The notes below the pieces were generated by a model. The model had not been told where the DNA came from. It saw only the letters and a list, made by a program, of their open reading frames with translations, and did not search any database. A stretch of DNA of 64,000 nucleotides from Candidatus Omnitrophota bacterium. GTDB taxonomy: Bacteria > Omnitrophota > Gorgyraeia > Aquiviventales > Aquiviventaceae. The number at the start of each line of letters is the position of its first letter. Positions within the stretch are counted from its first letter, which is position 1. Below are positions 1-64,000 of the stretch, piece after piece. The translations under genes were made by a program, and so were the position numbers. The DNA lies in the NCBI GenBank assembly GCA_023247255.1, contig JAHFGV010000004.1, positions 20,023-84,022 on the forward strand. Direction: 5' to 3'.

Positions 1-486
1 TCCCTTGGCAATGGGAATCGCGGCATCCAGCATTCGCGTGCCAGTCTCTAAGGTCTGATCGACGGGAACACGTTCCATAACCCCCGGTGCTTCTCCAAAG
101 AGAGCCTCTCGCCCATCGGATGGAATCGGCCCTGCTCCATCCACTGGCTCGCAAAGGCTGTTGACCACCCGGCCTACAAAGGATTCTCCGATGGGTACAC
201 GGAACTCTTCTCCCCGGTTGTAAACCTCATCCCCCGCTCGAATCTGCCCCTTGCCTCCAAAGGCTAAAACCTGCACTTCGTGTTCTGTAAAACCCATGAC
301 CATCCCCCGCGCACCGTTGGCAAATTCGACCTTCTGACCATTCATACAGGAGGGAAGGCCGATGACTCTGACAATGAGCTCACGGACGGATTTAACCATT
401 CCAACCTCTCGTATTTCAAATCCCGAAGTAGACAAAGGATGCCTCTCCACCACCGATGAACGATTTTCTGTCACCGTCTTTTCCAT
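1..486 (-). CDS. atpA: F0F1 ATP synthase alpha subunit, N-terminal part (gene runs off the window)
   Basis: Minus-strand translation starts MEKTVTENRSSVVERHPLSTSGFEIREVGMV...RVPIGESFVGRVVNSLCEPVDGAGPI and matches the AtpA N-terminal beta-barrel. The ATG is at ~484-486 and the frame is open to the window edge. Confidence 0.85.
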   Translation of the reverse strand, partial: MEKTVTENRSSVVERHPLSTSGFEIREVGMVKSVRELIVRVIGLPSCMNGQKVEFANGARGMVMGFTEHEVQVLAFGGKGQIRAGDEVYNRGEEFRVPIGESFVGRVVNSLCEPVDGAGPIPSDGREALFGEAPGVMERVPVDQTLETGTRMLDAAIPIAKG

Positions 487-535
487 GGCCCAATCATTCC
501 TTCAGTTTTCTACGGTCATTTTCGTGTAGCTAAAT

Positions 536-1303
536 CTAGGGATTGGAACCTACACGACGGGCGACTTGTCGAAGCTTATAGGAGAAGCTGCCATCGAGAA
601 CCAGGCTGCCGATCGTAATGGTAAGACCCGCGATAAGCATGGCATCCGTGGCTTCCATGAGAGTTATTTCCCTTCCCAATTTTCCTTTTAGCCACATCCC
701 TATGGCCTGTCGCTGATGGGGATTCAAAGGTAATGCCGAGACCACCCGGGCTTCATGGATATGGTCCTGCGTTGTGACCGACTGAAGCTGGGCCAATCCG
801 TTATGGATGAGTTCATCCAGCCAATGCGACTGCATATCCATCCGCAACTGACCGGGTAATATCTCTTGGACCATCTCACAGGCACGTTCGATAGCACGGG
901 CTTCCATTCTCTGTTCCAATTCTTTCTGAATGGCTTGACGGCTTTCCAAACCTTGCTGAACGATACGTTCGCTTTCACTCCTCGCCTCCTGAAGCAACTG
1001 CGCTCGGGAGGATTCCGTCTCTTGTCTGGCTTTGGACACAATCTGGTCGGCTTCTGTCTTGGCCCGCGTCATCTGCTCCATGTACTGCTGTTCAGCCGCT
1101 TCCAGACGTTGCTTTAACTCTTCCTGACGACGGATGTACTCTGCACTGAGCGCCTGGAGGCGCCCGCTTGCATCCATCAGATGATGCCCCAGGATGCGAC
1201 GCAGGACAAATACAAAAGCGATGAAAACGATAACCTGCAATAACAGAAATGGCCCGAATGGCATTTTCCGCCTATCCCTTTGCACTGAAGAGTTGCCAGA
1301 CAA
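536..1303 (-). CDS. atpF: ATP synthase b / delta (OSCP) fusion subunit
   Basis: One N-terminal TM helix and a long charged coiled coil (b subunit). The C-terminus (LIAGLTITIGSLVLDGSFSYKLRQV) resembles the delta-subunit C-terminal motif. The likely true start is the internal Met at ~1264, which avoids overlap with the c-subunit gene. Confidence 0.65.
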   Translation of the reverse strand: MSGNSSVQRDRRKMPFGPFLLLQVIVFIAFVFVLRRILGHHLMDASGRLQALSAEYIRRQEELKQRLEAAEQQYMEQMTRAKTEADQIVSKARQETESSRAQLLQEARSESERIVQQGLESRQAIQKELEQRMEARAIERACEMVQEILPGQLRMDMQSHWLDELIHNGLAQLQSVTTQDHIHEARVVSALPLNPHQRQAIGMWLKGKLGREITLMEATDAMLIAGLTITIGSLVLDGSFSYKLRQVARRVGSNP

Positions 1304-1511
1304 TCAGAAATGCTACGATGGCCACCGATTCTGCAAAGATGAGCGTAATCGTCATGGCTGTCATGATCTTCGGCGCTGCTGAAGGATTTCTACCTAATGC
1401 CCCGATGCTCGAAAATCCCGTTGCCGCCATGACTAGGGATGGTCCCAAGATGCCTATAATAAAAATGATCGTCAATGCGAAGTTCCGGCTCATCTTTTCC
1501 ACATTTCGCAT
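1272..1511 (-). CDS. atpE: ATP synthase F0 subunit c
   Basis: Two-helix proteolipid: GIGALGRNPSAAPKIMT...FAESVAIVAFLIVWQLF. The likely start is Met7 (MSRNFALT) at ~1493. Confidence 0.85.
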   Translation of the reverse strand: MRNVEKMSRNFALTIIFIIGILGPSLVMAATGFSSIGALGRNPSAAPKIMTAMTITLIFAESVAIVAFLIVWQLFSAKG

Positions 1512-1829
1512 TCAAACCGTTTCTATAACCGCAATCACCCTGTCGCTTGCTACACGAACGACTCCCCGTCGGATGGTGATCGACCGGCCGTCAATGGATA
1601 GTTCTCCCTTAACCAGTCGGCTCAGCAATGATCGGTGGAGAGGCAGGATTTCAAAAACCCCCTGCTCTCCTGGAAACGATAGGCTTTGGGCTCTTCCCTC
1701 AAACATCACTTGACTGGGGCTCACCACAAGAACCTCCAACTGTTTCTGCGCGGCTTTTTCCTTGACGTTGGGCATCGCACTCATCGATCCATCCGCTGTT
1801 CTGCAAAACGCAGAAAGGAGGGGGTCCAC
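1512..1829 (-). CDS. ATP synthase epsilon-chain-like protein (N-terminal beta-sandwich only)
   Basis: LEVLVVSPSQVMFEGRAQSLSFPGEQGVFEILPLHRSLLSRLVKGELSIDG fits the F1 epsilon N-domain pattern (l.ivtPe..vf.g.v..v..pg.eGe.giLp.H.pllt.L.pG). The C-terminal helical hairpin is absent. Start is likely at an internal Met (~1784). Confidence 0.5.
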   Translation of the reverse strand: MDPLLSAFCRTADGSMSAMPNVKEKAAQKQLEVLVVSPSQVMFEGRAQSLSFPGEQGVFEILPLHRSLLSRLVKGELSIDGRSITIRRGVVRVASDRVIAVIETV

Positions 1830-1908
1830 ACCCTCCTCTGATAGTCTGCTTCTTATTGGTCTGTTTGGTCTGGGCTTGGGAAGAAGCTGGGCAGACTCCC
1901 TCAGAAGC

Positions 1909-2714
1909 CTATGGCGCTACCTCCGGTCTTCCTCCCAGTACTTGATCCTGTGATTGGGATTGCGGGAATTGCGATGAACGCCCCTCCGAAAAAGTCGTGT
2001 GCTTTATCCGTCGATGCCAGGTGAAGAAGAACTGGCCGGCCAAGAGTCCCATAAAGATCACGATCAGGAAAATCACCAGCCATGTCGTTGTGGTTGAAGG
2101 GGCATCTGACTTGAGTGGAGATTCCTCAAGCATTTCCGGAATCGGCGGCCCGCCTGTGAATGACAAGAGCTTTTCCAGCCGCGTGAGATCATCTTTGATC
2201 TGTTCCAACATCAACAAGTTGCGTCGATAAGCACCGATCCGCTGCTTGCGACTGATCGTCTCATCTACTTGTATCTGCTCAATATTACTCAGCCGATTTA
2301 AGATGGATTCTCCCAGTGACTTAGCAGAATCAGCGTATTCGCTCTGTCCCAGACGTTTCAATATAAGCTCGGTCTGTGTTCGCAACCCAAGAATCTCCTC
2401 TGAAGGGATGAACCACACATCGCGCACAATAACCTCGAATACGCGCATTTGCTTGGGAGCCAACGTCACTTCTGGCTTGTGGACGTAGTAAAGGGATTTG
2501 TCCGTATCGAACTCCACCTCCATATCCCCTTGCTCTAAAATATCCGTTGGTTTGACCTCTTGGGGAAGATCGATACGGATAGGGACGGTCCGGTTTTTAT
2601 CGGAAGAGGGATTAACCGCAACAATACGTAGGGTCATCGGCTCTCGCTCAGCAACTATAGCCGCCTCGATGGAAGAAGTCATGAAGCCACAACCGATCAG
2701 CATCATTACCATGG
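1909..2714 (-). CDS. hypothetical lipoprotein/membrane protein with coiled-coil region and C-terminal TM helix
   Basis: The ORF is open to 3192, but the upstream 480 nt is a repeat array. The likely start is MVMMLIGCGF (lipobox-like LIGC) at 2712-2714. It has a coiled-coil middle and a C-terminal hydrophobic helix (WLVIFLIVIFMGLLAGQFFF). No homolog recognised. Confidence 0.45.
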
Positions 2715-2734
2715 CGATTTTGTGGAGCCCCACA

Positions 2735-3150
2735 GGATGAGCCTGTCGCACTGATAACTTCTCCCCTCCCAAGGAATCATGAGAAACTGCCTTGGAATTT
2801 TCGATTCTCGATTTTGGATTTTCGATTGGAAGCCCCCTGTTCAATCGAAAATCGACAATCGTCAATCGACAATCCCACGGGATGAGCCTGTGGCACTGAT
2901 AACTTCTCCCCTGCCAAGGAATCATGAAACTGCCTGGGAATTTTCGATTCTCGATTTTGGATTTTCGATTGGAAGCCCCCTGTTCAATCGAAAATCGACA
3001 ATCGTCAATCGACAATCCCACGGGATGAGCCTGTCGTACCGGCAAGTCCGCCCCGATCGGGGCGACATCCCGCCAACCCAATCGGCTCTGCACTAGCGTG
3101 TCGCCCACAGCCTTCGGCCGTGGCGCAATGGCAGGGTTGATAAATTCCGC
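2735..3150. repeat. Composite repeat array: two ~145-bp units (hairpin CCACAGGATGAGCCTGTGG plus family-B palindrome) followed by one full family-A element (3015-3150)
   Basis: The unit cacaggatgagcctgtggcactgataacttctcccctgccaaggaatcatgaaactgcctgggaattttcgattctcgattttggattttcgattggaagccccctgttcaatcgaaaatcgacaatcgtcaatcgacaatc occurs twice, near-identical. It is followed by cacgggatgagcctgtcgtaccggcaagtccgccccgatcggggcgacatcc...ccttcggccgtggcgcaatggcagggttga. Confidence 0.85.
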
Positions 3151-3160
3151 GAAGCGAAAG

Positions 3161-6100
3161 TTATTGATAGATGACGTGAACCACCGGATCATCGATTCCT
3201 CCCAGCTTGTTCTCCATCAAAAGCTGCATCACCTCGGTTGCTCCTTGAACAGTATCTGTCTTCTTACGAATGTTTTGGATGGAGTCGGATTTCTCCAAAC
3301 CTTTCTCCACACCCATCTCCATGAGTTGGCTAAAATCATAGCCTTCATCCCCCGCCAAGGCACTGATCCGCTCGGCGACGTCGTTAATCGCCTGCTTCAT
3401 GCGGACGTTCGAGCCTTCTTCGGCCACTGCCTTGGGGATACGATCGATCCGTTGTTTGAGCACCTCGAGCTTTTGACCAAGTTGTCCATCACCTCCCAGG
3501 CTTCCCTGTAGATTCTTCACCGCTGTGTAGGTATCCTGGATCACTCCTCGTGAGGCACTGGAAGCAGCAATCTGTCCTGAGAGATCATCGAGAGAAGTCC
3601 CCGTGAACTGGAAAGAGCCTTGATCGAAGAACCCGGTGAGCGACTCGGTGACTAACGCGACCACCGACTTGCCTATCGGCACCAAGCTTCCGACCGATTC
3701 CGGAACGAGGTACTCGAAAGTAGTCACCTTCCCATCGCTGCCTACCTTCTTCATGGGGGTCTTGGCGGTCAGGACGACGCCATCCGCCGACAGTTCGATA
3801 AGCGGTGTCCAGTTATCCGCTCCAGCCAACTGAATGCTGATTGTCTCTCCAATCTTTGCACTGGTTTTCATCAGGAGTCGCCCCTCAGGACGTTTAACGA
3901 AGATCGTCCCCACCTGGAAACTCCCAATCGCATCATCCTTCACGGTAACGGTAATCGTTTTTCCAGGTTGGAACTTCGTTGCGGTTATCACCTGCTCCGC
4001 CAAGCCCCACTCGGAACTCCACTCGAACAGGTTCTGTGCACCGGAAATAGGCTGCATAGCGACTTCAGAAACCACCGCTATCTTGTCAAAGTTCTCAATG
4101 GTGATTTTGGGAGACAAACTGAGCCCCTGAGTATCGCGTGGGCCACGCCACCGAATGATAAGAGGAAGGCCTGTGTTGATTTCTTGTGGCGTTAGGAGCT
4201 TGGCACTTTGTTGATTGGCGACCGTCCTTAAATCGTTGGCTGTCGCCTGGCTTTGATTCGCAGCGCTGATGAGGGTATTGGAAGCCGTCTGGCTGTTTTT
4301 GGCCGCAGTATCCAGCGTGGATATCGATGTGCTGATGGAATGGGTGAAAGTGTCGAGGGTCCCTTGGATATCGGTACGCACCTGGGACAAGGGAACATCC
4401 AGATTTTTATTCACCTCATGTTTCACGTCTTGCAATTTCTGCTCCACATTAATGGTCAGCGTCCGCGGGGTTTTAAACACCCCTCCGGTTGCAATATTGA
4501 TCGTTGTGACTACGCTGTAAACCTTTCCTGCCGTGAGGGAGGTCGGACTCCAGGTGAAGTTGTACTGCGGACTGGAGTAGAAACCCAGGGCATTCGGAGG
4601 GCCATTAGCAACGAATGATTGGATAAGGGTCGCGCCATCGTAGATGTCCACTTGACAGAGCACCGGGCCGGTCACCGTTGAGCCGTCGCGACGAAGCGTG
4701 GAAGTCACGGTAAGAGAGTCGGCAACTGCAGCAATAGGTGGATTAAGATTCGGCAGTGCTTGGACCGCAGGCACGTAAGCAAATTCCGTCACCGCCTCCC
4801 AGATATGCACCACTTGCGTTTCCATGAACACATCCAAGGGCGCCGTTTCCGGATAGTCTCGGTCGACCACGAAGTTAAGTGTCTGATCTCCATAGGACAC
4901 ACGGCTGAACTTAGCCGACCAGGAACCATATTGAAGCGGTTTGTCCTTGATGATCGAGGACAACCCGGACTCAGTCCAAGTGTAGGCAGGCGGTTGCGTC
5001 GAGCCAGGCTGGCTAGGCGTACCGGCACTGACCGTTAACTGATCCAGGTGGTTGTTGGTCAGAAGATCTCGAACGCGGAACGAAACCTTGTACAAATCAA
5101 TTTTAAAGTCGGCATCCGACTGATCCGACACCGTTACATCAGCGGTATTCACCACACGCACACGGGAAGTCATCGAGACGGTATTCGGCACAAGCCAATT
5201 GTAACTTCCAGTGTTCGTCAGCAAAGCCACGATCACGTTGCCTGCAGGATAGGTGGCACCACCGTCGGTCGAATACTCAAGTTTTACGGTAGGCAGGGTG
5301 CCGGCTGTCGTCCATGAAATCGTACGTATTTCATTCACTACCCAGCGCTCGAGCCCATTCGGCGTGACAATGTTGAGGCGTCCCTGGATCTTGAAATCCG
5401 CATTGGAAACATCAGAAACATTGGCATCGTTGACATCTTCAATACGGACCCTGACAGCCGAAGAAATGCTATCCGGGACCATCCAGGCATAGTTGAAGGT
5501 ACCGCTGGAGCCCACCCCATTGGGAGCCGAATTCGCGATTACGTCGGAATACGTGCTTCCGCTGTTAGTCGAGTAGGTCAGTTTGACGTTCGGAATCGTA
5601 CCACCCCAGCTCCAGGCAATATTTCGGCTCTCACCGACACTCCAAAGCTCTCCACCGTTGGGTGCGCTGATCGTAAAGTTACCCTGGATATTAAAGCTCG
5701 CATCGGAGGCGTCGAACACCGTGGCATCACTCACATCCTCAACTTTGACTCGTGCCATCGTGGTGGGTGCATCTGCCACCGTCCAGGGATAGAAGGTCGG
5801 ATTTGCAGGAGTCGATGCGACGATGACGTTCGGATAGGTCGTGCCTGCGTCCGTTGAGTAGGTGATCTTCACGTTTGCAATCGACCCGAGCCTCAGCCAA
5901 CTGATGTCTCGCAATTGGCCTATCGGGAAGTTTTCGCCGCCATTGGGATTCGTGATGGTGAGGCTGCCCTGAATCTTAAAGTTCCCGTCCGAAGCGTCGT
6001 TGGCGTCGGAATCAGTCGAGGACGACACCCGGATACGCACTTGTGTGGAGATGGCGTCTTCCACCGTCCAGGTGTACGCGCCTGTGTTTTGGACCACGCC

Positions 6101-9100
6101 GTCATTTAGGGTCTGATAGTTTTCTTGAATGGGTTGGTATGCGGTCCCACCGTTAGTGGAAAGTTCCAACTTCACTAAGGATACGGTACCTGTATTCGTC
6201 CAGGCAATAGTCCTGGACTGAGCCACCGTCCAGATTTCGGCACCGTTGGGCGCGGTCAGGGTAAAACCGGCCTTGATCTTGAAGTCCGCATTCGAGATAT
6301 CGTTGGCTGTCGCATCGACAGGATCACTCAAACGCACACGGCCCTGGGCGGTAATCGTATCTGGAATCGTCCAGGCAAAGGTACCATTGTTAGGAGTCAG
6401 ACCAGCGATTGTCGTCCATGTGCCGCCGGAATTGGTGGAATACTCAATCTTGGCATTGGATACCGAACCGGTCTTAGCCCATGTAATGTTCTGCACACTT
6501 CCTACCACCCATTGCTCGGTCCCGTTAGGAGCAGTCACCGTGAAGTCTCCAGTAATGCGGAAATCGGCATTGGAGTCGTCCAAAGCTCCAATATCATTCG
6601 GATCGGACACCCGCACCCGAACTGTGTTTGAGATGGCATCTGGAACCGTCCACCCGTAGCTGCCGATACTGGGGGCGCTAGCGTTGATGGTCTGCAAGTC
6701 GGCGTTGAAGCCATCGCGGGAGTACTGGAGCTTGACATTCGGAATCGTGCCCACGATTCCCCAGGTGATGTTCTGAACCTGCCCCACCCGCCACTGCTCG
6801 GCACCGTTCGGTGAGGTCAAGGTGAAGATTACCCGTATTCGGAAGTCGCCATCCGAGGTGTCGAAGGCCTCGGCATCGGTTGTCTGCGATACACGCACCC
6901 TCACGCTGCCGGTCACATTGTCCGGTACGGTCCATCCGTAACTGCCGGTGTTGCTGGTTGAGCTTGTAATCAGGTTCGGGAAACTCGAGCCACTGTCTGT
7001 AGAATAGTCGATCTTCACGAAACTAACCGTACCGTTCGTCAGCCATGTGATTGTCCGCGCGCTGCCTACTGCCCACACTTCACCGCCGTTGGGCGCGGTC
7101 ACTGTAAAACCTGCTTGGATCTTAAAGATGACATCGGAGGCGTCATTGACGGTGGCGTCGTTCGTATCGCTGACCTTGACCAGACAGTTGGTTGAAATAT
7201 TGTCAGGGATAGCCCAGGCGAAGCTACCCGTATTGGATGTGGATGCGGTGATGGGGGCGTAGAGGCCGCCGCCATTCGTTGAAAATTCCAGTTTAACGAA
7301 CGGAATGGATCCGTTTCGATCCCATGTAACCGTGCGAACCGAGCCGACGGTCCATTTCTCCCCGCCGTTGGGGGCCGTGATCCGCAGGAAACCTTGAATC
7401 TTGAAATTAGTGTTTGAGGCGTCGCTAGCCGTGGTATCGTTCACATCCGATACCTTGAGGCGCGCGGCTGTCGTAATGGCGTCTGGGATCGTCCAGGCGT
7501 ACGTGCCAATATTCGCTATCGAAGATGCAACGACGCTCGGGTAGGTTGCCCCACCATCCGTAGAATATTCAAGCTTAACGTTCGCCACAGTCCCTGCACT
7601 GATCCAGGTGATGTTCTGTACACTGCCCACCGTCCAGGCTTCGCCTCCGTTGGGGGCGGTGACTGTGAAACCGGCCCGGATCTTGAAGTTGCCGTTGGAG
7701 GTGTCAAAGGCATCAACGGTATCGGTGACATCCGACACACGGATTCTCACCGTCGCTGAAATCGCATCGGGAACCGTCCACGCAAAGGTCCCTGTGTTGG
7801 GCGCGGAGGTGGCGATCCCGTTGGGATACGTGGTGCCGCCATTCGTCGAATACTCAAGCTTGACGTTGGCCACCGTCCCCGCAGTCGTCCAAGTAATACC
7901 CTGACTCACTCCAACCACCAACACCTCGCCTCCGTCCGGTGCTGTCATTGCGAAGCTGGCCTTGACTTTGAAGTCCGCATCCGAGGCGTCGAACGTACCG
8001 GCATCGGCCGCATTGGATACGCGAAGGCGCATAGTCGTGGTGATTGCGTTCGGAATCGTCCAGTTGTAGCTGCCCGTATTTGACGAAGCGGCCGTGATGA
8101 CGTTGGGATAGCTAGAACCCCCGTCCGTCGAGTACTCGAGCCTGACGTTGGGTATCGTCCCAAAGGTCGACCATAGGATGGATTGTGTCGTACCGACGGT
8201 CCATTTCTCCCCACCGTTGGGAGCCGTCAGGTTGAAGCTACCACGAATCGTGAAGCTGGCGTTTGACTCGTCATAGACCGTCGCATCCGTCACGTCGGTA
8301 ACCTTTACCTTCACCGTGGTCGATATCGCATCCGGAATGGTCCATGCAAAGGGCGTTCCAGTCGTCGCGTTGAGCGACGTGGCAATGAGGCTGCCAACCG
8401 GATAGGTCGTGCCACCGTCTGTTGAGTATTCGAGTTTAACATTGGCGATCGAACCGGCTTTGGTCCAGCTAATGTTCTGGTTGGATTCAACGGTCCAAAT
8501 CTCTCCCCCGTTGGGCGAGCTCAAGGTGAGGGACCCCTTAATCTTGAAGTTGGCGTTGGACTCGTCATAGGCATCCGGATCCAGCACATCTTCAACCTTG
8601 ACCCGCAACGTCGTTCCGATCGCATCTGGAATCGTCCAGGCATAGGACCCCGTGTTTGTCGTCGATGCGCTGATCGCGTTGGGATACGTCGTGCCACCAT
8701 TGACAGAGTAAGAGAGTTTCACATTGGCAACGTTGCCCACCGTTGTCCAGGTAATGTTGCGGGTTTCCCCAACGACCCAGACTTCCCCACCGTTGGGGGA
8801 ACTGAGCACGAACCCCCCCATGATCTTGAAGTTAGCGTTGGAGGCGTCAAACACAGTGGAATCCGATACATCGGTGATCCGGACTCGAACCTGTGTGCTC
8901 GTGGTGGTTCCCAAGACCCACGCGTAGCTGAGGGCACTGGCAGGGGTAGTCGCCACGATCAAGTTAGGATAGGTTGTTCCACCGTCGGTTGAGTATTCCA
9001 GCTTAGCGTTGACCATCGATCCGGTCTTGGTCCAGGTAATCGATTGTGTGGAACCGGCCGGCCACTTTTCTCCCCCGTTAGGCGATAGGAGCGTAAAAGA

Positions 9101-12100
9101 ACCGGCGATCTTGAAATTGCCGTTTGATGCGTCGAACACCGTAGAATCCGACGTATCGGTAATCTTGACTTTCACCGTGGAGGACATGTTGTCGGGAGTC
9201 GTCCAGGCAAAGCTGAGTGCCGAAGCGCTGACTGAGGAAGTAATCGCGCTCGGATAGCTCACCCCACCATCGGTGGAGTAGTCCAAACGTGCCGTGGCGA
9301 TTGAACCCGTCTTCGTCCAGGTGATGTTCTGGGTCGCACCAACGATCCAAACCTCCCCGCCGTCCGGCGCGGTGAGGGTGAAGGAACCGGCGATCTTAAA
9401 GTTCCCATTCGATGTGTCATTTACGGTTGCATCCGTCAGATGAGTGATTTTCACTCTAACCGTCGATGAAAGGGTGTCCGGAATCGACCAGACGTAACTG
9501 AGCGCAGCGGCTGGACTCGAGAGTGTAATGACATTCGGGTATGTCGATCCGCCGTCGGTGGAGTACTCAAGCTTCACAGTGACAATGGTACCGGTCTTCG
9601 CCCAGGTAATGTTCTGGGAGGAGCCGACGATCCATGTCTCGCCACCGTTGGGGGCATTGAGCGTCAAGGATGCCTTGATCGTAAAGTTGGCATCTGAAAC
9701 ATCCACCACAGTCGCATCGTTCTCATCGCTGATTTTGACCTTCAGGCTGGTGTTAATAGCATCAGGGATCGTCCAGGCATAGCTCAGCGGCGCCGCAGGT
9801 GCCGATGCAGTGATCAGATTCAAATAGGTCGTCCCACCATCCGTTGAATATTCGAGCTTCACGTTCGCAAAGGAACCCGTTCGCGTCCACGTAATGTTCC
9901 GGGAGGCACCGACGATCCAGACTTCAGCGCCATTGGGTGAGGTGAGGGTCACCGACCCCTTGATCTTGAAATTGGCGTCCGAAACATCTGTCACAGCTGA
10001 GTCACCCGTATCCGTGATCTTCACCCTGACCCCTGTTGAAAGGGCGTCCGGCACGATCCACGCGTAGCTCAGCGTCCCGGCCGATGTGGAAGCCGTGATG
10101 AGACTGGGATAGGTCGTGCCTCCATCGGTCGAATAGCGCAACTCCACGTTCGGAAAGGATCCTGTCCGCATCCAAGTGATAGCGCGACTCTCCCCCACCA
10201 CCCAGACCTCGCTACCGTTTGGTTCACTCAGAGTCACGGAACCCCGGATGTTGAAGTTCGCGTTCGACTCATCGTACACGCTGGAATCCGCTGTATTCGT
10301 TACCTTGATCTTGGCCTGCGTCGTTGGCGTATCGGGAATCACCCACGCGTAGGGAGTCCCCGTCGTTGCTGAAACCGACGCCACGATCAAATTCGGATAG
10401 CTCGTACCCCCATTGGTGGAATATTCGAGTTTCACGTTGGCGATCGAGCCGGTCCTCGTCCAGGTGATGTTCTGCGTCGTCGCGATGAGCCATGCCTCCG
10501 CCCCATTGGCAGCGGTGACGGTCAGGCTACCTGCGATCTTGAAGTTGGTGTTCGAGATATCAAACACAGAGGAGTCGCTCACATCGGTCACCTTGACGCG
10601 GGCGGTGGTTGTGATCGCGTCGGGAATCGTCCAGCTATAGCTGCCGGCCGATGCAGAAGTGGAGGCCAGGATGACATCCGGATAGCTGACGCCACCGTCG
10701 CTTGAGTATTCCAACTTCACATTGGCAATCGAACCGACCTTGGACCAAGTGATTGGCTGGCTTGCCCCAACAATCCACGTTTCGCCGCCATTCGGGGCAT
10801 TGAGTGTCAGCGAACCCTTAATGGCAAAGTAAGCGTTGGAGACAGCGCTCACCGTAGGATCGCTTACGTTGCTCAAGCGGACTTTCACCGTATTGCTAAT
10901 AGCGTCAGGAATCGTCCATGCGTAAGCAGACGGCGTGGACGGCACCGAGGCGGTAATCAGGAAGGTCTGCAGTTCATCGGCAAAACCGTTCTTCGAATAC
11001 TCGAGCTTCACGTTCGGAATGGTCCCAGTCTTTGTCCAGGTGATGTTCTGGGTATCAGCCACGACCCATATCTCACCACCATTCGGCGCCGTGACGGTGA
11101 GGGAACCCTTGATACCTAAGTTGGCATTAGAATCATCGAAAACACTCGTGTCACCCGTGTCGGTGATGCGAACCTTTACGGTGTTTGAAATATCATCTGG
11201 AATCGTCCATGTGTAACTCAGGGTAGCGGCAGCGGTGGAAGCAATGATGACTTTTCCCGGATCCGGCCAGGTGATACCACCGTCAGTCGAATACTGCAGC
11301 TTCACATTTAAGATCGAGCCAAATTTCGTCCAGGTGATGTTATAGGAGGAGCCGACGATCCATACTTCACCCCCATTGGGTGCTGTAATCGTCAACAGAC
11401 CCTGGATCTTGAAGTTCGCGTTGGATTCATCAAAGACCGTGGAATCCGACACATCACTCACCCGCACCTTCACCGTTGTGGCTGGGGCATCCGGAATGGT
11501 CCAGGCATAGGGGGTACCGCTCGTTGCAAAGACTGAGGCGATAATCAAATTCGGGTAGGTGGCGCCGCCATCGGTTGAGTATTCCAGCTTCACGTTGGCA
11601 ATAGAGCCCATCTTTGACCAGGTGACGTTCTGAGTCGTTGAAATGGGCCAGGCTTCACCGCCGTTGGGCGAAATCAACAACAAGGAGCCGCGGATCTTGA
11701 AGTTACCGTTTGACACATCGAACGCATTGGCATCCGACGCATCGCTGATACGAACCTTGACTGTAGTCGAGATCGCATCGGGCACGGTCCAGGCGTAGGT
11801 GCCGGTGTTTGAAGTCGAGGCAATAATGAGATTCGGGTAGGTAGCGCCGCCATCCGTCGAGTATTCGAGCTTAACGTTCACCACGGAGCCCGCGGTCGTC
11901 CAGGTGATGTTGCGACTTTCCCCGACCGCCCATACCTCCCCGCCGTTCGGTGAGGTCAGGACAAAACCACCCATAACTTTGAAGTCAGCGTTGGAAGTAT
12001 CGTAAACCGTCGAGTCCGAGGCATCCGTAACCTTCAGCCGTACCGTTGCAGAGATCGCGTCGGGAATCGTCCACGCGTAGATACCGGTGCCGGCTCCCGT

Positions 12101-15100
12101 AGAAGCCGTGATGAGATTCGGATAGCTGGTCCCTCCATTCGTCGAATACTCAAGTTTCACGTTCGTGATCGATCCGACTTTAGTCCAACTCACGTTCTGT
12201 GAAGTGCCCACGGCCCAGGCCTCGCTGCCGTTCGGGGCGATGAGAGTCAGCGAACCGACGATCTTGAAATTCGCATCCGACGCATCGTTCACCGTCGTAT
12301 CAGCGTTGCTGGTGACATTGACCCGCAGTTGAGTCCCGATCGCATCGGGAATGGTCCAAGCATAAGGGGTACCGGTCACGGCATCTGCAGAAGCGGAAAT
12401 AACCGTGGGATAGGTGCTGCCGCCATCCGTCGAGTATTCGAGCTTCACCGTCGCAAACGTGCCCTGCTTCGTCCAGGTAATGTTCTGGCTGGTGCCTACG
12501 ATCCAGACTTCCCCGCCGTTGGGGCTGGTGAGGGCAATTTGACCTTTGATCTCGAAGTTCGCGTTGGAGGCATCGTTGACTGTAGCATCCCCGGTATGGG
12601 TGATCTTTACGCGCAGCTGGGTACCTATCGCATCGGGAACCGACCAGGTATAGCTGCCGCTCGTCGCGCTCGTTGAGGAAGCAATGATGTTGGGGTAGGT
12701 CGTGCCGCCATTCGTTGAGTACTCGAGTTTGACCGTCGCGATGGTGCCGGTCTTCGTCCAGGTGATGTTGCGACTCTCGCCAACCTTCCAGACCTCGACG
12801 CCATTCGGAGAGGTCACTGTGAGTGAGCCTTTAATCTCAAAGTGAGCGTTGGAGATATCCACTACCGTGATGTCTGCAGCATCGCTGGCCCGGACCTTGA
12901 GCGTTGTGCCGATGGCATCGGGAACCGTCCAGGCAAAGTTCAAGGGGCTGGCTGGGGCGGAGGCGCTGATTAAGAAAGTCTGGAGCTCATCGGAAAAACC
13001 GTTCGTCGAGTACTCCAACTTCACGTTGGCAAACGAACCGGTTCGCGTCCATGCGATGTTCTGGCTCGCACCCACGATCCACGTCTCACCCCCATTGGGG
13101 GCGCTTACCGTAATCGAGCCTCGGATTTTGAAATTGGCATCAGAATCATCGAAAACCGATGCGTCGGCGGCATCGCTCACCCGAACCCGCAGCTGTGTTC
13201 CGATCACATCGGGAATGGTCCATGAATACTGGCCGTTGTCCGCACCGACAGGTGGATCCGTATTCGCGCTCGTCGAAGCCGTGATAAGATTGCCAGCGGG
13301 CCATGTGGCCCCGCCATCCGTCGAGTACTGCAGTTTCACATTCGTAATCGCTCCAAAGACATTCCAGGTGACGTTCTGGGTCGCCCCAACGACCCAAACC
13401 TCACTACCATTCGGGGCCGTCAGTGTCACACTCCCTTTAATCGAGAGATTGGCGTTGGAAAGATCGCTGACCGTTGCGTCGGAGGCATCAGAGACCCGAA
13501 GTTTCACCGTAGCCGATGGGGTGTTCGGAATCGTCCAGGCGTAGAGCCCGTTGTTGTCAACCGGCGGAGGATCAGCCGGTGCAGAGGCGGTGATGACGTA
13601 GGTCTGGAGCTCATCGGAAAAACCATTCGTCGAGTATTCGAGCTTGACGTTGGGCAGCGAGCCGGTCCGGGTCCAGGTGATGTTTTGCACGGTGTTGATC
13701 TGCCATCCCTCGCCACCATTGGGGGCGGTCAACAGGAGGCTTCCACGAATCTTGAAGTTGACGTCCGAGGTATCGAAAGCATCCGTATCTGCTGCGTCGC
13801 TCACTTTCACTCGCACGGTCGTTGAGATCGCATCCGCCACCGTCCAGGAGTAGGATCCGCTGTTGGAGGCCGAGGCCGTGATAACATTCGGGTAGGTGCT
13901 GCCGCCGTCGGCGGAGTATTCCAATTTCACATTGGCTGCGGTTCCAACAGTCGTCCAAGTAATGTTCTGGGCGCTGCCAACGGTCAAGACCTCCCCGCCG
14001 TTGGGGGCAGTGAGGGTAAGACCCGCCTTGATCTTGAAGTTCGCGTCCGATACATCTGAGACATCGCTTGGGAAGTCCACATCGGATACCTTTACCTTAA
14101 CGGTGGCGCTCGGGGTGTTGGGGATAGTCCAAGCATAGCTGAGCGATGAAGCCACTGTGGTTGCCACAATCAGGTTCGGGTAGGTCGTCCCGCCGTCGGT
14201 CGAGTATTCGAGTTTGGCGTTGGCGATGGATCCGATACGCGTCCAGGTGACGTTCTGGGAATTTCCTACCGTCCACTTCTCGCCACCGTTTGGAGCAGTC
14301 AGGGTCAGCACACCGACAATCTTGAAGACCGCGTTCGACTCATCCTGCACTGTGGCATCGCTTGTGTCACTCACCCGAACCTTGGCCGTCGCCGTAATCG
14401 CATCCGGCAGAGTCCAGGCGTAGGTACCGGTCGCGGCATCTGTCGATGCAGTGATCAGATTTGGATAGGTGGATCCGCTGTTCGTAGAGTACTCAAGCTT
14501 AACGTTGGTGATGGAACCGGTCCTTGTCCAGGTGACAGCGCGGCTGCTGTTAACCGTCCAGAGTTCCGCGCCATTGGGTGCGGTAAGCGTCAAGGCCCCT
14601 TTAATCGTAAAGTTGGTATTGGATACGTCGTTCACGGTAGAGTCGCTGGCATCAGACACACGAACCTTCAATTGCGCGCCGATGGCGTCTGCGATGGTCC
14701 ATGCGTAGCTCAGCGGTGCTGCCGGTGTCGATGCGACGATGGTAAACGTCTGGAGCTCATCGGCGAAACCGTTCTTTGAATACTCCAGTTTCACGTTAGC
14801 GATCGAACCCTGCTTCGTCCAAGTAACGTTCTGAGAGGAACCGACGATCCAGGTTTCCCCACCGTTGGGAGCAGTGAGCGTTACAGAACCCTTGATCGTG
14901 AAGTTCGCGTTGGTGTCATCGGTCACCGTTACGTCATCCACATTTGTGATCCTCACCCGAAGCTGTGTGCCGATGGAATCGGGAATCGTCCAGGCGAAGC
15001 TTAAGCTCGATCCGGCCGTGGAAGACACGATCACATTCGGATAGGTGGTGCCGCCGTTTGTCGAATACTCGAGCTTAACGTTTGGAATGGTCCCAGTCTT

Positions 15101-18100
15101 GGCCCAGGTGATGTTCCGACTATCGTTGACGATCCACGTCTCACCGCCGTTGGGTGAACCCAACGTCAGTGTTCCCTTAATGGTGAAATTTCCGTTGGAG
15201 GCATCCGTCACGGTGTTGTCGTTGACGTCGGTAATCCGGACGCGCAGATCGGTATCGATTTCATCCGGAAGGGTCCAGGCATAGCTGAGATTCGCGGCAG
15301 GCGTTGATGCGGTGATCGCAATGGGAAACGTGGCACCGCCATCCTTTGAGAGATCAAGCTTCGCGTTGGCGATCGATCCCCCTCGTGTCCACGTAATGTT
15401 TCGGCTCTCGCTGACTTTCCAGACCTCGCCACCGTCCGGTGCTTGGATGAAAAGCGATCCCTTGATGCTGAAATTCGCATCCGATGGGTCCGTTACATTC
15501 GTGTCGTCGAGCTGGGTGATTCGGACACGTCCCTGCGTGGTCGGGTTATCCGGAACGGTCCAAGCATAACTCGTATCCGTAGCAGGAACCGTGTTGCTGA
15601 TCAGATTGCCCACGGGATAGGTCGTACCACCATCGGTCGAATATTCGAGCTTGAGATTCCCAGTCAGTGTTCCCGTCTTCACCCAGGTGATATTCTGTGT
15701 CGCGTTGATCGGCCAGCCTTCATTACCGTTAGGTGCAGTGACGGTAATCGAGCCACGAATCGTGAAGTCGGCATCCGAGGTGTCGTTTAGGTCGAGGACA
15801 TCGGGTGTGGTGTCGTAGGTAACCTTCACGCGCCGCGTGGTCCCGATAGAATCCGGAATGGTCCAGGGATAGCTCAGATTTCCACCCGATGTGGAGGCGA
15901 CGATAAGATTCGTATAGCTCACACCACTGTTGGTTGAGTACTCCAACTTAACGTTCGGTAGCGTTCCCGTCTTGGTCCAGGTAATGTTTTGGGTCGTCCC
16001 CACAACCCAGGACTGGCCTCCGTTAGGAGCCGTCAAAGCAAGGGAACCCCTGATGGTGAAATCTGCATCGGAGGCATCGATGACCGAAGCATCTGAGGCA
16101 TCACTGATCCGGATCCGGCACTGGGCGCTGATGCCATCGGCCACTATCCAGGTGTAGCTACCGGCGCCCGCAGGCGTTGAGGAGACGATGACATTGCCGG
16201 CAGGCCATGTTGAGCCGCTGTCCGTCGAGTATTCCAGTTTTGCGTTGGCGATAGCCCCCAGGGTTGTCCAGGTAATGTTCTGGGGATCTGCGACTACCCA
16301 AGTCTGGCCGCCGTTGGGCGCTGTGATGGTCAGTTTGCCCTTTAGCCGAAAGTTATTCTCTGACGCATTTGCCGCAGCCTTACCTGCCGTGACCGGTGTG
16401 ATTCTCACCCGGGCTGTCGTCGATAGGGGCGCATTAGACGGAATCGTCCAGGCATACTGCCCGTTATTCCCACCAGTCGGTGGATCGGTATCCGATGGGG
16501 TAGAGGCAATGATGAGGTTCGGGTAAGTAGATCCTCCATCCGTCGAGTACTCCAGTTTGACGGCCCCTACCGTACCGGTGAGGTTCCAGGTAATGTTCTG
16601 GCTCGTCCCAAGCTCCCAAACCTCTCCGCCATCAGGAAAGGTGATGTTGAGAGATCCTTGTATCGTGAAGTTGGCGTCCGATTCATCCGTAACAGAAGTC
16701 TCGTTGAGGTATACGATCTTAACCCGCAGATCATTGTCGATCGCATCGGGGACGGTCCATGCGTAGCTGCCAGCGGTAACCGCCACGGAATTAGTAATCA
16801 TGTTGCCTGGATCGGGGTAGGTCGCCCCGCCATCCGTCGAGTAAAGCAACTTGACGTTGCCACTCAAGGTGCCGGTCTTCGTCCAGGTAATGTTCTGCGT
16901 ATCTCCGACTACCCAGCTCTGACTCCCATTGGGTGCCGTGAGGGTTAACGTACCCTTCACCGTGAAGCCGGTGTCCGAATCATCGTAGACCGTGCTGTCG
17001 GCCGCATTCTCCAAGCGCACTTTAACATTCGTTCCAATGATGTCGGGAACAGGGTTCCAGTTGTATGAACCCACATTCGAGATCGACGCTCCACCTGCAA
17101 TCGGGTTGCTGAAAGTAGCGCCATCGGTGGCGTAGTAGAGCTTTACGCCGGAGACGGTCCCATTCGTGTTCCAGGTAATGTTCCGGGTCGTGTCCCCAAC
17201 AAACCAGATAAGATTCGTATTGGGCTGCGTCACGGTGAGCTGGCCTTTGATCGTGAAGTTGGCATCCGAGGTATCGAAGACCGTGGTGTCAGTGACCAGC
17301 GTCACCTTAACGCGAAGCTGAGTCTCGATAGCATCTGGGATCGGGTTCCAGTTGTATGACAGCGCGCTGGCAGCCGTGGTGCTGTTGATCAGGGTGTCGT
17401 AACTTGTACCACCGTTGGTCGAGTAACGCAGCTCGACATTGCCGGCCATCGAACCCGTGGTTCCCACTCGCGTCCACGTAATGTTGCGGTTCGTCTCGCC
17501 GACCTTCCAGACCTCGCCGTTGTTGGGTGCAACGAGGGTCAGCGTTCCCTTGATGGAAAAGTTGGCATCTGATTGATCCTCAACACTCGTATCGGTCACC
17601 AACCGCACGCGCACCCGGATATCGCTGTCGATGTCATCCGGGGTGGCCCAGTTGTACGGCGTACCGGAGACTGGATCCAAACCCGTGGCAATCAGTTTGC
17701 CTGCTGGAAACGTCGCCCCGCCGTCCGTTGAGTAGTGCAGCTCTACGTTGCCAATCGAACCGGTCTTGGTCCAGCTGACCGGACAGGATTGGCCGACGGT
17801 GCAGGTGCCACCGCCATTGGGCGCTCCCAAGACCACGGTCCCCTTGATGGAAAAGTTGGAGTCTGAGGCGTCATCGGCGACGTTAACGGTATCTGAAGGA
17901 ATAACTCTGACTTTCACCGTGTTGTTGATCCCGCCGGTGACATCAGGAATCGGAGACCAGCTGTAGCTCCCGCTTGCCCCTCCGATCGGAGTCGAGGCCA
18001 CAATGACATTCGGGTAGGTGCTGCCTCCATCCGTCGAATAGCGAATTTCCACTGTGCCAGAGACCGTGCCGTTGTTGTTCCAGGTGATGTTGCGCGAGCT

Positions 18101-21043
18101 ACCAATCGGAAAGACGTCGCTGCCGTTGGGGGAAGTCACCTGAACGGCTCCCTTGATTCGAAAGACGTTGTTGGAGGTATCAAAGATGGCGGGCGCATCT
18201 ACATTGCTGATCTTGACGCACGTGTTGCCACCGATGGCATCCGGAATCGTCCACGGGAAGCTTCCGGCCGAGGCCAGCGTCGATGCTACGATCGATGTGT
18301 ACGTACCCCCGCATCCTGTGCTTGAATACTCCAACTTCACGTTATTGACGCCAGTACCGTTGATGGTCCAGGTAATGTTCTGCGTGGTGCCGACAAGCCA
18401 CACCTCGGTTCCACTGTTAGGGCTGTCGACGACAATCGAGGCCACGATTGTGAAATCCGCATCGGATTCATCGAACGTCGTGGCATCCCCGTTTTGCTCC
18501 ACTTTAATTCGCGAGAACGACCCGATTGCAGCAGTCGGAATGGTCCAGGCATAAGTACCCGTTGCCGAAGCGGCTGTCACGATCGTATCTCCGTTTGGCG
18601 CTGCGTAGGAACCCCCACTGTTCTTGGAATAGTAGATGTTCACGCCTGTGGGGGGCAATGTTCCGGTAGAGGTCCAAGTGATGTTGTAGGTCTTTAGGGT
18701 TTCCCAGTTCGGGCTCTGGGGTCCGTTTGGCGTAGTGACGGTGATTCGCCCTTTAATGCTGAAATCAATGTCGGACTGGTCGTTTACACCTGAGGCATCT
18801 GAGGAAAGTTCGGCACCGACCCGTAGGTCGGTGCGAATCTTGTCCGGAACCGGTGTCCAGTTGTAGGTCCCGACGCTGGGAGTCAACCCTGTCGCAATCG
18901 TGCTATCGAAAGTGGTACCGCTGGCTGTATAAAGCTTCAACGTCACGGTGCCGTTGTCATCCAAGTTCCCCGTCCGACCCCATGTGATTGTGCGGCAGTT
19001 CGCTCCAGGACAAGAGTCGCCTACGAACCAGGACACCGCGGTGTTCGGAGAGGTCACCGTGAGTGTTCCTTTAACAGTGAAGTCGGCATTGGAAACATCA
19101 GAGTTCCGAACGAGCAGGTCCAAGTCGGTGATCTTCACCCTCAATGTAGACACGTCGAGATCCGTCGCCCCAATGCTCGCGGGAATCGTCCAGGGAATGG
19201 TATCCAGATTCGCGCAGACGTCGGAGGCAATGCCCAACGGGTAGGTGCTGCCGCCGTTCGTTGAAAGCTCAATCTTCAGTCTGTGTGCAGGCCCTGCTGA
19301 ATTGCACGTTCCACTTGATTCCAGCTCGGCGGCGTGCTTCCAGGTGATATTGTGGCTCTCTCCGACTTTCCATACCTCGCTGCCGTTGGGGCTTTTGACA
19401 GTCAACGGCGTAAACTCAGTGACGAAATATTGGACATCGGCTGCAATCGCCGCAGCGATGCTCTGGTTGGTTCCTGAGCGCACGCTGGCAAAAGTGGTCG
19501 AGGTGGTGGCCGCTCCAATTGGCGGTAGCAGCTCCACGGCAAACCCAAGATCATCCGCATAGTCTCTGGTCGTGTTGCTGGAACCTGTCGCCGTCGTTGT
19601 CGCTGCTCCAAGAACCAGTGTCCGGCTAGGTCTCACCGCGGTGAGTGAGGCGGTTTTCTGAGCCGGTAGAACATAGCCAGTCGTGCCACCGGCTCCCAGG
19701 CCGTGCGAAGCAGAACCGCTCAGTTTCAACTGTGTGGATGTGCAGGCGGGTGAGCAGTCGCTGCCGGTAAGAACGTGCCAGTTACCGTTCACTGGGTTGC
19801 TGACGGAACCCCCAACGCTATGGCCGCTTACATTGATCAGATCGCCGGTACTCAAGCCGTGAGCAGCGCTTGTCGTTATCATGATCGGCGTAGCGTCCGT
19901 CGATGAAGAAATCGCAATGCGGGCGGGTGTGCCGCCCGTGCCGCCTCCCCAGGAGTGGGTGCCTTTTTGAACCAAGCTGATTCCATCGATGAGATCCACA
20001 ACGTGGTAGCGTATACGTCCCTCGCTATTTGTGTTGGTCGACGCATAGCCTCTGGTAAAAGTAATGGTGGTGCCGCTCGTTACTGTGCCCCGAGCGTAGA
20101 TTTGATTGTCCCATCCTGCTATCCCTGAGCCACCGGTGAAAGAGGTGAACAACAACGCGTTCGCCCCGCCGCTGGAAAGACCAGGGCTCAGGGGCCCGGA
20201 GTTGACAGGCAGCGGCCCTCCACCGTCGGGATCCAGTCCGTTGTTCGTGGCGGTTTGGTTCGTGGCTGCGGTGCCAGGCACCGGCAGCGAGACTATCCCG
20301 GTGTAAACTGTCGTATCCGTCAAAAACTCGATGACCTGCCACACGATCTGAGTGGCTTTGGTGCCTGTGCCAGCAAACCGCTCGACTCTCAGATTGGAGT
20401 TATCGATAAACGAAGGGAGTAGGTAGAGTTGATGCGTCTGGTTTTGGCTGGTGAAGGCGCCTTTGGTCATGACAATCGGCACGGCGTGACAGGGAAAGGT
20501 TATGGGAGTACACCCGCTCGTATCCAACGCCATCGGGATAGTGATGGTCTTGTTCAAGTCTGTCGGCTGCAGGCTCGAAATGCCTCGCTGTACGCTGACT
20601 CCATCGACGAACTCAATAACCTGCCAGGAGACGCTCGCGCCGCTGGTGCCACCCCCACGCTCGATGTCAATGGTGTTGTTATCCTCAAACTGGGCGACGA
20701 AAAACCAGTTCTGATCGCGTTGTTGGCTAATGCTGTCGGCTTCGGTAGACAGCAAGATGATGGATTTGGATTGGTCCACCGGGTAGGTCAGGTTGATGGC
20801 TTGAACGACGTCGTCCGTGTCAAAGTTGGCGATGCCGCTTTGTATCCTTTTAATCTGCACGGCTTCTGCAAGGGGGCCCCAGAAACTCCAGATGAGGACA
20901 GCAATGAGCGCTGTCCAACCGGCGAGAAACCGTGGAACAAAAACGGTCGGTCGCGCCCGTACAGGCCGCATCAGAAAATCAGGGGCGTCATTGCTGTGCA
21001 TCATCAGCATCTGTGGGAATGCCTTCCGAAAGCTCCGGCTCAA
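3161..21043 (-). CDS. giant repetitive cell-surface protein (~5,960 aa; ~50 tandem Ig-like/Kre9_KNH-like ~85-90-aa repeats; adhesin/S-layer-like)
   Basis: Single uninterrupted 17.9-kb ORF. The N-terminus has a hydrophobic signal or anchor (FLAGWTALIAVLIWSFWGPLAEA). The probable start is MRPVRARP at ~20971, which removes the overlap with the upstream lipoprotein gene. A ~640-aa unique N-region precedes about 50 repeats of consensus GSLTLTAPNGGExWxVGxxQNITWTxxGxIxNVKLEYSTDGGxTYPNxIxAST...YAWTIPDAIxTxxRVRVSDxxDxTVxDxSDANFKI. A ~900-aa unique C-terminal region is Ser/Thr- and coiled-coil-rich. Confidence 0.85.
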   Translation of the reverse strand: MSRSFRKAFPQMLMMHSNDAPDFLMRPVRARPTVFVPRFLAGWTALIAVLIWSFWGPLAEAVQIKRIQSGIANFDTDDVVQAINLTYPVDQSKSIILLSTEADSISQQRDQNWFFVAQFEDNNTIDIERGGGTSGASVSWQVIEFVDGVSVQRGISSLQPTDLNKTITIPMALDTSGCTPITFPCHAVPIVMTKGAFTSQNQTHQLYLLPSFIDNSNLRVERFAGTGTKATQIVWQVIEFLTDTTVYTGIVSLPVPGTAATNQTATNNGLDPDGGGPLPVNSGPLSPGLSSGGANALLFTSFTGGSGIAGWDNQIYARGTVTSGTTITFTRGYASTNTNSEGRIRYHVVDLIDGISLVQKGTHSWGGGTGGTPARIAISSSTDATPIMITTSAAHGLSTGDLINVSGHSVGGSVSNPVNGNWHVLTGSDCSPACTSTQLKLSGSASHGLGAGGTTGYVLPAQKTASLTAVRPSRTLVLGAATTTATGSSNTTRDYADDLGFAVELLPPIGAATTSTTFASVRSGTNQSIAAAIAADVQYFVTEFTPLTVKSPNGSEVWKVGESHNITWKHAAELESSGTCNSAGPAHRLKIELSTNGGSTYPLGIASDVCANLDTIPWTIPASIGATDLDVSTLRVKITDLDLLVRNSDVSNADFTVKGTLTVTSPNTAVSWFVGDSCPGANCRTITWGRTGNLDDNGTVTLKLYTASGTTFDSTIATGLTPSVGTYNWTPVPDKIRTDLRVGAELSSDASGVNDQSDIDFSIKGRITVTTPNGPQSPNWETLKTYNITWTSTGTLPPTGVNIYYSKNSGGSYAAPNGDTIVTAASATGTYAWTIPTAAIGSFSRIKVEQNGDATTFDESDADFTIVASIVVDSPNSGTEVWLVGTTQNITWTINGTGVNNVKLEYSSTGCGGTYTSIVASTLASAGSFPWTIPDAIGGNTCVKISNVDAPAIFDTSNNVFRIKGAVQVTSPNGSDVFPIGSSRNITWNNNGTVSGTVEIRYSTDGGSTYPNVIVASTPIGGASGSYSWSPIPDVTGGINNTVKVRVIPSDTVNVADDASDSNFSIKGTVVLGAPNGGGTCTVGQSCPVSWTKTGSIGNVELHYSTDGGATFPAGKLIATGLDPVSGTPYNWATPDDIDSDIRVRVRLVTDTSVEDQSDANFSIKGTLTLVAPNNGEVWKVGETNRNITWTRVGTTGSMAGNVELRYSTNGGTSYDTLINSTTAASALSYNWNPIPDAIETQLRVKVTLVTDTTVFDTSDANFTIKGQLTVTQPNTNLIWFVGDTTRNITWNTNGTVSGVKLYYATDGATFSNPIAGGASISNVGSYNWNPVPDIIGTNVKVRLENAADSTVYDDSDTGFTVKGTLTLTAPNGSQSWVVGDTQNITWTKTGTLSGNVKLLYSTDGGATYPDPGNMITNSVAVTAGSYAWTVPDAIDNDLRVKIVYLNETSVTDESDANFTIQGSLNITFPDGGEVWELGTSQNITWNLTGTVGAVKLEYSTDGGSTYPNLIIASTPSDTDPPTGGNNGQYAWTIPSNAPLSTTARVRITPVTAGKAAANASENNFRLKGKLTITAPNGGQTWVVADPQNITWTTLGAIANAKLEYSTDSGSTWPAGNVIVSSTPAGAGSYTWIVADGISAQCRIRISDASDASVIDASDADFTIRGSLALTAPNGGQSWVVGTTQNITWTKTGTLPNVKLEYSTNSGVSYTNLIVASTSGGNLSYPWTIPDSIGTTRRVKVTYDTTPDVLDLNDTSDADFTIRGSITVTAPNGNEGWPINATQNITWVKTGTLTGNLKLEYSTDGGTTYPVGNLISNTVPATDTSYAWTVPDNPTTQGRVRITQLDDTNVTDPSDANFSIKGSLFIQAPDGGEVWKVSESRNITWTRGGSIANAKLDLSKDGGATFPIAITASTPAANLSYAWTLPDEIDTDLRVRITDVNDNTVTDASNGNFTIKGTLTLGSPNGGETWIVNDSRNITWAKTGTIPNVKLEYSTNGGTTYPNVIVSSTAGSSLSFAWTIPDSIGTQLRVRITNVDDVTVTDDTNANFTIKGSVTLTAPNGGETWIVGSSQNVTWTKQGSIANVKLEYSKNGFADELQTFTIVASTPAAPLSYAWTIADAIGAQLKVRVSDASDSTVNDVSNTNFTIKGALTLTAPNGAELWTVNSSRAVTWTRTGSITNVKLEYSTNSGSTYPNLITASTDAATGTYAWTLPDAITATAKVRVSDTSDATVQDESNAVFKIVGVLTLTAPNGGEKWTVGNSQNVTWTRIGSIANAKLEYSTDGGTTYPNLIVATTVASSLSYAWTIPNTPSATVKVKVSDVDFPSDVSDVSDANFKIKAGLTLTAPNGGEVLTVGSAQNITWTTVGTAANVKLEYSADGGSTYPNVITASASNSGSYSWTVADAISTTVRVKVSDAADTDAFDTSDVNFKIRGSLLLTAPNGGEGWQINTVQNITWTRTGSLPNVKLEYSTNGFSDELQTYVITASAPADPPPVDNNGLYAWTIPNTPSATVKLRVSDASDATVSDLSNANLSIKGSVTLTAPNGSEVWVVGATQNVTWNVFGAITNVKLQYSTDGGATWPAGNLITASTSANTDPPVGADNGQYSWTIPDVIGTQLRVRVSDAADASVFDDSDANFKIRGSITVSAPNGGETWIVGASQNIAWTRTGSFANVKLEYSTNGFSDELQTFLISASAPASPLNFAWTVPDAIGTTLKVRASDAADITVVDISNAHFEIKGSLTVTSPNGVEVWKVGESRNITWTKTGTIATVKLEYSTNGGTTYPNIIASSTSATSGSYTWSVPDAIGTQLRVKITHTGDATVNDASNANFEIKGQIALTSPNGGEVWIVGTSQNITWTKQGTFATVKLEYSTDGGSTYPTVISASADAVTGTPYAWTIPDAIGTQLRVNVTSNADTTVNDASDANFKIVGSLTLIAPNGSEAWAVGTSQNVSWTKVGSITNVKLEYSTNGGTSYPNLITASTGAGTGIYAWTIPDAISATVRLKVTDASDSTVYDTSNADFKVMGGFVLTSPNGGEVWAVGESRNITWTTAGSVVNVKLEYSTDGGATYPNLIIASTSNTGTYAWTVPDAISTTVKVRISDASDANAFDVSNGNFKIRGSLLLISPNGGEAWPISTTQNVTWSKMGSIANVKLEYSTDGGATYPNLIIASVFATSGTPYAWTIPDAPATTVKVRVSDVSDSTVFDESNANFKIQGLLTITAPNGGEVWIVGSSYNITWTKFGSILNVKLQYSTDGGITWPDPGKVIIASTAAATLSYTWTIPDDISNTVKVRITDTGDTSVFDDSNANLGIKGSLTVTAPNGGEIWVVADTQNITWTKTGTIPNVKLEYSKNGFADELQTFLITASVPSTPSAYAWTIPDAISNTVKVRLSNVSDPTVSAVSNAYFAIKGSLTLNAPNGGETWIVGASQPITWSKVGSIANVKLEYSSDGGVSYPDVILASTSASAGSYSWTIPDAITTTARVKVTDVSDSSVFDISNTNFKIAGSLTVTAANGAEAWLIATTQNITWTRTGSIANVKLEYSTNGGTSYPNLIVASVSATTGTPYAWVIPDTPTTQAKIKVTNTADSSVYDESNANFNIRGSVTLSEPNGSEVWVVGESRAITWMRTGSFPNVELRYSTDGGTTYPSLITASTSAGTLSYAWIVPDALSTGVRVKITDTGDSAVTDVSDANFKIKGSVTLTSPNGAEVWIVGASRNITWTRTGSFANVKLEYSTDGGTTYLNLITASAPAAPLSYAWTIPDAINTSLKVKISDENDATVVDVSDANFTIKASLTLNAPNGGETWIVGSSQNITWAKTGTIVTVKLEYSTDGGSTYPNVITLSSPAAALSYVWSIPDTLSSTVRVKITHLTDATVNDTSNGNFKIAGSFTLTAPDGGEVWIVGATQNITWTKTGSIATARLDYSTDGGVSYPSAITSSVSASALSFAWTTPDNMSSTVKVKITDTSDSTVFDASNGNFKIAGSFTLLSPNGGEKWPAGSTQSITWTKTGSMVNAKLEYSTDGGTTYPNLIVATTPASALSYAWVLGTTTSTQVRVRITDVSDSTVFDASNANFKIMGGFVLSSPNGGEVWVVGETRNITWTTVGNVANVKLSYSVNGGTTYPNAISASTTNTGSYAWTIPDAIGTTLRVKVEDVLDPDAYDESNANFKIKGSLTLSSPNGGEIWTVESNQNISWTKAGSIANVKLEYSTDGGTTYPVGSLIATSLNATTGTPFAWTIPDAISTTVKVKVTDVTDATVYDESNASFTIRGSFNLTAPNGGEKWTVGTTQSILWSTFGTIPNVRLEYSTDGGSSYPNVITAASSNTGSYNWTIPNAITTTMRLRVSNAADAGTFDASDADFKVKASFAMTAPDGGEVLVVGVSQGITWTTAGTVANVKLEYSTNGGTTYPNGIATSAPNTGTFAWTVPDAISATVRIRVSDVTDTVDAFDTSNGNFKIRAGFTVTAPNGGEAWTVGSVQNITWISAGTVANVKLEYSTDGGATYPSVVASSIANIGTYAWTIPDAITTAARLKVSDVNDTTASDASNTNFKIQGFLRITAPNGGEKWTVGSVRTVTWDRNGSIPFVKLEFSTNGGGLYAPITASTSNTGSFAWAIPDNISTNCLVKVSDTNDATVNDASDVIFKIQAGFTVTAPNGGEVWAVGSARTITWLTNGTVSFVKIDYSTDSGSSFPNLITSSTSNTGSYGWTVPDNVTGSVRVRVSQTTDAEAFDTSDGDFRIRVIFTLTSPNGAEQWRVGQVQNITWGIVGTIPNVKLQYSRDGFNADLQTINASAPSIGSYGWTVPDAISNTVRVRVSDPNDIGALDDSNADFRITGDFTVTAPNGTEQWVVGSVQNITWAKTGSVSNAKIEYSTNSGGTWTTIAGLTPNNGTFAWTIPDTITAQGRVRLSDPVDATANDISNADFKIKAGFTLTAPNGAEIWTVAQSRTIAWTNTGTVSLVKLELSTNGGTAYQPIQENYQTLNDGVVQNTGAYTWTVEDAISTQVRIRVSSSTDSDANDASDGNFKIQGSLTITNPNGGENFPIGQLRDISWLRLGSIANVKITYSTDAGTTYPNVIVASTPANPTFYPWTVADAPTTMARVKVEDVSDATVFDASDASFNIQGNFTISAPNGGELWSVGESRNIAWSWGGTIPNVKLTYSTNSGSTYSDVIANSAPNGVGSSGTFNYAWMVPDSISSAVRVRIEDVNDANVSDVSNADFKIQGRLNIVTPNGLERWVVNEIRTISWTTAGTLPTVKLEYSTDGGATYPAGNVIVALLTNTGSYNWLVPNTVSMTSRVRVVNTADVTVSDQSDADFKIDLYKVSFRVRDLLTNNHLDQLTVSAGTPSQPGSTQPPAYTWTESGLSSIIKDKPLQYGSWSAKFSRVSYGDQTLNFVVDRDYPETAPLDVFMETQVVHIWEAVTEFAYVPAVQALPNLNPPIAAVADSLTVTSTLRRDGSTVTGPVLCQVDIYDGATLIQSFVANGPPNALGFYSSPQYNFTWSPTSLTAGKVYSVVTTINIATGGVFKTPRTLTINVEQKLQDVKHEVNKNLDVPLSQVRTDIQGTLDTFTHSISTSISTLDTAAKNSQTASNTLISAANQSQATANDLRTVANQQSAKLLTPQEINTGLPLIIRWRGPRDTQGLSLSPKITIENFDKIAVVSEVAMQPISGAQNLFEWSSEWGLAEQVITATKFQPGKTITVTVKDDAIGSFQVGTIFVKRPEGRLLMKTSAKIGETISIQLAGADNWTPLIELSADGVVLTAKTPMKKVGSDGKVTTFEYLVPESVGSLVPIGKSVVALVTESLTGFFDQGSFQFTGTSLDDLSGQIAASSASRGVIQDTYTAVKNLQGSLGGDGQLGQKLEVLKQRIDRIPKAVAEEGSNVRMKQAINDVAERISALAGDEGYDFSQLMEMGVEKGLEKSDSIQNIRKKTDTVQGATEVMQLLMENKLGGIDDPVVHVIYQ

Positions 21044-21422
21044 GACTCGGTGCTGGTGCTCGACTGACCAAGGCCAACCGAATCGCAGTCCGCGATGAGC
21101 GGCTATACTTTCCCTGACCGTCTTTCATGAGTATCTCCCGATATTCCACCAGGACGGTATCGCCGGAATGAATCTCTCCTATCGATGAGATCCCTTGCAG
21201 TTTAAGCTTGGAATCGAAGGGCAGGTACAGCTCGCTTGCGCCCGTCTCCGTGCGGGAGTGCTCAACGGCAACGCCATGATTGTTGATCGCAGAAATGGTA
21301 CCCTGTAGGAGTTTAAAACTCGTGTATCCTTCTTCAACCCCAGCCCATACACCTGCTCCAAAACCACAGAGGCAGCTGTAGATCACGATCCCTAAAAACA
21401 GTTTTTTAGTCATAGGATTCAC
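20988..21422 (-). CDS. hypothetical lipoprotein (144 aa)
   Basis: Signal peptide with Cys (MNPMTKKLFLGIVIYSCLCGFGAG). It sits directly upstream of the giant gene and overlaps it. No recognisable family. Confidence 0.5.
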   Translation of the reverse strand: MNPMTKKLFLGIVIYSCLCGFGAGVWAGVEEGYTSFKLLQGTISAINNHGVAVEHSRTETGASELYLPFDSKLKLQGISSIGEIHSGDTVLVEYREILMKDGQGKYSRSSRTAIRLALVSRAPAPSLEPELSEGIPTDADDAQQ

Positions 21423-21426
21423 AGGA

Positions 21427-22857
21427 TCAGGTCTCGCTGGTTACCTGACTTGCGTCGCGTCCGGGCTGGCTGGTCCCTACGAAACGAAAGGTGATGGCCG
21501 GTTGTCCCATCGCCTGACGGGTTAGAATACCGTGCATCGTTCGGCCATCCCATTCCCCTCGCCAGCAGATGATCTCGCCACGAGGACCGGTCTGCATCGT
21601 TTCCCAGAGTATCGTTCCATCGGACTGAACGCTCAACGAATAGTTTGAACTCTCAAAACCCTGATCGCTGAGGGACGTAGAGGTAACCTTTCCCGCTTCG
21701 AATTGGAGACGATCGATCTGCGGCGCCACGTCACCGGTAGCATCCAGAGGACGAATCTGTACCTGCCAGATCGTTCCGGCTAATCGGGATGGCTGGATAA
21801 AATTCGCCAATTGAGTCGTTGGACCCGCGGGGAGTGCATCCACAGGGTCCAGAATCGGTAGCGTCTGTTCCGTGGCGAGTGAGCGCAGCGCCTGCCGCAT
21901 AGTCGCGAGATTTTTAGCATAGAGCCCAGCGGCGCAGAGTAATAGGATCGCAACCGACAGGCTTGCAGTCAAAAACAAGGAGGGCCCTGGATGCGGATAA
22001 CTATCTTGTACGGATCGAGACATCAGACGAGGATCGTCGGACCTCGACGCCAAAGCCGGTTCCGGTCCAGAGTAAACCGGTGCGCGATCCTCACGGTGCG
22101 TTTCATCAGCAGGACGATAGGCGTGTTTCGACCGCTCACGAACCGACGTCACGAACGCCGCTGAGCCGATAATCCCATGGGATGTCAATTCCTGAACGAA
22201 CCGATCCCATGCAGAAATCGGCACCGAGTGCAGGTAATCCTCATAGCTTACCCCAGGCTGTTCGCGGCGGATTAGCTCGAGAACCTCGCTCGATTCAACC
22301 GACAGCAACGGTCTGACCGTAGGGGAGGGTAAGGTAGAAATAGAAAGAAGATAACTCGGGTAGCTACTCCACGGGTAAGCGTATGGATCGTCCGTTAGGC
22401 CGAGCCGTCGTGGTTGGACATGGAGATAACCAGTGATTCGAAGCAGCGAAGGCGCCTTTTCCAGAATCGTCGATTTGAATCGTTCGCGAAACACATGGCC
22501 CGTGCGACCGTAGCGACGGTTAACGTACTTGGTGTAGCGCGAATTCACCCCATGCATGATATCGGAGACGGTTGCCCGATCCGTCAGCTCAAGACACAAC
22601 TCGATGGAATCTGGCAGGAGAACATACCCAAAGACCTTGAAACCGGAGGACTGGCGGTACTGCTCCAGCAATCCAAGATAATGGGTGTAGTCTTGGTCAT
22701 CCCGAAACAGACTCATCCCTTCGGCAGCCCTAGCAGCGACGTAGTACAGTGCCCCTTCGACATGGATGCGTAGAGGTCGTGGCATCGTATTACTGCGCCC
22801 TCCAACCGGTTGGTGCCTGGCACTGGGTGGGTGCCTGGCACCCGGTGCCAGGCACAA
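21427..22857 (-). CDS. Y1/HUH transposase-like (RAYT/IS200-like) domain protein with degenerate active site, fused to a TM helix and a periplasmic domain
   Basis: The N-terminal ~130 aa fit the IS200/RAYT fold pattern (LRIHVEGALYYVAARA...FGYVLLPDSIELCLEL...MHGVNSRYTKYVNRRYGRTGHVFRERFKSTIL). The HUH position reads SIE and the GRYK Tyr is Phe (ERFKS). The TM helix is LFLTASLSVAILLLCAAGLYA, and the C-terminal domain is shared with the 229-aa secreted protein. The probable start is MPRPLRIHVEG at ~22785. Confidence 0.6.
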   Translation of the reverse strand: MCLAPGARHPPSARHQPVGGRSNTMPRPLRIHVEGALYYVAARAAEGMSLFRDDQDYTHYLGLLEQYRQSSGFKVFGYVLLPDSIELCLELTDRATVSDIMHGVNSRYTKYVNRRYGRTGHVFRERFKSTILEKAPSLLRITGYLHVQPRRLGLTDDPYAYPWSSYPSYLLSISTLPSPTVRPLLSVESSEVLELIRREQPGVSYEDYLHSVPISAWDRFVQELTSHGIIGSAAFVTSVRERSKHAYRPADETHREDRAPVYSGPEPALASRSDDPRLMSRSVQDSYPHPGPSLFLTASLSVAILLLCAAGLYAKNLATMRQALRSLATEQTLPILDPVDALPAGPTTQLANFIQPSRLAGTIWQVQIRPLDATGDVAPQIDRLQFEAGKVTSTSLSDQGFESSNYSLSVQSDGTILWETMQTGPRGEIICWRGEWDGRTMHGILTRQAMGQPAITFRFVGTSQPGRDASQVTSET

Positions 22858-22885
22858 AAAAACTGCGGCACACGCTGCCGCAGCT
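22855..22885 (-). terminator. Rho-independent terminator (minus strand): hairpin ctgcggcagcgtgtgccgcag followed by TTTTTTT
   Basis: Read on the minus strand, a perfect 8-bp stem (ctgcggca/tgccgcag) is followed by a 7-T run at 22855-22861. It lies within a REP-like hairpin cluster (22811-22854: GTGCCTGGCAC repeated twice direct and once inverted). Confidence 0.5.
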
Positions 22886-23271
22886 ACGCTTGGAACCTGT
22901 GATGGACTGAACCCAGTTTTCTCTGCTACGTATTGGGGTCATTAGAAACAAAAACGCCCTCCGAAATTCGGAGGACGCTTATCCTCGCTGGCAACCCGGC
23001 TACCCTTCGTACTTGTTTCAGGGCCCGTGGTTTTGCCCCACATGTTTCGCGACACGAAACAATCTGTGGGGCTCCGCATGTTTTGCTTCGCAAAGCATGC
23101 GGAGCGTCCTACCCTTTCGGATAGTTTGCCCCTCACCCCATTGAGCCGGGATGAGTTCCCTTTCGGGATTTCTCAGTCGTCGATCAATTTGTCGTCAATC
23201 GAACCGTTACTTGAAGGGTACCTGATCCCTCCTTCGCGTGTCAAGGGACATCCACTCCAAAAATGTACAGC

Positions 23272-25977
23272 CTATCGGGGAACTGGCCGTACAAAGATAG
23301 TATCTCCATGCTCTAACGAAAGTGGCTCCTGGACCTCTCCCTGAATATAGGCAATCGCCAATCCTGAGCTGTCGATCTCGGTAACCTCGACTTCAAGGTT
23401 AGATTGACGGCCGGTATCCAGAAGGAGTCGCTCACCTTCTTGGACGTCTTCGAGTCCTCTGAGGATTACAAATCCCAACTCTGTGCTGATTCCAATGACT
23501 TCGATGACAGAGCTGCCTTTAGTGGGAGGGCTTGACTGTTTATCCATCGCTCTTTTATCTATGGAAGACTGTAATGGAACGGACCCGGTTTTATGGGCAG
23601 CCGCAGATTCATACTGGGTGAGCTTGGCCTCTCGTTTCGCAATCTGCTCTTTAAGCTGCGTGATGTAGCGTTCCTGCGAAGCAATCTGTTCGAGGGCACT
23701 TGAAAGTTGCGAGTCAGACTCGTGGAGCCCAACGGGATGAGCCTGTGGCACCGGTAAGTCCGCTTCGAGTGAGGCGACATCTCGCCCACCCAGTCGGCCC
23801 TGCACTGCCGTGTCGGCCATGGCTTTCGGCCTTGGCGCAACGGCGGGATTAACGTACTGCACCGAGTGCGATTCGAACAAACGCTTATCAAAACCAGCTA
23901 CCGTCGTCGCATGTATATTTTGACTGGCACGTAGCAGCTCAATCTCTTTGGCCAACTCGCGCTCACGCGTTCGTGACTGTGCCCATTGGCGTTGGAGTTG
24001 CTCCAGTTGCTCTGTAAGATGCGAACGGTCCGCCTGAAAACGCAAGAGATCTTGTTCACGGCTCATCAAAGCGTCAGTAGATTCTTTGAGTTGGCTTTCC
24101 AATTCGGCAACCCGTTGTTGAGATCGACTCAGGCTTTCTTTCAACTGCAAATGAGACTTGCGACTCGGCTCAACATCTTCAGAAAACTTTGCATACTTGT
24201 CCTCTGCAACCGTCAATTGTCGGGTAAGCACCTCTACGCGTTCTTGATACTGATGCTGAGTCGTTTCCAGCTGACTGACTTGTTTCGTCCAATGATCACG
24301 AAGAGAATCCACTCCTTTGATGAGCTGAGTCTGCGCTTGTTGCGCCTCTGTCAATTGTGCGGTACGCGCGTGAAGCATTTGTTGCAGTTGCTGATCGTGG
24401 GTCTTCAACGTATCCCTCTCGGATTTAAGCGCTGTGGCGATCTGACTCAACTGGTTGTGCTCCTGCTGACCATCCGCAACCACCCTCTGAAGCTCCGCAA
24501 CCTTCTGCCGCATCCCTTGAAGCTCATCGGTCAGAGTTTGCATACGGACTTTTTCTACCTTTGCATCTTCCATCACCCGGGCTAATTCCCTCTGCGACTG
24601 ATCCAGTGCCTGATTGAGTCGTTGCCCTGTTGCGCGGATTTGTTGAAGATCAACAGCGTCTTTTCTTGCGTTTTCGAGCCGAACCTGGGCATCCTTGAGT
24701 GCCGTCGTCAGCTCTTGATTCGATTGTTCAAAACTACTGGCTGTCTGAGTCTGCGCCTTGAGTTGTTCACTGAGTGTTGCATTCGCCTGCTGGAGTTCGA
24801 GCAGCTCATCCATCGCCTGCTGCCATTGTTCTTGTAGAGACGTCAATGCCGCTCGCGCAGTCACCGACTCTTCCTGCCGGTAAGTCAACTCCGTCCGTAA
24901 CTCCTCCCGACGGCCTTCCCATTGAGCCAGCTGCTGGCTGCTTGCGTCTAATTTACTCTGGGCGGATTCTAGGGCTTCCGTTAATTGAACGTTAGTCTGC
25001 TGCACAGTTTCCGATTCCTTCTTCAACTTCCCATTAACTTCTCGCAGACCTCCCAAATCCTGCTGCCGCTCGGTGAGTAATGCCTGAAGCTGCGTCAATT
25101 GCTGCTGCGTGTGCTGCTGGCTGTCCTGTAGCATATGAGAATTTTCTTTTTCGGTAAGCAACGCCTGAAGAAGTCGCTGGCGATCCCGTCCTACCTTGAG
25201 TAACTCTTGACCCAACTGTTGGGTCTGTTGGGTTTTACCGGTTAATGCCTCTCGTAATTGCTTGATCTGTTGTTGGTTACCCGAAACCCGTTGCCGCAGT
25301 ACAGTCGCTTCTTTCTCTTGAGTCTCACGTCGAGCCTGGAGTCCTGCGAGTTGGTCATTCAGTTGCCGTAACGCCTCTTGCACCTGGGTCAGCACCTCTG
25401 TTTTCCGAGTCAGTTGTTCGTCTAAAGACGCTTTAGCCTCTTTCACAGTGGCCAGTTCTGCTTGCGCCGCTAGACTCTCCTTGCCCAAACGCGATGATTC
25501 ACTCTGAAGCTCATCGAAACGGGTCTGGAGCTGAGCCATCGCCTCCTGAGCTTGATGCAGCGCTTCCTCCTTGAAGGTCAACGTTTCTTGCAATTGCTGG
25601 CTTACCTCGGCCCGTTCTTTCACGGCACGTTCATAGTCACTTTGGAGCTGGCGCAATCGATCTTGAGACGATGCTGCCTGTTCCTTATATGTGGTCAGAT
25701 CGGTGGTTGCTCGACTGAGATTGGCTTCTGTATTTGACAAAGCCTGCGCCAACTGTTTCCGCTCCTGCTCACTGTCTTCGAGACTCGCGGTAAGCCCTCT
25801 CAAAGCATCATAGACCGACTCTTCGTTCTGGCCCGTGCGTGTGACAGGCTCACCCGAAACAAAGGACATCCAAGACAAACTCCCGATAATCACAAGTCCA
25901 AACAATGTCTTCCGGAACCTTACTTTCATCGGTTGTCCAATTTCATCTTTATTGAGAAATAATAAGGGTTGTTTCAT
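23272..25977 (-). CDS. long coiled-coil envelope protein (901 aa) with N-terminal signal/TM, C-terminal PilP/GspC-like beta domain, and an in-frame family-A element
   Basis: N-terminal hydrophobic segment (LFGLVIIGSLSWMSFVSG) and ~650 aa of heptad-rich Q/E/L/R coiled coil. Residues ~705-745 (NPAVAPRPKAMADTAVQGRLGGRDVASLEADLPVPQAHPVGL) are encoded by the family-A element at 23735-23860. The C-terminal tail is a beta-domain (GFVILRGLEDVQEGERLLLDTG...GDTIFVRP). Confidence 0.7.
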   Translation of the reverse strand: MKQPLLFLNKDEIGQPMKVRFRKTLFGLVIIGSLSWMSFVSGEPVTRTGQNEESVYDALRGLTASLEDSEQERKQLAQALSNTEANLSRATTDLTTYKEQAASSQDRLRQLQSDYERAVKERAEVSQQLQETLTFKEEALHQAQEAMAQLQTRFDELQSESSRLGKESLAAQAELATVKEAKASLDEQLTRKTEVLTQVQEALRQLNDQLAGLQARRETQEKEATVLRQRVSGNQQQIKQLREALTGKTQQTQQLGQELLKVGRDRQRLLQALLTEKENSHMLQDSQQHTQQQLTQLQALLTERQQDLGGLREVNGKLKKESETVQQTNVQLTEALESAQSKLDASSQQLAQWEGRREELRTELTYRQEESVTARAALTSLQEQWQQAMDELLELQQANATLSEQLKAQTQTASSFEQSNQELTTALKDAQVRLENARKDAVDLQQIRATGQRLNQALDQSQRELARVMEDAKVEKVRMQTLTDELQGMRQKVAELQRVVADGQQEHNQLSQIATALKSERDTLKTHDQQLQQMLHARTAQLTEAQQAQTQLIKGVDSLRDHWTKQVSQLETTQHQYQERVEVLTRQLTVAEDKYAKFSEDVEPSRKSHLQLKESLSRSQQRVAELESQLKESTDALMSREQDLLRFQADRSHLTEQLEQLQRQWAQSRTRERELAKEIELLRASQNIHATTVAGFDKRLFESHSVQYVNPAVAPRPKAMADTAVQGRLGGRDVASLEADLPVPQAHPVGLHESDSQLSSALEQIASQERYITQLKEQIAKREAKLTQYESAAAHKTGSVPLQSSIDKRAMDKQSSPPTKGSSVIEVIGISTELGFVILRGLEDVQEGERLLLDTGRQSNLEVEVTEIDSSGLAIAYIQGEVQEPLSLEHGDTIFVRPVPR

Positions 25978-26114
25978 GTTTTATGAATTATGTGTTCTTT
26001 TTCATGACACATAACACATGACTCATGAAACAGACGTGAGTATTGCCTTAGAAGATTTACTTTCTTCTTGGCCCTCGGCCCCTAGCCTCGATGCCTTTTG
26101 CAACACCTCAGACA

Positions 26115-26804
26115 CTAGCGACCGAACCATCCCTTGCGTTTCTTGGAAGCTGGTTTTTCCGAGGACGGAGTCGGTGACTGTATCGCTGATGACTGATCTT
26201 GAACCTGCTTTTGAACCGCTGATTTTTCTACGGCGTGCTTTCCTGCTGCCGAATTGCTATTGCTTCGTTGACCGGAAAAAGAAAAATCCTCTGCATTTCC
26301 CTCGAGGGGATGCTTGCTGACTATCCCTCGCATGGCCGAATCATGAAGCTCCCCTCGCCAAAACACGACCCCTTCGTTTTCTTTGGTTTGCATCGTCTCC
26401 CAAACCACCATCCCGTCGTCTCCAATAGTAATCGTATAGTTGGATGATGGATACCCCTCCTTCATCAACCGTTTAGATGAGACTTTGGCAGAATCAAACT
26501 GTATGGTATCTTGTCGAGTCTTGAGTGGCTCGCCAGGGGATATCGCAGTAAGTTCCAATGTCCATTCGGTCCCATTTAATTGAACCCGTATTTCCTCCTC
26601 AGCTGATTGGGGTCTTGCTGAAGTTGTTTCAGTCGTTGCCGAAGCAGGAGAATCTGCGATTGTGTCTGCTACGGAAACAACTGAGCCGGCCGATAGACTT
26701 CCTTGCGGTTTAGCATCCTCCGCACGTACCGTTACGATAGGAAGATGAATTAAGACACTGCTTAAAAGAACCCACACTACAATCTGCATCCTCCGTTGCA
26801 TCAT
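26115..26804 (-). CDS. secreted hypothetical protein (229 aa) with a domain paralogous to the C-terminus of the RAYT-like fusion protein
   Basis: Signal peptide (MQIVVWVLLSSVLIHLPIVTVRA). The block IQFDSAKVSSKRL...SSNYTITIGDDGMVVWETMQTKENEGVVFWRGELHDSAMRGIV aligns to LQFEAGKVTSTSL...SSNYSLSVQSDGTILWETMQTGPRGEIICWRGEWDGRTMHGIL in the 21427..22857 protein. Confidence 0.6.
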   Translation of the reverse strand: MMQRRMQIVVWVLLSSVLIHLPIVTVRAEDAKPQGSLSAGSVVSVADTIADSPASATTETTSARPQSAEEEIRVQLNGTEWTLELTAISPGEPLKTRQDTIQFDSAKVSSKRLMKEGYPSSNYTITIGDDGMVVWETMQTKENEGVVFWRGELHDSAMRGIVSKHPLEGNAEDFSFSGQRSNSNSAAGKHAVEKSAVQKQVQDQSSAIQSPTPSSEKPASKKRKGWFGR

Positions 26805-26863
26805 TGCGACCTTTCCTCCTTATCTTTTCTCTGTTCGGGGGTTTGACACTCTAACCGGCACGA

Positions 26864-28030
26864 TCACTCCAAACGTTCTTCTCCCTCCCATGCCCGCCAG
26901 GTAGCGATATACTGTTTGGCCCAGCTCACATCCTCCCCCTTTGGGCTTACTGCTAAATAACGCTGAAAATACTTGATCGCCTTCTCTCGGTCAAGCAGAT
27001 GTTCCGCGTAGACAATCCCTAAGTTGTAGTAAGCACCTGAGTCGTCCGGCCTCAGCTCGATCACTTTCTTAAATTCTTTTGAGGCTCGGACATAGTCCTT
27101 TTTTTTTACGAACATGACCCCCATATTATAATGGGTATCGGCAAGATCCCGGATGAGTCGCTCGTGTTCTTTGGCAATGGTCCCTACTTCTTTGGGTAAA
27201 GCGTTTACCTGGCGCCTCAATGAAGCGTTTTCGGACACTTGTTGAGTATATTGATTTTGAAGATCCTCTAAACGTTGCTCAAACTTCGTAAGGTCTTTCG
27301 CAGTAGTAGCTTCTCGCTGGGATGCTGTTTGAAGGGACCGTTTGGCATCGCGAAGTTCCCTTTGAAGAACCGTCTGTTTCTTGGCCATCTGCGTCAAACG
27401 CAAGCGCAGGGCTTTTTCCTGGGAACGCTGTTTGACATCCTGGAGTTGTTTTTCAAGCGTTTCACGTTCTTGAAGAAGCCGCGTCTGGGCCGTTTGAAGA
27501 ATCGTTACCTGCTCCTTAAGCGGCGTGAGTCGATACAACAGCTCCGAGCGTTGTTGTCCGGTTCGCTGAAGCAGCTGTTCGAGAAGACTGCGTTCCGCCT
27601 CTGCCTGGGTGTGTTGTTGTGCGATGCGTTGTACCTGGGTTAAAAGATTATCCCGGTCACTGGTAATCTGTTCGTATTGCTGGGAGAGATTCGCGTAGCG
27701 CTGTTGCATATCTTGAAACTGATGTCCAACCCAGGCGCTTTGCTCTTGAGCGATTAGGCGTTGGACATCTGTCAAACGAAGTTCCGCGTTGAACGCCTGC
27801 CAGGCACAAACCCCACCGATAACGACCGTAGCTGCCGATACAAAAGCGATGATTGCCCAAATCGTTACCTTGCCCTTTAATCCTAAATGGAACCCCACAG
27901 GATGAGCCTGTGGCATCGGTAAGTCTGCCCCGATGGAACCGACATCCCGCCCACCCATCGGCCTCTGTACTGCCGTGCCGCCCACGGACGAAGACCGTGG
28001 CACAATGGCGAGGTTGCGAGAGAAAATCAT
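26864..28030 (-). CDS. FimV/HubP-like membrane protein: N-terminal family-A-encoded peptide, TM helix, coiled coil, C-terminal TPR repeats
   Basis: N-terminus is MIFSRNLAIVPRSSSVGGTAVQRPMGGRDVGSIGADLPMPQAHPVGF (element-encoded), followed by a TM helix (VTIWAIIAFVSAATVVIGGVCAW), coiled coil, then TPR-like HYNMGVMFVKKKDYVRASKEFKKVIELRPDDSGAYYNLGIVYAEHLLDREKAIKYFQRYLAV. Its ATG overlaps the secretin stop (ATGA). Confidence 0.6.
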   Translation of the reverse strand: MIFSRNLAIVPRSSSVGGTAVQRPMGGRDVGSIGADLPMPQAHPVGFHLGLKGKVTIWAIIAFVSAATVVIGGVCAWQAFNAELRLTDVQRLIAQEQSAWVGHQFQDMQQRYANLSQQYEQITSDRDNLLTQVQRIAQQHTQAEAERSLLEQLLQRTGQQRSELLYRLTPLKEQVTILQTAQTRLLQERETLEKQLQDVKQRSQEKALRLRLTQMAKKQTVLQRELRDAKRSLQTASQREATTAKDLTKFEQRLEDLQNQYTQQVSENASLRRQVNALPKEVGTIAKEHERLIRDLADTHYNMGVMFVKKKDYVRASKEFKKVIELRPDDSGAYYNLGIVYAEHLLDREKAIKYFQRYLAVSPKGEDVSWAKQYIATWRAWEGEERLE

Positions 28031-29712
28031 TTACGCGCTCCCGCAGAGGACTCATCAGACAGCGTCGGGGCATAATCGCGGTATTCATCCCGAATCGTCG
28101 ACTCGTCTCCGCTCCTCAATTCATCCCCTTCCACGATATGGGGGGTGATAAAGACGACAAGCTCCGTGAGCTGGTCATCTCGATCGGTATCCTTAAACAG
28201 CAAAGGACCCAGCAGAGGAACGTGTCCGAGATAGGGCACCTGTTTGTTCGAGAATTTTTTCTCATCCTTGCGCAATCCTCCGATCACAATCGTCGTTCCA
28301 TCTGCAACCATCACATGGGTCTCTGCGATAGAAGTGTCTACAATGGGTATTTGGTTTTTACTGGGGGTGGTCAGCGTCCGGACGACGCTGGAGACCTCTG
28401 GCTTTATCTTCATGGTGACGAACCCATCCTTGTTGATGAACGGGGTCACGGCCAATTGAATTCCGACGTCGATAAACTGAACATCCTCAGCGGTTGTCGA
28501 TGTGGTTTGTCCGGTAGTGGTCGTCGTTGTGACATAGGCCTCCCGAGTGCCCACATGAATCTTAGCTTCCTGATTCTCGGTAACTAAAAGCCGTGGGTTT
28601 GACATGATTTTCGTTTCACCCAGGGTCTGTAAATATCGGAAAAGCTCATAACCATCCCGCGAGACTGTCCCAAACAGAAGGTTGCCCAATTTGATGGATT
28701 CACCCGCACCCGAACCGGTCAGTTGGATTTCGGGAATGCGCAGCTTGTTCACCGCAGGAACCTCAGAGGGAGCGGTGCCGATTGTGGCATTCCGGAAATC
28801 CCCGAATCCCCCAGGACCGGGTTGTTCAATCCCATGAAACTTGAGATTCGAAAATACCGAATCCCAATCAATGCCAGAATCCATGCTGTTGGAATAGGCG
28901 ACCTTGACGATTTTGGCATCGATCAAAACTTCCCGCGTCTTGCGATCTAAGGCCTGAACCACTTGTTCCAGTTCTCGCATGCGCTCGGGAAACGTCTTGA
29001 TGATCAACTGATTGGTGCGCTCATCCGCCTTGATGTATCCCAACTTGTTCACCTCGATGTGCTCATTGAGCCGTTCCTCAACGTCTTTTGCTTTGGCATA
29101 CCGAAGATCGATGATGCGAGTCATCCCTCCTTGCTCCAAGGTAGCCAGAGCCCTTTCCATCTGGAGAAGATTATCGGTGGTGTCTATCACCATCACGGTC
29201 CCTGAATCCTCATCGACCAGCAATCGACCGATCTCGCTCTTAAGCGTATCCAGCAGATTAAAAGCTTGTTGGGGAATAGCATACTGAAGCCGAAACGTCT
29301 TCACTTGACGCAGATCAGAAAATTTACGGCCATAAAAGCTCCGATATTCCTCTTCGGTCATGATATTGTAGACGTTTCCTTGCTTGTCGTAGGCCAGATC
29401 GTTGCTCCTGAGGATTAAGTCGAAAACGTCCCGGATCGGAACATCGGTTAGAAAGAGATTCACGCGTCCGCTGACATTCTTGCTCATGGCAATGTTTAAA
29501 CCACCCTTTGTCGCCAGATACTTCAGGGCATCGGTCGCTTCGGTGGAACGCAAATCTAGGGATATCAACTGATCCATTCCGCTACCCACCATCTCTGGTT
29601 GAAGATCAACCGGCAGTGAAGCCAGTTCCTGATGAGAAGCTTGGACCCAACCCGTCGATAGTACGAAGATAAGTGCCGTCACCCCAATAACACGATTAAC
29701 ACGTAACGGCAT
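28027..29712 (-). CDS. pilQ: type IV pilus / T2SS secretin
   Basis: Signal peptide, N0/N1-like domains and a C-terminal secretin domain (...NPRLLVTENQEAKIHVGTREAYV...VPYLGHVPLLGPLLFKDTDRDDQLTELVVFITPHIV). Confidence 0.85.
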   Translation of the reverse strand: MPLRVNRVIGVTALIFVLSTGWVQASHQELASLPVDLQPEMVGSGMDQLISLDLRSTEATDALKYLATKGGLNIAMSKNVSGRVNLFLTDVPIRDVFDLILRSNDLAYDKQGNVYNIMTEEEYRSFYGRKFSDLRQVKTFRLQYAIPQQAFNLLDTLKSEIGRLLVDEDSGTVMVIDTTDNLLQMERALATLEQGGMTRIIDLRYAKAKDVEERLNEHIEVNKLGYIKADERTNQLIIKTFPERMRELEQVVQALDRKTREVLIDAKIVKVAYSNSMDSGIDWDSVFSNLKFHGIEQPGPGGFGDFRNATIGTAPSEVPAVNKLRIPEIQLTGSGAGESIKLGNLLFGTVSRDGYELFRYLQTLGETKIMSNPRLLVTENQEAKIHVGTREAYVTTTTTTGQTTSTTAEDVQFIDVGIQLAVTPFINKDGFVTMKIKPEVSSVVRTLTTPSKNQIPIVDTSIAETHVMVADGTTIVIGGLRKDEKKFSNKQVPYLGHVPLLGPLLFKDTDRDDQLTELVVFITPHIVEGDELRSGDESTIRDEYRDYAPTLSDESSAGARK

Positions 29713-29750
29713 TTAAGGTGTTCCTTTTCTGGAAGTGAAAAGCAAAGTTT

Positions 29751-30437
29751 CTATTGAAGGAGAATCTCTTCATGGCCATCTGTCAGCGTAACGCCTCGTT
29801 CATCAATGGACTTGACGGTGAGCCCGTTGAGCTGATCTGCCACCTTAAGAAAATGAGTACGCTGAATGCTGGAGTCTTCGATGAGGGCCTCCGGTTCTCG
29901 TCCTCGATTAATGCCGACTACCGTAAGCGTCTGGGTCAATTCTTCCAAGCGGGTTTTGCCCGACGAAGCAATAACGGCCCCCTCACTTCCGGAGCTGCTT
30001 AAACCGAAGGGGTTGCGTCGAACTAATAAATCCCGATACTGCTCGAGAGGTTTGAGCCGTTCTTCAGCGGTCAGGGTCGTAACCCGTGAAGGGTGAGAAC
30101 CCTGTACCGACCCTCCCAAAGGGGATAATGACAACGTCGGAGGCTTCAGATTGAATAGAAGCAGATCCACAATGATATAAAATCCCAAAGCTGCTAAGAT
30201 CAGCCACATCAGCCGCTGCGCCAATTGCAAGCGAATCAGCAAAGTGTCGGATCGATTGCGGGTATAGGCGTAGGAAGGAATCGCCCGCCGCCAGAGAGCC
30301 TCCCACCATACCTGAGTCTGTGCGATGAACCCGTTGAATGTCATCTGTCGGACGGATTTTCGAGGGGAACCCGAACCCACAGGCCCCTCGATCATACGCA
30401 GGAGGCGCTCTTCTGCAGTCTCTTTGGAAGTACCCAT
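29751..30437 (-). CDS. TM protein with PilP/GspC-like periplasmic beta-domain (possible GspB/ExeB-like partner of the GspA ATPase)
   Basis: TM helix (LMWLILAALGFYIIVDLLLF). The C-terminal part (TLTVVGINRGREPEALIEDSSIQRTHFLKVADQLNGLTVKSIDERGVTLTDG) matches the PilP/GspC HR-domain pattern. Start is possibly at the internal Met (~30395). Confidence 0.45.
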   Translation of the reverse strand: MGTSKETAEERLLRMIEGPVGSGSPRKSVRQMTFNGFIAQTQVWWEALWRRAIPSYAYTRNRSDTLLIRLQLAQRLMWLILAALGFYIIVDLLLFNLKPPTLSLSPLGGSVQGSHPSRVTTLTAEERLKPLEQYRDLLVRRNPFGLSSSGSEGAVIASSGKTRLEELTQTLTVVGINRGREPEALIEDSSIQRTHFLKVADQLNGLTVKSIDERGVTLTDGHEEILLQ

Positions 30438-31330
30438 CCCGCATCCACTTCTTCATGCACCAGTTCTTCGACGATATCCTCTTCAATCACACGGTCCTTG
30501 CGCATAACCAGCGCTCGAAGCGCCCGGTGACAGAGCATCGCGATGCGTCGAGGATAGCCTTCGGAATATTCGTGGATGGCTTCGACGGCGTCATCGGTAA
30601 ACAACCCCAGTGACGAACGGTAGCCCGCTTCACGCAGTCGAAACTGAATCATGTCTTTGGTTTGATTGACGTCTAATGGCTCCAAGGTTGCCTTAAGACT
30701 GATGCGATCGTAGAGATTAGGCATCCGAATCAGCAACGGTAATAACTCCATCTGGCCTAATAGCACCAGCTGCAACAACTTGGCTTCGTTCGTCTCGTAA
30801 TTCAGCAATATCCGCAACACCTCCAAAGACATCCCGTTTAACTTATGCGCTTCATCAATAATAAGGACTACCGTCTGACGTTCTTGAACCGCTTTATGAA
30901 ACAGATAGCGCTCCAGAAATTCTCGGTAATCCACCAACGTGGGAACCTGCGAGGATAGCTCGATCCCTAAGGTCCGGATCAAGCTGCTGAAAAACAAATC
31001 TTCGGAGGGATAGGTGGGATCTAAGACGAGATGGAAACTGAACACCTCGCGTTCCTTGAGCATCTGGATCAGTTTCCTGGCCAGCGTGGTTTTACCGGTT
31101 CCGATATCACCAAGCACGACACTCAATCCGCGCTTGAGTCGGAATTCGATGAGCAAATTGGCCAGGACAATCCGGTGCTTTGGAGATTGATAAAAGAAGG
31201 CGGGATCAGGACTGGTGGAAAACGGTTCTCGGTCAAGTCCTAGAACGCGGTAATAACTCATTCCCCGGTTTTTTACCAATGGCTGGATGAGTGCTCCGGA
31301 ACGTAGCCTCCGGCATCCACTCGCCGCCAC
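30392..31330 (-). CDS. gspA: GspA/ExeA-like AAA ATPase (AAA_22)
   Basis: YYRVLGLDREPFSTSPDPAFFYQSPKHRIVLANLL...VVLGDIGTGKTTLARKL (Walker A) and VLIIDEAHKL (Walker B). The likely start is MSYYRVLG at ~31261. Confidence 0.75.
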   Translation of the reverse strand: MAASGCRRLRSGALIQPLVKNRGMSYYRVLGLDREPFSTSPDPAFFYQSPKHRIVLANLLIEFRLKRGLSVVLGDIGTGKTTLARKLIQMLKEREVFSFHLVLDPTYPSEDLFFSSLIRTLGIELSSQVPTLVDYREFLERYLFHKAVQERQTVVLIIDEAHKLNGMSLEVLRILLNYETNEAKLLQLVLLGQMELLPLLIRMPNLYDRISLKATLEPLDVNQTKDMIQFRLREAGYRSSLGLFTDDAVEAIHEYSEGYPRRIAMLCHRALRALVMRKDRVIEEDIVEELVHEEVDAGWVLPKRLQKSASCV

Positions 31331-31556
31331 CGACCAGACGGTTCCTCAGAACAGTCTGGCCAGCGCATCCGTGAATCCAAGTCACACGTACCGTCGGTGG
31401 TCACAACCGTGTGGCTCCACCGTTGATCATCAGCTGCGGCGTCGTTGCCCGGGTGTCAGCGACGCCGCCCTTCGGCCTCCATACTCCCTACGTACAGAAG
31501 ACGTTAGCAAATTTATCTATCCTTGTCTAGGACAAAGTTTAGGGATACAGCCGGCG

Positions 31557-31916
31557 TCAGTCGGCCGGCAGGCGGTCCCCTGTCCGCACGGTTTCGCGTC
31601 GCAGCCCCTGCTCCACAACGATACTATCCGGCTGGATGGCGATGACCTGCCATGTGCCCACCCTCTGACCCAAGCGTACAGGTTCTCCATCGACAAGCGC
31701 AAGCGGGCTCTTCATATCCCACAAGATTCCGGTGAGCAACGCCTGAGCCTGCGAATCGATGGATTGACGCGGACCAAACATAAAGGGATCCCGCAGTTCC
31801 TCAGCCTCCAGAGGAAATTCCACCCCACACAACCCCATTCCCAACAAGAGACCTATCCTCAAAAGTGGGTTCTTCCTAAGACCTTTGAGACAGAATCGGC
31901 TAGGAACCATGGACAT
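31557..31916 (-). CDS. pilP: PilP-like pilus assembly lipoprotein
   Basis: Signal/lipobox-like N-terminus (LLLGMGLCG). The C-terminal part (LTGILWDMKSPLALVDGEPVRLGQRVGTWQVIAIQPDSIVVEQG) matches the PilP beta-domain. Sits in the pilM-N-O-P-Q gene order. Confidence 0.55.
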   Translation of the reverse strand: MSMVPSRFCLKGLRKNPLLRIGLLLGMGLCGVEFPLEAEELRDPFMFGPRQSIDSQAQALLTGILWDMKSPLALVDGEPVRLGQRVGTWQVIAIQPDSIVVEQGLRRETVRTGDRLPAD

Positions 31917-32550
31917 ACAGCACCACTTTAAGCGTGACGTTTAACAGAGCAATGGACCCATGCTTGGCTTCGAGATCCATCCCTTCCACTCGGACAAGAC
32001 AAGGAAACGTTTTTCCCGTAACCGCTTCGAGATAATCCAGGACGTCACGGAATCGACCCTCTACGTTGAGGACAAGAGGAAGACGCAAACAGACTGAGCC
32101 GTTGAACTTGACCGTTTGGCCTTCTCCATCCTTAGCGGACTCCAGGTTACCCTGCGCGACATTCACTAAGCGAAGATTCGAATGCCCCACTTGTTTTACC
32201 AACACATCTAAGAGTCGCGGGATTTGTTCACTGGATGGAAAGCGCTCAGCCAACTGTTGAAGAATCTGGTTTTGCTCTTCCATCCAAGCGGCAGCTCCAC
32301 CGGCTTCTTGAAGGAAGCTTTCTGTCTGGTGAACCTGTCGGGATAATTGGTCGATCTGGTTTCGCAGCTGTCGGGATTTCTGTGCCGTCGGTAGATACTG
32401 AAGGGTCCAGGTGAGCCCTGTCAGGGCGACACCGATCAAGGCTACAGAGCTGTAGAAGACACGCGGATCTATAACCCGTTCCAAAATCATCGCGGGTTTC
32501 GGATTTCTGATTGTCGATTTTTCCATCGTTCGATCTTCAACCATACGCAA
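31900..32550 (-). CDS. pilO: PilO-like type IV pilus assembly protein
   Basis: Bitopic protein with a TM helix (VALIGVALTGLTWTLQY), a coiled coil and a periplasmic alpha/beta domain. Sits between the PilM-PilN and PilP genes. Confidence 0.55.
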   Translation of the reverse strand: MRMVEDRTMEKSTIRNPKPAMILERVIDPRVFYSSVALIGVALTGLTWTLQYLPTAQKSRQLRNQIDQLSRQVHQTESFLQEAGGAAAWMEEQNQILQQLAERFPSSEQIPRLLDVLVKQVGHSNLRLVNVAQGNLESAKDGEGQTVKFNGSVCLRLPLVLNVEGRFRDVLDYLEAVTGKTFPCLVRVEGMDLEAKHGSIALLNVTLKVVLYVHGS

Positions 32551-32578
32551 TGCAAAATCGCACGCTTTCCTCTCGTCT

Positions 32579-34162
32579 TTACAGGTGGGGTACCTTGCGC
32601 GATTTTGATTGACAGGTCAGGGTAAAATTCACAAGCCCGGTATCATTGCCACTGCGTTGGCTAGAGCCCAAACGGACATCTTCACAGAAACGATCTTTGG
32701 CCAACCACATAGCCATCTCCGACACGTAGCCTTCGGGAGATTCCTCACGGGTCTGGGCTTCAGCGTTCATCTCGATTCCTTCAGGATAAATCGACAACTT
32801 CCTGAGACGCACAGGGCTGGGAAACTTGCGGGCAAGTCGTTTTAACCATTCGGCAGAGAGCGATTCCTCAGTTTCACTCAACTGGTGGACCACCTGAGTT
32901 TGCTCGGTAACCGTGTTGGCAACCGAGGTCATCGGCTCCAGGACCTTCCAGCGTTGTTGCCATTGAGCAAGCTGTCGCTGATACTGGGACTGTTGCCATA
33001 GGGTAGTGCCAATCACCAGCCACAATCCCAAAAGGACAAGACACAAGCCTTGAATAGCGATCCGCTCGAATCGAATCCAGCGATGGATGACTCGAGACGA
33101 CTGAGGTAAAAGATTTACGGTCGAAGCTTCCTCTGCCAGAAGCAATCCACAGGTCGGACTATAGGCGGGAAGATCCTGTCCCAATAAGGAATGAACGGTC
33201 AATCGTTTCACGGCAAGGCCCGAGTGCCGTGAGAGCCAGCGATCAAACCCAGCAAGCTGAGATCCACCGCCGCAGAGTAATAGCTGTTGCGGTTCTACTT
33301 CAGGATGGCTCTGGACGCAAAAGGCTATCGTCCGCTGAATCTCTCCCAGCCATTGTTCCAACACGGGCTGCAGCATAGCCCGATAAGTCGCTACCGGAAG
33401 GCGACCTTCCAGAAGAGAAATCGCGGCATCATCTTCGGGCAATCCCACCTGACATTTGAGCGCTTCGGCCTGTTCCCAAGAAAGCTTTAGCATCTGTTCA
33501 TCGGATACCACGACTTGAGTCATTAATACTTCGGTGAGGGAGTTTGACCCAAGCGCAAGCTCTCGAGCAAAAAGCAAGTGTCGCTGAGCGACGATCGCCA
33601 AAGTGGAATGTCGGGCTCCCAGTTCGAACAAAAGGGTTGGATCCTGCTCAAACCAATCCTGGGTCTGAGCGAGTGCGACGAGGGCTTCAGCCGTCGAATA
33701 GATATGGGTTGGAATCCATCCCGCCTGCCAAAGGATCTGCACCTGTTCCTGTAGATGCTGGACATCACAGGCTGCAGCTTGAATCGTACATTCCAAAGCC
33801 CCATTGACCGGGCGCTTGCTCAACAACCGATAACGAACATGACGCCGCTGTGCCTCAAATGGAAACAAGCTGGGCAAACGATCTTGCAAGGCCTTAGGAA
33901 TCTGATCCGTGGAGGAGACAGAGAGCTTGAGCACACGCAGATGGCTTTGAGGAGCAGCCATCACCACCTGAGACTCATAACGCAACCGCCTCAGCGGATA
34001 CAGAAGCTGGCGCAAATTCCTGGCCACATCTTCCAATGAATCAGAACTCAGTCGAGGCTTCTGATCGAAATGCCACTGGGCAGGTTGTGTCCGTGAAGAA
34101 CCGACCCATACCACCTTGACGGTATGGGCACCAATCTCAATACCCACTCGAATACGATTCAT
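32579..34162 (-). CDS. pilM: PilM-PilN fusion (actin-like ATPase-fold cytoplasmic domain, TM, periplasmic domain)
   Basis: N-terminus MNRIRVGIEIGAHTVKVVWVGSS (PilM/FtsA-like). Internal TM helix IAIQGLCLVLLGLWLVIGTTLW, followed by a PilN-like coiled coil and periplasmic region. Confidence 0.7.
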   Translation of the reverse strand: MNRIRVGIEIGAHTVKVVWVGSSRTQPAQWHFDQKPRLSSDSLEDVARNLRQLLYPLRRLRYESQVVMAAPQSHLRVLKLSVSSTDQIPKALQDRLPSLFPFEAQRRHVRYRLLSKRPVNGALECTIQAAACDVQHLQEQVQILWQAGWIPTHIYSTAEALVALAQTQDWFEQDPTLLFELGARHSTLAIVAQRHLLFARELALGSNSLTEVLMTQVVVSDEQMLKLSWEQAEALKCQVGLPEDDAAISLLEGRLPVATYRAMLQPVLEQWLGEIQRTIAFCVQSHPEVEPQQLLLCGGGSQLAGFDRWLSRHSGLAVKRLTVHSLLGQDLPAYSPTCGLLLAEEASTVNLLPQSSRVIHRWIRFERIAIQGLCLVLLGLWLVIGTTLWQQSQYQRQLAQWQQRWKVLEPMTSVANTVTEQTQVVHQLSETEESLSAEWLKRLARKFPSPVRLRKLSIYPEGIEMNAEAQTREESPEGYVSEMAMWLAKDRFCEDVRLGSSQRSGNDTGLVNFTLTCQSKSRKVPHL

Positions 34163-34194
34163 CCAATTACCAAGAATGCCGGTGGGAGCAATCG

Positions 34195-34385
34195 CGTGCC
34201 CTCAATCCAGTGGCGAGGAGGTGTTAGCAGGCTGGGAAAAAGTCCCGCAGCGCTCAAGGCTGAGAGAATTTTCGATTGTCGATTTGTTGTGTTTTTCAAT
34301 CGGCAATCGACGATTGACAATCGACAATTCGTTGGGCCTCCGCCTCCAGCCAACCGCTAACAGCCCCGATCCCTGAACAAATAGG
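34195..34385. repeat. family-A fragment plus family-B palindromic element copy
   Basis: Reads gagaattttcgattgtcgatttgttgtgtttttcaatcggcaatcgacgattgacaatcgacaattcgttgggcc, which is related to the 2800-3010 and 61420-61510 / 62070-62300 copies. Confidence 0.6.
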
Positions 34386-34402
34386 TGTTTTCCCGTAACC
34401 TG

Positions 34403-34624
34403 TTAGCGCAACCTAAGCCACACATAGAGCGCGGAGGCCAGGCAAAAAACCCCTGAACCTAAAAGGCACAGACCGACACTCATACGGTACTGCATCACTA
34501 CTTGATCCAGCTTACCCCAGGATCGGCTGGTAGACTTACTGAGTCTCTGGAATTGTTTGGAAAACCAAAGCAGACCAATGCCGCCGACCACCGAAATGAT
34601 CCCTGCAATCATTGTGAGAATCAT
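34403..34624 (-). CDS. small two-TM membrane protein (hypothetical)
   Basis: 73 aa with two hydrophobic helices (MILTMIAGIISVVGGIGLLWF; VGLCLLGSGVFCLASALYVWL). Confidence 0.3.
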   Translation of the reverse strand: MILTMIAGIISVVGGIGLLWFSKQFQRLSKSTSRSWGKLDQVVMQYRMSVGLCLLGSGVFCLASALYVWLRLR

Positions 34625-34689
34625 CAGTCAACCTCACTCTTTGAACACCCGCAAGAACGCTGGCCTATCGGAACCGAATGGCAACTGAA

Positions 34690-34990
34690 GAACTGACGTC
34701 ACGCCGCGCCTCTGCTTCATCGATATCTCCATTACCCGTTTGAACGACAAACGCAACGTCGACTCGTCGAATACTGCCTGTAGCCGGCCCATATCCGGGT
34801 GCTGCAATCTAAGGTTCCCGTGGCATCATAATACCGGAACAAGGCTCGTGAGGGCAAGTCTGAGTACACACAAAAGACTGGGCTGATGCGCTTCGCCGAT
34901 CGGCATCGCTCGTCCCACCACCGGCTGGGTTCACGCAACGCGAACGGCAGCCGTGCTCCTTACCTGTGGCGAGAGAGCAAGTGGTGGAAT
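34690..34990 (-). pseudogene. degenerate duplicate of the 3' end of the upstream minor-pilin-like gene (35095..35778)
   Basis: DNA and protein similarity: DLPSRALFRYYDATGTL here versus DSPSRRLFRYYDTNGMA in the 227-aa protein. Similarity continues with frame changes, and there is no start, signal or class-III pilin N-terminus. Confidence 0.5.
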
Positions 34991-35094
34991 CGTCGTCGAC
35001 GTATCGCTCAGGACTGATCCGTCTTCCTCCTCGTTCCGTGCGCAGCTTACACCTAAAACCCAGCGCGACCGCGTTGGTATTTTGTTAGGGGCTC

Positions 35095-35778
35095 TTAAGG
35101 AAAGCGAATCGCTATAGAGGAAGTCACATCCACACGGGCATCTGCGCGATCAAAATTCCCAGCACCTGTCTGAGCAACGAAGGCGATGTCGATCCGACGA
35201 ATCGACGAAAGCCCTGCTCCGCAGCCAGGTGCCGTCATCGCCATACCATTTGTATCGTAATATCGGAATAACCGACGCGATGGAGAATCCAACACGCGCA
35301 CAACCCCTACGGCATCATAGGGGATAACCTCCTCTGATGATGGCGACGGAGGGGAACAGGCATTGTTGGAATAAATGCTCCGTTTAATCGACTCGCCGTC
35401 CAGACGAAGGAGAACGTACTGATTATCAGCCGTCGTAGCAGGGTTGTGCGGAAGGAGAAACCCAACTCTTTGATCTTCGGCAATCCAGATGGCGTTTTGT
35501 AAGGGGCTCGATTGCCTAGCCGCGTACCGTAAACCAGGCAGGGCCTGCCCAGTAAGCGTTGAGAAACTCCCCTCCACACAGGCATGGATGACTTCAAGCG
35601 CCGTACGATTGACGAGTTGCGAGCGTGGCAAAAACATAAACGAACGGCTTCCCTGCAATACCAATGGAGGTACGCTGATGGCAAGAATCCCCACCAAGCC
35701 TATCACGAGAGCTAATTCGACAAGCGTCAACCCTCGGCAATATCCTGATACAACATGCGACGGCGACAAGCGACTCAT
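35095..35778 (-). CDS. minor pilin / pseudopilin (prepilin-type N-terminal methylation domain)
   Basis: RGLTLVELALVIGLVGILAISVPPL class-III signal-like N-terminus (G/LTLVE). Confidence 0.65.
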   Translation of the reverse strand: MSRLSPSHVVSGYCRGLTLVELALVIGLVGILAISVPPLVLQGSRSFMFLPRSQLVNRTALEVIHACVEGSFSTLTGQALPGLRYAARQSSPLQNAIWIAEDQRVGFLLPHNPATTADNQYVLLRLDGESIKRSIYSNNACSPPSPSSEEVIPYDAVGVVRVLDSPSRRLFRYYDTNGMAMTAPGCGAGLSSIRRIDIAFVAQTGAGNFDRADARVDVTSSIAIRFP

Positions 35779-35779
35779 G

Positions 35780-36205
35780 TCACATACCGAACAAGACGTG
35801 TTTCGTCCGATAGCTGATTAACCTAGCCAGCGGATCACTCGAACCGGCTTTGGTTACAGTAACTTGAAGGCGTTTCACACCTTGTTGCGTGGTAGCCGTG
35901 GAACAGCATTCACCGAGCACACAACTTACTTGCCGCGTCAGATCGTACGGATAGCCCTTATAGAGAGGAATAACCGTCGTCACCGGTCTTCCGCTAGGAC
36001 AATCAATAGCTGGTGAAGTGAAGAAATCATTAAAGCTATCGAGATACTCCATCTCGTACTGAGCCAGTTGGGTTGCGACGACTGAATCCTGCGATCCCAA
36101 GGCAGCCCACATGTGCTGATGCAGCAACAGCCCTGTCGGAATGCCAATAATCCCCAGAAGCCCAATCGTCAGTGCTAATTCTACCATCGTCAAGCCACGT
36201 CTCAT
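35780..36205 (-). CDS. minor pilin / pseudopilin (GspI/PilV-like)
   Basis: MRRGLTMVELALTIGLLGIIGIP class-III signal-like N-terminus. Confidence 0.65.
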   Translation of the reverse strand: MRRGLTMVELALTIGLLGIIGIPTGLLLHQHMWAALGSQDSVVATQLAQYEMEYLDSFNDFFTSPAIDCPSGRPVTTVIPLYKGYPYDLTRQVSCVLGECCSTATTQQGVKRLQVTVTKAGSSDPLARLISYRTKHVLFGM

Positions 36206-37290
36206 GGGCTTTTAGTAGCCAACTCCCGATACGAGAGTAGCCGACCTATCCCTGTTCGCTCTTCTGCGTCACTGTCACACTGGTTTGTCGCGCTAATCGT
36301 GGCACAAGCTCGATATTCAGCCTGGAGCCGGCGCCAAAGGACAAATGGAAAAGCCCCTTTGCGTACCTCGCCTATGGATCGGATCGTGAAGTCAGCGGAG
36401 CGATTGGATATGCCCGGCTCGTAGCGACTGCTCCGTGTCGAGGCATCGCTCATCGTAAAATCCACACGTATCCACTCCTTGCTGCTCATGTCTAGAGTGA
36501 AGTAGATGCGGTTATCGGTCCAGCGTTGCCCTGGTGAAATCGCTCTATCCGTGATATTGATGGACGTGCCACTTCCGGGTGGTGTCGTGCAGCTCGGCGT
36601 CGTCCAGACTGTATTGTTGTTCTGCAACCTGATGCTTAGAACTCCTTCACCCAAATTTGGGGACCAACTAATGGCCATGCGATCTATAACCAAGGAAGAG
36701 CCACCGTTAGCCAAGACATTCCTAACAACCCACGATTGGAAGCGATTGCGCGACCCACATACAGAGGACCCTCCACCTGTAGTGGCAAACGAACCAGGTT
36801 TCATATTAACTAGCAAGAAATCAGCCATTGGACCGTTAGCCTGTTCGTTGCCCAGGATAAATACATCATCATCACTCTGGCCTGACAAGGATCCTGCGTC
36901 TACTGTGTAGTCTGGCTGAAGACCAAGCCTCACGCCAGTGCCCTGTCTGAAATCATAGAGTGCCTGCATGACGCCGGCTTGGGCGAGGCTGATGGCTTCG
37001 ATCTCGTTTTCTCGAAGGCTCAAGACCCGTCGGCTCTCTGCCAAGGTTAGAGACACCCCGCTCATAGCAGTAAAGACGCTGCTCAAGATGACAATCAGCC
37101 CCACCAACACCCAGCCTTGCTCAGGGACCCCTTTGGCAGCTTCCCCGCTCTGTCTGCCGTCACACATGATACCTTTCCCAACCCAATCACTCAAACCTCC
37201 CTGTTGCCTGGGTGTAGGTATAGGTGACGTCGGTGCCAACCGGGGCATCGAACTTGTAGGTATTGGCGCTTTCCTGACTCCAGTTCCCAT
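36202..37290 (-). CDS. GspK/PilX-like large minor pilin
   Basis: Hydrophobic N-terminal helix (EQGWVLVGLIVILSSVFTAMSG) followed by a ~300-aa periplasmic domain. Lies between the major pilin and the minor pilins. The likely start is ~37167, which avoids overlap with the pilin gene. Confidence 0.45.
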   Translation of the reverse strand: MGTGVRKAPIPTSSMPRLAPTSPIPTPRQQGGLSDWVGKGIMCDGRQSGEAAKGVPEQGWVLVGLIVILSSVFTAMSGVSLTLAESRRVLSLRENEIEAISLAQAGVMQALYDFRQGTGVRLGLQPDYTVDAGSLSGQSDDDVFILGNEQANGPMADFLLVNMKPGSFATTGGGSSVCGSRNRFQSWVVRNVLANGGSSLVIDRMAISWSPNLGEGVLSIRLQNNNTVWTTPSCTTPPGSGTSINITDRAISPGQRWTDNRIYFTLDMSSKEWIRVDFTMSDASTRSSRYEPGISNRSADFTIRSIGEVRKGAFPFVLWRRLQAEYRACATISATNQCDSDAEERTGIGRLLSYRELATKSP

Positions 37291-37648
37291 CGGATAGAGG
37301 CTGGGTCAGCACCAATTCAAAACAAGGACTACCCATTCCTGTACTGCAACTGGATGGAAAATCCCCAGCACCCGGTTGTGTTCCACCCGTAGTCCCTCCC
37401 CATGTCGCTTCCAGATCATCCGGAAAGGTATCCGAATCAGGAGTAGCTTGGACTTGATTCTTTGACGCCACCAACATGATCCCAGCCCTGAGGGATCCGA
37501 CTATCCCATCCCGCTGAGCCGTGTAGGCTTGGGTCCGGATGTCAATGAATCGAGGAACAGCAATTGCCGCAAGGATCCCCAAGATTGAAATGACGACGAC
37601 CAATTCGATCAATGTAAAACCTAAAGAACGTCTCTTGATGCGGTTCAT
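37187..37648 (-). CDS. pilA: type IV major pilin / GspG-like pseudopilin
   Basis: MNRIKRRSLGFTLIELVVVISILGILAAIAVPRF is the canonical prepilin leader with G/FTLIE and the N-terminal alpha helix. Confidence 0.85.
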   Translation of the reverse strand: MNRIKRRSLGFTLIELVVVISILGILAAIAVPRFIDIRTQAYTAQRDGIVGSLRAGIMLVASKNQVQATPDSDTFPDDLEATWGGTTGGTQPGAGDFPSSCSTGMGSPCFELVLTQPLSDGNWSQESANTYKFDAPVGTDVTYTYTQATGRFE

Positions 37649-37651
37649 TTC

Positions 37652-38725
37652 TCAACCTCCTGACTGTTTGAACAACTTCACCATATCCCACATGGGAACT
37701 AATACCGCCGTGGCCATAAGCAAAACACCCAGGCTCACTACAATCAACAGGGCCGGCTCAATATAAGTGATCAACCTCTTCACCAGATACGTCACCTGTT
37801 GGTCGTAGTAGTCGGCGATGCTCCCCAACAACTCATCCAAACGACCTGTTTCTTCCCCCGTCCTGACCATTTGAAGGACGATGGGTGGAAACAGATGATC
37901 GGCCGCTAAGGCGCGCGCCAACGTCTCACCTCCCTTCACTCGTTCGCGTACCCCTGACAATCCTTTTTGGATATACCTGTTATTAATGCTGTCCCCAGAC
38001 AGCGCGAGGGTATCCAGAATCGGCATTCCGCTTGCAGTCAACGTGGAAACCATGCGGGCAAAACGAGACATCAACAATTCCATATACAACTTTCCCATGA
38101 TCGGAAGACGTAGAAGATTGCGATGCCACCAGAGTTTCCCTCGCTCGGTACGCAGCAAACGCCACCAAGCACAACCCGCTGCGAGCAGCCCGAGTCCTAA
38201 CAACCATCCATATCCAACCAACAGTCGACTGAGTCCCATGACCAATCGCGTCTGAATCGGCAACTGAATCTTCATCGAACTGAAAAATTCAGTAAATCGA
38301 GGCAGGACAAACACGATCATCACCGACAGAGCGACAAGTAAAGTGGCCACCACGATGATGGGATATTGCAAGGCTTGAGCGATCTTAGACCGCAGCTCAA
38401 TCTCCCATGCCGTTAGATCGGCAATGCGCTTCAGGACATCATCGAGCGCCCCAGCCTGTTCTCCAACACGGATCAGCCCGACGAATAGAGGATCGAATAC
38501 ACCGGACTGCCGGGCAAAGGCCTGGGAGAGGGTATGACCATTCGTGAGATCTTGATAAATGACTTCCAGGACTTGTCGTAGACGACTGGATGGCAATTGC
38601 TCCTCCAAAGATTGAAGGCTGGAAAGGATAGGCACCCCTGCGCGCTGCAACACATGAAGTTGCCGAGCGAACAGATAACGATCCTCCAAGCTGACTCGTT
38701 GCGAGAATTTCAGTCTCCGAAACAT
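37652..38725 (-). CDS. pilC: type IV pilus / T2SS inner-membrane platform protein
   Basis: GspF/PilC family: ...FARQLHVLQRAGVPILSSLQ...GLIRVGEQAGALDDVL...VRTGEETGRLDELL...PALLIVVSLGVLLMATAVLVPMWDM. Confidence 0.85.
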   Translation of the reverse strand: MFRRLKFSQRVSLEDRYLFARQLHVLQRAGVPILSSLQSLEEQLPSSRLRQVLEVIYQDLTNGHTLSQAFARQSGVFDPLFVGLIRVGEQAGALDDVLKRIADLTAWEIELRSKIAQALQYPIIVVATLLVALSVMIVFVLPRFTEFFSSMKIQLPIQTRLVMGLSRLLVGYGWLLGLGLLAAGCAWWRLLRTERGKLWWHRNLLRLPIMGKLYMELLMSRFARMVSTLTASGMPILDTLALSGDSINNRYIQKGLSGVRERVKGGETLARALAADHLFPPIVLQMVRTGEETGRLDELLGSIADYYDQQVTYLVKRLITYIEPALLIVVSLGVLLMATAVLVPMWDMVKLFKQSGG

Positions 38726-38731
38726 CTCTTC

Positions 38732-40468
38732 CTAGGCTGTGGGTATTGGCTGTATCTCTTCAGGAACCACGCGATCCAGCTCATCCAACGTCGTTAACCC
38801 TTCCTGCACTTTGCGCAATCCATCCATGCGCATAGTCTTCATCCCCGCAGAAAGTGCCATCTCTTTGAGTTTATGCGTGGGACAACGTTCGGCTACCAAA
38901 GCCTTGCTTCGCTCATCGATGCGAAACAATTCAAAGACACCCATGCGTCCTGAAAATCCCGTCTGGCGGCAAAATCGACAGCCTCGCCCACGAAAGAGTT
39001 TCTGAAGATGGGGGTGGCGCTGCTGAACCTGAAGCGGAGGCTTTTCTTCTTGACGACAGCTCGTACAAATTTTTCTGACCAATCGTTGCGCCACGATCCC
39101 CAGGAGGGTGCTGGACAAAAGATAGGATTCTACACCCATATCAATCAGCCGGGCAACGGTTCCTACTGCATCGTTGGTATGCAGAGTCGACAGTACCAAA
39201 TGACCCGTGAGTGCAGCGTGGATCGCGATTTCGGCAGTCTCACGGTCCCGGATCTCACCGACCATGATCACATCGGGATCTTGCCGAAGGAGCGAGCGAA
39301 GCCCTGTAGCGAAAGTAACCCCCGCTTTCAGATTGATCTGCGTCTGCCGGATCAGTGGCAGTCGATACTCTACCGGGTCTTCAATGGTCATGATGTTCTT
39401 GGCCACTGAGTTGATCTGCGTTAAAGCCCCATACAAGGTCGTCGTCTTGCCGGATCCTGTTGGCCCGGTGACCAAGACCATTCCATGCGGACGCTGGATA
39501 AGGTCAGCAAACTGGGCCAAGACCTGTGCCGAAAACCCCAAGGCCTCCAGGCTTAGGAGAAGGCTTTGATGGTCCAAGAGACGAAGCACAAGATTTTCCC
39601 CAAACAGAGTCGGGTACGTGGACAACCGAACATCGATCAATCGTCCTTCAACAGTCAATGGGAAATGACCGTCTTGCGGCAAGCGATGTTCGGTGATATC
39701 CAGTTTAGCCAGCAACTTTATCCGCGAGGTCATCGCTTCATGCAACGTGACAGGAAGCAGTTTCACTTCTAGGAGCACACCGTCCACCCGATACCGAATC
39801 CGCAGGTTGTTTTCTTCGGGTTCAAGATGGATATCTGAAGCCTTCGCTTCAATCGCTTCCCTCATCAAAGCATCAACCAGTTTTACCACAGGGACTTCTT
39901 CAGCCACGGACGAAACGGCCACAAGCTTCTCTTTCCCAGAAATCCCAACGCTCGATGGAGTCGAAACCCCCGTGAGTGTGGAAGAACTCACCGAGTGCTG
40001 AGCCGCTTGCTCGACAACCCGATGTCCGTAATGACGATCGATCGCTTTACGAATCGCACTGGGATTGCTCACCACAGGCTGGATCACCGGTACCTGGCTG
40101 GCCAAACGCACCTCATCGATCGCAATGGCATTCCACGGGTCAGTAATGGCCACCGTCAGGGAATTACCAATCCGATAGAGGGGCAGCAGGGTATGTTTAC
40201 GCGCCACAGACTCAGGGACTAGCTCAAGTACCTTGGAATCAATCTGGTAGTCCAAGACTTCAAGATAAACGACACCGGACGATTCCGCCTTCAGCTGCGC
40301 AATCGCCTCCTCAGTCAAAATCCCGGAATGAATCAACACTTCCACGACATCCTGGCCGGTCTGCCGGGATTTGGCTTGCGCCGATTGAAGATCGGTCTCC
40401 TTGAGGAACCCCTTGCTGAGCGCCTGACGTTGCCAACCTTCTTTCAAACGCACCAATGCCTCAGTCAT
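38732..40468 (-). CDS. pilB: type IV pilus / T2SS assembly ATPase
   Basis: GspE/PilB: N-terminal GSPII_E_N-like domains, Walker A LVTGPTGSGKTTTLY, the Asp box, and a C-terminal tetracysteine (CTSCRQ...CRFCRQ). Confidence 0.9.
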   Translation of the reverse strand: MTEALVRLKEGWQRQALSKGFLKETDLQSAQAKSRQTGQDVVEVLIHSGILTEEAIAQLKAESSGVVYLEVLDYQIDSKVLELVPESVARKHTLLPLYRIGNSLTVAITDPWNAIAIDEVRLASQVPVIQPVVSNPSAIRKAIDRHYGHRVVEQAAQHSVSSSTLTGVSTPSSVGISGKEKLVAVSSVAEEVPVVKLVDALMREAIEAKASDIHLEPEENNLRIRYRVDGVLLEVKLLPVTLHEAMTSRIKLLAKLDITEHRLPQDGHFPLTVEGRLIDVRLSTYPTLFGENLVLRLLDHQSLLLSLEALGFSAQVLAQFADLIQRPHGMVLVTGPTGSGKTTTLYGALTQINSVAKNIMTIEDPVEYRLPLIRQTQINLKAGVTFATGLRSLLRQDPDVIMVGEIRDRETAEIAIHAALTGHLVLSTLHTNDAVGTVARLIDMGVESYLLSSTLLGIVAQRLVRKICTSCRQEEKPPLQVQQRHPHLQKLFRGRGCRFCRQTGFSGRMGVFELFRIDERSKALVAERCPTHKLKEMALSAGMKTMRMDGLRKVQEGLTTLDELDRVVPEEIQPIPTA

Positions 40469-40487
40469 GATGTTCTGAATCTGTCCT

Positions 40488-41009
40488 TCAAACGTTTGGC
40501 GAGCGATCAGGAGTTTCCTTGGGAACTAAAGAATAGATCTGTTTCAACAATTCATGAGCCTTGAACGGCTTTCGAATATAGAGATCAGCCCCGCATTCGA
40601 TTCCGAGTTTCTCATCCTGCTCTTGGGTTCTTGCTGTGAACATCATGATGGGTATGTGCTTAAATTTCTGGTCGAATTTCAACAGACGGCATACTTCATA
40701 ACCGTTTAATTTGGGAAGCATCAGGTCAAGGATAATCAAATGGGGTTGATCCATTTGAGCCTTCTTCAACGCTTCTTGACCATCTGAGGCTATGCTGATT
40801 TCATAACCTTCGGCTTCCAAGCGCCGGCCAAGCATCTTCACAATTAAAGGTTCATCATCGACGAGCAGAATGCGTATTTTTTCAGACATCCACAACCTCC
40901 TTCTTTCCCCAACGAGCGGGCACAATCCCAGATGGTTCACGGGACACAATGCCACGGGCGGACGATAACAATTCCTCCGGTGTACGACCATCTTCGGGAA
41001 AACAGGCAC
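40488..41009 (-). CDS. single-domain response regulator (CheY-like receiver)
   Basis: ILLVDDEPLIVKMLGRRLEAEGYEISIASDGQEALKKAQMDQPHLIILDLMLPKLNGYEVCRLLK. The likely start is MSEKIRILLVDDE at ~40889. Confidence 0.8.
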   Translation of the reverse strand: MPVFPKMVVHRRNCYRPPVALCPVNHLGLCPLVGERRRLWMSEKIRILLVDDEPLIVKMLGRRLEAEGYEISIASDGQEALKKAQMDQPHLIILDLMLPKLNGYEVCRLLKFDQKFKHIPIMMFTARTQEQDEKLGIECGADLYIRKPFKAHELLKQIYSLVPKETPDRSPNV

Positions 41010-42855
41010 TTCCCAGTCGCACGGGCAACTGCTCGCGATGCAACACCCACTGTAAGCGTTCCATCATTGCCAAAAGACCCGGTTGATTAGTCACGGCGAT
41101 AATGATCAGGGTGTGTCCATCCACCCTCACAAATCGATCTCCGCGATGGGTGTGGCTGCGCAATAACGTTTCTGTGCGTTGCACGAGCTGGGAAGCATCG
41201 GAAACGGTTGGATCCGCAGGAACCACTAGGACCAACCCAAACTGCTCCTGTTCATATTCAGATTCCTCCTGGGCCAAACGGCAAGACTCTTCGAGAAGAA
41301 ACTGTGGACTTGCAATCGGCAACGAAAATGTCACCGTCAGCCCATGACCTGGGGAGGACTCAGCCCGGATGGTTCCGTGGTGGCGTTCCACGAGTTGACG
41401 GCAAAAGGCTAACCCAAGACCGGTTCCCTGAGAACCAGGCGCTTCCGGAGTGTGTACATGCACAAAAGGTTGAAAGAGGTGGCCGATCTGATCTTCAGTC
41501 AGCCCGGGTCCATCATCACGAACCGACACCTCCACCTCCCGTTCGCGCAGTTGTGTCCAGACCAACACCTCAGTTTGTCTCGGTGCGTGGCGAAAGGCAT
41601 TGCGAAGCAGATGGCCCATCATTTCCTGGATAGCTCTCGCATCCATGTAGACCGGTGGCAATGGGCCGCAGGAAAGCCGGATCGTGTGTGACCCCGCAAG
41701 CTGCCAATCGGTTTGCGACTGATGCAACAAAGACTCCAAATCATCGGCTCGGCAGTTCAGGGGTCGTCGTCCCGTCCGGACAAGCGACAGGTTCAAGGCG
41801 TTTTCAATAAGCTCACTGAGTCGGGTCGCACCTTTCTCCATGGCAGCTACCAAGACTTGTTGCTGCTGACTCAGCGGCCCCACAATTCCATCACGCAATT
41901 GCATTAAACTCTCCACCATGACCATTAATGGGGTCCGGAATTGGTGGCTGATCGTTGCCAGAAACTCATCTTTGATGTGCGTCAGCTGATCCCGTTGCTC
42001 ATTCACGCGCTGCAATTCCACCACATGCTCCCGCAATCGCGCTTTTTGTCCCTCCACCTCTTGCGCCAACTCATTAAATCCAGAGGCAACGACTCCCAAC
42101 TCGTTCGAGAACGCCACTGGCAGCTTCACTAGACGTCCTGTTTTTCGCATTGCACGAATCCCCTCCGCCATCCGATGAAGCGGAACTGTTAGGAAACGCC
42201 GGATGAGCCAGATACCGAAGAAAAACACCCCAAGCCCACTGGTCATGCATCCCAACAACAACCACCCCGCCCGTAACAAACGGTTCAACGCCATGCTCTC
42301 AGCCCATGCGGAAAGGCTTCGCAGGAAAGTCTTAATTGCGACCTCATCCCGTTCCAGAACAAAAGAGACGCCGTAAACACCCGAACCCTCCACCGCAGCT
42401 TGCTCGAATCCTTGCTCAAGATGGGACCCAGAGCGCTGGACCCATGCCAAGGCTGCATCGAGATGTTCTCTAGACAGATCCCCACGGACAGCCGGAACAG
42501 AAACGAATCGGCCATCGTCTAACAAAACCTCACCACCCCTTTTGAATGTCGTCAGGTTATGCCCCAACTGTGTTAATTGGCGATGGAACCTGCTGAGGGA
42601 TTCCAACTGAATCTTTCCTCCCTGAACCTGTTGCACCAACATCCGTTGCTTCAAAATCACAATCTCATCGGCTAAGCGTTCTTGCTCATGTAAGGCATAG
42701 AGGACCATTGCATCGTGCCGCTGTTGCACAGTCAATCCTAATGCCAGCGTCCCTGCGATAACCGTGCAAACCAAGAGCGCGCCAAACACCAGATCCAGCC
42801 GTCTGCGAAGTGAATAGCTCCGGTAAATTTCTTGGTGCACTGAATCTTCAGCCAT
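40882..42855 (-). CDS. sensor histidine kinase (2 TM, periplasmic sensor, HAMP, HisKA, HATPase_c) with C-terminal degenerate GGDEF-like tail
   Basis: HisKA H-box FLATISHQFRTPL. HATPase G-boxes (DDGPGL, GTGLGLAFCRQLVERHHG). The ~130-aa C-terminus (GDRFVRVDGHTLIIIAVTNQ...RLGSACFPEDGRTPEELLSSA) resembles the second half of a GGDEF domain with the GGDEF motif lost. Confidence 0.8.
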   Translation of the reverse strand: MAEDSVHQEIYRSYSLRRRLDLVFGALLVCTVIAGTLALGLTVQQRHDAMVLYALHEQERLADEIVILKQRMLVQQVQGGKIQLESLSRFHRQLTQLGHNLTTFKRGGEVLLDDGRFVSVPAVRGDLSREHLDAALAWVQRSGSHLEQGFEQAAVEGSGVYGVSFVLERDEVAIKTFLRSLSAWAESMALNRLLRAGWLLLGCMTSGLGVFFFGIWLIRRFLTVPLHRMAEGIRAMRKTGRLVKLPVAFSNELGVVASGFNELAQEVEGQKARLREHVVELQRVNEQRDQLTHIKDEFLATISHQFRTPLMVMVESLMQLRDGIVGPLSQQQQVLVAAMEKGATRLSELIENALNLSLVRTGRRPLNCRADDLESLLHQSQTDWQLAGSHTIRLSCGPLPPVYMDARAIQEMMGHLLRNAFRHAPRQTEVLVWTQLREREVEVSVRDDGPGLTEDQIGHLFQPFVHVHTPEAPGSQGTGLGLAFCRQLVERHHGTIRAESSPGHGLTVTFSLPIASPQFLLEESCRLAQEESEYEQEQFGLVLVVPADPTVSDASQLVQRTETLLRSHTHRGDRFVRVDGHTLIIIAVTNQPGLLAMMERLQWVLHREQLPVRLGSACFPEDGRTPEELLSSARGIVSREPSGIVPARWGKKEVVDV

Positions 42856-42920
42856 TCTACGCCTCCACGTCCGCCAGATGATTTTTCCACACCCGCGATG
42901 GACGGTGATATATCCAGTGT

Positions 42921-44990
42921 CTACCCGGATGATCCATCCAACACCGGTTCCCCAGAAAGATGTTTACGCGCATAATCAAACAGAGCGACCGCATGGATGC
43001 CATGAATGGGGTACAAGGCGGCTCCCAATTGTACGGACTCCCCTCTAAACGCTTCCCGGAGCCTTTGGATAATCGCTTTTAGCCCCTTGGCATCAACGGA
43101 AGCTAGAACAACGATCCAGTCATGCTTCATTACTATCAACAAATCTCCCCGGTGAAGCCGACGTCGCACTTCCTCAACCCAGCGGTCGTAAGCAGCATGT
43201 CGTTGGTCATCTTCCATCAGACTACCATCGGTGAAACTTCCGAGTTGGATAGCGATCAATCCGATGGACCGATTGTTATCGGATGGGCCGACATCTAACA
43301 ACTCCTTGAAACTTTCTATCAGCGCGAATTCATCGGTATAAACGGGAAGCGAAACGGTAAACGTACTTCCACGCCCGAGATCAGAGACGACAGAAATATT
43401 TCCATGATGGAGTTCAACCAGTTCTTTGCACACCGCCAACCCAAGACCTGTACCTTGAATGCGTCGGTTATTCTGTTGGCCCACCTGTGAGAACTTCTGG
43501 AAAAGCTTAGAAAGATCCTCGGGAGCGATTCCCGTTCCATCATCCTCTACCGAAGCCTTGATCTGTTCCGCCTCATGGCTGATATGAAAGGTAATCGTCC
43601 CATCGTCTCGGGTAAATTTAACCGAGTTGGAAAGGAGATTCCCGAAAATTTGCATCATTCGATGAGCATCGGCAAACACCGCAGGGGTGGGAGTGTAGTC
43701 ACGGACAATGCGTCGCGTTCCAATCATCATACGATAACTTTCCAGTGTGGAATCGACTACCTCCTGCAAGCGCAATTTCCGACGAGACAGGTGCATACGC
43801 CCCGCTTCGATCCTCGATAGATCCAGCAAGTTCGTGATGAGTTCGGTGAGACGATCGATGCTCTGCTCCACACCTTTCAGAAATTCCTGTTGTTCGTCAT
43901 TTAAGCTTCCCAGGATCCCATCCAACATCAGACTGATCCCATGCTCAATGGCTGTAAGGGGAGTGCGAAGTTCATGACTCACAGTGGCGACGAACTCGTC
44001 TTTCAAAACCCCAAGCTGAAGCAGTCTCCGATTGGCTTCCTGCAAGGATTTCTGCTGTTCTTCCAAGCGGGTCTTGGATAGCCGCAGCTCATCCAACAGT
44101 CGGCGCATGTCCTGCTCCCGACGCACCAATTCTGTATTGGATCGTTCCAGTTCATTCGTTTTCTGCTTTACATCGATCTCCAATTTCCTGCGTTCTGTAA
44201 TATCGGCACCAAGCATCAGGCAATCCCAGTACCCGTTTTGACTTTCCCCAATCGCATTTATGGTAAAGGCCACCACTCCATCTTCTCCGTTGGATCGCCG
44301 AAACCGGATGTTGTCCAATCGGGTCACACGGCCATATTTCTGGCATTCAACCAGTCCCGCCAGTACAGTCTGGATATCCCAAACAATCCGACAGGCCGTT
44401 AGTGGCCGATGAATGGCTTCTGCAGTAGCGACCCCAAAGGTGGCCGCGGCGACTCGATTCCAATGCGTGATCAAACCACTCACATTGACACCGATGAGAA
44501 TAGACGTCAATGAGGACAGAAATTGTTCACTCTCAGACTGTAGCTGTTGCAGCTGTCGATCGAGACATCTGTTCTCGACTGCATAGCGCACCGCACGCGC
44601 CCATGCATGTTGGTCCATCGGGGATTTCAAAAGATAGTCCTGGGCGCCCTGTTGCATCGCTTCTATCGCCAGGGCCTCCTGGCTAGAGTCAATGAGGATA
44701 ATAATCGGCGTCTGGGGGGCAGATTGACGGATATTGATAAAGACCTCCAATGGCCGGATTCCAGGCAAGACCCAGTCCAGCAGCACCACATCCCAATTTC
44801 CTCCTTGAAGACGTCTCACACCCTCTTTCAGCTCGGACACAGATTCAAGCGTCACTTGAAACGATCCCCCGTTGCCCGCTATCTTTTGAATCGTCGAGCC
44901 ATCACTGGAGTTGGGTGTGATCAACAAACCATGAATGGTATTACGAAGATTGTTCATTGGCTCTAAAACGCTCAAGGGTAATTTGGTCAA
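42921..44990 (-). CDS. hybrid sensor histidine kinase (N-terminal receiver, PAS, HisKA, HATPase_c, C-terminal degenerate GGDEF-like tail)
   Basis: Receiver domain (WDVVLLDWVLPG). PAS region (ITHWNRVAAATFG). H-box FVATVSHELRTPLTAI. GTGLGLAVCKELVELHHGNI. The C-terminus (HRGDLLIVMKHDWIVVLASVDAKGLKAIIQRLREAFRGESVQLGAALYPIHG) is homologous to the tail of the neighbouring kinase. Confidence 0.8.
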   Translation of the reverse strand: MTKLPLSVLEPMNNLRNTIHGLLITPNSSDGSTIQKIAGNGGSFQVTLESVSELKEGVRRLQGGNWDVVLLDWVLPGIRPLEVFINIRQSAPQTPIIILIDSSQEALAIEAMQQGAQDYLLKSPMDQHAWARAVRYAVENRCLDRQLQQLQSESEQFLSSLTSILIGVNVSGLITHWNRVAAATFGVATAEAIHRPLTACRIVWDIQTVLAGLVECQKYGRVTRLDNIRFRRSNGEDGVVAFTINAIGESQNGYWDCLMLGADITERRKLEIDVKQKTNELERSNTELVRREQDMRRLLDELRLSKTRLEEQQKSLQEANRRLLQLGVLKDEFVATVSHELRTPLTAIEHGISLMLDGILGSLNDEQQEFLKGVEQSIDRLTELITNLLDLSRIEAGRMHLSRRKLRLQEVVDSTLESYRMMIGTRRIVRDYTPTPAVFADAHRMMQIFGNLLSNSVKFTRDDGTITFHISHEAEQIKASVEDDGTGIAPEDLSKLFQKFSQVGQQNNRRIQGTGLGLAVCKELVELHHGNISVVSDLGRGSTFTVSLPVYTDEFALIESFKELLDVGPSDNNRSIGLIAIQLGSFTDGSLMEDDQRHAAYDRWVEEVRRRLHRGDLLIVMKHDWIVVLASVDAKGLKAIIQRLREAFRGESVQLGAALYPIHGIHAVALFDYARKHLSGEPVLDGSSG

Positions 44991-45165
44991 GAACCCAAGA
45001 ATCCAACACGTCCTCTCTGAATCGCCACTGTCCTCCGATCTTAAAACCGGGCAGCTTGCCTTGCTGCACCAAGCGATAGACGGTGCTCATAGTCACACCA
45101 AAACGCTTGGCCACGTCTGAAACGCTCAAGTAAGCTTGAGCCATCGATGCTGACTCCGCTGCCAC
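44941..45165 (-). CDS. excisionase-family (HTH_17/MerR-like) DNA-binding protein
   Basis: YLSVSDVAKRFGVTMSTVYRLVQQGKLPGFKIGGQWRFREDVLDSW. The track start is a GTG; an ATG (MAQAYL) at ~45144 is more likely. Confidence 0.6.
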   Translation of the reverse strand: MAAESASMAQAYLSVSDVAKRFGVTMSTVYRLVQQGKLPGFKIGGQWRFREDVLDSWVLDQITLERFRANEQSS

Positions 45166-45168
45166 TTC

Positions 45169-45202
45169 AAAAAAAAACAGCCCAACCGAACTGGATGGGC
45201 TG
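45169..45202 (-). terminator. Rho-independent terminator (minus strand): hairpin cagcccatccagttcggttgggctg followed by T9
   Basis: On the minus strand, a 7-bp perfect stem (cagccca/tgggctg) is followed by nine T (45169-45177). It lies ~470 nt downstream of the yajQ stop and immediately 5' of the HTH gene. Confidence 0.55.
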
Positions 45203-45673
45203 TGAAATCTTCACGAAATACTTCATGCTGGCAACCCTGCTATCCCACACCAGTCTGTTCCCGCCGCTAGGTGGGACGGCTGACGTATGCCAGCCGCCTG
45301 CCTTTGGCAGGCCAGACATATGGTGGGACCAGTGGTTTTGCGCCCGATCCTCTCGGACCGTTTGCCCCCCGCATGCTTCGCTTTGTCCCTGGAAATTGCA
45401 AAGCGTGCGGGGCCCCTCAATGGGGGTTGATTCAGCTGACACTGTCCAAAGAACGATAAATCTTGCTAATGGTAGTTAAAGCGTACCTGTTTTGCGAATT
45501 GTTTGTCAACCTAAGGGTTCGTTAAGGAATAACTGCATCCATTTGACCGGGGGCTTTTGACCCATGGCTGCGTTGCTCATCGCTTACATCCTCATCGAGG
45601 ATGCTCGCTCTTCGCGCCTTGCCCTGAGTCAAAATCCCCACGGCCAAATAGTGCAGTCATTTCTTAACGAATC

Positions 45674-46201
45674 CTAACGGTAGTTTTCCGCTTGGATAGG
45701 CACCCCGAAATCCTTTGATTTTACAGTCTGAATAACCATCCGTAAATCATCGACCTGCTTGCCTGAGACCCTTACCGTGTCTCCGTCAATTCGTGGCTGT
45801 ACCTTCAATCCGAGAGACTTGATCACCCTTACGATCTCCTTAGCCTTTTCTGAAGAAAGTCCCTGCTGAAGAACCGCTTGTTGCTTCACCCCCCCTGCAG
45901 GCAAAAGCTCGGGGGCCTTCCAGGCTAAGGCTGTAAGCGAAACTCCACGTTTGGCTAGCTTGGTCTCGATCACATCAATGACACTCTTGATTTGTGCTTG
46001 ATGGTCAGCCGTGACTTTGACGTTCAGTAAGGCTTCCTCAAAAGTCACGCTGGCACTGCTGTTTCGAAAGTCAAAACGTGTGCCAATCTCTTTTTGCGCC
46101 AGCTGAATGGCGTTGCGAAACTCCTGAAGATTGACTTTCGAAACCAGATCCATGCTGTGTTCTTGAGCCATCAGCGATGTCCGACTGAGGAAGACAGACA
46201 A
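45674..46201 (-). CDS. yajQ: YajQ-family (UPF0234) nucleotide-binding protein
   Basis: MDLVSKVNLQEFRNAIQLAQKEIGTRFDFRNSSASVTFEEALLNVKV... matches the YajQ pattern (FDIVSEVDLQEVRNAV..A..E...RFDFRG). The likely start is ~46153. Confidence 0.75.
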   Translation of the reverse strand: MSVFLSRTSLMAQEHSMDLVSKVNLQEFRNAIQLAQKEIGTRFDFRNSSASVTFEEALLNVKVTADHQAQIKSVIDVIETKLAKRGVSLTALAWKAPELLPAGGVKQQAVLQQGLSSEKAKEIVRVIKSLGLKVQPRIDGDTVRVSGKQVDDLRMVIQTVKSKDFGVPIQAENYR

Positions 46202-47100
46202 GCCTCAAGGGCTGGGAGCAACTGCCCGTAGCGAAATCGATAGCCCGCTTGAAGGCAAACGCGTGGGAAGACTCGTTGTCCCGTAAGCAATAAAGTCGCC
46301 ATCTCCCCAAGCATAACACGCAATGCCACGGCGGGCACCGGCACCCAACAGGGACGATGCATCCGATCGGCAAGGCTGCGGCAAAACGCACGCATCGTCA
46401 CCGGCTCTGGAGCGGTGGCGTTAACTGCACCAGTCACCTGGGCATGACTCAACAACCACTCTATAAGAGCGACGAGATCATCCCGATGGATCCAGGATAC
46501 CCATTGACGCCCGCTGCCCAACACACCCCCTACAAAGAATCGAAAGGGATCGACCATTTTTGCCAGAGCCCCTGCCCCCGCAGCCAAAACCAGACCGATG
46601 CGAAGTCGAATCACACGAACCCCTAAAGACTCCGCACGAGAAGCTTCGTTCTCCCACATCTGGCAGATATGGGCTAGAAAACCCTTTCCTGCGGGAGCGC
46701 TTTCGTCCAACAACTCGTCTGAGTGGGGACCATAATAGCCAATCGCTGAGGCGTTGATCAAAACATTCGGTCTTCGGCTAAGACGAGTCATCGCATCGAC
46801 CAACCGATGGGTAGATTGAATGCGACTCTCCCGAATCTGAATCTTCTGCCTCCGACTCCAGCGCTTGGATGCAATCGATTCCCCGGCAAGATTAACCAGG
46901 CCATCACAGGTCTCAAGAACGTGTGGCCATTCGGAACCCTCCCACTCAAGAAACCGGATGGGAGAAAGCGAATCTCCTTTTTCCACATTCAATCTCCGAG
47001 ACTGACGGGTCAGTACAAACACCTCATGGCCATGCCGGATTAAATGAGAACACAATGCCTGACCGATGAATCCCGTCCCTCCGGTGATGAGCAATCTCAT
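46171..47100 (-). CDS. yfcH: TIGR01777-family NAD-dependent epimerase (YfcH-like, C-terminal DUF1731)
   Basis: MRLLITGGTGFIGQALCSHLIRHGHEVFVLTR...VNLAGESIASKRWSRRQK...GSGRQWVSWIHRDDLV... is collinear with E. coli YfcH. Confidence 0.8.
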   Translation of the reverse strand: MRLLITGGTGFIGQALCSHLIRHGHEVFVLTRQSRRLNVEKGDSLSPIRFLEWEGSEWPHVLETCDGLVNLAGESIASKRWSRRQKIQIRESRIQSTHRLVDAMTRLSRRPNVLINASAIGYYGPHSDELLDESAPAGKGFLAHICQMWENEASRAESLGVRVIRLRIGLVLAAGAGALAKMVDPFRFFVGGVLGSGRQWVSWIHRDDLVALIEWLLSHAQVTGAVNATAPEPVTMRAFCRSLADRMHRPCWVPVPAVALRVMLGEMATLLLTGQRVFPRVCLQAGYRFRYGQLLPALEACLSSSVGHR

Positions 47101-47104
47101 TTTT

Positions 47105-47225
47105 TAAGAACGGATGCCCCACCCCGATCGGGACGACAGGATGTCGTCCCCCCTAAGTCTTGCTCCACCCTGTGGCCCATAGCCTTCAGCCGTGGCGCAA
47201 TGGCGGGGTTGATGGTTTAACAGGA
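47105..47225. repeat. family-A palindromic element, diverged intergenic copy
   Basis: Reads ...ccccgatcgggacgacaggatgtcgtccc...ccaccctgtggcccatagccttcagccgtggcgcaatggcggggttgatgg, including a 9-bp stem (gggacgaca/tgtcgtccc). Confidence 0.6.
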
Positions 47226-47345
47226 TGCTGAAAAACCCTCGATTGGCTCTAGGCTCAAGGCTGGAGGCTCCAGGGAACGATTCGGTCATCGTCGAGAAGC
47301 CTGTTCTTTCCTCGAGCCTTGAGCGCTGCGGGGCTTTTTCCGCAG
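47215..47345. repeat. family-C MITE-like element (short variant)
   Basis: Termini are ttaacaggatgctgaaaaaccc ... ggctttttccgcagcctgctaaag. The internal stem is ctcaaggctggagg/cctcgagccttgag. Confidence 0.6.
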
Positions 47346-47357
47346 CCTGCTAAAGCG

Positions 47358-47615
47358 TTACCGACCGTTTCCAGGCTGTTGGCGTCGTCGACGAACGATA
47401 CGTTCTGCTTCAAACCAGTCTTGTTGGTCGAAACCCTCCCGCCTGCCCCGACGCTCAAACAGTTCATAAGCGACTTGAGCGACCTCTTCATTGCTGATGG
47501 TCCCCTGAGCCTGCGATACCGTAGACTTTGACGTAGGCTTTGAGCGAGTCAGGGCTGTCTCTGCAAGCGTGACACCGCTTCGCTTCGATCCCGATGAAAA
47601 ACCCATCCGTGGCAT
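47358..47615 (-). CDS. DUF2934-family small protein
   Basis: EEVAQVAYELFERRGRREGFDQQDWFEAERIV matches the DUF2934 core (IA.rAY.lwe.rG...G.d..DWl.AE..l). The N-terminal part of the ORF reads through the MITE, so the start is uncertain. Confidence 0.5.
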   Translation of the reverse strand: MPRMGFSSGSKRSGVTLAETALTRSKPTSKSTVSQAQGTISNEEVAQVAYELFERRGRREGFDQQDWFEAERIVRRRRQQPGNGR

Positions 47616-47719
47616 CTTACTCTCCTAATGTTTATCCTCCGCTCCATTGATTTCTACTTGTGCATCTTTCATCTTAACCACTTAGGCCCCCAGCGACAAC
47701 TTTTTCTTATCCATTTTTC

Positions 47720-50038
47720 TTATCGATCCGGCCTTGTGGATGTTCCTTCATCCAATCGCTCGGCTAAGATCCTGGGATCGGTAGTCGGCAAAGTGCAGAC
47801 ATATCCTTGACACATATAAGCCGTGGGTTGTCCATTCACAGGACCCTGATGTTGCACATAAGGAGCGAAACCCTCCAACTCCTTCGCCTCCGAGCCTGTA
47901 GGACGTAACACCGTCACCGTCCTGGGTAGAAAGCGTTGATCGATCACTTCAATCATTTCTTTCGTTCTGGAATCGTCTCTATCACCGACGATGACGATCT
48001 CTCGTATTGGACCGAGTGCGAAATCCCAGTCAATCAAAAGTTGGGGATATCGAAAGGGCTCGGATTCCACTAGCGCCACCACACTCTCCAGCGCCCGACG
48101 ACCGAGATCTTCCAGATGAGGATCAGCCCTCAAGCGTCCCAGTCGCAACAGCAGCCCAATGGCCATGGAATTTCCGGATGGCGTTGCCCCGTCGTAGAAC
48201 TCTTTGACGGGAGCAATCAACTCGGGCTCTGTCCGATCCCTTAGAAAGAATCCTTCCTGTTGCGGATCCCAAAACCGCTCGATCATTACATCGACTAGTC
48301 GTTTGGCCCAAACCAAGTACTTCACGTCATATCCCGATTCATACACCTCCAGAAGGCCGTAGCCGAAAAAAGCGTAGTCTTCCAGTGTCCCGGGATAAGC
48401 GGCCTCTTTCTCGCGGTAGCGCCTGAGCAGCAATCCATCCTGTTGAAGGTGCTGCCAGATGAAGTCTGCCGCTTGGCGGGCCTTTATCAAATAGGAAGGT
48501 TCATGAAGGGTGGAAGCCCCGTAAGCCAGGCTGGCAATCATCAACCCATTCCACGAGGTCAAGATCTTGTCGTCTCGATGAGGACGCTTGCGTCTGGCAC
48601 GTTTGGCAAGAAGCTGCACCCGGTTTTGGGCAAGGCGCTCATCGAACGCCCTTGCCTTTAGACCGTTGCGTTTGGCGAACATCTCCAAAGGTTGTGTGAC
48701 ATGCAGAATACTCTTGCCATGCTCGAAATTTCCTTCCGGTGTGAGCCCGTAATACCGATTAAACCACTCGGCATCTTTTTCCCCCAATAGCTCGGTGATT
48801 TCTGCAGGCGTCCAGACATAGAATTTACCTTCTTGTCCCTCACTGTCAGCATCTTCAGCCGAATAGAAAGCGCCTGCTGCATCGGAAAGATCCCTCAGGA
48901 CATAATCCAATATCCCACGAGCCACCCTCGCGTACTCTTGACGTTGGGTAACCCGATAAGATTCAAGGAATGCCCTTGCCAACAAGGCTTGGTCATACAG
49001 CATCTTCTCAAAGTGAGGAACCAGCCACTGCGCATCGGTCGAATAGCGGTGAAAACCTCCTCCCAAATGGTCGTGAATCCCTCCCTGGGAAAGATGATCG
49101 AGGGTCGTTGTCACTAGCTCAAGCGCCTGATGAGTCTGAGTCCGAAGCCAATAGTGAAGCAGAAAAGAAAGCTCATGACCCCTGGGAAACTTCGGAGCGT
49201 TACCGAATCCGCCGTAGGTGGAATCGAACCACGCCACCGCCTGATTGAAAGCTCGATGAAGCGGATCGATGGTGAGTGTTCCAGAAGCGTGGGGGGTGGA
49301 TAGCCGCTCTTTCAGGATTGTGGTCAGCCGCTCAGCGGAGCTCAGCAGCTCTTCACGCCGATTCTTCCAAGCCTCTGCCACAGCAGGCAGGAGCTCTTGA
49401 AGCCCGATGAGATCGCCCCGACGCTGCGGTGGGAAATACGTACCTCCAAACACAGCTCTTCCATCCGGAGTCAGAATCACCGTCAAAGGCCATCCGCCGG
49501 CGCCTGTCATCAGCATCACGGCACTCATGTAGATATGGTCGATGTCTGGGTATTCTTCTCGATCGACTTTGATGGATACAAACCAACGGTTCAGCATTTC
49601 GGCAGTCTCAGCATCCTCAAACGATTCGTGTGCCATCACATGACACCAGTGACAGGTGGAATAACCGATGGATAAAAAAACAAGTTTGTCCTCTTGATTG
49701 GCTTTTTCGAAGGCATCTTTCCCCCAGGGATACCAGTCGACGGGATTGTAGGCGTGCTGCAACAGGTAGGGGCTTTTCTCTTGGATGAGCCTATTCGGTT
49801 TTGCTGGACTACGTTGGGCGTGATCCATTTTATCTTCCGAACCTCTTTCGGAAACTTTGGATGGAGCGTGTGGGCAACCGATAAGCGATACCGTCAGGAA
49901 CGATACGATGAGAATCTGCGCAAGCACTCTGCTTTGGAATAGAACTGTGGCGAATACAGAGATAGAACCAATCACCCTCGATGGCTTCGAACACATTCGA
50001 GATAAAAACCTCTTCGCCCTTTCGATAGGGTAGTTCAC
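47720..50038 (-). CDS. thioredoxin-domain protein, DUF255/YyaL (SPATA20-like) family with N-acyl-glucosamine-epimerase-like (alpha/alpha)6 domain
   Basis: [82 protein letters not shown]-terminal signal with lipobox-like LIGC. Start uncertain. Confidence 0.8.
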
Positions 50039-50129
50039 CTTCTCCCATTCGTCAAGTTATGGATGCCCCCCGGCCTTACCCCGCCCTTCTGGGGCTTTCC
50101 CAAAAGGGTGGGGCTTACGGTCGTGGTCC

Positions 50130-50292
50130 CTCCATCTATTCTAACAGGATGCTTAAAAATGCCAGTCGGTTCAGGGTTCGGGGTTCTGGGCTGGGGGCCA
50201 GGACCCGTCTCACCGACGAGCCGTGGTGTATTTGCCCCGAACCCTGAACCCTCAACCCAGAATTACGAAGGGTTTTTCCGCAGCCTGCTAAA
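50130..50292 (+). repeat. family-C MITE-like palindromic element (full copy)
   Basis: Reads taacaggatgcttaaaaatgccagtcggttcagggttcggggttctgggctgggggccagg...ccccgaaccctgaaccctcaacccagaa...tttttccgcagcctgctaaatc. It has terminal inverted repeats and an internal long stem. It lies in the divergent promoter region between the DUF255 gene and comF. Confidence 0.8.
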
Positions 50293-50399
50293 TCTACCTT
50301 GGGATATGCGACACTCGGGTGAGGCATTCGAAATCCCACCATCTATGTTCGGTCCGGGTAAGTCGAAACAGCGTGCATCCCCGTCCGTGATTCCTTACG

Positions 50400-51161
50400 T
50401 TGACAGTCAAAGTCATCTCATGCTATCTTGCCTGTCCCATGCTTCGTCACATCTGGGCAATGGCCGAGCTGGTCTACCCTCCTATGTGCAGCCTCTGTCG
50501 GGCACATCTTGGCTGCCCCTCTGAGATCATCTGTCATGACTGCAGGATGGACATGTCACGCAATAGCCCGCCGGTCTGCACCCAATGCGGACTGGGGCTC
50601 TCCGGGGCTTTTGACGCAAAGCTGTTGTGCACCGGATGCCGAAGAAAACCACCGGCGTTTGACATGGCCAGGGCCCCCTGGTGCTATCGTGGCCCTGTGC
50701 AACAAGCGATTCAGCAGTTCAAATATAACCACTGCTGGCGTTTGACGGACTGGCTGGTCCAAGGTATGGCCCGTTCGGCACTGACTGATTTGCCGATGGA
50801 GCAAATTGATTTCGTCGTTCCTGTCCCGATGCATTGGCTTAAGAAACGCCTGAAGGGTTTCGATCATACAGTCTTTTTGGCCCGATCGGTGGCGAGAATC
50901 CTAAATAAACCATTTGCTCCACAGCTGCTTCAAAGTATCCGATGGACGAAAAGCCAAACCCGTCTGGGGTTCACTCATCGATTTCGAAACGTCCGAGGGA
51001 AGTTTCGAGCAAGATCGGTTCCTCACTCGATCCCTCTGTTGGTCGATGACGTGCTAACCAGTGGGGCAACCGCTCACGCTTGTGCGAAGGCACTCAAAGA
51101 AGCCGGTGCCAGACAGGTCTTTGTCATCACCGCTGCCAGAACACCCTTGAGCCTCCAATGA
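50400..51161 (+). CDS. comF: ComF-family protein (double zinc ribbon plus phosphoribosyltransferase domain)
   Basis: CxxC...CxxC zinc ribbons (PPMCSLCRAH...CHDCRMD...CTQCG...CTGCRRK). PRT motif LLVDDVLTSGATAHACAKAL. The likely start is MAELVYPPMC at ~50460. Confidence 0.75.
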   Translation: MTVKVISCYLACPMLRHIWAMAELVYPPMCSLCRAHLGCPSEIICHDCRMDMSRNSPPVCTQCGLGLSGAFDAKLLCTGCRRKPPAFDMARAPWCYRGPVQQAIQQFKYNHCWRLTDWLVQGMARSALTDLPMEQIDFVVPVPMHWLKKRLKGFDHTVFLARSVARILNKPFAPQLLQSIRWTKSQTRLGFTHRFRNVRGKFRARSVPHSIPLLVDDVLTSGATAHACAKALKEAGARQVFVITAARTPLSLQ

Positions 51162-52252
51162 AAATCTTGCGAACCTACGTGCTGTGTGAACATCTGAACC
51201 CATTTTTCGTTACCCTGGGAGGATTGACTGGCGTCTTGCTGCTAGGCAACACGGTCAAATTCGCGGATCTAGTCATCGCCAAGGGAGTCAGCTTTTTTGA
51301 CTTGTTACGATTGCTCATCTACCTCATTCCTTACATGCTGAGTTTCACCGTTCCCATGGCCTGCCTGGTTGCTATGATCCTAGCCTTTGGCCGACTCAAT
51401 ATGGATTACGAACTGATCGCCATGCGCGCATCGGGAATCGCACCCATTCGCCTGGTTTTTCCTTTCCTAACCCTGGGCCTACTCATCAGCGTCTTCATGG
51501 TCGCTCTTAACGATCGGGTCGTCCCATCGGCTCATCTTGCCTTCCGCCAACAACTCAAGGCGCTCGGCATCAAACAACCCACAGCGTATCTGGAAGCGGG
51601 AACATTCATCAAAGACTTTTCGCCCTACGTTATGTTCGTCTATCGAGTCGATGGACAGATGCTTCACAATGTCCGGATTTATGAGCCGCAGCCCAATGGT
51701 CCGACGCGCACGGTCATCGCTGATCGTGGAGAGTTCAACCCATTATCCAACAAAAAGCAGGGAGTGCGGTTGACGCTATTCAACGGGGTTGTAGATGAAT
51801 GGGACCCCATTCATCCGGGATCGTTACAGAAAGTCTCATTCGCCACCTACACCATGAATCTCCAATCAGACCAGCAAGACGCCGAGCGAATCGGAAAGAA
51901 AATTAAAGAGCTTACCTTCCAGGAACTCTTGGAAGAACGCCGTCGTCTGGCCGCGCAAGATATCGAAACCCTCCCAGTGAGCTTGGAACTCCATCGCAAG
52001 ATCGCTTCTTCTTTTGCACCCCTGACATTCATCCTGTTTGGACTGGGCTTCGGGCTGCGATTGAACCATCAAGAACGGCTGACCCCCTATCTTTGGGCCC
52101 TGGGAGTATTCCTTTGTTATTATCTGGGCAGCGTTGGAATGGACGTCCTAGCGCTCAAAGGTTGGTTGAGTCCCTGGTCAGCCATGTGGATACCTAATTT
52201 TGCGGGAATCCTCATCAGCGGAGTTCTGCTTTTTCGCACGCTGAATCGCTGA
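51080..52252 (+). CDS. lptF: LPS export ABC permease LptF
   Basis: MKILRTYVLCEHLNPFFVTLGGLTGVLLLG... of the LptF/LptG family. The likely start is 51158, overlapping the comF stop (ATGA). Confidence 0.75.
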   Translation: MCEGTQRSRCQTGLCHHRCQNTLEPPMKILRTYVLCEHLNPFFVTLGGLTGVLLLGNTVKFADLVIAKGVSFFDLLRLLIYLIPYMLSFTVPMACLVAMILAFGRLNMDYELIAMRASGIAPIRLVFPFLTLGLLISVFMVALNDRVVPSAHLAFRQQLKALGIKQPTAYLEAGTFIKDFSPYVMFVYRVDGQMLHNVRIYEPQPNGPTRTVIADRGEFNPLSNKKQGVRLTLFNGVVDEWDPIHPGSLQKVSFATYTMNLQSDQQDAERIGKKIKELTFQELLEERRRLAAQDIETLPVSLELHRKIASSFAPLTFILFGLGFGLRLNHQERLTPYLWALGVFLCYYLGSVGMDVLALKGWLSPWSAMWIPNFAGILISGVLLFRTLNR

Positions 52253-52253
52253 C

Positions 52254-53333
52254 ATGCGTATCCTCGACCGTTATGTCGTCAGACAATGGATGCCCGCCTG
52301 GTGCTGGGGAATAGCGATCTTCTTGCTCCTCAGTTGCCTGTTGGACTTGTTCGGACATTTGGATGAAATCTTCCGCTATCGTATTGCCGCACTTACGCTC
52401 ATCCAATACTACGTTAACTTTTCTCCATTGGTATTCGTGCACGCCGCTCCCTTTGCCTCGCTTTTGGCCACGGCCTTCGTGACTAGCCGCCTCACCCGCA
52501 ACCATGAACTTTTGGCACTCAGCGCCAGTGGAACCAGCCTACTGCGAAGCAGCCTTCCCTTTCTCTTTATGGGCTGGTGCGTTGGGCTTTGTGTATTCGC
52601 TGTCAATGAACGTGTGATCCCGCATACTTCTCGTATTCAAGAGCATATCCAGCGGGAGGCCTTCCGTGAGCAGAACAAAGAAAACGTCATTGAAAACGTG
52701 GCCATCATTGATAGCGCCAACCGTCTGTATCACGCTCGGAAGCTGCATGTGAAGACTCAAGAACTGCATGAGTTGACCGTGCTGGAACACGATTCTGCCA
52801 ACCGCCCCACGAGTATCCTGCACGCCAGCCGCGCGATTTGGACGAAGGATGGCTGGTTACTGCTTTATGGAACGTTTTATCGTGAGGGGACATCGGAAAT
52901 CTCGAAAGAAAATCCACAACCCTTTATGGAACGGTTGATCCCCTACCCGGTCAATCTCCAATCGTTTAGCGAACCCCAGACACGTACGGAGACTATGCGG
53001 TACGGGCAATTGCGTCTGTTTATCATTCACTTAAAACAGATGGGGATCACTACCTTGAGGCGCTATTACGTAGAACTCGTGGCGAAGGTCACTGTGCCGT
53101 TTATGAATGTGGTTATCTGCTTGATCGCCTTCGTGGGCACCAGCTCAAAGAACCTGCGTGGAAATCTGAAGGGACTGGGTGTCAGCCTTGGGTGGGGAAC
53201 ACTCTACTTTATCGGTGTCCACGTAGCAATCGCAATGGCCAAAGCGTGGGACGTACCCATCTTTATCACTGCGATACTGCCACATGTTATTGCCCTGTGG
53301 AAGTGCTTTCGGATTCTTCGTCGGGCGACTTAA
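52254..53333 (+). CDS. lptG: LPS export ABC permease LptG
   Basis: MRILDRYVVRQWMPAWCWGIAIFLLLSCLLDLFGHLDEI... Six TM helices, paralogous to the preceding gene. Confidence 0.75.
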   Translation: MRILDRYVVRQWMPAWCWGIAIFLLLSCLLDLFGHLDEIFRYRIAALTLIQYYVNFSPLVFVHAAPFASLLATAFVTSRLTRNHELLALSASGTSLLRSSLPFLFMGWCVGLCVFAVNERVIPHTSRIQEHIQREAFREQNKENVIENVAIIDSANRLYHARKLHVKTQELHELTVLEHDSANRPTSILHASRAIWTKDGWLLLYGTFYREGTSEISKENPQPFMERLIPYPVNLQSFSEPQTRTETMRYGQLRLFIIHLKQMGITTLRRYYVELVAKVTVPFMNVVICLIAFVGTSSKNLRGNLKGLGVSLGWGTLYFIGVHVAIAMAKAWDVPIFITAILPHVIALWKCFRILRRAT

Positions 53334-53426
53334 AATCCGCAATTCGCAATCCCAAATCCGAAATTAAAAACTTGCTCCTTGCCCCATACTGACGCCCAGA
53401 GTCGAAAGGGGTTTCCCAACCGTCTG

Positions 53427-54689
53427 CTAAGTACCCAGCTCCCAACTGGAAAGATAATGTTTCTGGGCAGCGCTCAGACGATCGATGGATACCCCCAGGG
53501 ATTGAAGTTTCAATCGAGCGATCTGCCGGTCCAACTCCACAGGCACCGGGTAAACGCGGTTATCCATCCGATGGGCATGGGTTTTCAAATATTCGCAACT
53601 CAGGGCCTGATTGGCGAAAGACATGTCCATCACTCCTGGAGGATGTCCCTCGGCACAGGCGAGATTGACCAACCGGCCCTCTGCCAGAACATTGATCCGC
53701 CGGCCATCGTTCAGCACGTACTGGTGAATGCCATTGCGGATCCCTGCGTGCCGACGGCTCATCTTTTTCAATACAGCTAAGTCGATTTCAACATCAAAGT
53801 GACCCGCATTCGCAACGATCGCACCATCCTTCATCCTCGCAAAATGAACGCCGGTGAGAACCTGGTTGCAGCCGGTGACGGTCACAAACAGATCTCCACT
53901 TCGAGCAGCCTCGGTCAGTGGCATGACCTGAAAACCATCCATGACGGCTTCCAGGCTCTTGATGGGGTCCACTTCACACACGATCACACGGGCTCCCATC
54001 CCTTTTGCCCGCTGGGCTAAGCCCTTGCCACACCAACCATAGCCGCAGACTACGAATAGGGATCCCGCAAGCAACTGATTGGTCGCTCGCAGGATGCCAT
54101 CGATGGTGGATTGTCCCGTCCCGTAGCGATTGTCAAAAAGATGCTTGGTGCTGGCGTCGTTGACGGCGATCACCGGGTAACGTAACTTTCCCTGTGCTTC
54201 CAGACTTCGAAGGCGAATCACCCCTGTGGTAGTCTCTTCGGTTCCCCCGACGATATTTTTCCCAAAGCAGTGAGGCTCTTTGTGGATCATCGAGACCAAA
54301 TCCGCCCCGTCATCCATAGTGGCATGGGGCGATAGGTCCAGCGCCTGCTGAAGGTGCCTATAGTACGTCTTGCGATTCTCTCCACGGATGGCATAAACCG
54401 GAATCCCGAAATCCGTCACCAGGCTCGCTGCGATATCATCCTGAGTGGAGAGTGGGTTCGACGCACAGAGGGCAATCTGGGCACCGGCTGCTTTCAGGGT
54501 GATCATCAAATGAGCGGTCTCCGTCGTAACGTGAAGGCAGCAAGCGACGCGCAAACCCCTCAGCGGACGGCTACGTCCCATTCGCAAGCGGATACTCAAA
54601 AGCACCGGCATCTGACGTTCTGCCCAGAGGATCTTAGACTTTCCTGACGGGGCCAGGGCTCGGTTTTTAATGTCGCAAGATGGACTCAC
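53427..54689 (-). CDS. ahcY: adenosylhomocysteinase
   Basis: [33 protein letters not shown]...[20 protein letters not shown]...[43 protein letters not shown]... NAD-binding Rossmann motif. Confidence 0.9.
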
Positions 54690-54749
54690 AACACCCTCCT
54701 TTTTTCATTACAGATTGCAGATTGTGAAAGACACTCATTTGAAAATAGC

Positions 54750-55895
54750 TTAGTGGTGCTTAAACGCTCGCTTCACCTGATCCAGACGATCAAGGGCTTC
54801 CCATGGAAATCCTTCTTGTTCACGCCCAAAATGCCCATAGGCGGCGGTCTTGCGATAGATGGGACGACGCAGCTTCAAGGTCTGGATGATGCCGCTTGGG
54901 GTCAGATCGAACACCTGGCGGATGACCTTTACTATATGCTCGTCAGATACCTTGCCCGTTCCATGGGTGTTGACCATGACAGAAACCGGCTCGGCAATCC
55001 CAATTGCGTAGGCCAGTTGGATTTCACAGCGATCCGCAACCCCTGCCGCTACCAAGTGCTTGGCCACATACCGGGCCATGTACGCCGCGGAACGATCCAC
55101 TTTTGTCGGATCCTTCCCCGAAAACGCCCCACCCCCGTGGCCGATCACACCCCCATAGGTGTCCATGACGATTTTTCTTCCCGTCAGACCGGTATCCGCC
55201 ATGGGACCGCCAACCTCAAAACGCCCTGTCGGATTGATAAAGATATTCGTCCGCTTATCCAACCACTCCTTCGGCACGATGGGAGCGATGACCAATCGTT
55301 TCATATCCGCGCGAATCCGTGACAGCGGAACCCCTGCCTTATGGTGAACGCTGACGACTAGCGCATCGATTCGCGCAATCCGCCCATCGTGATACTCGAC
55401 CGTCACTTGCGTCTTACCATCCGGCCGCAGATAACTTAGTAAATGCTGCTTGCGCACTTCTGCAACGCGCCGGGCCAGGCGATGGGCAAGCATAATGGGC
55501 AGCGGCATCAACTCGGGCGTCTCGCGCGTGGCATATCCGAACATCATCCCTTGGTCGCCCGCCCCTCCCTGATCCACACCCAGAGCGATATCGGGCGATT
55601 GCGCTTGAATGGAAGTCACCACCCCGCAGGTTTCATGGGCGAACCCATTCTGTGGCTCCTCGTAGCCAATGATGCGAATCATCTCACGGACGATCTGGGG
55701 AATCTCAATGTAACAGGAAGTGGTAACTTCTCCAGCAACACAGACGAATCCAGTGGTGATTAATGTTTCACAGGCCACGCGGCCGTTGGGATCCTTTTCA
55801 TAGATCGCATCCAACACAGCATCCGAAATCTGGTCCGCCATCTTGTCCGGATGCCCCTCAGTAACCGATTCCGACGTGAAGAACAAACGTTTCAT
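54750..55895 (-). CDS. metK: S-adenosylmethionine synthetase
   Basis: [49 protein letters not shown]...[37 protein letters not shown]. Confidence 0.95.
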
Positions 55896-55928
55896 GAGTA
55901 ACCTCCTTACTAATCTCGATAGAATTGC

Positions 55929-56708
55929 TTATCCCTGCAGTTTCAAACGCTTGGAAACAGCGGGTGAACCCCAAATGTTTACCACTGTCCGATAGGCTTC
56001 AATAGAACCGATATCATACCAGGCACCCGTCATCGGCACGCCGTAGACGGATTCGCGCTCAAGCAGCCACGCAATCAGATGCCCTGGGGCATCCCCGTTT
56101 TGTCCCTCGTCAAGAAACTGCCGGATTCTGAAAACCATGGGCTGTGGAAAGTAATAGACGCAAAGGGCCACTTCCTTGGAAGACGGCTGGGGTGACTTCT
56201 CGACGAAGGAGATAATACGCGACGACGGTTCCCTCTTGACGACCCCGAACTGTCTGGCCGCCTCCAGGCGAGGAGCTTCCCATAAAGCCACACTCGCAGA
56301 CGGCCAATACCGTTTGGCCGTAGCCACAAACTCGGCAACGGACCAGTCAAATAAGTTGTCCGTCCCAATCACAAGCAAATCGTTGAGATCCCCTGTCTGT
56401 GTCCTGGCAAGCTCCAGATCGCGCACGGCGCCCAAACGACCTTCGGGGTTGCGCGTCCCATCGTCGACGATCTGGATATTGACATCGCGTGCGCGCTGCC
56501 AGGCGCGAAACCGATCGGCAAAAAGCGTGTTGGTAACCAAGACACACCGCTTCCCCTCAGGCACGTCGGGGAGGGTACGGATGATGGCATCCAAAATCAC
56601 GCCTTCACCCAGGGGAAGCAACGCCTTGGGGGTGTCTTTCGTTAAAGGATACAACCGCGTCCCATATCCTGCAGCCAGCAAAACTACCGTCACCGGCATA
56701 TCCCTCAC
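55929..56708 (-). CDS. sugar-phosphate nucleotidyltransferase (NTP_transferase family)
   Basis: VVLLAAGYGTRLYPLTKDTPKALLPLGEGVILD is the G-x-G-T-R-L N-terminal signature. The sugar specificity is not determinable. Confidence 0.7.
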   Translation of the reverse strand: MRDMPVTVVLLAAGYGTRLYPLTKDTPKALLPLGEGVILDAIIRTLPDVPEGKRCVLVTNTLFADRFRAWQRARDVNIQIVDDGTRNPEGRLGAVRDLELARTQTGDLNDLLVIGTDNLFDWSVAEFVATAKRYWPSASVALWEAPRLEAARQFGVVKREPSSRIISFVEKSPQPSSKEVALCVYYFPQPMVFRIRQFLDEGQNGDAPGHLIAWLLERESVYGVPMTGAWYDIGSIEAYRTVVNIWGSPAVSKRLKLQG

Positions 56709-58444
56709 TCCGTGAGGTCTGGGACTATCTGCTTCAATGTCGCCGTAAGAAACGCTTCCACTTCCTTGCCTGTTTTAAGCGTCAGGACCTGTTCGACCAC
56801 CGAACGGGCAAAGGAGTGTTCGACCGATCGAATCACACGTTTGACCAACGGCAACTGGACCGGCGAGGTGGAGAACTCATCCAACCCCATTCCCATCAAC
56901 AGCAGCGTCATAACGGGCTCCCCGGCCATTTCTCCACACATACCCACCCAGAGATTGGCCGAGTGCCCCACTTCAATCACCCGCTGGATGAGCCTCAGGA
57001 TGGCCGGATGGGTAGGCTCGTAGAGATAGGCGATTTTTTCATTGACCCGATCAACGGCCAGGGCATATTGAATCAAATCATTGGTTCCAATGGAGAAAAA
57101 ATCCACCTCCTTCGCCAACAGATCACAGGTCAAAGCCGCGGAGGGAACCTCGATCATCGCTCCCACTTCAAAACGTTCAGCCATCGGTGCACCCTCTCGC
57201 GAGAGCTCCTCGCGGACGTCCCGGAAGATTTCGTTGGCTCGCTGCAATTCCTCAAGGCTTGAGATCATGGGGTACATCATCTTGAGGTTGCCATGGATGC
57301 TGGCTCGAAGAATGGCACGCAGTTGCACACGGAAAATCTCCGGGCGGGCCAGGCTAAACCGAATGGCACGCCAACCCATGAAGGGGTTCATCTCGGAAGG
57401 CAGTTGCAAGGGAGAAAGAAATTTATCTCCACCCAGATCCATGGTGCGGATAACGACTGGTTGTCCTTTAAGGCGTTCTGCCACCGATCGGTAGGCGTCA
57501 TACTGTTCCTCCTCGGTTGGCAAATCCAACCGGTTCAGATAAAGGAACTCCGTGCGGAAAAGTCCGATGCCATGGGCCCCATGGGCGATAACCGATGGCA
57601 ATTCGTCGGGAAGCTCGATATTGGCCGACAGGGTCACTGAATGATGATCGAGCGTCTCTGCCGGCAGGTCCTTTAAATGGAGCAACTGGCGGTTGATCTC
57701 TTGGGCTCGTCGGTGCTCCAGCTCGTAGCGCTCTACCGTGGAGGGATCGGGATCAATGAGCACATCCCCATGCGTACCATCTACAATCATAAACGATCCT
57801 TCAGAAATCCGTTTTGTCGCTGAAACCAGCCCCACGACGGCTGGAATCTCCAGGGATTTAGCCATAATGGCCGTATGGCTGGTGCGTCCCCCGACATCGG
57901 TGACAAAAGCCAGGATGTTGTGCCTGTGCATCAGAGCCGTTTCAGAAGGAGACAGATCCCTTGCCACGAGGATGACCCGCTGGCTGAGTCTCTCCAGAAC
58001 ATCCGTCTGCTTGCCCAAGAGGTTTCGAAGCACACGCTTGCGGACATCTTCCACATCAGCCGTTCGTTCTCGCAAATATTCGTCGTTGGTTCGAGAAAAC
58101 GCTTTGAGGTGACGCAAGACCACCTCATTGAAAATGGTCTCGACATTGAGGTGCTGCGATTTTAAACCAGTGATGATTTCTTCTCGAAGGGATTGGTCCT
58201 CGAGGACCAAAAGGTGGGCGTTGAAGATTTCCGCTTGTTCCTGCCCCAGTTCTTCGGCGAGCCGTTTCTGGATGCCACTGATTTGATGGCGGGTTTGAAT
58301 CAAAGCCTCTTCCAATCGGAGAACCTCAGCGGGAATCTCACCATCACTGATGGATCGCTTAGGCACAAGCAGCTCCTCTCTGAAGAGCAAGGCCTTGCCC
58401 ATAGCGATACCCGGAGCCGCTGGAATTCCTTTAAGTGCGATCAT
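56705..58444 (-). CDS. ptsI: phosphoenolpyruvate-protein phosphotransferase (PTS Enzyme I)
   Basis: ...AFVTDVGGRTSHTAIMAKSLEIPAVVG (active-site His region), PEP-utilizing TIM-barrel C-domain, ...MCGEMAGEP. Shows 4-nt overlaps with both neighbouring genes. Confidence 0.9.
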   Translation of the reverse strand: MIALKGIPAAPGIAMGKALLFREELLVPKRSISDGEIPAEVLRLEEALIQTRHQISGIQKRLAEELGQEQAEIFNAHLLVLEDQSLREEIITGLKSQHLNVETIFNEVVLRHLKAFSRTNDEYLRERTADVEDVRKRVLRNLLGKQTDVLERLSQRVILVARDLSPSETALMHRHNILAFVTDVGGRTSHTAIMAKSLEIPAVVGLVSATKRISEGSFMIVDGTHGDVLIDPDPSTVERYELEHRRAQEINRQLLHLKDLPAETLDHHSVTLSANIELPDELPSVIAHGAHGIGLFRTEFLYLNRLDLPTEEEQYDAYRSVAERLKGQPVVIRTMDLGGDKFLSPLQLPSEMNPFMGWRAIRFSLARPEIFRVQLRAILRASIHGNLKMMYPMISSLEELQRANEIFRDVREELSREGAPMAERFEVGAMIEVPSAALTCDLLAKEVDFFSIGTNDLIQYALAVDRVNEKIAYLYEPTHPAILRLIQRVIEVGHSANLWVGMCGEMAGEPVMTLLLMGMGLDEFSTSPVQLPLVKRVIRSVEHSFARSVVEQVLTLKTGKEVEAFLTATLKQIVPDLTE

Positions 58445-58734
58445 GTCGTGCGAGAAGAAGATGAAATGTCAGGTAGGGGTTCACTCACTAACTGGCACAA
58501 CCGCTCAAGGGCCTCGACCGCATCGGAACCTTCTGCCATAACCACAATACGCGAGCCCGGGTGGGCAGCAAGCGTCAACAGCCCCATGATCGATTTTCCA
58601 TCAACGATCTTCCGTCCCTTCTTGACAGTCACCCGGCTAGAATACTGCTTGGCCATCTGCACAAATATGGCTGCGGGACGGGCATGCAAGCCTTGGCGAT
58701 GCACCACAGTAACGGTACGCTGCACCCGCACCAT
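58441..58734 (-). CDS. ptsH: phosphocarrier protein HPr
   Basis: MVRVQRTVTVVHRQGLHARPAAIFVQ... carries the GLHARPA His15 motif. ...KSIMGLLTLAA is the Ser46 region. Confidence 0.85.
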   Translation of the reverse strand: MVRVQRTVTVVHRQGLHARPAAIFVQMAKQYSSRVTVKKGRKIVDGKSIMGLLTLAAHPGSRIVVMAEGSDAVEALERLCQLVSEPLPDISSSSRTT

Positions 58735-58749
58735 CTTTAGATCGGTCCT

Positions 58750-58972
58750 TTAACAGGCTGCTGAAAAAGGCGCATCTGCTGCGTTACATCCCTTACGGCT
58801 TCGTCAGCGTACTTTCTAGTACGCGCCTCCTCAGCCGAATCGAGCTGCGCCTTGCATCTCGCACCTTTTTGAGCAGCCTAAGAGTGCCTAACATAATGAG
58901 CACATGGCTGCGATCATTATGTTAGGCACTCTAGTATCCCGTGGGTTTTTCAGCAATCTGTTAAACCGAGAT
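58750..58972. repeat. family-C MITE-like element (long variant) between ptsH and yvcK; its terminus overlaps the yvcK stop codon
   Basis: Termini ttaacaggctgctgaaaaagg ... tttttcagcaatctgttaaacc. There is an internal second palindrome (gtgcctaacataatgagcaca...cattatgttaggcac). The TAA stop of yvcK is the TTA of the terminal ctgTTAaacc. Confidence 0.75.
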
Positions 58973-60253
58973 GGCCGACGGCAAAATCGATGGATCGGTC
59001 GGCGGTCCATTCGTAGTCACGGTTCGATTCCGTGAACCAACGATGAGGTTAATGATGCTCCGCGCCACTTTTTCGGGATCATGACGAACCACCCCATCGG
59101 TACTCACCAAATCGTCGGCAACCACTTGATAGCCCAACGCTCGGATCCGTTGAATATCGGACTCGACTGGAAATGCGTCTTCTTGTCGATACCGATCCAG
59201 AAAAGCATCCGGAATCGGACCGGTATTGACCAGACACACCTGGATGATACCCGGATTAGTGTGGGACACCAAAGCCCGGACATGATCGCTCGCCTTATAC
59301 GCATGGGTCTCACGAGTTTGGGTCATCACATTGCAGATATATAATTTCAAGGCCTTGGATGCTACAATCGCATCCACCATCCGATCCACTAACAAATTAG
59401 GAATGATGCTGGTGTATAACGATCCGGGACCGAGCACAATGGCGTTGGCATCACGGATCTGGGCCAACGCCTCAGCAGTGGGTTGGCATCCGGCAGGTTC
59501 CAGATATACTCGGCGGATGGGCACCGGCGCTTTGGAAATCTGAGTTTCTCCACGGGTGACGCTGCCATCTTCATGCTCGGCAATCAGACATACTTTCGCA
59601 TTTGTCGCAGGCACCACCCGTCCTCGAATGGCCAACACTTTACTCGAAGCCTGCACCGCCTGCTCGAAATCTCCGGTGATCTGTGTCATAGCGGTAATGA
59701 AAAGGTTACCGAAATTGTGCCCGCGCAAAGGAGAATTGCCGCCAAATCGGTACTGGAACAACTGCTGCATGAGGGGTTCGGCATCTGCCAACGCAACCAG
59801 ACAGTTGCGGATGTCTCCTGGAGGCAATATGTCAAACTCCTCCCGAAGGCGTCCGGAGCTGCCTCCATCATCAGCAACGGTGACTATGGTAGTGATATTC
59901 GTGGTGTATTGTTTTAATCCATGAAGGATGGTTGACAGTCCTGTTCCACCCCCGATAGCCACAATCCGGGGCCCTTTCTCCAGATGCCGCCGTTGAAACA
60001 CCCTTTCGACCAGATCTTGTTGCGGTCGCGGGGAAACCACGTCCAACAGCGAACGGACAATGAGCACCACCCCCATGCTGAGCGAAGTCAACCCAATCAC
60101 TAGAATCCCCAAGCTGATGGCACGCTGGAAAATGTTATTTTCCACAGGCAAAAGCGCAGAACCAATGCCAAAACAGAACACCCCACCCAACGCCAGAAGA
60201 ACCCAGCGCTTAACCTGCATTCCAGGATAAAGCCATTTCAGAAATCGCATCAC
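58961..60253 (-). CDS. yvcK: YvcK/UPF0052-family gluconeogenesis factor (CofD-like) with N-terminal membrane anchor
   Basis: IVAIGGGTGLSTILHGLKQYTTNITTIVTVADDGGSSGRLREEFDILPPGDIRNCLVALAD... Two N-terminal hydrophobic helices. Confidence 0.85.
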   Translation of the reverse strand: MMRFLKWLYPGMQVKRWVLLALGGVFCFGIGSALLPVENNIFQRAISLGILVIGLTSLSMGVVLIVRSLLDVVSPRPQQDLVERVFQRRHLEKGPRIVAIGGGTGLSTILHGLKQYTTNITTIVTVADDGGSSGRLREEFDILPPGDIRNCLVALADAEPLMQQLFQYRFGGNSPLRGHNFGNLFITAMTQITGDFEQAVQASSKVLAIRGRVVPATNAKVCLIAEHEDGSVTRGETQISKAPVPIRRVYLEPAGCQPTAEALAQIRDANAIVLGPGSLYTSIIPNLLVDRMVDAIVASKALKLYICNVMTQTRETHAYKASDHVRALVSHTNPGIIQVCLVNTGPIPDAFLDRYRQEDAFPVESDIQRIRALGYQVVADDLVSTDGVVRHDPEKVARSIINLIVGSRNRTVTTNGPPTDPSILPSAISV

Positions 60254-60439
60254 AGCTTCTGCTCCTTAAAAACTCTCAGACGAAATAATCCGTAATCTAA
60301 AATCCGGAATCGACCCCGCCATCGGGCCAACAGCCGAAGGCATAGACCCAGTTGGTTTGCTTAAGCGAACGGCTGGGGCTATATTCCTACGTGTTTGACG
60401 TCGAGCGTTTCACTCGTCACTGATCACTGGCCACTGACT

Positions 60440-60600
60440 TAGCAGGCTGCGGAAAAACCCTTCGGGGTTCTGGGTTGAGGGTTCAGGGTTCGGGGCAAAT
60501 ACACCACCGCTCGTCGGTGATACGGGTCCTGGCCCCCAGCCCAGAACCCCGAACCCTGAACCGACTGGCATTTTTCAGCATCCTGTTAGTGGCGACGCTC
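60440..60600 (-). repeat. family-C MITE-like element, inverted copy of the 50130-50292 element; its terminus overlaps the ptsN stop codon
   Basis: The reverse complement is near-identical to 50130-50292 (ccactaacaggatgctgaaaaatgccagtcggttcagggttcggggttctgggctgggggccaggacccgt...). The ptsN TAA lies inside the terminal ctgttagtgg. Confidence 0.8.
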
Positions 60601-61077
60601 ATCCTCTTCACGAAGAATCTTCAGAAGGGTCTTTTCATCTTTAGCGGCGCGTAGACCTTCCCGAAAGTGCCGATCCTTAAGTAACCGAGAAATCCGAGCC
60701 AGTGCTTTCAGATGGGGACCCGCGGAATCCACTGGGGCAACGAGGAGGAAAATCAAATGAACCGTCTCCCCGTCAAGGGCGTTGAAATCCAGTCCCGATC
60801 GAGACACCCCAAACGCAGAGATCAATTCAGCTACGCAATCGGATTTTCCATGAGGAATCGCAACCCCTTGCCCAATTCCGGTAGATCCTAATGCTTCCCG
60901 CTCCATAAGCACTTGAATGAGCCGTTCCACATCTTTAGACTTGATCGCTCCCGCTTTCACCAACAAGCCAACCAACTCACGAATAGCCTCTTCTTTTGTC
61001 TGAGCCTTGACATCACATGAAATCGCGCGTTCGTTGAGAAACCCCATAATGTTCATAGGTTCACCTAAAATTTTCAC
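60586..61077 (-). CDS. ptsN: PTS EIIA-Ntr (nitrogen regulatory IIA protein)
   Basis: PTS_EIIA_2 fold: ...KEEAIRELVGLLVKAGAI...GIGQGVAIPHGKSD... (active-site His). Confidence 0.8.
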   Translation of the reverse strand: MKILGEPMNIMGFLNERAISCDVKAQTKEEAIRELVGLLVKAGAIKSKDVERLIQVLMEREALGSTGIGQGVAIPHGKSDCVAELISAFGVSRSGLDFNALDGETVHLIFLLVAPVDSAGPHLKALARISRLLKDRHFREGLRAAKDEKTLLKILREEDERRH

Positions 61078-61334
61078 CGCTTCTTATTCTATAAAGAATA
61101 AGGAGCGGCCCCCTTTCCCGCTATACTCCGTGGCAAGTCCACCGTACATGGAAATCTAATTAGTCTTGTCTAATCTCCAATGTTCTGTGAATTTTACGAA
61201 TGACTATTCACCCGCCGCCTTCTCCGCCAAAGGCGGATCCCCTCCGGTGAAAAATCCCATCACCCTCCTTGCCCTATCGTCACCCCTCTATACTTCGCAA
61301 CGCCTCAGTATCCTTCAGCTCCAGATCAATCGAG

Positions 61335-61510
61335 AGCGGGTGATGGGATTTGGCGCTCTCCATCCTTCGCTTACGCTCGGAACTCCCAGTCGGCCACCCG
61401 TCTCGCCTAAGGAATCATGAAATTACCTGGGAATTTTCGATTGTCGATTTTGGATTTTCGATTGGAAGACGGCCGTTCAATCGAAAATCGACAATCGTCA
61501 ATCGACAATT
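61335..61510. repeat. repeat block downstream of tRNA-Gly: an 18-nt copy of the tRNA-Gly 3' end, a conserved ~65-nt segment, and a family-B palindrome
   Basis: agcgggtgatgggatttg (61335-61352) is identical to the 3' 18 nt of tRNA-Gly. It is followed by gcgctctccatccttcgcttacgctcggaactcccagtcggccacccgtctcgcctaaggaatcatg and gggaattttcgattgtcgattttggattttcgattggaagacggccgttcaatcgaaaatcgacaatcgtcaatcgacaat. Confidence 0.7.
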
Positions 61511-61577
61511 TCCTCGGCTCTCTTGATTGACCGAAGGCTCGGCTCCCTTCAAATCCCATCACAAGAGTCTAAAACCC

Positions 61578-61649
61578 AGCGGGTGATGGGATTTGAACCC
61601 ACGACTTTCACGTTGGCAACGTGACGCTCTACCACTGAGCTACACCCGC
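61578..61649 (-). tRNA. tRNA-Gly (anticodon GCC)
   Basis: The minus strand reads GCGGGTG TA GCTC AGTGGTA GAGC G TCACG TTGCCAA CGTGA AAGTC GTGGG TTCAAAT CCCAT CACCCGC T. It folds as a cloverleaf with a 7-bp acceptor stem, and the anticodon loop carries GCC. Confidence 0.85.
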
Positions 61650-61700
61650 ATCAAGAACCGTAACGAGTAACACGTTACAAGAAACAAGTCACTGTCTGCG

Positions 61701-61850
61701 TGGGCGAGAGAGGAGTTGGCGCCTTCCGCTCGTCACTGCGCTCCTCGCTTCAGGTCGGCCACCCGCCGCTCCTAAGGAATGTCAATCCTCCTATCCGTCG
61801 GATCGACGTTATTCGAAGTCGCGGCTCCTTTCAACTCCTCTCCTTTACGA
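61701..61850. repeat. repeat block downstream of tRNA-Leu: an 18-nt copy of the tRNA-Leu 3' end plus a conserved ~65-nt segment
   Basis: tgggcgagagaggagttg (61701-61718) is identical to the 3' 18 nt of tRNA-Leu. It is followed by gcgccttccgctcgtcactgcgctcctcgcttcaggtcggccacccgccgctcctaaggaat, homologous to the segment after the tRNA-Gly copy. Confidence 0.7.
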
Positions 61851-61853
61851 AAC

Positions 61854-61935
61854 TGGGCGAGAGAGGAGTTGAACCTCCACCCCTTTCGGGACAGGCTCCT
61901 AAGGCCTGCGCGTCTGCCAGTTCCGCCACTCGCCC
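61854..61935 (-). tRNA. tRNA-Leu (anticodon TAG)
   Basis: The minus strand reads GGGCGAG TG GCGG AACTGGCAGA CGCG CAGGC CTTAGGA GCCTG TCCCGAAAGGGGT GGAGG TTCAACT CCTCT CTCGCCC A. It has a long variable arm, U33, G37, anticodon UAG and discriminator A73. Confidence 0.8.
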
Positions 61936-62024
61936 GAATCTTCTTGAAGTACTTCATAACCGGCAGGACGCGCCTGCCTGTTTTTCCACTCGTCCTTCTC
62001 CAACGGCACGCGGCAAGAAATTTC

Positions 62025-62345
62025 GTGGAGCCCCACAGGATGAGCCTGTGGCACAGGCACTCCCACACCTTGGGATTTTCGATTGTCGATTTTGGATTGT
62101 CGATTGGAAGACGGTTGTTCAATCAAAAATCGACGATCGTCAATCGACAATTTCCTCGGCTCTCTTGATTGAAAGCTCATCTTCCTTCGATCTCCTTAGG
62201 ACGTTCAAAGAAACTGCCTTGGGATTTTCGATTGTCGATTTTGGATTTTCGATTGGAAGACGGCCGTTCAATCAAAAATCGACAATCGTCAATTGACAAT
62301 ATCGTGATGCAACCGTCGAGGGTTGGGGGCGCAATGGCGGGATTG
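62025..62345. repeat. family-A 5' fragment, two family-B palindromes, and a family-A 3' fragment
   Basis: ccccacaggatgagcctgtggcac (62025), then ttttcgattgtcgattttggattgtcgattggaagacggttgttcaatcaaaaatcgacgatcgtcaatcgacaat (62070-62150) and a second copy (62225-62300), then gggggcgcaatggcgggattgc (62315-62340). Confidence 0.7.
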
Positions 62346-62483
62346 CTTAGCCTGTGCCATCCGCATTCTGACTATCTTCTCGGAAACTCTATCATTTATC
62401 TGGCATCCGTAAGTTTGAACAAAGATGGTCTTGCTCATCCGCAGTCACATCTCAGAAAAATAAGAACCGTCCCCTATTTTCCG

Positions 62484-63206
62484 TCAACGCGCCCGCTCAA
62501 TGAAGATGTGGGTGGCACGCTCACCGTTCACCGTCCTGGACGGCGCATACCCCAGCTCGTGCCAGTTGATCCCGCTGAACAGATGCTCCCCTGCTCCCAT
62601 GAACACGGGCGAGAGCGCAAGATGCAGTTCATCGATGTGGCCGGCGGTGAGATACTGGCGCACGGTGGCGACACCTCCGCCAATCCGCACATCCTTTCCC
62701 TGAGCCGCCTCTCTGGCCTGCCTCAAGGCGGACTCGATGCCATCCGTGACAAAGTAAAATGTGGTCCCGCCGCTCATGGCCAGCGGAGCGCGTGCGTGGT
62801 GCGTCAGGACGAAGATCGGCACATGGTAAGGAGGCGTGTCGCCCCACCATCCTTTCCACGAGTTGTCCTTCCACGGACCGCGGACCGGGCCGAACATGTT
62901 CCGCCCAAGGATCCACGCCCCGACGTGCTCGAATGATTGCCGGGCCATGTCGTTGTCGATGCCGGTCGCCCCGCCGCTTTGGCCATACATGGTCTTGAAA
63001 ACTTCGGTCTCGAATAACCATTGAACCAGCTCCGGTCCCCGAACGCCGAGCGGATGATTGCGATCCTGCCGGGGTCCGGCGCCGTAGCCATCGAGCGAGA
63101 CGGAGAACGCCGCGACTCTCACCTTCCCCGTGGCCATCAGTCCAGAATCTCTGGCTCGACGAGTTTCGCAAGCAGGATCAGCGATTCCTGCCAGCCGAGA
63201 TAACAC
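62484..63206 (-). CDS. dihydrofolate reductase-family protein (RibD C-terminal domain-like)
   Basis: MATGKVRVAAFSVSLDGYGAGP...WILGRNMF...PIFVLTHH...RIGGGVATVRQYLTAGHIDELHLALSPVFMGAGEHLF. The likely start is ~63137. Confidence 0.65.
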   Translation of the reverse strand: MLSRLAGIADPACETRRARDSGLMATGKVRVAAFSVSLDGYGAGPRQDRNHPLGVRGPELVQWLFETEVFKTMYGQSGGATGIDNDMARQSFEHVGAWILGRNMFGPVRGPWKDNSWKGWWGDTPPYHVPIFVLTHHARAPLAMSGGTTFYFVTDGIESALRQAREAAQGKDVRIGGGVATVRQYLTAGHIDELHLALSPVFMGAGEHLFSGINWHELGYAPSRTVNGERATHIFIERAR

Positions 63207-63583
63207 CCCTCGGGAGGAATGGCAGCGGGCACCTCTTCCTGCACGATGCTCACTTCAGTGCCGCACGACACTTTTTTCAGGGTGACGGTTGTCTGCATTT
63301 CGCCCGGCAGGTTTGGGTCGTCGAATATGTCCGTGTGGCGGATGCGTTCGTGCGGCACCAACTCCAGATACTTCCCGCCAAAGGAGTGGGTCTTGCCGGT
63401 GGTGAAGTTCGTGAACGACATCTTGTACGTGCCGCCAATTTTCGCCTCCAACTGGTGCACCTTGCCGGTGAATCCGTGCGGCGGTGACCATTTGGCCATC
63501 GCGTCGGCGTCGAGGAACGCCCGATAGATTTTTTCCGGCGCTGCGCGAAGCACACGGTGAAGTCGAATGGTGCTGGTTGACAT
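63137..63583 (-). CDS. SRPBCC-superfamily protein (AHSA1/Aha1-like START fold)
   Basis: IRLHRVLRAAPEKIYRAFLDADAMAKWSPPHGFTGKVHQLEAKIGGTYKMSF... is typical of the AHSA1-domain family. Confidence 0.6.
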   Translation of the reverse strand: MSTSTIRLHRVLRAAPEKIYRAFLDADAMAKWSPPHGFTGKVHQLEAKIGGTYKMSFTNFTTGKTHSFGGKYLELVPHERIRHTDIFDDPNLPGEMQTTVTLKKVSCGTEVSIVQEEVPAAIPPEGCYLGWQESLILLAKLVEPEILD

Positions 63584-63602
63584 CCGTTATCTCCTTTCCA
63601 AC

Positions 63603-63965
63603 TCAAGAATCCCGCTGTTTCACTTCGACCAGGTACGTCGTCAGTTGCTTGATTTTCCCACGTTCCATAGTAAATACATCGCAGAAGATGGCGTTGAGCA
63701 CACCGCAGGCCTTCCGCTGTGCCCGAACCGCGCCCTCTGCGACAACAATATCATGCTCCTCGGTCATCCGGCTCACGGTGATGGCCGGGCGGCCGACAAA
63801 CGCAGGATTCTCAATTTCTTTGTCGAACGCATCCCGTCCTACCAGACGAAACATCCCCGCCATCTCCCACTCCACATCCTCGGTGAGACACGAAAGAATC
63901 TGGGCGTGGTCGGACTTCCTGAAGCCATCCATGTATCGTCCAACTGTCCTTTTGTTCTCGGTCAT
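63603..63965 (-). CDS. NTF2-like / SnoaL-like small protein
   Basis: MTENKRTVGRYMDGFRKSDHAQILSCLTEDVEWEMAG... is typical of nuclear-transport-factor-2-fold (ketosteroid isomerase-like) proteins. Confidence 0.5.
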   Translation of the reverse strand: MTENKRTVGRYMDGFRKSDHAQILSCLTEDVEWEMAGMFRLVGRDAFDKEIENPAFVGRPAITVSRMTEEHDIVVAEGAVRAQRKACGVLNAIFCDVFTMERGKIKQLTTYLVEVKQRDS

Positions 63966-64000
63966 CGGTCATCCCATGTCCTGGTACGACTGGTTACGCC

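Follow-up and report, generated by a model that had tools for sequence, protein, structure and literature searches.

The MSH (mannose-sensitive haemagglutinin) pilus, whose genes run mshI-J-K-L-M-N-E-G-F-B-A-C-D-O-P-Q in Vibrio and Aeromonas, is one of the described systems closest to the locus reported here. It is found in Gamma- and Epsilonproteobacteria and Chrysiogenetes, a range which does not include the present host, a member of the Omnitrophota, and its loci characteristically lack a prepilin peptidase (PMC6668835). Another is the GspA/GspB pair, in which GspB is defined by a transmembrane (TM) helix, an HR domain binding the secretin N0 domain and a gene co-located with gspA; GspA variants without the periplasmic region exist (PMC9239104). 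Pilus- and T2SS-like loci beside giant genes and beside F-type ATPases are already known from papers on the Omnitrophota, and the link between giant genes and T2SS/T4P-type loci has been noted there (10.1101/2023.11.21.568195).

We analysed a 64,000-nucleotide stretch of DNA (the window) from an uncultured bacterium known from metagenomes only. Judged by its genes, the locus is a genuine and almost full complement of genes for a surface filament resembling the type IV pilus. We favour, with moderate confidence, a filament machine built from two modules that are separable and happen to adjoin in this genome. The original prediction had placed a type IV filament cluster at 28027-40468, and all of the genes it named are indeed on the minus strand (as is every feature described below) at or near their predicted positions, with family matches far beyond chance. 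They are arranged in the order ATPase, platform, major pilin, three minor pilins, frameshifted pilin fragment, two-TM protein, PilM-PilN fusion, PilO, PilP/MshK-like protein, ExeA/MshM-like ATPase, x228 (TM helix and GspB/GspC/PilP-type C-terminal domain) and secretin. The unit is wider than this interval. Upstream it extends to a response regulator gene (40488-40889), included because it is kept beside the ATPase gene in relatives, and downstream to genes for a TPR protein, x229 and cc901.

Module A (40889-31557) comprises the ATPase-to-PilP set and the response regulator, while module B (31261-23272) runs from the AAA ATPase gene to cc901. A gap of 295 nt separates the two, and genes within each overlap or sit close. 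The order of module A, a rare lineage-specific type IV pilus/MSH-like set, is kept in four relatives (L003, L004, L008 and L009), and in L004 it stops after the PilP-like gene with housekeeping genes next. The core of module B (AAA ATPase, x228, secretin and TPR protein) is present in 7/7 independent loci (the window, L018, L019 (L019/L020), L021, L022/L023, L024 and L025), and x229 in six of them. In most relatives this secretin module stands apart from module A: directly upstream of it, module A is found only in the window, a T2SS-like module in L022/L023 and L024, and neither of these in L018, L019, L021 and L025. The T2SS-like module, which adjoins the secretin module in other lineages, may be the main partner of the secretin; the support for pairing it with module A is adjacency in one lineage.

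Module A: regulators, motor, pilins and alignment proteins

A hybrid histidine kinase (42921-44990; receiver, PAS, HisKA, HATPase_c and a GGDEF_2-like tail in Pfam) is a probable regulator, and its homologues (41–46% identity) precede the secretin module in L022-L024. The gene for a second histidine kinase (40882-42855; HAMP, HisKA and HATPase_c in Pfam) overlaps by 8 nt that of the response regulator (40488-40889; Response_reg 3.4e-28), which ends 19 nt upstream of the ATPase gene. A response regulator is found directly upstream of the ATPase gene in L003, L004, L008 and L009 (48–51% identity), fused to a PilZ domain in the last three.

The 578-aa extension ATPase (38732-40468; T2SSE 3e-137, MshEN 1.6e-18) is of the PilB/MshE type, with Walker A and CxxC...CxxC motifs readable in the sequence. 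It scores 601 bits with the PilB model and 575 with GspE, both under the NCBIfam cut-off, aligns over its full length with Geobacter and Myxococcus PilB (463–468 bits) and is 40.6% identical to Aeromonas MshE, such that these comparisons do not single out one affinity. In its N-domain the c-di-GMP motif is degenerate, scoring 23 bits where the cut-off is 38. The 357-aa platform (PilC/GspF/MshG; 37652-38725; T2SSF 3.9e-56 in two repeats) lacks about 50 N-terminal residues of the canonical forms; it scores 322 bits with the GspF model, under the cut-off of 424, and is 38.5% identical to Aeromonas MshG.

Three of the pilins combine a class III signal peptide with Glu5, which the 321-aa protein does not. 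The major pilin candidate (37187-37648; 153 aa; N_methyl 1.5e-8) carries the class III signal peptide RSLG/FTLIELV, scores just 31 bits with the GspG model (cut-off 88.85) and has orthologues in four relatives (35–64% identical). The large pilin-like protein that follows (G/WVLVG in its sequence) is 321 aa long and is placed at 36202-37167 by metagenome gene calls, which shorten some ORFs. It had been labelled GspK-like, a label that we drop: T2SSK matches 0/5 close and 0/28 distant family members, and the sole resemblance to GspK is that of a large, pilin-like protein without Glu5. Comparison by hhalign with the genome's true GspK gave a probability of 1.7%. The protein has no Pfam or NCBIfam match, its family amounts to 90 representative clusters among 1.84 billion, and a single-sequence AF2 model reached a pLDDT of 33. 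The minor pilins of 141 aa (35780-36205; class III signal peptide MRRG/LTMVEL, read from the sequence) and 227 aa (35095-35778; G/LTLVEL, N_methyl 0.0066) are both kept in four relatives, the latter at 42–56% identity. The pseudogene fragment noticed earlier proved genuine. In tblastn, 34671-34860 is a frameshifted duplicate of the final 63 codons of the gene for the 227-aa pilin, with two HSPs in different frames (61–73% identity) covering residues 164-226. L003 and L008 lack this fragment, the 73-aa gene there coming directly after the pilin gene, and its presence here implies that the locus has undergone rearrangement.

That 73-aa protein (34403-34624), with two hydrophobic helices by hydropathy, is 44–47% identical in L003 and L008. 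The predicted PilM-PilN fusion (32579-34162; 527 aa; PilM_2 5.8e-14) is upheld by an AlphaFold (AF2) model of pLDDT 85, comprising an actin-like domain (residues 1-345), a TM segment and coiled coil (354-430) and a ferredoxin-like domain (437-519); its top Foldseek matches in the PDB are PilM structures (5eou, 2ych and 3jc8_Ma; TM-scores 0.71–0.77). PilO is recognised above the Pfam threshold (27.6 bits, cut-off 22) in a 196-aa protein at 31900-32490, again a span shortened by the metagenome gene call. The 119-aa PilP/MshK-like periplasmic protein (P119; 31557-31916) has a signal sequence, an RDPF motif and a small beta domain; it is 30% identical to Aeromonas MshK (E=4e-8) and aligns with the x228 family in hhalign (E=2.5e-4).

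The window had been said to lack a PilT/PilU-type retraction ATPase and a prepilin peptidase, and our searches agree; neither PilT nor a prepilin peptidase was found in 82 kb, nor a second T2SSE-family ATPase in the window. Among window ORFs of at least 150 aa only LptF and LptG have at least four hydrophobic segments, so there is no polytopic prepilin-peptidase-like ORF in the window, and Pfam and NCBIfam scans of the remaining window ORFs likewise gave no prepilin peptidase.

Module B: the secretin and its neighbours

The first gene of module B (30392-31261, as shortened by the metagenome gene call) encodes a soluble P-loop ATPase of 289 aa (AAA_22 5.7e-20) with zero hydrophobic segments and a TIGR03015 score of 173 bits, under the 324.5 cut-off. 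It has more than 5,500 relatives; the best 120 of these are 68–80% identical to it, and those named by organism are mostly 'Candidatus Omnitrophica'. The earlier description as GspA-like stands in so far as the protein belongs to the ExeA/GspA/MshM family, being 33% identical both to the ATPase domain of Aeromonas ExeA and to Aeromonas MshM, but a strict GspA is not supported, as both a TM segment and a peptidoglycan-binding domain are missing. The gene for x228 (29751-30437; 228 aa) shares 46 nt with the ATPase gene, next to which it lies in 7/7 loci. This bitopic protein has an N-terminal KETAEE-LLRMIEG motif, invariant in the family alignment, followed by a TM helix, an RNPF motif and a C-terminal GspB/GspC/PilP-type (HR-like) domain, which Pfam matches to T2SSC (7e-5) and T2SSB (1.3e-3) in two of five family members. 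The HR-domain assignment of x228 and P119 is a weak one, drawn from matches of E 7e-5 to 1e-3 that only some family members give, and profile searches of PDB sequences for this domain gave no match. The suggestion that the 228-aa protein is a GspB analogue is nevertheless plausible, given its single TM helix, R-N-P-F motif, T2SSC/T2SSB matches and coupling to the AAA ATPase gene.

The 561-aa secretin (28027-29712) has a signal peptide, an STN/N0 domain, two Secretin_N domains and a Secretin domain (1e-47), with no AMIN domain found by Pfam. Its scores with the PilQ, GspD and MshL models (255, 252 and 167 bits) are all under the cut-offs, and it is 63–79% identical in the six other loci. The next ORF (26864-28030; 388 aa as ORF; TPR_1 2.2e-10) overlaps the secretin stop by 4 nt and encodes a TM, coiled-coil and TPR protein, although its first ~48 codons are a REP-like repeat that may be non-coding. 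A TPR protein comes after the secretin in 7/7 loci (31–48% identity). The secreted protein x229 (26115-26804; signal peptide) has homologues in five of the six other loci (38–58% identity) and no match in L025.

These features bear on the class of the system. The locus could be an ordinary type IVa pilus (T4aP) for twitching and adhesion, with pilT and pilD elsewhere and no special MSH, T2SS or giant-protein tie, a reading that we regard as possible but not probable. The best full-length ATPase matches are deltaproteobacterial and Thermus PilB/PilF proteins (455–468 bits), the PilM fold is present and the PilM-N-O-P-...-secretin order is kept. T4aP genes are usually scattered among several loci (PMC6668835), and so are those of the relatives here; T4aP was called in nearly all Omnitrophota by Seymour et al. 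(PMC10066038). Set against this, no NCBIfam T4aP equivalog cut-off is reached, the secretin lacks an AMIN domain and PilT is not found within 82 kb. To our knowledge, a canonical T4aP does not have its secretin flanked by an ExeA/MshM-type ATPase and a TPR protein.

It is improbable that the locus encodes a true member of the MSH pilus family beyond its described taxonomic range. All five TXSScan-mandatory genes have counterparts (pilin, MshE-, MshG-, MshL- and MshM-like; PMC6668835), protein sizes fit MshI (as a fusion), MshJ, MshK and MshN, MshE is the best match to the ATPase among three Aeromonas caviae paralogues, and a single locus without a prepilin peptidase is as in MSH. Yet the MshL score falls under the cut-off of 250 and under the PilQ and GspD scores, the ATPase gives 465 bits to PilB structures as opposed to 409 to MshE, the AAA ATPase resembles ExeA and MshM equally, PilM-N and the TPR protein have no BLAST similarity to MshI or MshN, and the gene order differs, with the system split over two loci in relatives.

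The cluster had been described as mixing T4aP and T2SS components. Its parts do bear names of both styles, but the MSH pilus is defined by the same component set. Mixing with T2SS is not supported, as the T2SS-specific GspC, GspL, GspG and GspK are missing and a separate T2SS-like cluster exists, about 12 kb past the left end of the window. That true GspG-I-J-K cluster has a GspG over the cut-off (151.9 against 88.85) and GspI-, GspJ-, GspK- and GspM-like genes, and its presence in the genome weighs against module A forming a pseudopilus in the periplasm by which folded proteins would be pushed out through the secretin. We consider such a T2SS proper very unlikely, even though GspF is the platform's best-scoring model, the cluster includes a GspA/GspB-like pair and the secretin has a GspD-like N0-N1-N2 architecture free of AMIN domains. 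Neither a GspG-type pseudopilin nor T2SSK nor GspC was found in the cluster, the GspL position is taken by a protein with a complete PilM fold, and the ATPase has an MshEN domain rather than the GspL-binding N1E domain.

Downstream genes and the giant protein

The coiled-coil protein cc901 (23272-25977) gives SMC-like coiled-coil matches and has a kept C-terminal region of ~90 residues including a hydrophobic helix, which matches proteins of 670, 789, 1072 and 1397 aa after module B in L024, L022, L021 and L025, respectively. Between its stop and the start of the next gene are two strong terminator-like hairpins (22861-22980; 13-bp and 10-bp stems with T-runs). The product of that gene (21427-22785) is a membrane protein: its N-terminus is an IS200/RAYT-like Y1 domain, a TM helix lies in the middle, and an x229-like domain occurs at the C-terminus. 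The Y1 domain scores 9.5e-6 with Y1_Tnp and 50.5 bits with REP_Tyr_transpos, under the cut-off of 80, and has DSIEL in place of the HUH motif. L018, L019 and L020 have the gene in the corresponding place (43–46% identity in the first two). By translation, the giant protein (3161-21010) is 5,949 aa long. A hydrophobic signal or anchor at its N-terminus is followed by ~50 Ig-like repeats, each of ~95 aa (Kre9_KNH; summed scores of 116 and 96 bits), and the C-terminal ~650 aa are free of repeats and coiled-coil in nature. L018 and L019 have orthologues of 5,733 and 5,901 aa downstream of the secretin module, such that an Ig-repeat protein of >5,700 aa follows this module in three of seven loci. 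The giant gene is not immediately downstream of the cluster, as had been claimed, since four genes and the two hairpins intervene, and the synteny offers some support for a link, one which ties the giant to the secretin module and not to the pilus genes. General gene order is kept among these genomes, which makes synteny weak evidence of function.

We treat as doubtful the idea that the secretin module, powered either by module A or by the T2SS-like module next to it, exports or holds the giant and/or cc901-like proteins, perhaps for attachment to host or prey cells. It would fit the giant orthologues three to four genes 3' of the secretin module in the window, L018 and L019/L020 (N-terminus 34–58% identical), the 670-1,397-aa proteins with the cc901 C-terminus after the module in L021, L022, L024 and L025, and the N-terminal signal or anchor of a giant for which Pfam found no T1SS, T5SS or T9SS signatures. 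T2SS/T4P-like loci also adjoin giant genes in other Omnitrophota (10.1101/2023.11.21.568195), in 13/14 loci according to a second preprint (10.64898/2026.06.07.730766). The giant-bearing genomes share housekeeping order too (AhcY, LptG, LptF, ComF and DsbH), however, so the synteny may be inherited, not selected; the giant gene is absent from more distant loci, it is set off from the cluster by two strong terminators as well as a distinct regulator-like gene, and published giants differ in type (>30,000 aa with many TM helices). We know of no T2SS or T4P system that exports a ~600-kDa substrate.

Proposed machine and comparison with known systems

In the two-module filament machine that we favour, the response regulator would control module A, and the PilB/MshE-type ATPase and PilC/MshG-type platform would polymerise the 153-aa major pilin. 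The three minor pilins, including the large one without Glu5, probably prime or cap the fibre, and the PilM-PilN fusion, PilO and PilP/MshK-like protein would form the alignment complex. Module B would supply the outer-membrane set. Here the soluble ExeA/MshM-like ATPase is probably recruited by the cytoplasmic N-terminus of x228, whose C-terminal GspB/GspC/PilP-type domain probably contacts the secretin N0 domain in a GspAB-like role. Together with the TM-coiled-coil-TPR protein, this pair may help to assemble or anchor the secretin, through which the module A fibre would leave the cell, presumably for adhesion. A prepilin peptidase and any retraction ATPase would have to be encoded elsewhere.

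Among known systems, the 'symbiotic' type-2/3 F-type ATPase and T4aP loci of Omnitrophota (PMC10066038) have a parallel here, in that, on one and the same contig, a type IV filament cluster directly follows an F1-like ATPase operon (epsilon, b/delta, alpha, gamma and beta; from window position 1784 into L015), but the partner is the second, T2SS-like cluster and not that at 28027-40468. The giant-gene loci of West-Roberts et al. (2023) and of the 2026 complete-genome preprint, as far as its giant-gene passages describe them, share gspD/E/F-like genes and several class III signal-peptide genes near a very long same-strand ORF. Those giants are described as having SecA-like domains in addition to their many TM helices, whereas ours is made up of Ig-like repeats and has just one hydrophobic segment, at the N-terminus. 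ExeA, secretin and PilM are not mentioned in the full text of the 2023 preprint, and the giant-gene context passages of the 2026 preprint do not describe them.

The T4aP machines of Myxococcus xanthus, Geobacter and Thermus thermophilus share the full-length ATPase alignment, the PilM fold, the logic of the alignment complex and class III pilins. They differ in that here PilM and PilN are fused, the secretin is without AMIN domains and flanked by ExeA-like, HR-domain and TPR accessory proteins, PilT is not found nearby and all equivalog models score under cut-off. The GspA/GspB (ExeA/ExeB) systems, especially the Alteromonas/Pseudoalteromonas archetype without a GspA periplasmic region (PMC9239104), are close: the genes for an AAA+ ATPase and a bitopic protein are coupled and lie beside the secretin gene, and the C-terminal domain of the bitopic protein here gives weak T2SSB and T2SSC matches. 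Our ATPase lacks the TM segment and PG-binding domain, x228 has no significant direct similarity to Aeromonas ExeB, and its kept cytoplasmic N-terminal motif is not described for GspB.

With the MSH pilus of Vibrio and Aeromonas the locus shares an MshEN-domain ATPase, a platform, PilM-PilN-type, PilO-like and small MshK-like proteins, several pilins, a secretin without AMIN domains, a soluble ExeA-family ATPase and a TPR protein, all in a locus without prepilin peptidase or PilT. Identities to the Aeromonas caviae proteins are 40.6% (E), 38.5% (G), 30% (K), 29% (L) and 33% (M). Compared with MSH, the block order is reversed here, with the ATPase, platform and pilins first, the minor pilins are unrelated, and an extra bitopic HR-domain protein is encoded between the AAA ATPase and the secretin.

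Gene content of the filament cluster

The ORF listing and family scans agree that a contiguous pilus cluster lies on the minus strand, as the original prediction had claimed, with its boundaries and annotations now corrected; the interpretation placed on that cluster is borne out in part. It opens with an extension ATPase (38732–40468; T2SSE, 3e-137; MshEN, 1.6e-18), in which Walker A and tetracysteine motifs can be read in the sequence, and a platform protein (37652–38725; T2SSF, 3.9e-56). These are followed by a 153-aa major pilin candidate (signal peptide RSLG/FTLIE, the slash marking the mature N-terminus), a 321-aa pilin-like protein whose mature N-terminus (G/WVLVG) is without Glu5, two pilins of 141 aa and 227 aa (G/LTMVEL and G/LTLVEL, respectively) and a 73-aa protein with two hydrophobic helices. 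The remaining genes encode a 527-aa PilM-domain protein, PilO (scoring over the Pfam cut-off), a 119-aa protein, an AAA_22 ATPase (289 aa), a 228-aa transmembrane (TM) protein, here x228, and a 561-aa secretin. The pseudogene fragment reported within the cluster is real, the segment 34671–34860 being a frameshifted copy of the final 63 codons of the 227-aa pilin gene. An Rfam scan of the cluster turned up neither a riboswitch nor any other regulatory RNA, and a sigma-70 promoter scan returned no more sites than in shuffled sequence.

The AlphaFold model of the PilM-domain protein (pLDDT 85) confirms that it is a PilM-PilN fusion, an actin-like domain being followed by a TM helix plus coiled coil and then a ferredoxin-like domain. 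Its nearest solved folds in Foldseek are PilM from Pseudomonas, Thermus and Myxococcus; PilM takes the first ten places, FtsA and MreB come next, and GspL is absent among the best 50. Close homologues are few (nine, at 35–49% identity), two of them from MAGs labelled 'uncultured Planctomycetales'. The 119-aa protein is PilP-like by virtue of an RDPF motif and similarity to MshK (E=4e-8), a weaker assignment than those of PilM-N and PilO. Counterparts of the PilM, PilN, PilO and PilP alignment complex are all present.

The description of the 321-aa protein as GspK-like did not survive: no T2SSK match was obtained in five close or 28 distant family members, and hhalign gave a probability of 1.7% against the genome's own GspK. 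The family comprises 90 representative clusters among 1.84 billion proteins, and the single-sequence AlphaFold model (pLDDT 33) is unusable. Any resemblance to GspK or PilX would be one of analogy, as a large pilin-like protein without Glu5.

Neither a PilT/PilU retraction ATPase nor a prepilin peptidase had been noted in the window, and a T2SSE-family search combined with a hydrophobic-segment scan upheld this. PilT/PilU was found neither in the 64-kb window nor in the 17.8 kb to its left, and prepilin peptidase (PilD, Peptidase_A24) had no match among the window ORFs or among the precomputed Pfam hits in the flanks. Both absences hold for the window because it contains no further T2SSE-family ATPase and, among ORFs of at least 150 aa, only LptF and LptG have at least four hydrophobic segments. 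We conclude that genes for the prepilin peptidase, and for a retraction motor if there is one, probably lie elsewhere in the genome. A literature search on PilT in Omnitrophota gave nothing usable. Two genes upstream of the related pilus genes in locus L004 there is an extra 419-aa T2SSE-family ATPase without an MshEN N-domain (L004 1061–2320); it spans the entire T2SSE profile and is therefore no obvious PilT.

Two modules of different conservation

The best reading of the locus is a T4aP/MSH-like pilus module placed beside a strongly conserved secretin module with a GspA/GspB-like pair. The pilus module runs from a response regulator to the 119-aa protein (40889–31557), and the secretin module (31261–23272) comprises the AAA ATPase, x228, the secretin, a TPR protein, a secreted protein (x229) and a coiled-coil protein (cc901, 23272–25977). 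A gap of 295 nt separates the two, while within each module the genes overlap or sit a few bases apart.

The pilus module is known from only a handful of metagenomic relatives. Its gene order is kept in four of them, with identities of 62–66% for the extension ATPase, 34–47% for PilM-N and 38–49% for the 321-aa protein, and in L004 it stops after the 119-aa gene, LPS and protease housekeeping genes coming next. The species-representative MAGs carrying the closest copies (L003 and L004) are labelled 'uncultured Planctomycetales'; those relatives of the secretin module that bear an organism name, and the genomic hallmarks, point to Omnitrophota, and the label may be a taxonomy-mapping artefact.

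The core of the secretin module (AAA ATPase, x228, secretin and TPR protein) is present in all seven independent loci (the window, L018, L019/L020, L021, L022/L023, L024 and L025). Compared with the window, the secretin is 63–79% identical, the ATPase 70–77%, x228 34–47% and the TPR protein 31–48%; x229 occurs in six of the seven loci (38–58% identity), L025 having no match. Only in the window does the pilus module lie upstream. A GspG...GspK-PilM-type module takes that place in L022/L023 and L024, and neither kind is found there in L018, L019, L021 and L025. Relatives of the AAA ATPase number in the thousands; the 120 best are 68–80% identical to it and, where named, mostly 'Candidatus Omnitrophica'. 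A match in a Photobacterium plasmid collection was dropped, its gene context being unrelated. In two distant MAGs, one an unclassified bacterium and the other labelled Bacteroidota, an ExeA-like ATPase 42% identical to that of the window lies directly upstream of a PilM gene (L005 8881–11170 and L006 1440–3867); the link of this ATPase family to type IV filament genes therefore reaches beyond the Omnitrophota-type lineage.

The surroundings are partly conserved as well. The order MetK, AhcY, LptG, LptF, ComF-like protein and DsbH-like thioredoxin (46171–56708) is kept in L018, L019 and L021 (the last an NCBI Omnitrophica MAG) at 48–75% identity. In these three loci the secretin module is preceded by genes for HK, a TPR (Peptidase_MA_2) protein and LysE, where the window has kinases, the response regulator and the pilus module. 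The ComF-like protein (50400–51161; DZR_2 plus phosphoribosyltransferase) might suggest a competence pilus, a reading we rejected since its gene adjoins LptF/G even in relatives without the pilus module at that locus.

We also found a dispersed DNA repeat of REP-like type, whose conserved core, CCCACGGGATGAGCCTGTGGCACCGGTAAGTC, contains a small palindrome. Copies are 78–97% identical, some of them inverted, and lie at 2723–3139 (in tandem), 23723–23850, 27891–28016, 47119–47213, 61406–61513 and 62026–62300, with a short piece at 34295–34328; two minus-strand tRNA genes (61578–61649 and 61854–61935) are situated between copies. The repeats make up the first ~48 codons of the TPR ORF, codons ~707–770 of cc901 and the first ~150 codons of a 427-aa ORF downstream of the giant gene (1909–3192), and these parts of the ORFs may therefore be non-coding. 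The N-terminal ~150 residues of the 427-aa ORF are translated repeats; a likelier start would give a product of ~265 aa that has a lipoprotein-like signal (MVMMLIGC) and, C-terminally, a TM helix.

The secretin module and the giant protein

The AAA ATPase had been called GspA-like, and this stands as far as family is concerned: it belongs to the ExeA family (AAA_22, COG3267), is 33% identical to both the ATPase domain of Aeromonas ExeA and Aeromonas MshM, and has homologues that JGI labels ExeA. The remainder of a full-length GspA is missing; the protein is soluble, with no hydrophobic segment and hence no TM segment, and has no peptidoglycan-binding domain (PF01471). GspA forms without a periplasmic region do exist, and the GspB partner, usually co-located with gspA, consists of a TM helix and an HR domain (PilP/GspC fold) that binds the secretin N0 domain (PMC9239104).

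The proposal that x228 is the GspB analogue is reasonable but not proven. The family has an invariant N-terminal cytoplasmic motif (KETAEE-LLRMIEG), a single TM helix and an RNPF motif, and its gene adjoins those of the ATPase and the secretin, with overlaps, in all seven loci. The HR domain is suggested by weak Pfam matches of the C-terminal domain (T2SSC, 7e-5; T2SSB, 1.3e-3) in two of five family members, and hhalign relates x228 to the region of the 119-aa protein spanning RDPF and the beta-domain (E=2.5e-4). Comparison of the x228 family with Aeromonas ExeB (hhalign) was not significant, and searches of PDB sequences with the x228 and 119-aa protein profiles retrieved nothing relevant.

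In the giant ORF (3161–21010, minus strand; 5,949 aa), a single hydrophobic segment at the N-terminus is combined with ~50 Ig-like repeats of Kre9_KNH type and a coiled-coil C-terminus free of repeats. It does not lie immediately downstream of the filament cluster, as had been supposed: the TPR gene, x229 and cc901 come between it and the secretin, as do a membrane-protein gene and two strong terminator-like hairpins. L018 and L019/L020 carry orthologues of 5,733 and 5,901 aa, placed as in the window with respect to the secretin module, and in four more distant loci that module is followed by proteins of 670–1,397 aa sharing the cc901 C-terminus. The loci with a giant gene also have the housekeeping gene order of the window, and inheritance alone could therefore explain the synteny. 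The putative giant-protein link attaches to the secretin module; it is plausible and already noted in the literature: two preprints place secretion- or pilus-like genes beside Omnitrophota giant genes (10.1101/2023.11.21.568195; 10.64898/2026.06.07.730766).

The product of a Y1/IS200-like (RAYT-like) gene at 21427–22785 is a membrane protein whose Y1 domain is degenerate (DSIEL in place of HUH), with a TM helix at its centre and a C-terminus homologous to the secreted x229 (30% over 143 aa). Annotation as a 'transposase' would make it a mobile element; we rejected this given its position, kept before the giant gene in L018, L019 and L020, the loss of HUH, and the presence of the TM helix and x229-like domain. 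It may be a regulator tethered to the membrane.

The Omnitrophota, ultra-small bacteria not yet in culture, are probably predators or parasites, and the main genomic clues to how they attach to other cells are pili, T2SS-like loci, F1-like ATPases and giant proteins. What had appeared to be a pilus cluster beside a giant gene proves to be two units of very different conservation, and it is the secretin module, not the pilus module, that is the constant partner of large surface proteins in the relatives sampled. This allows a sharper hypothesis, in which the secretin module is a gate for such proteins; should this be wrong, the locus is just another divergent type IV pilus locus. In a more far-reaching reading, which we consider improbable, the highly conserved genes for the ExeA-like ATPase, x228, the secretin, the TPR protein, x229 and a cc901-like protein would together make up a stand-alone outer-membrane gate. 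In Omnitrophota this gate would be common to two different inner-membrane type IV filament machines, the pilus module and the GspG/I/J/K module, and would export or anchor the 5,949-aa Ig-repeat protein and the cc901 family for attachment to host or prey cells. The module also offers a GspA/GspB-like pair as a concrete candidate for secretin assembly outside Proteobacteria.

A second cluster and comparison with known filament systems

The window is at least 99.99% identical to part of a 121.8-kb ENA metagenome contig (k141_1983974). On that contig a second filament cluster is encoded on the same strand ~12 kb left of the window start (L015 6202–15467), directly after the genes of an F1-like ATPase operon (epsilon, b/delta, alpha, gamma, beta; the first two at window positions 536–1264 and 1512–1784). 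It includes an ATPase whose c-di-GMP motif is canonical and of MshE type (51.6 bits; cut-off 38), a GspF-type platform, GspG (151.9 bits; cut-off 88.85), GspI-, GspJ- and GspK-like pseudopilins, a second PilM-N-type fusion, a GspM-like protein and proteins of 124 aa and 349 aa. The ATPases of the two clusters are 38.6% identical and the platforms 32%, and are therefore old paralogues. No secretin is present in the second cluster or anywhere in the 17.8 kb left of the window; one secretin may serve both this cluster and the pilus module.

There are hints in the gene content of c-di-GMP signalling around the system. The MshEN motif of the window ATPase is degenerate (23 bits against a cut-off of 38), that of the second-cluster ATPase being canonical. 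The response regulator adjacent to the ATPase bears a PilZ domain in L004 (3377–4156), L008 (1352–2110) and L009 (2898–3680), and the copy in the window is without one. A YajQ-family c-di-GMP-binding protein is encoded at 45674–46201, upstream of the kinases.

Family models place the cluster only loosely, with the NCBIfam equivalog cut-offs missed by the PilB, GspE, GspF, PilC, PilQ, GspD and MshL models. The extension ATPase scores 601 bits against the PilB equivalog (cut-off 675.65) and aligns full-length to PilB structures (455–468 bits) and to GspE over the motor domain only. A PilB/GspE split by motor domain alone was dropped for lack of discrimination (401 versus 388 bits; 379 versus 367 for the second-cluster ATPase), and pairwise scores conflict, at 465 bits for PilB structures and 409 bits for MshE. 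In a chromosome-like record of Aeromonas caviae, the best match to the window ATPase among three paralogues sits in the MSH cluster. Further matches to that cluster run alongside MshE (40.6%), namely MshG (38.5%), MshK (30%, the E=4e-8 match), MshL (29%) and MshM (33%); nothing in it matches PilM-N, x228 or the TPR protein. By sequence, the locus falls within the T4aP/MSH/T2SS radiation, and assignment to any single family is not established.

With T4aP the cluster has in common a PilB-type ATPase and the PilM/N/O/P alignment complex. The AMIN-bearing PilQ of T4aP is not here, the secretin matching only STN, Secretin_N and Secretin and scoring 255 bits against the PilQ model (cut-off 284.35). 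T2SS is characterised by GspG, GspK, GspL, GspM, GspC and a GspE N1E domain, all of which the window cluster lacks: the 153-aa pilin scores 31.4 bits against a GspG cut-off of 88.85, only HR-like domains stand in the place of a full GspC, and the ATPase N-domain is MshEN. The T2SS-type pseudopilin set is already encoded by the second cluster, which argues against the pilus module as a T2SS.

Linkage of an F1-like ATPase operon to type IV filament genes is reportedly typical of Omnitrophota (PMC10066038), and the F1-like operon and second cluster match the 'symbiotic F-type ATPase plus T4aP' arrangement of Seymour et al. (2023). With the named relatives of the AAA ATPase and the gene order shared with L021, this points to an Omnitrophota-like member of the PVC group as the probable source organism. 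The composition of the window locus itself is nearest to MSH, which is defined by mshA, E, G, L and M and found as single loci without a prepilin peptidase (Denise et al. 2019, PMC6668835). All five defining genes have counterparts in the window that match Aeromonas MSH proteins by BLAST, the MshL model (TIGR02519) giving 166.5 bits on the secretin, below its cut-off of 250.2. The window likewise holds a single locus without a prepilin peptidase, but differs from MSH in that the pilus and secretin modules are found at separate loci in relatives.

Follow-up and report, generated by a model that had tools for sequence, protein, structure and literature searches.

Insertion sequences of the IS5 group measure about 1.2-1.35 kb according to the ISfinder descriptions and have a single ORF and repeats of about 16 bp. 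The Correia, ERIC, RUP and SPRITE elements are hairpins of 100-200 bp which lie in intergenic regions or within operons and can be co-transcribed. Most of these elements use TA targets and have IS630-like partners, or have no known partner. The names of palindromic intergenic MITEs, including SPRITE, have been listed together (PMC10969869). The duplication made by IS5 at its target site was described as 5'-YTAR-3' (PMC5009759) and was also given as CTAG (PMC10379815). MITEs of the IS5 family are known from P. gingivalis, where they carry the repeats of ISPg1, ISPg3, ISPg4 and ISPg9, and from N. meningitidis, where the ATR element carries those of ISNme1 (PMC4596501).

The window analysed here, i.e. 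the whole stretch of 64,000 nucleotides, contains short elements which are very probably MITEs of an IS5-group insertion sequence: non-coding hairpins with CAGG(A/C)TGC(T/G)GAAAAA ends, flanked by a YTAR duplication.

The window copies and their genomic setting

A search with the terminus TTAACAGGATGCTGAAAAA (19 nt, at most 3 mismatches) gave eight matches in the window, which form four inward-facing pairs (47217/47353, 50141/50291, 58750/58964 and 60439/60589), whereas none of 100 dinucleotide-preserving shuffles contained a match (expected 0, observed 8). The four copies proposed in the sequence-only reading were thus confirmed, although a fifth, decayed one had been missed. The coordinates in that reading were approximately right: copy 2 starts at 50141 and not at 50130, and copy 1 ends at 47353 and not at 47345. 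The pattern search and the alignment of the ends located the following features:

50141-50291, no strand assigned: copy 2, the focal copy (pattern search and end alignment)
50141-50144 and 50288-50291: target-site duplication of copy 2, CTAA and CTAA
50145-50159 and 50273-50287: terminal inverted repeats of copy 2, CAGGATGCTTAAAAA and the reverse complement of CAGGCTGCGGAAAAA
50160-50272: hairpin interior of copy 2
60439-60589, no strand assigned: copy 4, of the copy 2 subfamily, inverted
60439-60442 and 60586-60589: target-site duplication of copy 4, TTAG and TTAG
60443-60457 and 60571-60585: terminal inverted repeats of copy 4, CAGGCTGCGGAAAAA and the reverse complement of CAGGATGCTGAAAAA
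47217-47353, no strand assigned: copy 1
47217-47220 and 47350-47353: target-site duplication of copy 1, TTAA and CTAA, one base different
47221-47235 and 47335-47349: terminal inverted repeats of copy 1, CAGGATGCTGAAAAA and the reverse complement of CAGGCTGCGGAAAAA
58750-58964, minus strand: copy 3, a composite element with three repeats
58964-58961 and 58753-58750: target-site duplication of copy 3, TTAA and TTAA
34224-34406, no strand assigned: copy 5, decayed, with degenerate repeats
34224-34227 and 34403-34406: target-site duplication of copy 5, TTAG and TTAG
34228-34241 and 34388-34402: terminal inverted repeats of copy 5, CAGGCTG-GGAAAAA and the reverse complement of CAGGTTACGGGAAAA
about 34265-34332: interruption of the copy 5 interior by a hairpin of another repeat family

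The alignment of the ends showed the inverted repeat CAGG(A/C)TGC(T/G)GAAAAA (15-16 bp) at both ends of all five window copies. The inverted termini recognised earlier are therefore conserved, but their outer 4 nt (T[TA]A[CG]) belong to the YTAR duplication and the repeat proper starts at CAGG. The 4-nt flanks vary among the copies and match within a copy, being identical in four of the five and off by one base in copy 1. A duplication of TTA or TA had been suggested as something to look for; a duplication is indeed present and its unit is the 4-bp YTAR. Copies 1, 2 and 4 have unequal ends, with CAGGATGCTGAAAAA on one side and CAGGCTGCGGAAAAA on the other, and this asymmetry recurs in other genomes. 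Copies 2 and 4, previously described as about 95% identical and inverted, share 95-96% identity over 151-154 nt (96.0% over 151 nt) in opposite orientation at two loci with different target-site duplications. Over its first 38 nt, copy 5 shares 95% identity with the B end of copy 1.

The window copies measure 129-207 bp between the repeat ends and none of them contains a complete ORF of at least 80 aa, in accordance with the earlier description of non-autonomous, MITE-like elements lacking an ORF. Their interiors had been called palindromic, and every copy does fold as a long imperfect hairpin, with z-scores from −4.4 to −7.8 against shuffled sequences (z −6.3 for copy 1; −70.6 kcal/mol and z −4.9 for the RNA fold of copy 2). 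A sixth small element with TTAG on both sides was found in the 8 kb beyond the window start (L207, the same contig). The same stretch also carries a solo repeat, TTAG followed by CAGGTTGCCGAAAAACTG (L207 16523-16545, about 3.3 kb before window position 1), which has no partner repeat; it sits on the stop codon of atpD (ATP synthase beta), 57 nt before the next gene.

All the window copies are intergenic, as judged from Pfam searches of the neighbouring ORFs. Copy 1 lies between a DUF2934 gene (47358-47615, minus) and an epimerase gene (46171-47100, minus), and copy 2 between the divergent DsbH-like (47720-50038, minus) and ComF-like (50400-51161, plus) genes. Copies 3 and 4 are located inside the gene string EIIA - CofD/YvcK - HPr - PtsI. 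The EIIA gene (60586-61077, minus) takes its TAA stop codon from the target-site duplication of copy 4, and the duplication of copy 3 (58964-58961) doubles as the TAA stop codon of the CofD/YvcK-like gene. The spacers in the window measure 333 nt (EIIA-YvcK) and 227 nt (YvcK-HPr); without copy 3 and one duplication, the stop of yvcK would be 15 nt away from the start of HPr. Relatives of this operon (protein identity at most 76%) mostly have far shorter spacers: the EIIA-YvcK spacer is mostly 10-80 nt and reaches 164 nt, and the YvcK-HPr spacer is 50-100 nt in most and about 2.1 kb, with an intervening stretch, in several. An empty site was looked for among the metagenome relatives of the operon, the nearest being 76% identical, and none was recovered.

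An ORF runs through copy 2 (50063-50524), in which the assembly has a gene call at 50159-50524 (plus) of 121 aa with no Pfam hit. This call, which is probably spurious, begins within copy 2 and overlaps the ComF-like gene in its N-terminal zinc-ribbon part. A scan of the region for promoters and terminators gave no excess over shuffled sequence and flagged none of the window copies as a terminator. One weak promoter-like match (50165-50138, minus; CTGGCA, 16 nt, TAGAAT, with TG) has its −35 element in the end of copy 2 and its −10 element in the flank and is directed at the DsbH-like gene. The ENA metagenome contig k141_1983974 (ERZ27276474, 121.8 kb), which is 100% identical to the window, ends inside copy 4 (60512), and the Logan contigs L002 and L003 both begin inside copy 3 (58779). 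Independent assemblies thus stop inside these two copies, which indicates that the repeats fragment metagenome assemblies.

A second, unrelated family of hairpin repeats (GGAATTTTCGATTGTCGATTTTGGATTTTCGATTG / CAATCGAAAATCGACAATCGTCAATCGACAATCC) was noticed in the same DNA. One of its copies is nested in copy 5 and others flank two tRNA genes; the 476-aa Y1_Tnp-like ORF at 21427-22857 (minus) may be a RAYT-like gene tied to this family. The ORF at 3161-21043 (minus) encodes 5960 aa and is made up of a unit of about 285 nt (95 aa) repeated some 40 times in tandem, with 60-80% identity among the units; the assembly record gives only faint Pfam hints for this ORF. The hairpins of the second family are at:

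2790-3023: hairpin of the second family
34265-34332: hairpin of the second family
61429-61513: hairpin of the second family
62074-62105: hairpin of the second family
62217-62300: hairpin of the second family
L207 20990-21065: hairpin of the second family

Full-length partners and mode of insertion

The 18-nt pattern TARCAGGMTGCKGAAAAA was searched for in 596 Gb of sequence comprising one genome per species, and at least 120 loci were found. Since about 139 chance matches to a pattern of this length are expected in 596 Gb by our own calculation, unpaired single hits elsewhere carry no weight. Among the matches listed, 64 loci are accompanied by a partner repeat that faces inward at a distance of at most 1.5 kb, an arrangement whose probability by chance is negligible. 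Most of these listed pairs are 119-313 bp apart, which corresponds to the size of MITEs, and the paired copies come from Acidobacteriota, Nitrospirota, NC10, Myxococcota, Chloroflexota, Planctomycetota, Proteobacteria and others.

Ten of the listed pairs are 1271-1360 bp apart and each encloses a single ORF, of 349-408 aa in nine of them and disrupted (157 aa) in L048. In these listed full-length elements, YTAR was present at the end left unconstrained by the pattern in all ten cases and the 4-nt flanks were identical in nine. Of the listed pairs, 36 have YTAR at each end; the base at Y is the same at the two ends in 30 of them, and the base at R in 33. The two ORFs that were scanned, L098 and L099, encode DUF772 (PF05598) plus DDE_Tnp_1 (PF01609) domains and match the NCBIfam model NF033581 'IS5 family transposase' with 255-285 bits (cut-off 140). 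InsH1 of E. coli IS5 matches this model too (366 bits) and is 24% identical to the two transposases. Relatives about 62% identical, annotated as 'IS5 family transposase' and having the same type of repeat, are found on plasmids of cultured Skermanella and Azospirillum. The parent is thus assigned to the IS5 type, because full-length elements with the same repeat and YTAR encode a DDE transposase of the NF033581 IS5 family. The sequence-only reading had pointed to an IS630/Tc1 parent and set IS5 aside; the transposases encoded by the full-length carriers of the repeats reverse that choice.

That reading had also noted that the window holds no cognate transposase, and tblastn over the 64-kb window and the 8 kb that precede it found no IS5-type transposase. 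The interiors of the MITEs and the full-length elements share no similarity beyond about 16-18 nt, and the window MITEs are therefore not simple deletion derivatives of these elements. An origin of the interiors from subterminal sequence of the insertion sequences was ruled out by the lack of any match beyond about 18 nt. In IMG/VR, paired copies were present on 8 of 32 viral contigs bearing the motif (L222, L224, L233, L235 and four more); these copies are of MITE size, with two on L233. Phages are a possible vehicle for the spread of the family, and IMG/VR contigs can include host DNA.

We infer mobilisation in trans, and the following transposition chemistry, for the window MITEs. The two 15-16-bp repeats would be recognised, and cut at their outer ends, by an IS5-type DDE transposase whose gene would lie at another place in the genome or have belonged to a former resident. 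The enzyme would then make a staggered cut of 4 bp in a YTAR site and insert the element there, and repair of this cut would duplicate the 4 bp. Stop codons are natural targets, since each strand of any YTAR site includes a TAA or a TAG. The duplication would regenerate the stop, so that an insertion on a stop codon would be harmless and tolerated, and this would explain the two window copies located exactly on stops inside the PTS-Ntr-like operon. At many other loci among the matches listed, a crude stop-to-stop ORF call places a converging ORF so that its stop codon is formed by the far-end duplication.

The composite copy and its hairpin core

The two outer termini of copy 3 were found as described. 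It is a composite which contains an internal repeat (58866-58880) and a nested hairpin (58881-58932). Read along the minus strand, its parts are:

58960-58946, minus strand: outer terminal inverted repeat
58932-58881: nested hairpin of 52 nt with perfect 19-bp arms, AGAGTGCCTAACATAATGA...TCATTATGTTAGGCACTCT
58880-58866, minus strand: inner terminal inverted repeat, TAGGCTGCTCAAAAA
58768-58754, minus strand: far terminal inverted repeat

The stretch from the inner to the far repeat forms a core hairpin of about 127 nt. The nested hairpin is unique in the window. A strain variant of 97% identity obtained from a different sample (L004, 1-60) lacks it and differs in this alone; the hairpin represents a very small mobile palindrome or else an insertion that is unstable. 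Rfam at gathering thresholds identified two tRNAs in the window and no family for the MITEs. An Rfam E-value search of 58700-59000 gave only sub-threshold matches of miRNA models to the nested hairpin.

The layout of copy 3 was also found in MAGs labelled Nitrospirota, Sulfotelmatobacter, NC10, Rokubacteria, Thermodesulfobacteriota, deltaproteobacterium and Planctomycetota. In these doubled-repeat elements the outer repeat is followed after 19-28 or 74-78 nt by the inner one, the inner repeat always has C at position 10 (a G-to-C change giving a C·C mismatch) and the target-site duplication flanks the whole unit. A derivation of the doubled repeat from the full-length elements was ruled out, as these contain no internal copy of the repeat. 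Some contigs with the hairpin core carry 4-6 copies in 8-10 kb. The loci with a doubled repeat are:

L031, L064, L091, L112, L019, L090 and L116: core of about 122-127 nt, doubled repeat, C at position 10
L073, L054, L069, L010, L059, L097 and L088: further loci with a core of about 122-127 nt, a doubled repeat and C at position 10

The core motifs GCAAGGC, GGCGTAC-loop-GTACG and AACG are kept in 26 copies from several phyla. In the core alignment, 94.8% of the cells at 35 consensus pairs are paired and changes on both sides occur in 19 pairs; since the 26 aligned copies include many related Nitrospirota copies, these counts represent non-independent events. None of 500 shuffles reached these values, and slid controls were 30-41% paired.

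Alternative explanations and comparison with known elements

MITEs of an IS630/Tc1-mariner element, which would duplicate TA, could account for the TA present on both sides of every copy, and the repeat resembles by eye what we take to be mariner-type ends such as ACAGGTTGGCTGATAAG. The duplicated unit, however, is 4 nt long, the bases flanking TA co-vary in the listed pairs (Y in 30 of 36, R in 33 of 36) and the flanks are identical in nine of the ten listed full-length elements. Moreover, the partners scanned (L098 and L099) encode DUF772 plus DDE_Tnp_1 proteins of NF033581 and not an IS630-type transposase. We consider this very improbable explanation effectively refuted. Just as improbable is the proposal that the conserved termini are a host regulatory operator or protein-binding motif and the palindromes regulatory hairpins rather than mobile DNA. 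The intergenic position of all copies, the place of copy 2 in a divergent promoter region and the weak promoter-like match spanning its left end (50165-50138, minus) would agree with such a role. It is contradicted by the target-site duplications, by the same motif bounding 1.3-kb transposase-coding elements in unrelated phyla and by the opposite orientations of copies 2 and 4 relative to their neighbouring genes; promoter- and terminator-like matches are, besides, no commoner in the region than in shuffled sequence. The sequence-only reading had named occurrence of the termini without the internal palindrome as the sign of an operator. Termini without the palindrome do occur, but they bound insertion sequences of 1.3 kb or form the solo remnant and do not appear as an operator, which supports a transposon origin. 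REP- or BIME-like extragenic palindromes, moved by an IS200-like Y1 transposase of the RAYT type, would suit a genome rich in palindromic repeats and the 476-aa ORF at 21427-22857 (minus), which has a weak Y1_Tnp match (E 9.5e-6, 26.2 bits, cut-off 23). REPs are not known to leave a target-site duplication, whereas the window elements have 4-bp duplications together with IS5-type terminal repeats and a length of 130-215 bp; REPs have been described as 20-40-bp palindromes tagged GTAG or CGTC (PMC3733652). The Y1-like gene fits the CAATCGA-type hairpins, the other repeat family of the window, more plausibly, and a REP-like nature of the elements is most unlikely.

A different proposal accepts MITEs by origin and adds that at least the copy-3 class is maintained for a role of its hairpin. 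Its architecture would have been preserved by selection across at least six phyla, either as a structure that the IS5-type transposase needs in transposition or as a mobile functional module, e.g. a terminator or mRNA-stability hairpin placed onto and after stop codons. The core motifs and covarying stems kept in the 26 copies from several phyla, the A5 and T5 runs that bracket the stem and the far-end duplications that form the converging gene's stop codon at many loci are in line with such a role. So is the orientation relative to the flanking ORFs, which is skewed (12 '--' against 4 '++', by the crude stop-to-stop ORF call), and one review lists SPRITE, a MITE resembling a terminator (PMC10969869). 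On the other hand, many of the 26 sequences are related, non-independent Nitrospirota copies, DNA-level processes can keep palindromes symmetrical without selection, no Rfam family matched and the terminator scan flagged no window copy. Copies 2 and 4 also point in opposite directions, and two copies, 3 and 4, are located within an operon. Given the relatedness of many aligned copies and the possible homogenisation of palindromes at the level of DNA, we treat a function of the core as possible only, and on balance it appears rather unlikely.

As MITEs of an IS5-group insertion sequence, the window elements belong to a well-known kind. With its repeat sequence, its wide range of phyla and its doubled-repeat hairpin subfamily, the family appears to be a new member of that kind; the literature searched on Nitrospira, Acidobacteria and Planctomycetes contained no description of this MITE family. 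Knowledge of the family is of use in annotation, as the repeats break assemblies, seed a probably spurious gene call and could be taken for regulatory motifs or RNA genes. The family also illustrates how small elements can settle on stop codons inside operons without harm via a YTAR target, and how a single type of repeat has come to be distributed over many environmental phyla. Only the conservation of the hairpin core across phyla could open up something new.

Like the Correia, ERIC, RUP and SPRITE elements, the window copies are short, fold into hairpins and lie between genes or within operons; they differ from most of these elements in that their partner and their 4-bp YTAR target are of the IS5 type. 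The autonomous relatives resemble E. coli IS5 and its group in their length of 1.27-1.36 kb, in a single DDE ORF which matches NF033581 as InsH1 does, in terminal inverted repeats of about 16 bp and in the 4-bp YTAR duplication. The IS5 repeat GGAAGGTGCGAATAAG also resembles CAGGCTGCTGAAAAAC of this family by eye. In contrast, the transposase of the relatives is only 24% identical to InsH1, and the window elements are non-coding derivatives of 130-215 bp, with no autonomous copy seen in the source contig. With the P. gingivalis MITEs and ATR, the window elements have in common that they are short and non-coding, carry no transposase remnant and have repeats which match those of full-length IS5-family elements. 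The window family differs from them in the sequence of its repeat, in its long covarying hairpin interiors, in its doubled-repeat subfamily and in its occurrence in many phyla as opposed to one genus.

Follow-up and report, generated by a model that had tools for sequence, protein, structure and literature searches.

Candidate IS5-derived MITEs abut the ptsN and yvcK stop codons, with both stops located in 4-bp target-site duplications

Introduction

The insertion sequence IS5 duplicates the target 5'-YTAR-3' (PMC5009759). In the IS5 group of the IS5 family, represented by ISButh5-like elements and E. coli IS5, six autonomous elements encoding DUF772 plus DDE_Tnp_1 transposases combine a 4-bp YTAR duplication with the termini CAGGCTGC[T/G]GAAA. 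Both properties recur in short elements within a 64-kb stretch of DNA, referred to here as the window. Unlike autonomous IS5 elements, these elements are only 129-207 bp long, contain no transposase and have unrelated hairpins as interiors. They are miniature inverted-repeat elements (MITEs).

Several described MITEs share part of these features. The Tourist and mPing MITEs belong to PIF/Harbinger, the eukaryotic relatives of IS5. They are non-autonomous, are mobilized in trans and use a target which contains TAA or TTA, as is proposed here for the window MITEs. They duplicate 3 bp (TWA), whereas the window MITEs duplicate 4 bp. Among bacterial MITEs, the Correia, ERIC and RPE elements overlap the 3' ends of genes. 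Further examples are QMITE1 and QMITE2 from Coxiella, short inverted-repeat elements which lie at or overlap the ends of functional genes and give rise to stable RNA hairpins, as here (PMC5896051). The Coxiella elements overlap by 1-50 bp and can change the C-termini of the proteins (PMC5896051). In contrast, the proteins encoded next to the window MITEs are unchanged because the stop codon is located in the duplicated target.

Results

The window contains ptsN, yvcK, ptsH and ptsI, all four on the minus strand (Table 1). The gene order ptsN-yvcK-ptsH represents a conserved housekeeping operon and is the same in relatives without the elements. Two MITE copies, C3 and C4, are sited between genes of this set. 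A first-pass annotation had correctly assigned them to intergenic regions of the operon, C3 between ptsN and yvcK and C4 between yvcK and ptsH; the element limits given there, 60440-60600 and 58750-58972, overshoot the real ones by 12-15 bp. No base separates the stop codon of yvcK or that of ptsN from the inverted repeat of the neighbouring MITE. It had been proposed that both stops lie inside the element termini and are supplied by them. The stops do adjoin the elements, yet they are situated outside the inverted repeats in flanking 4-bp direct repeats. Because the 4 bp next to the termini form direct repeats, the stops are host sequence which was duplicated on insertion and are not part of the termini.

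Table 1. Coordinates in the window of the MITE copies, the duplications flanking C3 and C4, and the genes of the operon.
Feature	Start	End	Strand	Length	Description
MITE C1	47221	47349		129 bp	flanks TTAA/CTAA (not identical); intergenic, not at a stop codon
MITE C2	50145	50287		143 bp	flanks CTAA/CTAA; between divergent genes
MITE C3	60443	60585		143 bp	inverted repeats (TIRs) CAGGCTGCGGAAAAA and CAGGATGCTGAAAAA; interior is a hairpin of GGGTTCN units
MITE C4	58754	58960		207 bp	outer TIRs CAGGCTGCTGAAAAA and CAGATTGCTGAAAAA; internal TIR-like copy at 58861-58880
Duplication TTAG, gene side of C3	60586	60589			CTAA on the gene strand; holds the ptsN stop; identical to 60439-60442
Duplication TTAG, distal to C3	60439	60442			
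Duplication TTAA, gene side of C4	58961	58964			holds the yvcK stop; identical to 58750-58753
Duplication TTAA, distal to C4	58750	58753			15 nt upstream of the ptsH ATG
Extra sequence inside C4	58880	58940		~61 nt	near-perfect 52-nt hairpin at 58881-58932; unique in the window
ptsN (EIIA-Ntr)	60586	61077	minus		PF00359, E=7e-39; stop TAA is the complement of 60586-60588
yvcK (CofD-like)	58961	60253	minus		PF01933, E=7e-114; stop TAA is the complement of 58961-58963
ptsH (HPr)	58441	58734	minus		PF00381
ptsI (enzyme I, EI)	56705	58444	minus		PF05524, PF00391, PF02896

The copies C1 to C4 were defined by scanning the window with the 15-nt terminus CAGGCTGCTGAAAAA and allowing up to 3 mismatches. 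The scan gave 13 occurrences where 2.0 were expected. The inverted termini of the copies are 15-20 nt long, and three of the four copies (C2, C3 and C4) have identical 4-bp flanks. The inverted termini, the duplicated target, the multiple copies and the absence of a transposase gene agree with the earlier designation of the elements as MITEs. C3 matches C2, which has the opposite orientation, at 95.8% identity; this similarity suggests recent activity of the elements. The interiors of C3 and C4 are unrelated to each other. Metagenome contigs which carry the ptsN-yvcK operon end inside MITEs (L001 at its start, L002 at both ends), as expected because these are multi-copy repeats. The ORFs which overlap C3 are all short (53-59 aa). 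A gene caller annotated the 53-aa ORF, for which Pfam returned no match. A public assembly lists this ORF (60410-60571, minus strand), which is largely within C3, as a gene; it is probably spurious.

C4 can be aligned with copies of 144 bp which occur in MAGs of Methylomirabilia and Rokubacteria. These copies have the same internal TIR copy and are without the ~61 nt and the 52-nt hairpin present in C4. In the nearest relatives a GH57 glucanotransferase gene is located between yvcK and ptsH (L127, 5332-7332; L143, 5261-7291). A GH57 gene was absent from window positions 58735-58960 and from the whole 64 kb. With its three TIR-like sequences C4 was considered as a recombination scar which deleted the GH57 gene between yvcK and ptsH. 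This is unnecessary because the 144-bp copies in other phyla share the internal TIR and because the outer flanks of C4 are identical TTAA.

A scan for complete elements, with one genome per species, returned at least 120 loci. The 120 complete copies analysed comprised 118 from the loci listed and two of the window's own. Among the matches listed the hosts were mostly Acidobacteriota; the others were Nitrospirota, Methylomirabilia (Methylomirabilota), Rokubacteria, Binatia and alpha-, gamma- and deltaproteobacteria. The flanks were identical over 4 bp in 70 of the 120 copies among the matches listed. Identity at other lengths was seen in 2 (2 bp), 0 (3 bp), 4 (5 bp) and 1 (6 bp) of these copies. 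CTAG was the commonest 4-bp flank among the matches listed (21 copies), followed by TAAA (13), TTAG (8), TTTA (6), TGAA (6), CTAA (4), TTCA (4) and TTAA (3). CTAG, TTAG, CTAA and TTAA form one class with the consensus YTAR. The target-site duplication is 4 bp, and at this class of sites it is YTAR. A preference for TTA/TAA, as suggested by the first-pass annotation, is retained in the sense that the target contains these triplets; a duplication of the 3 bp TTA is at odds with the above counts (0 versus 70 of 120 among the matches listed). At Acidobacteriaceae loci (L006, L011, L013, L015, L022, L028, L058 and about 30 others) the duplications were TAAA, TTTA, TGAA and TTCA. They are located in the loop of a G+C-rich hairpin, e.g. 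cggggcTAAA-MITE-TAAAgccccg. This looks like insertion into REP-like palindromes by a target rule other than YTAR.

The parent family was approached with a short query containing the terminus, which had many plasmid matches. The match in Eleftheria terrae adjoins an annotated IS5-family transposase; the element has 1355 bp, the termini CAGGCTGCTGAAATAC and the flanks CTAG/CTAG. Its transposase contains DUF772 and DDE_Tnp_1 and scored 292 bits on NCBIfam NF033581 (IS5 family, cut-off 140). Five further homologs, 45-72% identical and with the same termini, were found in Sinorhizobium fredii NGR234, on two Skermanella plasmids, in Cupriavidus and as ISButh5 in Burkholderia. The six autonomous elements (1265-1355 bp) are on proteobacterial plasmids, not in the window's lineage, and have the termini CAGGCTGC[T/G]GAAA. 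Five of them are flanked by identical CTAG or CTAA, that of Skermanella mucosa by CTAG/TTAG. Both variants of the MITE terminus, CTG and CGG, are present among them. Because the termini and the 4-bp duplication are common to autonomous IS5-family elements, C3 and C4 can, on sequence grounds, be classified as IS5-derived MITEs. A transposase with these termini was present neither in the 64-kb window nor in the MITE-bearing loci listed; when the 120 listed loci and the window were searched for autonomous copies, only pairs of separate MITEs emerged (e.g. L071). The MITE family was not found in a literature search by terminus sequence. Apparently, it is undescribed but ordinary.

A metagenome scan with PtsN identified 80 related loci of 58-77% identity. 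The terminus motif was present in none of the 80. Comparison of ptsN 3' ends in relatives without the element, as the first-pass annotation had suggested, showed that the closest orthologs stop after the same end codon (...EEDERRH), mostly with TAA. As the end position is shared by orthologs which lack the element, the ptsN stop is ancestral. The stop is preceded by a His codon with a pyrimidine as its third base, and a YTAA target is thus already present in this clade. One relative, L132, also shares the downstream flank. It reads CAT TAA ATCAGTGGCCAGTGA, the window reads CAC TAA [143-bp MITE + CTAA] GTCAGTGGCCAGTGA; L132 represents a precise empty site for the ptsN insertion. It had been anticipated that a TAA shared with orthologs would indicate a chance overlap. 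For ptsN the TAA is indeed shared, yet the stop codon itself was the target.

The C-terminal tail of YvcK is too variable to align an empty site. Among the closest YvcK orthologs the contig of P0002 ends 27 nt past a stop at a different position, and the tails do not align. Here it is the TTAA duplication which suggests an ancestral stop. When C4 and one TTAA were removed in silico, the TAA was followed by 15 nt, including AAGGA, and then by the ptsH ATG. In more distant relatives with adjacent yvcK and ptsH genes the spacer is mostly 1-30 nt and at most 94 nt. With C4 it is extended from 15 to 226 nt; the ribosome-binding site of ptsH is intact.

We propose, with a probability of about 0.88, that IS5-derived MITEs mobilized in trans inserted at YTAR sites which included the two stops, that the duplication rebuilt these stops and that disruptive insertions were lost. 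An IS5-type DDE transposase supplied in trans would recognize the termini CAGGMTGCKGAAAAA and make a 4-nt staggered cut at YTAR (CTAG, CTAA, TTAG or TTAA). Repair would then duplicate those four bases. In every YTAR at least one of the strands contains TAA or TAG; a stop codon after a pyrimidine would be a ready-made target. The gene-side duplicate would rebuild the original stop and, because the target site is duplicated, leave the protein unchanged. Insertions at stops would be tolerated and those inside genes lost, presumably by purifying selection. In this manner one copy would have inserted onto the ptsN stop (C-TAA) and another one onto the yvcK stop (T-TAA). Mobilization in trans is suggested by the absence of a transposase from the window. 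Several observations speak against the proposal as a whole: the window and the MITE-bearing loci listed yielded no transposase with these termini, the autonomous elements are proteobacterial, the flanks of C1 differ, the YvcK tail offers no alignable empty site, and stops are somewhat over-represented among perfect YTAR duplications (see below).

Is the association with stop codons greater than such targeting predicts? Among the matches listed, the stops of long ORFs had a sharp peak directly abutting the terminus (24 sides, 23 of 120 elements). As a null we used uniform choice among YTAR sites at which an insertion leaves long ORFs intact. The window has 41 intergenic YTAR sites and 18 which coincide with a long-ORF stop, so that stops make up 30% of the tolerated sites. 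An exact stop junction is very unlikely for random positions and is expected for a YTAR-targeting element. Two of the four window copies are at stops (P for at least 2 of 4 = 0.36); these two are unremarkable. In the pooled loci 23 of 63 copies were at stops compared with 27% under the null (P=0.06, among the matches listed). Perfect YTAR duplications stratified by tetranucleotide had 16 of 28 copies at stops versus 9.9 expected (P ~0.014), and with a 200-codon ORF cut-off the figures were 10 of 30 versus 4.9 (P ~0.017), both among the matches listed. The pooled and the stratified tests disagree, and both rest on crude ORF calling. The stop-codon pattern is mostly explained by YTAR targeting plus the loss of disruptive insertions. 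Family-wide, the residual excess is two-fold at most. It could originate from neutrality just past stops, from selection for 3'-end positions or from the crude ORF calling.

A second peak of long-ORF ends coincides with the TGA of CAGGCTGC-TGA-AAAA, 8 nt into the terminus (L029, L044, L046, L061, L089). This common terminus variant carries its own stop for genes which read into the element. For a small number of loci it looks as if insertion took place 1-8 codons ahead of the original stop; in these cases the stop may indeed come from the terminus.

The predicted RNA folds of C4 and C3 have energies of -105 kcal/mol (z = -7.8) and -79.8 kcal/mol (z = -3.3), respectively. Inside C3 and C4 there was neither a terminator-like site (G+C-rich stem plus U tract) nor a promoter-like site on the transcribed strand. 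Rfam at the gathering score assigned no family to the elements, and its matches in the window were two tRNAs only; the hairpins had weak, chance microRNA-like matches. One may ask whether, on top of the neutral insertion history, the hairpins owe their retention to an action on the ptsN-yvcK-ptsH-ptsI transcript as 3'-end stabilizers, RNase III sites or partial attenuators which uncouple expression. We consider this unlikely. Very stable predicted hairpins immediately after the stops, the lengthened yvcK-ptsH spacer and the modest family-wide excess of copies at stops are compatible with such a role, and ERIC, Correia and REP elements are precedents for effects on mRNA. Precedents for MITEs have been reviewed (PMC10969869). 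However, the elements lack terminator- or promoter-like sites on the transcribed strand, their interiors are unrelated, and none of the 80 related loci has the insertions, which therefore are recent and lineage-specific. By analogy with other MITEs (PMC10969869), C3 and C4 may possibly affect the processing of the operon mRNA.

More generally, the family might have adapted to gene ends as safe harbours, with hairpins in operons such as ptsN-yvcK-ptsH reshaping the processing of polycistronic mRNA. This is based on copies with intact duplications, which abut stops about 1.6-2 times as often as under the uniform null, and on the stop carried by the common variant of the terminus. We rate this as quite doubtful and prefer IS5-type insertion at YTAR, followed by loss of disruptive insertions.

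Discussion

Other identities of the elements must be weighed against IS5-derived MITEs. According to one, the stops come from the termini, which contain TTA, and the target is a 3-bp TTA/TAA in the style of PIF/Harbinger and Tourist. TTA does adjoin the inverted repeat at the operon copies, and PIF/Harbinger, a relative of IS5, makes TWA duplications. Yet among the matches listed no copy of the 120 had a 3-bp duplication, compared with 70 with 4 bp, and C2 is flanked by CTAA, not TTA. Further, the flanks differ between copies (CTAG, TTAG, TAAA and others) and therefore are host sequence. For ptsN this possibility is refuted as the stop at that codon pre-exists in orthologs which lack the element; overall it is very improbable.

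We give almost no credence to IS630/Tc1-mariner-type MITEs which insert at CTAG, duplicate TA only and have the outer bases as part of the inverted repeat. The MITE termini resemble the ends of Tc1 and IS630 (CAGTGCTGGCCAAAAAG), and IS630 prefers CTAG. However, the non-palindromic direct repeats TTAG (8), CTAA (4) and TAAA (13) among the matches listed are impossible products of a TA duplication, and the transposases encoded by autonomous elements with these termini belong to the IS5 family and not to IS630. Finally, integron attC sites or REP/REPIN palindromes located after genes, rather than transposons, can practically be dismissed: the elements are imperfect palindromes directly after ORFs and one end, GTTAAAC, fits the attC core GTTRRRY, but C3 reads GTTAGTG, which does not, the 15-nt termini are conserved and have 4-bp direct repeats, autonomous IS copies share them, and the genes on either side belong to a conserved housekeeping operon with the same order in relatives without the elements.

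Insertion of IS5-derived MITEs at YTAR thus remains our preferred explanation. It reduces a striking stop-codon pattern to a simple outcome of IS5-type target choice, and by itself the finding raises no new biological question. For annotators it means that ORFs called within these repeats are spurious and that assemblies are fragmented by them. The MITE family has a wide distribution (Acidobacteriota, Nitrospirota, Methylomirabilota, Rokubacteria, Proteobacteria), and cataloguing it may be worthwhile.

Additional repeats were observed in the vicinity. After the ptsN stop there are hairpins or arrays of tandem 7-nt units in the window (60395-60438) and at L132, L133, L139, L152, L161 and L164. 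The heptamer unit differs by locus (CAGTGAC, TGTGGAN, GATGCTN, GGCTCAA, GAGTGAC). These units are reminiscent of the cyanobacterial STRR heptamer repeats. The same style of 7-nt units is seen inside the window MITEs, GGGTTCN in C2 and C3 and GGCTCNA in C1. A 106-nt hairpin repeat of CGATTTT/CGATTGT units is present in three copies (61425-61530, 62067-62172 and 62216-62321) near two tRNA genes. The 3' 18 nt of tRNA-Gly(GCC) have an exact duplicate 243 nt downstream (61335-61352 and 61578-61595), those of tRNA-Leu(TAG) an exact duplicate 153 nt downstream (61701-61718 and 61854-61871). Each of these duplicates adjoins a common 42-nt repeat (61374-61415 and 61739-61780). The arrangement looks like small insertions into tRNA 3' ends.

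Follow-up and report, generated by a model that had tools for sequence, protein, structure and literature searches.

A candidate family of small, structured, ORF-less elements coupled to tRNA 3' ends in Omnitrophota and Planctomycetales

Mobile DNA classically inserts at tRNA genes, and the usual account of this is protein-based: the gene is recognized by an integrase, and the element brings a replacement 3' end. In tDNA islands, the tRNA remains intact and the displaced 3' fragment runs from inside the gene to the tRNA end (PMC4383910). The window analyzed here, a 64-kb stretch of an Omnitrophota contig, carries two neighboring tRNA genes, each with a second copy of its own last 18 nt a short distance downstream. 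A sequence-only reading of the window had interpreted these copies as attL/attR-like remnants left by an integrase that targets the T-loop. The question raised by this locus is what lies between each tRNA and its displaced end, and whether integrase remnants describe it.

Two tRNA genes and their displaced ends

The features of the locus are listed in Table 1. Both 18-nt duplicates are exact, as had been claimed. Each is the sole direct copy in the 64-kb window with up to 3 mismatches allowed, so the 18-mers do not recur at many unrelated sites; dinucleotide shuffles gave 0.05-0.06 matches, which rules out chance or a low-complexity repeat as their origin. Each duplicate begins with C56 in the T-loop, directly after U54-U55, and extends to discriminator position 73. 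The common T-loop break point noticed earlier was thereby confirmed and placed at tRNA position 55|56. An intact tRNA with a fragment duplicated from the T-loop to the tRNA end is indeed the attL/attR-like geometry of islands (PMC4383910). The motif ATTCCTTAGGnGnGnCGGGTGGCCGAC occurs at only two sites in the window, beside both 18-nt copies (0 expected). The homologous segment of ~65 nt reported beside the copies is real and shared, but its length was underestimated, as it belongs to a conserved core of ~110 nt. An inverted copy of positions 54-68 of each tRNA, hereafter the anti, lies 11-15 nt past the tRNA and had been missed.

Table 1. Features of the tRNA-Leu and tRNA-Gly elements in the window
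Feature	Coordinates	Strand	Evidence or remark
tRNA-Leu(TAG), intact	61854..61935	(-)	ARAGORN; Rfam tRNA 54.3 bits
Leu trailer, 11 nt, GTTTCGTAAAG	61843..61853	(-)	Sequence; between tRNA end and anti
Leu anti, GAGAGGAGTTGAA; 5' strand of closing stem P1	61830..61842	(-)	Exact reverse complement of tRNA-Leu 54-66; P1 covariation
Leu core	61719..61829	(-)	Covariance-model match 145 bits; covariation
Leu core J1/2, AAAGGAG, and P2 5' strand	61818-61825 (P2 5' strand inside)	(-)	
Leu P3 hairpin	61781-61807	(-)	Loop GACGGATAGGA
Leu invariant block, ATTCCTTAGGAGCGGCGGGTGGCCGACC	61753-61780	(-)	Contains P2 3' strand
Leu P4 region and GCGGAAGGCGC	61719-61752	(-)	
Leu direct copy of tRNA 56-73, CAACTCCTCTCTCGCCCA; P1 3' strand	61701..61718	(-)	Exact
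tRNA-Gly(GCC), intact	61578..61649	(-)	ARAGORN; Rfam tRNA 76.6 bits
Gly anti, GTGATGGGATTTGAA	61548..61562	(-)	Exact reverse complement of tRNA-Gly 54-68; 15 nt inverted repeat, 100% complementary
Gly 5' core remnant, GGGAGCCGAGCCTTCGG	61531..61547	(-)	Alignments
Family-B palindromic repeat	61416..61530	(-)	Direct- and inverted-repeat families; at expected P3 hairpin site
Gly 3' core, ATTCCTTAGGCGAGACGGGTGGCCGAC ... GAGAGCGC	61353..61415	(-)	
Gly direct copy of tRNA 56-73, CAAATCCCATCACCCGCT	61335..61352	(-)	Exact
Second Gly anti, GGGTGATGGGATTT	61252..61265	(-)	Complementary to tRNA 58-71; 69 nt beyond Gly copy
Core-like GGCGGCGGGTG past second Gly anti	61209..61219	(-)	Weak assignment

The Leu element is 153 nt long, contains no ORF, and is a canonical, intact member of the family described below; tRNA-Leu positions 54-73 are the template for both of its ends. 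The Gly element (243 nt, without ORF) is matched by the covariance model with 71 bits over 61335-61563 and is decaying. The 5' strand of its helix P2 has lost complementarity to its partner, as seen from mismatches in the alignment, and its P3 hairpin has been replaced by an unrelated palindromic repeat. Contrary to the earlier view that both enclosed segments carry such 'family B' palindromes, only the Gly element has one, as a secondary insertion. Further copies at about 2780-3010, 62067-62172, and 62216-62321 mark the palindrome as a separate repeat family outside the tRNA-linked element, and a derivation of the 18-mers from it was ruled out.

A third inverted tRNA-Gly segment, beyond the Gly direct copy, had likewise been overlooked. 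This second Gly anti may be the remnant of an older, outward-pushed element, and the core-like GGCGGCGGGTG may be a leftover of its core. A full degenerate third element at this place was rejected; beside an exact anti, the core reaches no more than 4.8 bits with the covariance model (61197-61257).

A conserved core behind eight tRNA isoacceptors

When the conserved segment was looked for elsewhere, core homologues were found behind tRNAs in other Omnitrophota and in Planctomycetales assemblies. A core-motif scan placed them directly 3' of tRNAs in two Omnitrophota MAGs, one Planctomycetales MAG, and metagenome contigs. A covariance-model search added divergent members after Gly (L001), Ser-GCT (L002), and Arg (L016), after Leu (L024 and L128), and after Arg and Lys (L027). 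The tRNA-Gly of L027 is followed by a longer, divergent copy that scores 14 bits (E=0.11) and was recognized by reading the sequence. In total, 17 copies were collected from the assemblies of these two related phyla, and this sample places one core behind eight isoacceptors: Leu-TAG, Gly-GCC, Ser-CGA, Ser-GCT, Ser-GGA, Arg-CCT, Arg-TCG, and Lys-CTT.

The order of parts is the same in every copy: the tRNA, a trailer of 11-21 nt, the anti (tRNA 54-68), the core, and the direct copy (tRNA 56-73), all on the tRNA strand. The element measures about 130-150 nt, and the distance from tRNA end to copy end is 147-166 nt. A matched anti of 7-15 nt exact was present in 13/13 measured copies (8 isoacceptors). 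The direct copy is exact over 15-19 nt in 11 of these 13 and decayed in the remaining two. Identity of the distal copy to the tRNA is 0/13 at positions 54-55, 11-13/13 at 56-73, and 3-7/13 at 74-78, with abrupt limits at 55|56 and 73|74 throughout the 13 copies. The displaced fragment is 96% identical to the tRNA (225/234 positions), old or degenerate copies included. In L004, L010, and L024, the distal copy has drifted and the anti still matches the tRNA. The core of L004 is intact next to a decayed copy; hence, the role of the core does not strictly depend on a perfect copy.

The core of ~110 nt consists of helices P2, P3, and P4 and the near-invariant joining strands GAAGGGAG, CUUCCUUAGGA, GGGUGGCCGACC, and CGGAGGCGC. 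In the modelled pairs, 92% of cells are paired vs 77% in shuffles, none of 500 shuffles reaching 92%, and 19 pairs are altered on both sides, figures that are biased in favor of structure because the alignment was fitted to the structure model; slid controls gave 30-46%. P2 occurs as GCCGC/GCGGC, GGCCC/GGGCC, and GCCCCGCC/GGCGGGGC, and the stem sequence of P3 differs in nearly all copies. The base of P4 often has tandem G.A pairs, which by eye are workable only on the tRNA-sense strand. Over all modelled pairs, G.U cells (11) are not in excess of A.C cells (17), most of the latter falling at helix ends or in misaligned divergent copies. A pseudoknot between AAGGGAG and CUUCCUU was rejected, being complementary in canonical copies and not in divergent ones. 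Judged by these alignments, the element is a structured non-coding module whose helices are backed by compensatory changes beyond the controls. This conserved interior, found in two phyla, does not agree with the earlier suggestion that the enclosed segments are scars of deleted islands.

Two other explanations of the core were discarded. A small ORF is not supported by eye, as the reading frame differs among copies. A tRNA pseudogene was considered for the class-II-tRNA-like words GGTGGCCGA and GAAGGCGC; the core gave no tRNA-model match at E<10, and these words are taken as a resemblance only.

The anti has two possible partners, tRNA 54-68 or copy 56-68. With a mean pairing probability above 0.5 as the criterion, thermodynamic prediction pairs most anti bases with the tRNA's own 3' half in 7/13 copies and with the direct copy in 3/13. 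In four of five inspected minimum-energy folds, the acceptor stem is predicted to be closed by the distal copy.

Turnover of the element and the search for mobility genes

The element comes and goes between orthologous tRNA clusters. Within the Arg-Lys-Leu-Gly-ptsN cluster, the window and L001 carry it behind both Leu and Gly, L024 and L128 behind Leu alone, L016 behind Arg, and L027 behind Arg, Lys, and Gly; the clusters of L019, L021, and L030 have none. An identical PtsN sequence adjoins a filled Leu-Gly spacer in L128 and an empty one of 8 nt in L130, a pair in which the tRNA-Leu allele also differs and of which L130 is a 790-nt contig, possibly chimeric. L012 and L013 have covariance-model scores identical to those of the window and are uninformative on same-strain polymorphism. 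By sequence comparison, similarity among elements is independent of tRNA identity and host. The cores of the three Leu elements compared are 68-69% alike; the window Leu element is nearest to an Arg-CCT element (77%) and that of L024 to a Ser-CGA element (85%). L006 has tandem copies, and anti-only or decayed remnants were found at five tRNAs. An anti of at least 9 nt was found downstream of 16/42 tRNAs and in none of the upstream controls; the inverted copy is the most persistent feature. The description 'miniature, integrase-less, mobilisable' given in the sequence-only reading is therefore fair, as elements are gained and lost between related genomes.

The integrase itself fared otherwise. 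No integrase, transposase, or reverse transcriptase was found in or near the elements examined, and the ORFs neighboring those of L001, L002, and L004 are housekeeping genes. Thirty-four window ORFs matched 44 Pfam families, and the 25 listed include no recombinase; nor was an integron-type integrase or HUH gene seen among the ORFs examined in the window and beside the elements of L001, L002, and L004. A LAGLIDADG ORF in the tRNA cluster of L002 was considered as an associated homing endonuclease and rejected, its flanks lacking element features. The core had no blastn match in phages or plasmids, and 84 viral loci seeded with core words gave no covariance-model match. No autonomous parent homologous to the element interior was thus found in the phages, plasmids, and viral contigs searched, collections that are limited, so that an unsampled parent is possible. 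Against Rfam 15 at permissive E-values, a comparison that takes in group I/II introns, small ribozymes, riboswitches, and HEARO, nothing but the two tRNAs passes; the top score overlapping an element (about 21 bits) falls on the palindromic insert, outside the element proper. In the full-text literature searched, no description of such a tRNA-linked element was found, and Dada transposons (PMC8869645) and HARP pre-tRNA coevolution (PMC12439589) proved not comparable.

These data bear on the classical view of the locus, in which an island or phage with a tyrosine integrase entered the T-loop and was cut down to attL/attR, or was trans-mobilized as a CIME, and in which the conserved interior would be attP arm DNA for the integrase and accessory proteins. 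The direct repeat from T-loop to tRNA end beside an intact target tRNA is a hallmark of tDNA islands and prophages (PMC4383910), and tandem stacking and patchy distribution are shared with them and suit site-specific integration. Apart from its elements, L027 also has a degenerate 3' fragment of tRNA-Leu of the usual type. However, islands and prophages measure kilobases, carry an integrase, and serve one tRNA target per lineage, whereas the present element has 130-150 nt and no ORF, and one core family serves at least eight tRNA species, each with its own matched ends, which is at odds with the single integrase specificity proposed earlier. Its interior keeps covarying stems and not their sequence, unlike protein-binding arms; the inverted copy is not predicted by an att model; and the displaced fragment does not decay, even in old copies. 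With no integrase beside any copy and no core in the phages, plasmids, and viral contigs searched, we regard att remnants as quite unlikely.

Small size, lack of an ORF, and presumed reliance on trans functions are also features of CIMEs and MITEs. MITEs end in inverted repeats and are flanked by a short target-site duplication of fixed length, and the element has neither feature: the trailer at its left end and GGAGGCGC at its right end do not form inverted repeats, and its repeat, 18 nt long, stops at the tRNA end. Unlike CIMEs, it has no autonomous parent in the collections searched, and unlike both, its ends are tailored to each target gene.

How the element may act

Our leading explanation, held tentatively and somewhat short of probable, is that each window tRNA is followed by one member of an uncatalogued, ORF-less, structured, tRNA-coupled insertion family. 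The element would be co-transcribed with the tRNA and act as RNA. The anti would serve as a guide or splint whose partner is either the tRNA's own 3' half or the distal copy, the latter forming closing stem P1, so that the transcript would contain two tRNA 3' halves able to replace each other and a single partner common to both. With either 3' half usable, the tRNA would remain functional and the insertion would be harmless to an essential gene. The 18-nt direct repeats would be the junctions of insertion at 55|56, and mutual recombination between them would allow precise loss as well as tandem build-up. Movement could rest on a trans-acting recombinase, on RNA-level chemistry, or on plain recombination, and both ends would have to be re-tailored to each new tRNA, for which this account offers no explanation. 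Hairpin-templated correction or gene conversion could also keep anti and copy matched to the tRNA with no role at the RNA level, and the extreme conservation of the core across phyla could reflect a host function instead of a selfish one.

A host function is the substance of one rival, a cis-acting RNA switch with an aptamer-like or protein-binding core. The choice between P1 (anti:copy) and anti:tRNA would control how the upstream tRNA folds, how it is processed, or how stable it is, or would set free a stable small RNA derived from the spacer. The near-invariant joining strands across phyla, the predicted mutually exclusive pairings, a P1 that stays locked to the tRNA sequence even in the old, diverged Arg elements of L016 and L027, and several GGA/GGAG loop motifs in the core, reminiscent of protein-sponge RNAs, are in its favor. 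As in riboswitch or attenuator platforms and T-box leaders, there is a multi-helix domain, a P1 strand with a predicted alternative partner, and a sequence logic tied to a specific tRNA. Those platforms sit 5' of an mRNA, whereas the element sits 3' of a tRNA, the P1 strand would pair alternatively with the T-arm and acceptor strand of that same tRNA, and neither a ligand nor a protein partner is known. Single copies are dispensable, mobile, and often decayed; close relatives differ in which of the four cluster tRNAs carries the element, and the element tree does not track tRNA identity. Moreover, the tRNA is transcribed first and would normally fold before the anti exists. Spacer-derived small RNAs of tRNA operons, such as 3'ETS-leuZ of E. 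coli, would share with the element a place inside a tRNA transcript and release by tRNA-processing enzymes, but they are lineage-specific, unstructured, non-mobile sponges without tRNA-derived ends. An RNA switch is, on balance, an unlikely explanation.

A second rival places the action in DNA. Here, the element would be a folded single-stranded recombination site, like an integron attC or the attP hairpin of CTX phage; a trans-acting tyrosine or HUH enzyme would recognize the tRNA 54-68/anti hairpin by its structure and cut near its foot at 55|56, leaving a product for replication to resolve. The junction is indeed 2 nt in from the 5' foot of a perfect hairpin of 13-15 bp, the stems covary with free sequence as in attC, and G.U is not enriched over A.C overall. 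The T-arm forms a DNA hairpin common to all tRNA genes, and this could account for the many tRNA targets. Nevertheless, the ORFs examined included no integron-type integrase or HUH gene, the ~110 nt of conserved, unpaired sequence exceed what any known folded att site requires, and the exact end of the copy at position 73 is left unexplained. The tandem G.A pairs and the constant orientation relative to the tRNA suggest a transcript. We infer that RNA, rather than single-stranded DNA, may be the acting form, and consider a folded DNA site very doubtful.

The junctions could also be read as those of an intron-like small ribozyme. The anti would be an internal guide aligning U55 with the proximal or the distal C56, and the core would cleave and ligate both sites to yield a circular RNA of ~150 nt and a spliced tRNA, with the duplicated 3' half as a fail-safe and the reverse reaction as the way into new tRNAs. 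The same sequence is offered to the same guide at both junctions; the anti can pair with U54-U55 plus proximal 56-68, or with distal 56-68, following the logic of group I P1/P10 helices; and the core is compact, highly conserved, multi-helix, and of small-ribozyme size. Against this, the core bears no likeness to known ribozyme or intron models in Rfam, the cleavage sites would fall within a continuous helix, and L004 retains an intact core despite its decayed distal 'exon'. Such a ribozyme is highly improbable.

Guide-bearing mobile RNAs include group I and II introns (IGS/EBS), the bridge RNA of IS110, and the omega RNA of TnpB/IscB. By analogy, the element resembles them in having a structured core beside a target-complementary segment of 13-15 nt and in that the sequence flanking its conserved end equals the target. 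It differs in that Rfam intron or omega-RNA models do not match, no recombinase, nuclease, or reverse-transcriptase gene is adjacent, and the target sequence is duplicated rather than split. A bolder reading sees in the element a new kind of selfish RNA with a catalytic or RNA-guided core of ~110 nt. It would insert at 55|56 with the anti as internal guide, bring along the spare tRNA 3' half so that the host gene works with the element retained or removed, and possibly leave as a circular RNA of ~150 nt. Such a miniature T-loop 'intron' or guide-directed insertion element with its own fail-safe is unlikely.

The junction geometry known from integrase-borne islands is produced here by a tiny ORF-less element, with a folded conserved part and with a putative base-pairing guide and a spare target copy as ends. 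In these phyla, duplicated tRNA ends and anti segments will cause errors in island detection and in the annotation of tRNA fragments. If the element acts as RNA, it would represent either a novel class of structured RNA coupled to tRNAs in PVC bacteria, its three strands forming a bistable design, or a novel means by which a mobile element targets an essential gene and yet spares it; either reading would be of interest to the fields of non-coding RNA and mobile elements. A guide-based mechanism, if true, could be reprogrammable.

Duplicated tRNA ends in the window

The two tRNA genes were placed concordantly by ARAGORN and Rfam, and a repeat search confirmed the exact duplicate of the last 18 nt of each that a sequence-only reading had described. 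In the tRNA direction, both copies begin at C56 of the T-loop, in agreement with the common break point of that reading, and stop at the discriminator base (position 73). Each adjoins a shared block, ATTCCTTAGGnGnGnCGGGTGGCCGAC, which occurs at only these two sites in the window. No further direct copies of either 18-mer were found in the 64-kb window at up to 3 mismatches, a setting at which shuffled sequence gave approximately 0.05 matches. An inverted-repeat search revealed a feature absent from the earlier description: 11-15 nt past the end of each tRNA lies an inverted copy of its positions 54-68, hereafter called anti.

Features of the window and of fetched genome and metagenome loci (L numbers)
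Locus	Feature	Position	Strand
Window	tRNA-Gly(GCC)	61578-61649	minus
Window	tRNA-Leu(TAG)	61854-61935	minus
Window	Direct copy, Gly	61335-61352
Window	Direct copy, Leu	61701-61718
Window	Anti, Leu	61830-61842
Window	Anti, Gly	61548-61562
Window	Third inverted Gly copy	61252-61265
Window	Palindromic repeat	61416-61530
Window	Palindromic repeat	62067-62172
Window	Palindromic repeat	62216-62321
Window	Palindromic repeat, tandem pair	~2780-3010
Window	Terminator-like hairpin	61658-61680	minus
Window	Giant gene	3164-21043	minus
L128	Second 5' unit	1612-1712
L128	Second 5' unit	2257-2357
L129	Second 5' unit	60-161
L016	Second 5' unit	3726-3797
L002	Second 5' unit	2750-2819
L002	LAGLIDADG_3 ORF	1264-2328	plus
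L007	Repeats	7340-7740
L027	tRNA-Leu fragment	~2125-2155

A folded element family behind tRNA genes

A core-motif scan of species-representative genomes gave four matches, three of them directly downstream of tRNA genes, namely Leu-TAG (an Omnitrophica MAG), Ser-CGA (a Planctomycetales MAG), and Arg-CCT (another Omnitrophota MAG). These three share a common layout, each with ends fitted to its own tRNA. More copies, one tandem pair among them, were obtained from a metagenome scan. A covariance model trained on eight copies recovered divergent members missed by the motif (after Gly in L001 and Ser-GCT in L002) and later matched copies after Arg in L016, Leu in L024 and L128, and Arg and Lys in L027. 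A longer divergent copy downstream of the L027 tRNA-Gly scored only 14 bits (E=0.11) and was identified by reading the sequence. The family totals 17 copies at eight isoacceptors, every copy on the strand of its tRNA. The segment noticed beside the window duplicates does recur elsewhere, its core being found behind tRNAs in Omnitrophota, Planctomycetales, and metagenome contigs. No core copies were found in phage collections, plasmid collections, or viral contigs; no Rfam match was obtained, even at E<10 with the element isolated; and a literature search found no description of such an element.

The order of parts is constant. The tRNA is followed by a frequently T-rich trailer of 11-21 nt, anti, GAAGGGAG, the 5' strand of helix P2, a linker, the P3 hairpin (6-8 bp, loop GACGnnnAGGA), CUUCCUUAGGA, the 3' strand of P2, GGGUGGCCGACC, a variable P4 hairpin, CGGA(A)GGCGC, and the copy of tRNA positions 56-73. 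Anti could pair with the copy in an 11-13 bp closing stem (P1). In the 15-row model alignment, pairing held in 92% of cells versus 77% in column shuffles, and 19 of 32 pairs changed on both sides, figures that are biased toward structure since the rows had been fitted to the model. None of 500 shuffles attained any of these measures, and pairing fell to 30-46% when partners were slid. Compensatory variants are visible by eye in P2 (GCCGC/GCGGC, GGCCC/GGGCC, GCCCCGCC/GGCGGGGC, and GCCGCGGC/GCCGCGGC), and the P3 stems vary in sequence in nearly every copy with complementarity kept. P4, which lies outside the covariance model, is a free-sequence hairpin with frequent tandem G.A at its base, an arrangement that would be sensible on the tRNA-sense strand only. 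Among all pairs in the model, G.U (11 cells) was not in excess of A.C (17 cells); the A.C cells fell mostly at the ends of helices, within two 3-bp hairpins of doubtful status, or in divergent copies that were misaligned. Support for RNA over single-stranded DNA is therefore indirect.

The Leu element of the window (145 bits) is intact, has the canonical form, and most resembles the L004 copy. Its Gly counterpart is decaying, with P2 broken and a palindromic repeat in place of P3, and scored 71 bits (26 bits with filters off); despite this degenerate core, it retains a perfect 15-nt anti and a perfect 18-nt copy. The distance from tRNA end to copy end is 147-166 nt across the family and 243 nt here, owing to the 115-nt repeat insertion. 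Beyond the Gly copy, a second Gly anti, the inverted copy at 61252-61265, and the word GGCGGCGGGTG may represent an older, displaced element, a weak call. The palindromic repeat family (~106-143 nt, TTGTCGATTGACGATTGTCGATTTT ... AATCGACAATCGAAAAT) resembles REP or MITE, and the sequences bordering it, AAGAGAGCCGAG and TTTCATGATTCCTTGG on opposite sides, are similar to element-core words. A terminator-like hairpin, GTAACGtgttactCGTTAC then GGTTCTTGAT, with only a weak consensus match, lies between the Leu distal copy and tRNA-Gly.

Coupling to the tRNA and turnover

Identity between tRNA and distal copy was seen in 0 of 13 copies at positions 54-55, 11-13 at positions 56-73, and 3-7 at positions 74-78; therefore, the duplicated unit is exactly C56 to the discriminator. 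Within the copy, anti can pair with positions 56-68 only, yet positions 69-73 are preserved too. In L004, L010, and L024, whose distal copies have drifted, anti agrees with the tRNA and not with the copy. An exact anti of at least 9 nt was present within 60 nt downstream of 16 tRNA genes, out of 42 carried by the fetched loci, and in none of the upstream controls; core and copy are gone in 5 of these 16. Together with the drifted-copy loci, these counts make anti-tRNA complementarity the most persistent feature. Thermodynamic folding of tRNA plus element, which leaves out tRNA tertiary structure and co-transcriptional order, predicted both alternative pairings: for 7 of the 13 copies most anti bases were paired (mean probability >0.5) to the 3' half of the tRNA itself, and for 3 of the 13 to the distal copy. 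Of five minimum-energy structures inspected, four had an acceptor stem in which tRNA positions 1-7 pair with the distal copy.

PtsN homologues identify a Candidatus Omnitrophica relative as the source of the window. They were used to retrieve from relatives the orthologous Arg(TCG)-Lys(CTT)-Leu(TAG)-Gly(GCC)-ptsN cluster, a comparison proposed earlier, and its occupancy proved variable. The element follows Leu and Gly in the window and L001; Leu in L024 and L128; Arg in L016, with remnants after Leu and Gly; Arg, Lys, and Gly in L027; and none in L019, L021, and L030 (spacers 12-57 nt). A single exact PtsN sequence adjoins a filled Leu-Gly spacer in L128 and an 8-nt empty one in L130; the two loci are identical from the tRNA-Gly start onward and differ in their tRNA-Leu alleles, which suggests either that the tRNA-flanked segment was swapped as a whole or that a short contig is chimeric. 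Similarity among cores does not track tRNA identity: the three Leu elements compared are 68-69% alike, the window Leu element is nearest to an Arg-CCT element (77%), L024 Leu is nearest to a Planctomycetales Ser-CGA element (85%), and L128 Leu has P2 and P3 variants in common with L027 Arg and L006. In L010, anti fits Ser-CGA and the distal copy is of Ser-GGA type, the product that deletion between T-loop repeats of an L002-like cluster would leave.

Several further features were noted. A second conserved unit (~70-100 nt; GGGAGCCCC ... GATTCCTTATCGGGGCGACCGATAGGGGGGAACC-loop-GGTTCCCCCCTATGGAGCG) lies just 5' of Arg and Gly tRNA genes in Omnitrophota and the Planctomycetales MAG; it has short motifs in common with the element and weak covariance-model matches (11-12 bits), and may be a related family. 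The L002 ORF, which encodes a homing-endonuclease domain (Pfam LAGLIDADG_3, E=1e-11), lies between tRNA-Ser(TGA) and tRNA-Ser(CGA), overlaps the beginning of the Ser(CGA) gene, and is flanked by sequence devoid of element features. On L007, a 345-kb metagenome contig, several repeats with GCCGCGACGGGTGGCC, CCTTAGG, and CGGCGGGTGGCC have neither an adjacent tRNA nor a covariance-model match, and could be unrelated or a distant rearranged relative. The degenerate L027 3'-half fragment with GGTTCGA (GGATGGTTCGACGCCTCTCTCGCCTAC), ~35 nt past tRNA-Leu, has neither anti nor core and so resembles an ordinary displaced tRNA fragment. The giant gene of the window is a single open reading frame of ~5,959 codons. 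Public assemblies of the same organism (L011, ENA ERZ27276474 k141_1983974; L014; L015) break just 5' of ptsN or at the tRNA region, likely because of repeats there.

Origin of the element

The sequence-only reading took both duplicates as att-like remnants, fitting CIME-like elements or scars of islands, and as pointing to a single integrase specificity. The geometry is indeed att-like and turnover of the elements is real; a plain integrase scar or CIME is disfavoured. The interior forms a covarying fold found across phyla, anti has no place in an att model, one core family serves eight tRNAs, and the distal fragment does not decay. No tyrosine integrase or other recombinase, transposase, or reverse transcriptase was present among the 25 listed of 44 matched Pfam families in the 34 window ORFs. 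The element contains no ORF, and the genes around its copies are housekeeping genes that vary from locus to locus.

Given the architecture, covariation, sharp junctions, patchy occupancy, and incongruent similarity observed, we put at slightly less than an even chance the reading that this is an ORF-less, tRNA-coupled structured element acting as an RNA co-transcribed with the tRNA, with anti as a shared guide or splint. Less probable rivals are a host regulatory switch, classical att remnants, a folded single-stranded-DNA att site, and an intron-like ribozyme. On the preferred reading, the element would insert at 55|56 and undergo strand exchange, anti serving two interchangeable tRNA 3' halves. 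Such a design would make insertion into single-copy essential tRNA genes tolerable, keep both ends locked to the tRNA sequence, and allow precise loss or stacking of copies. The junction logic is that already known from tRNA-3'-end-duplicating insertion elements, whereas a structured core, a guide-like inverted copy, and a multi-tRNA range are not known features of these. If the RNA does catalyse or direct its own insertion, the element would be categorically new.
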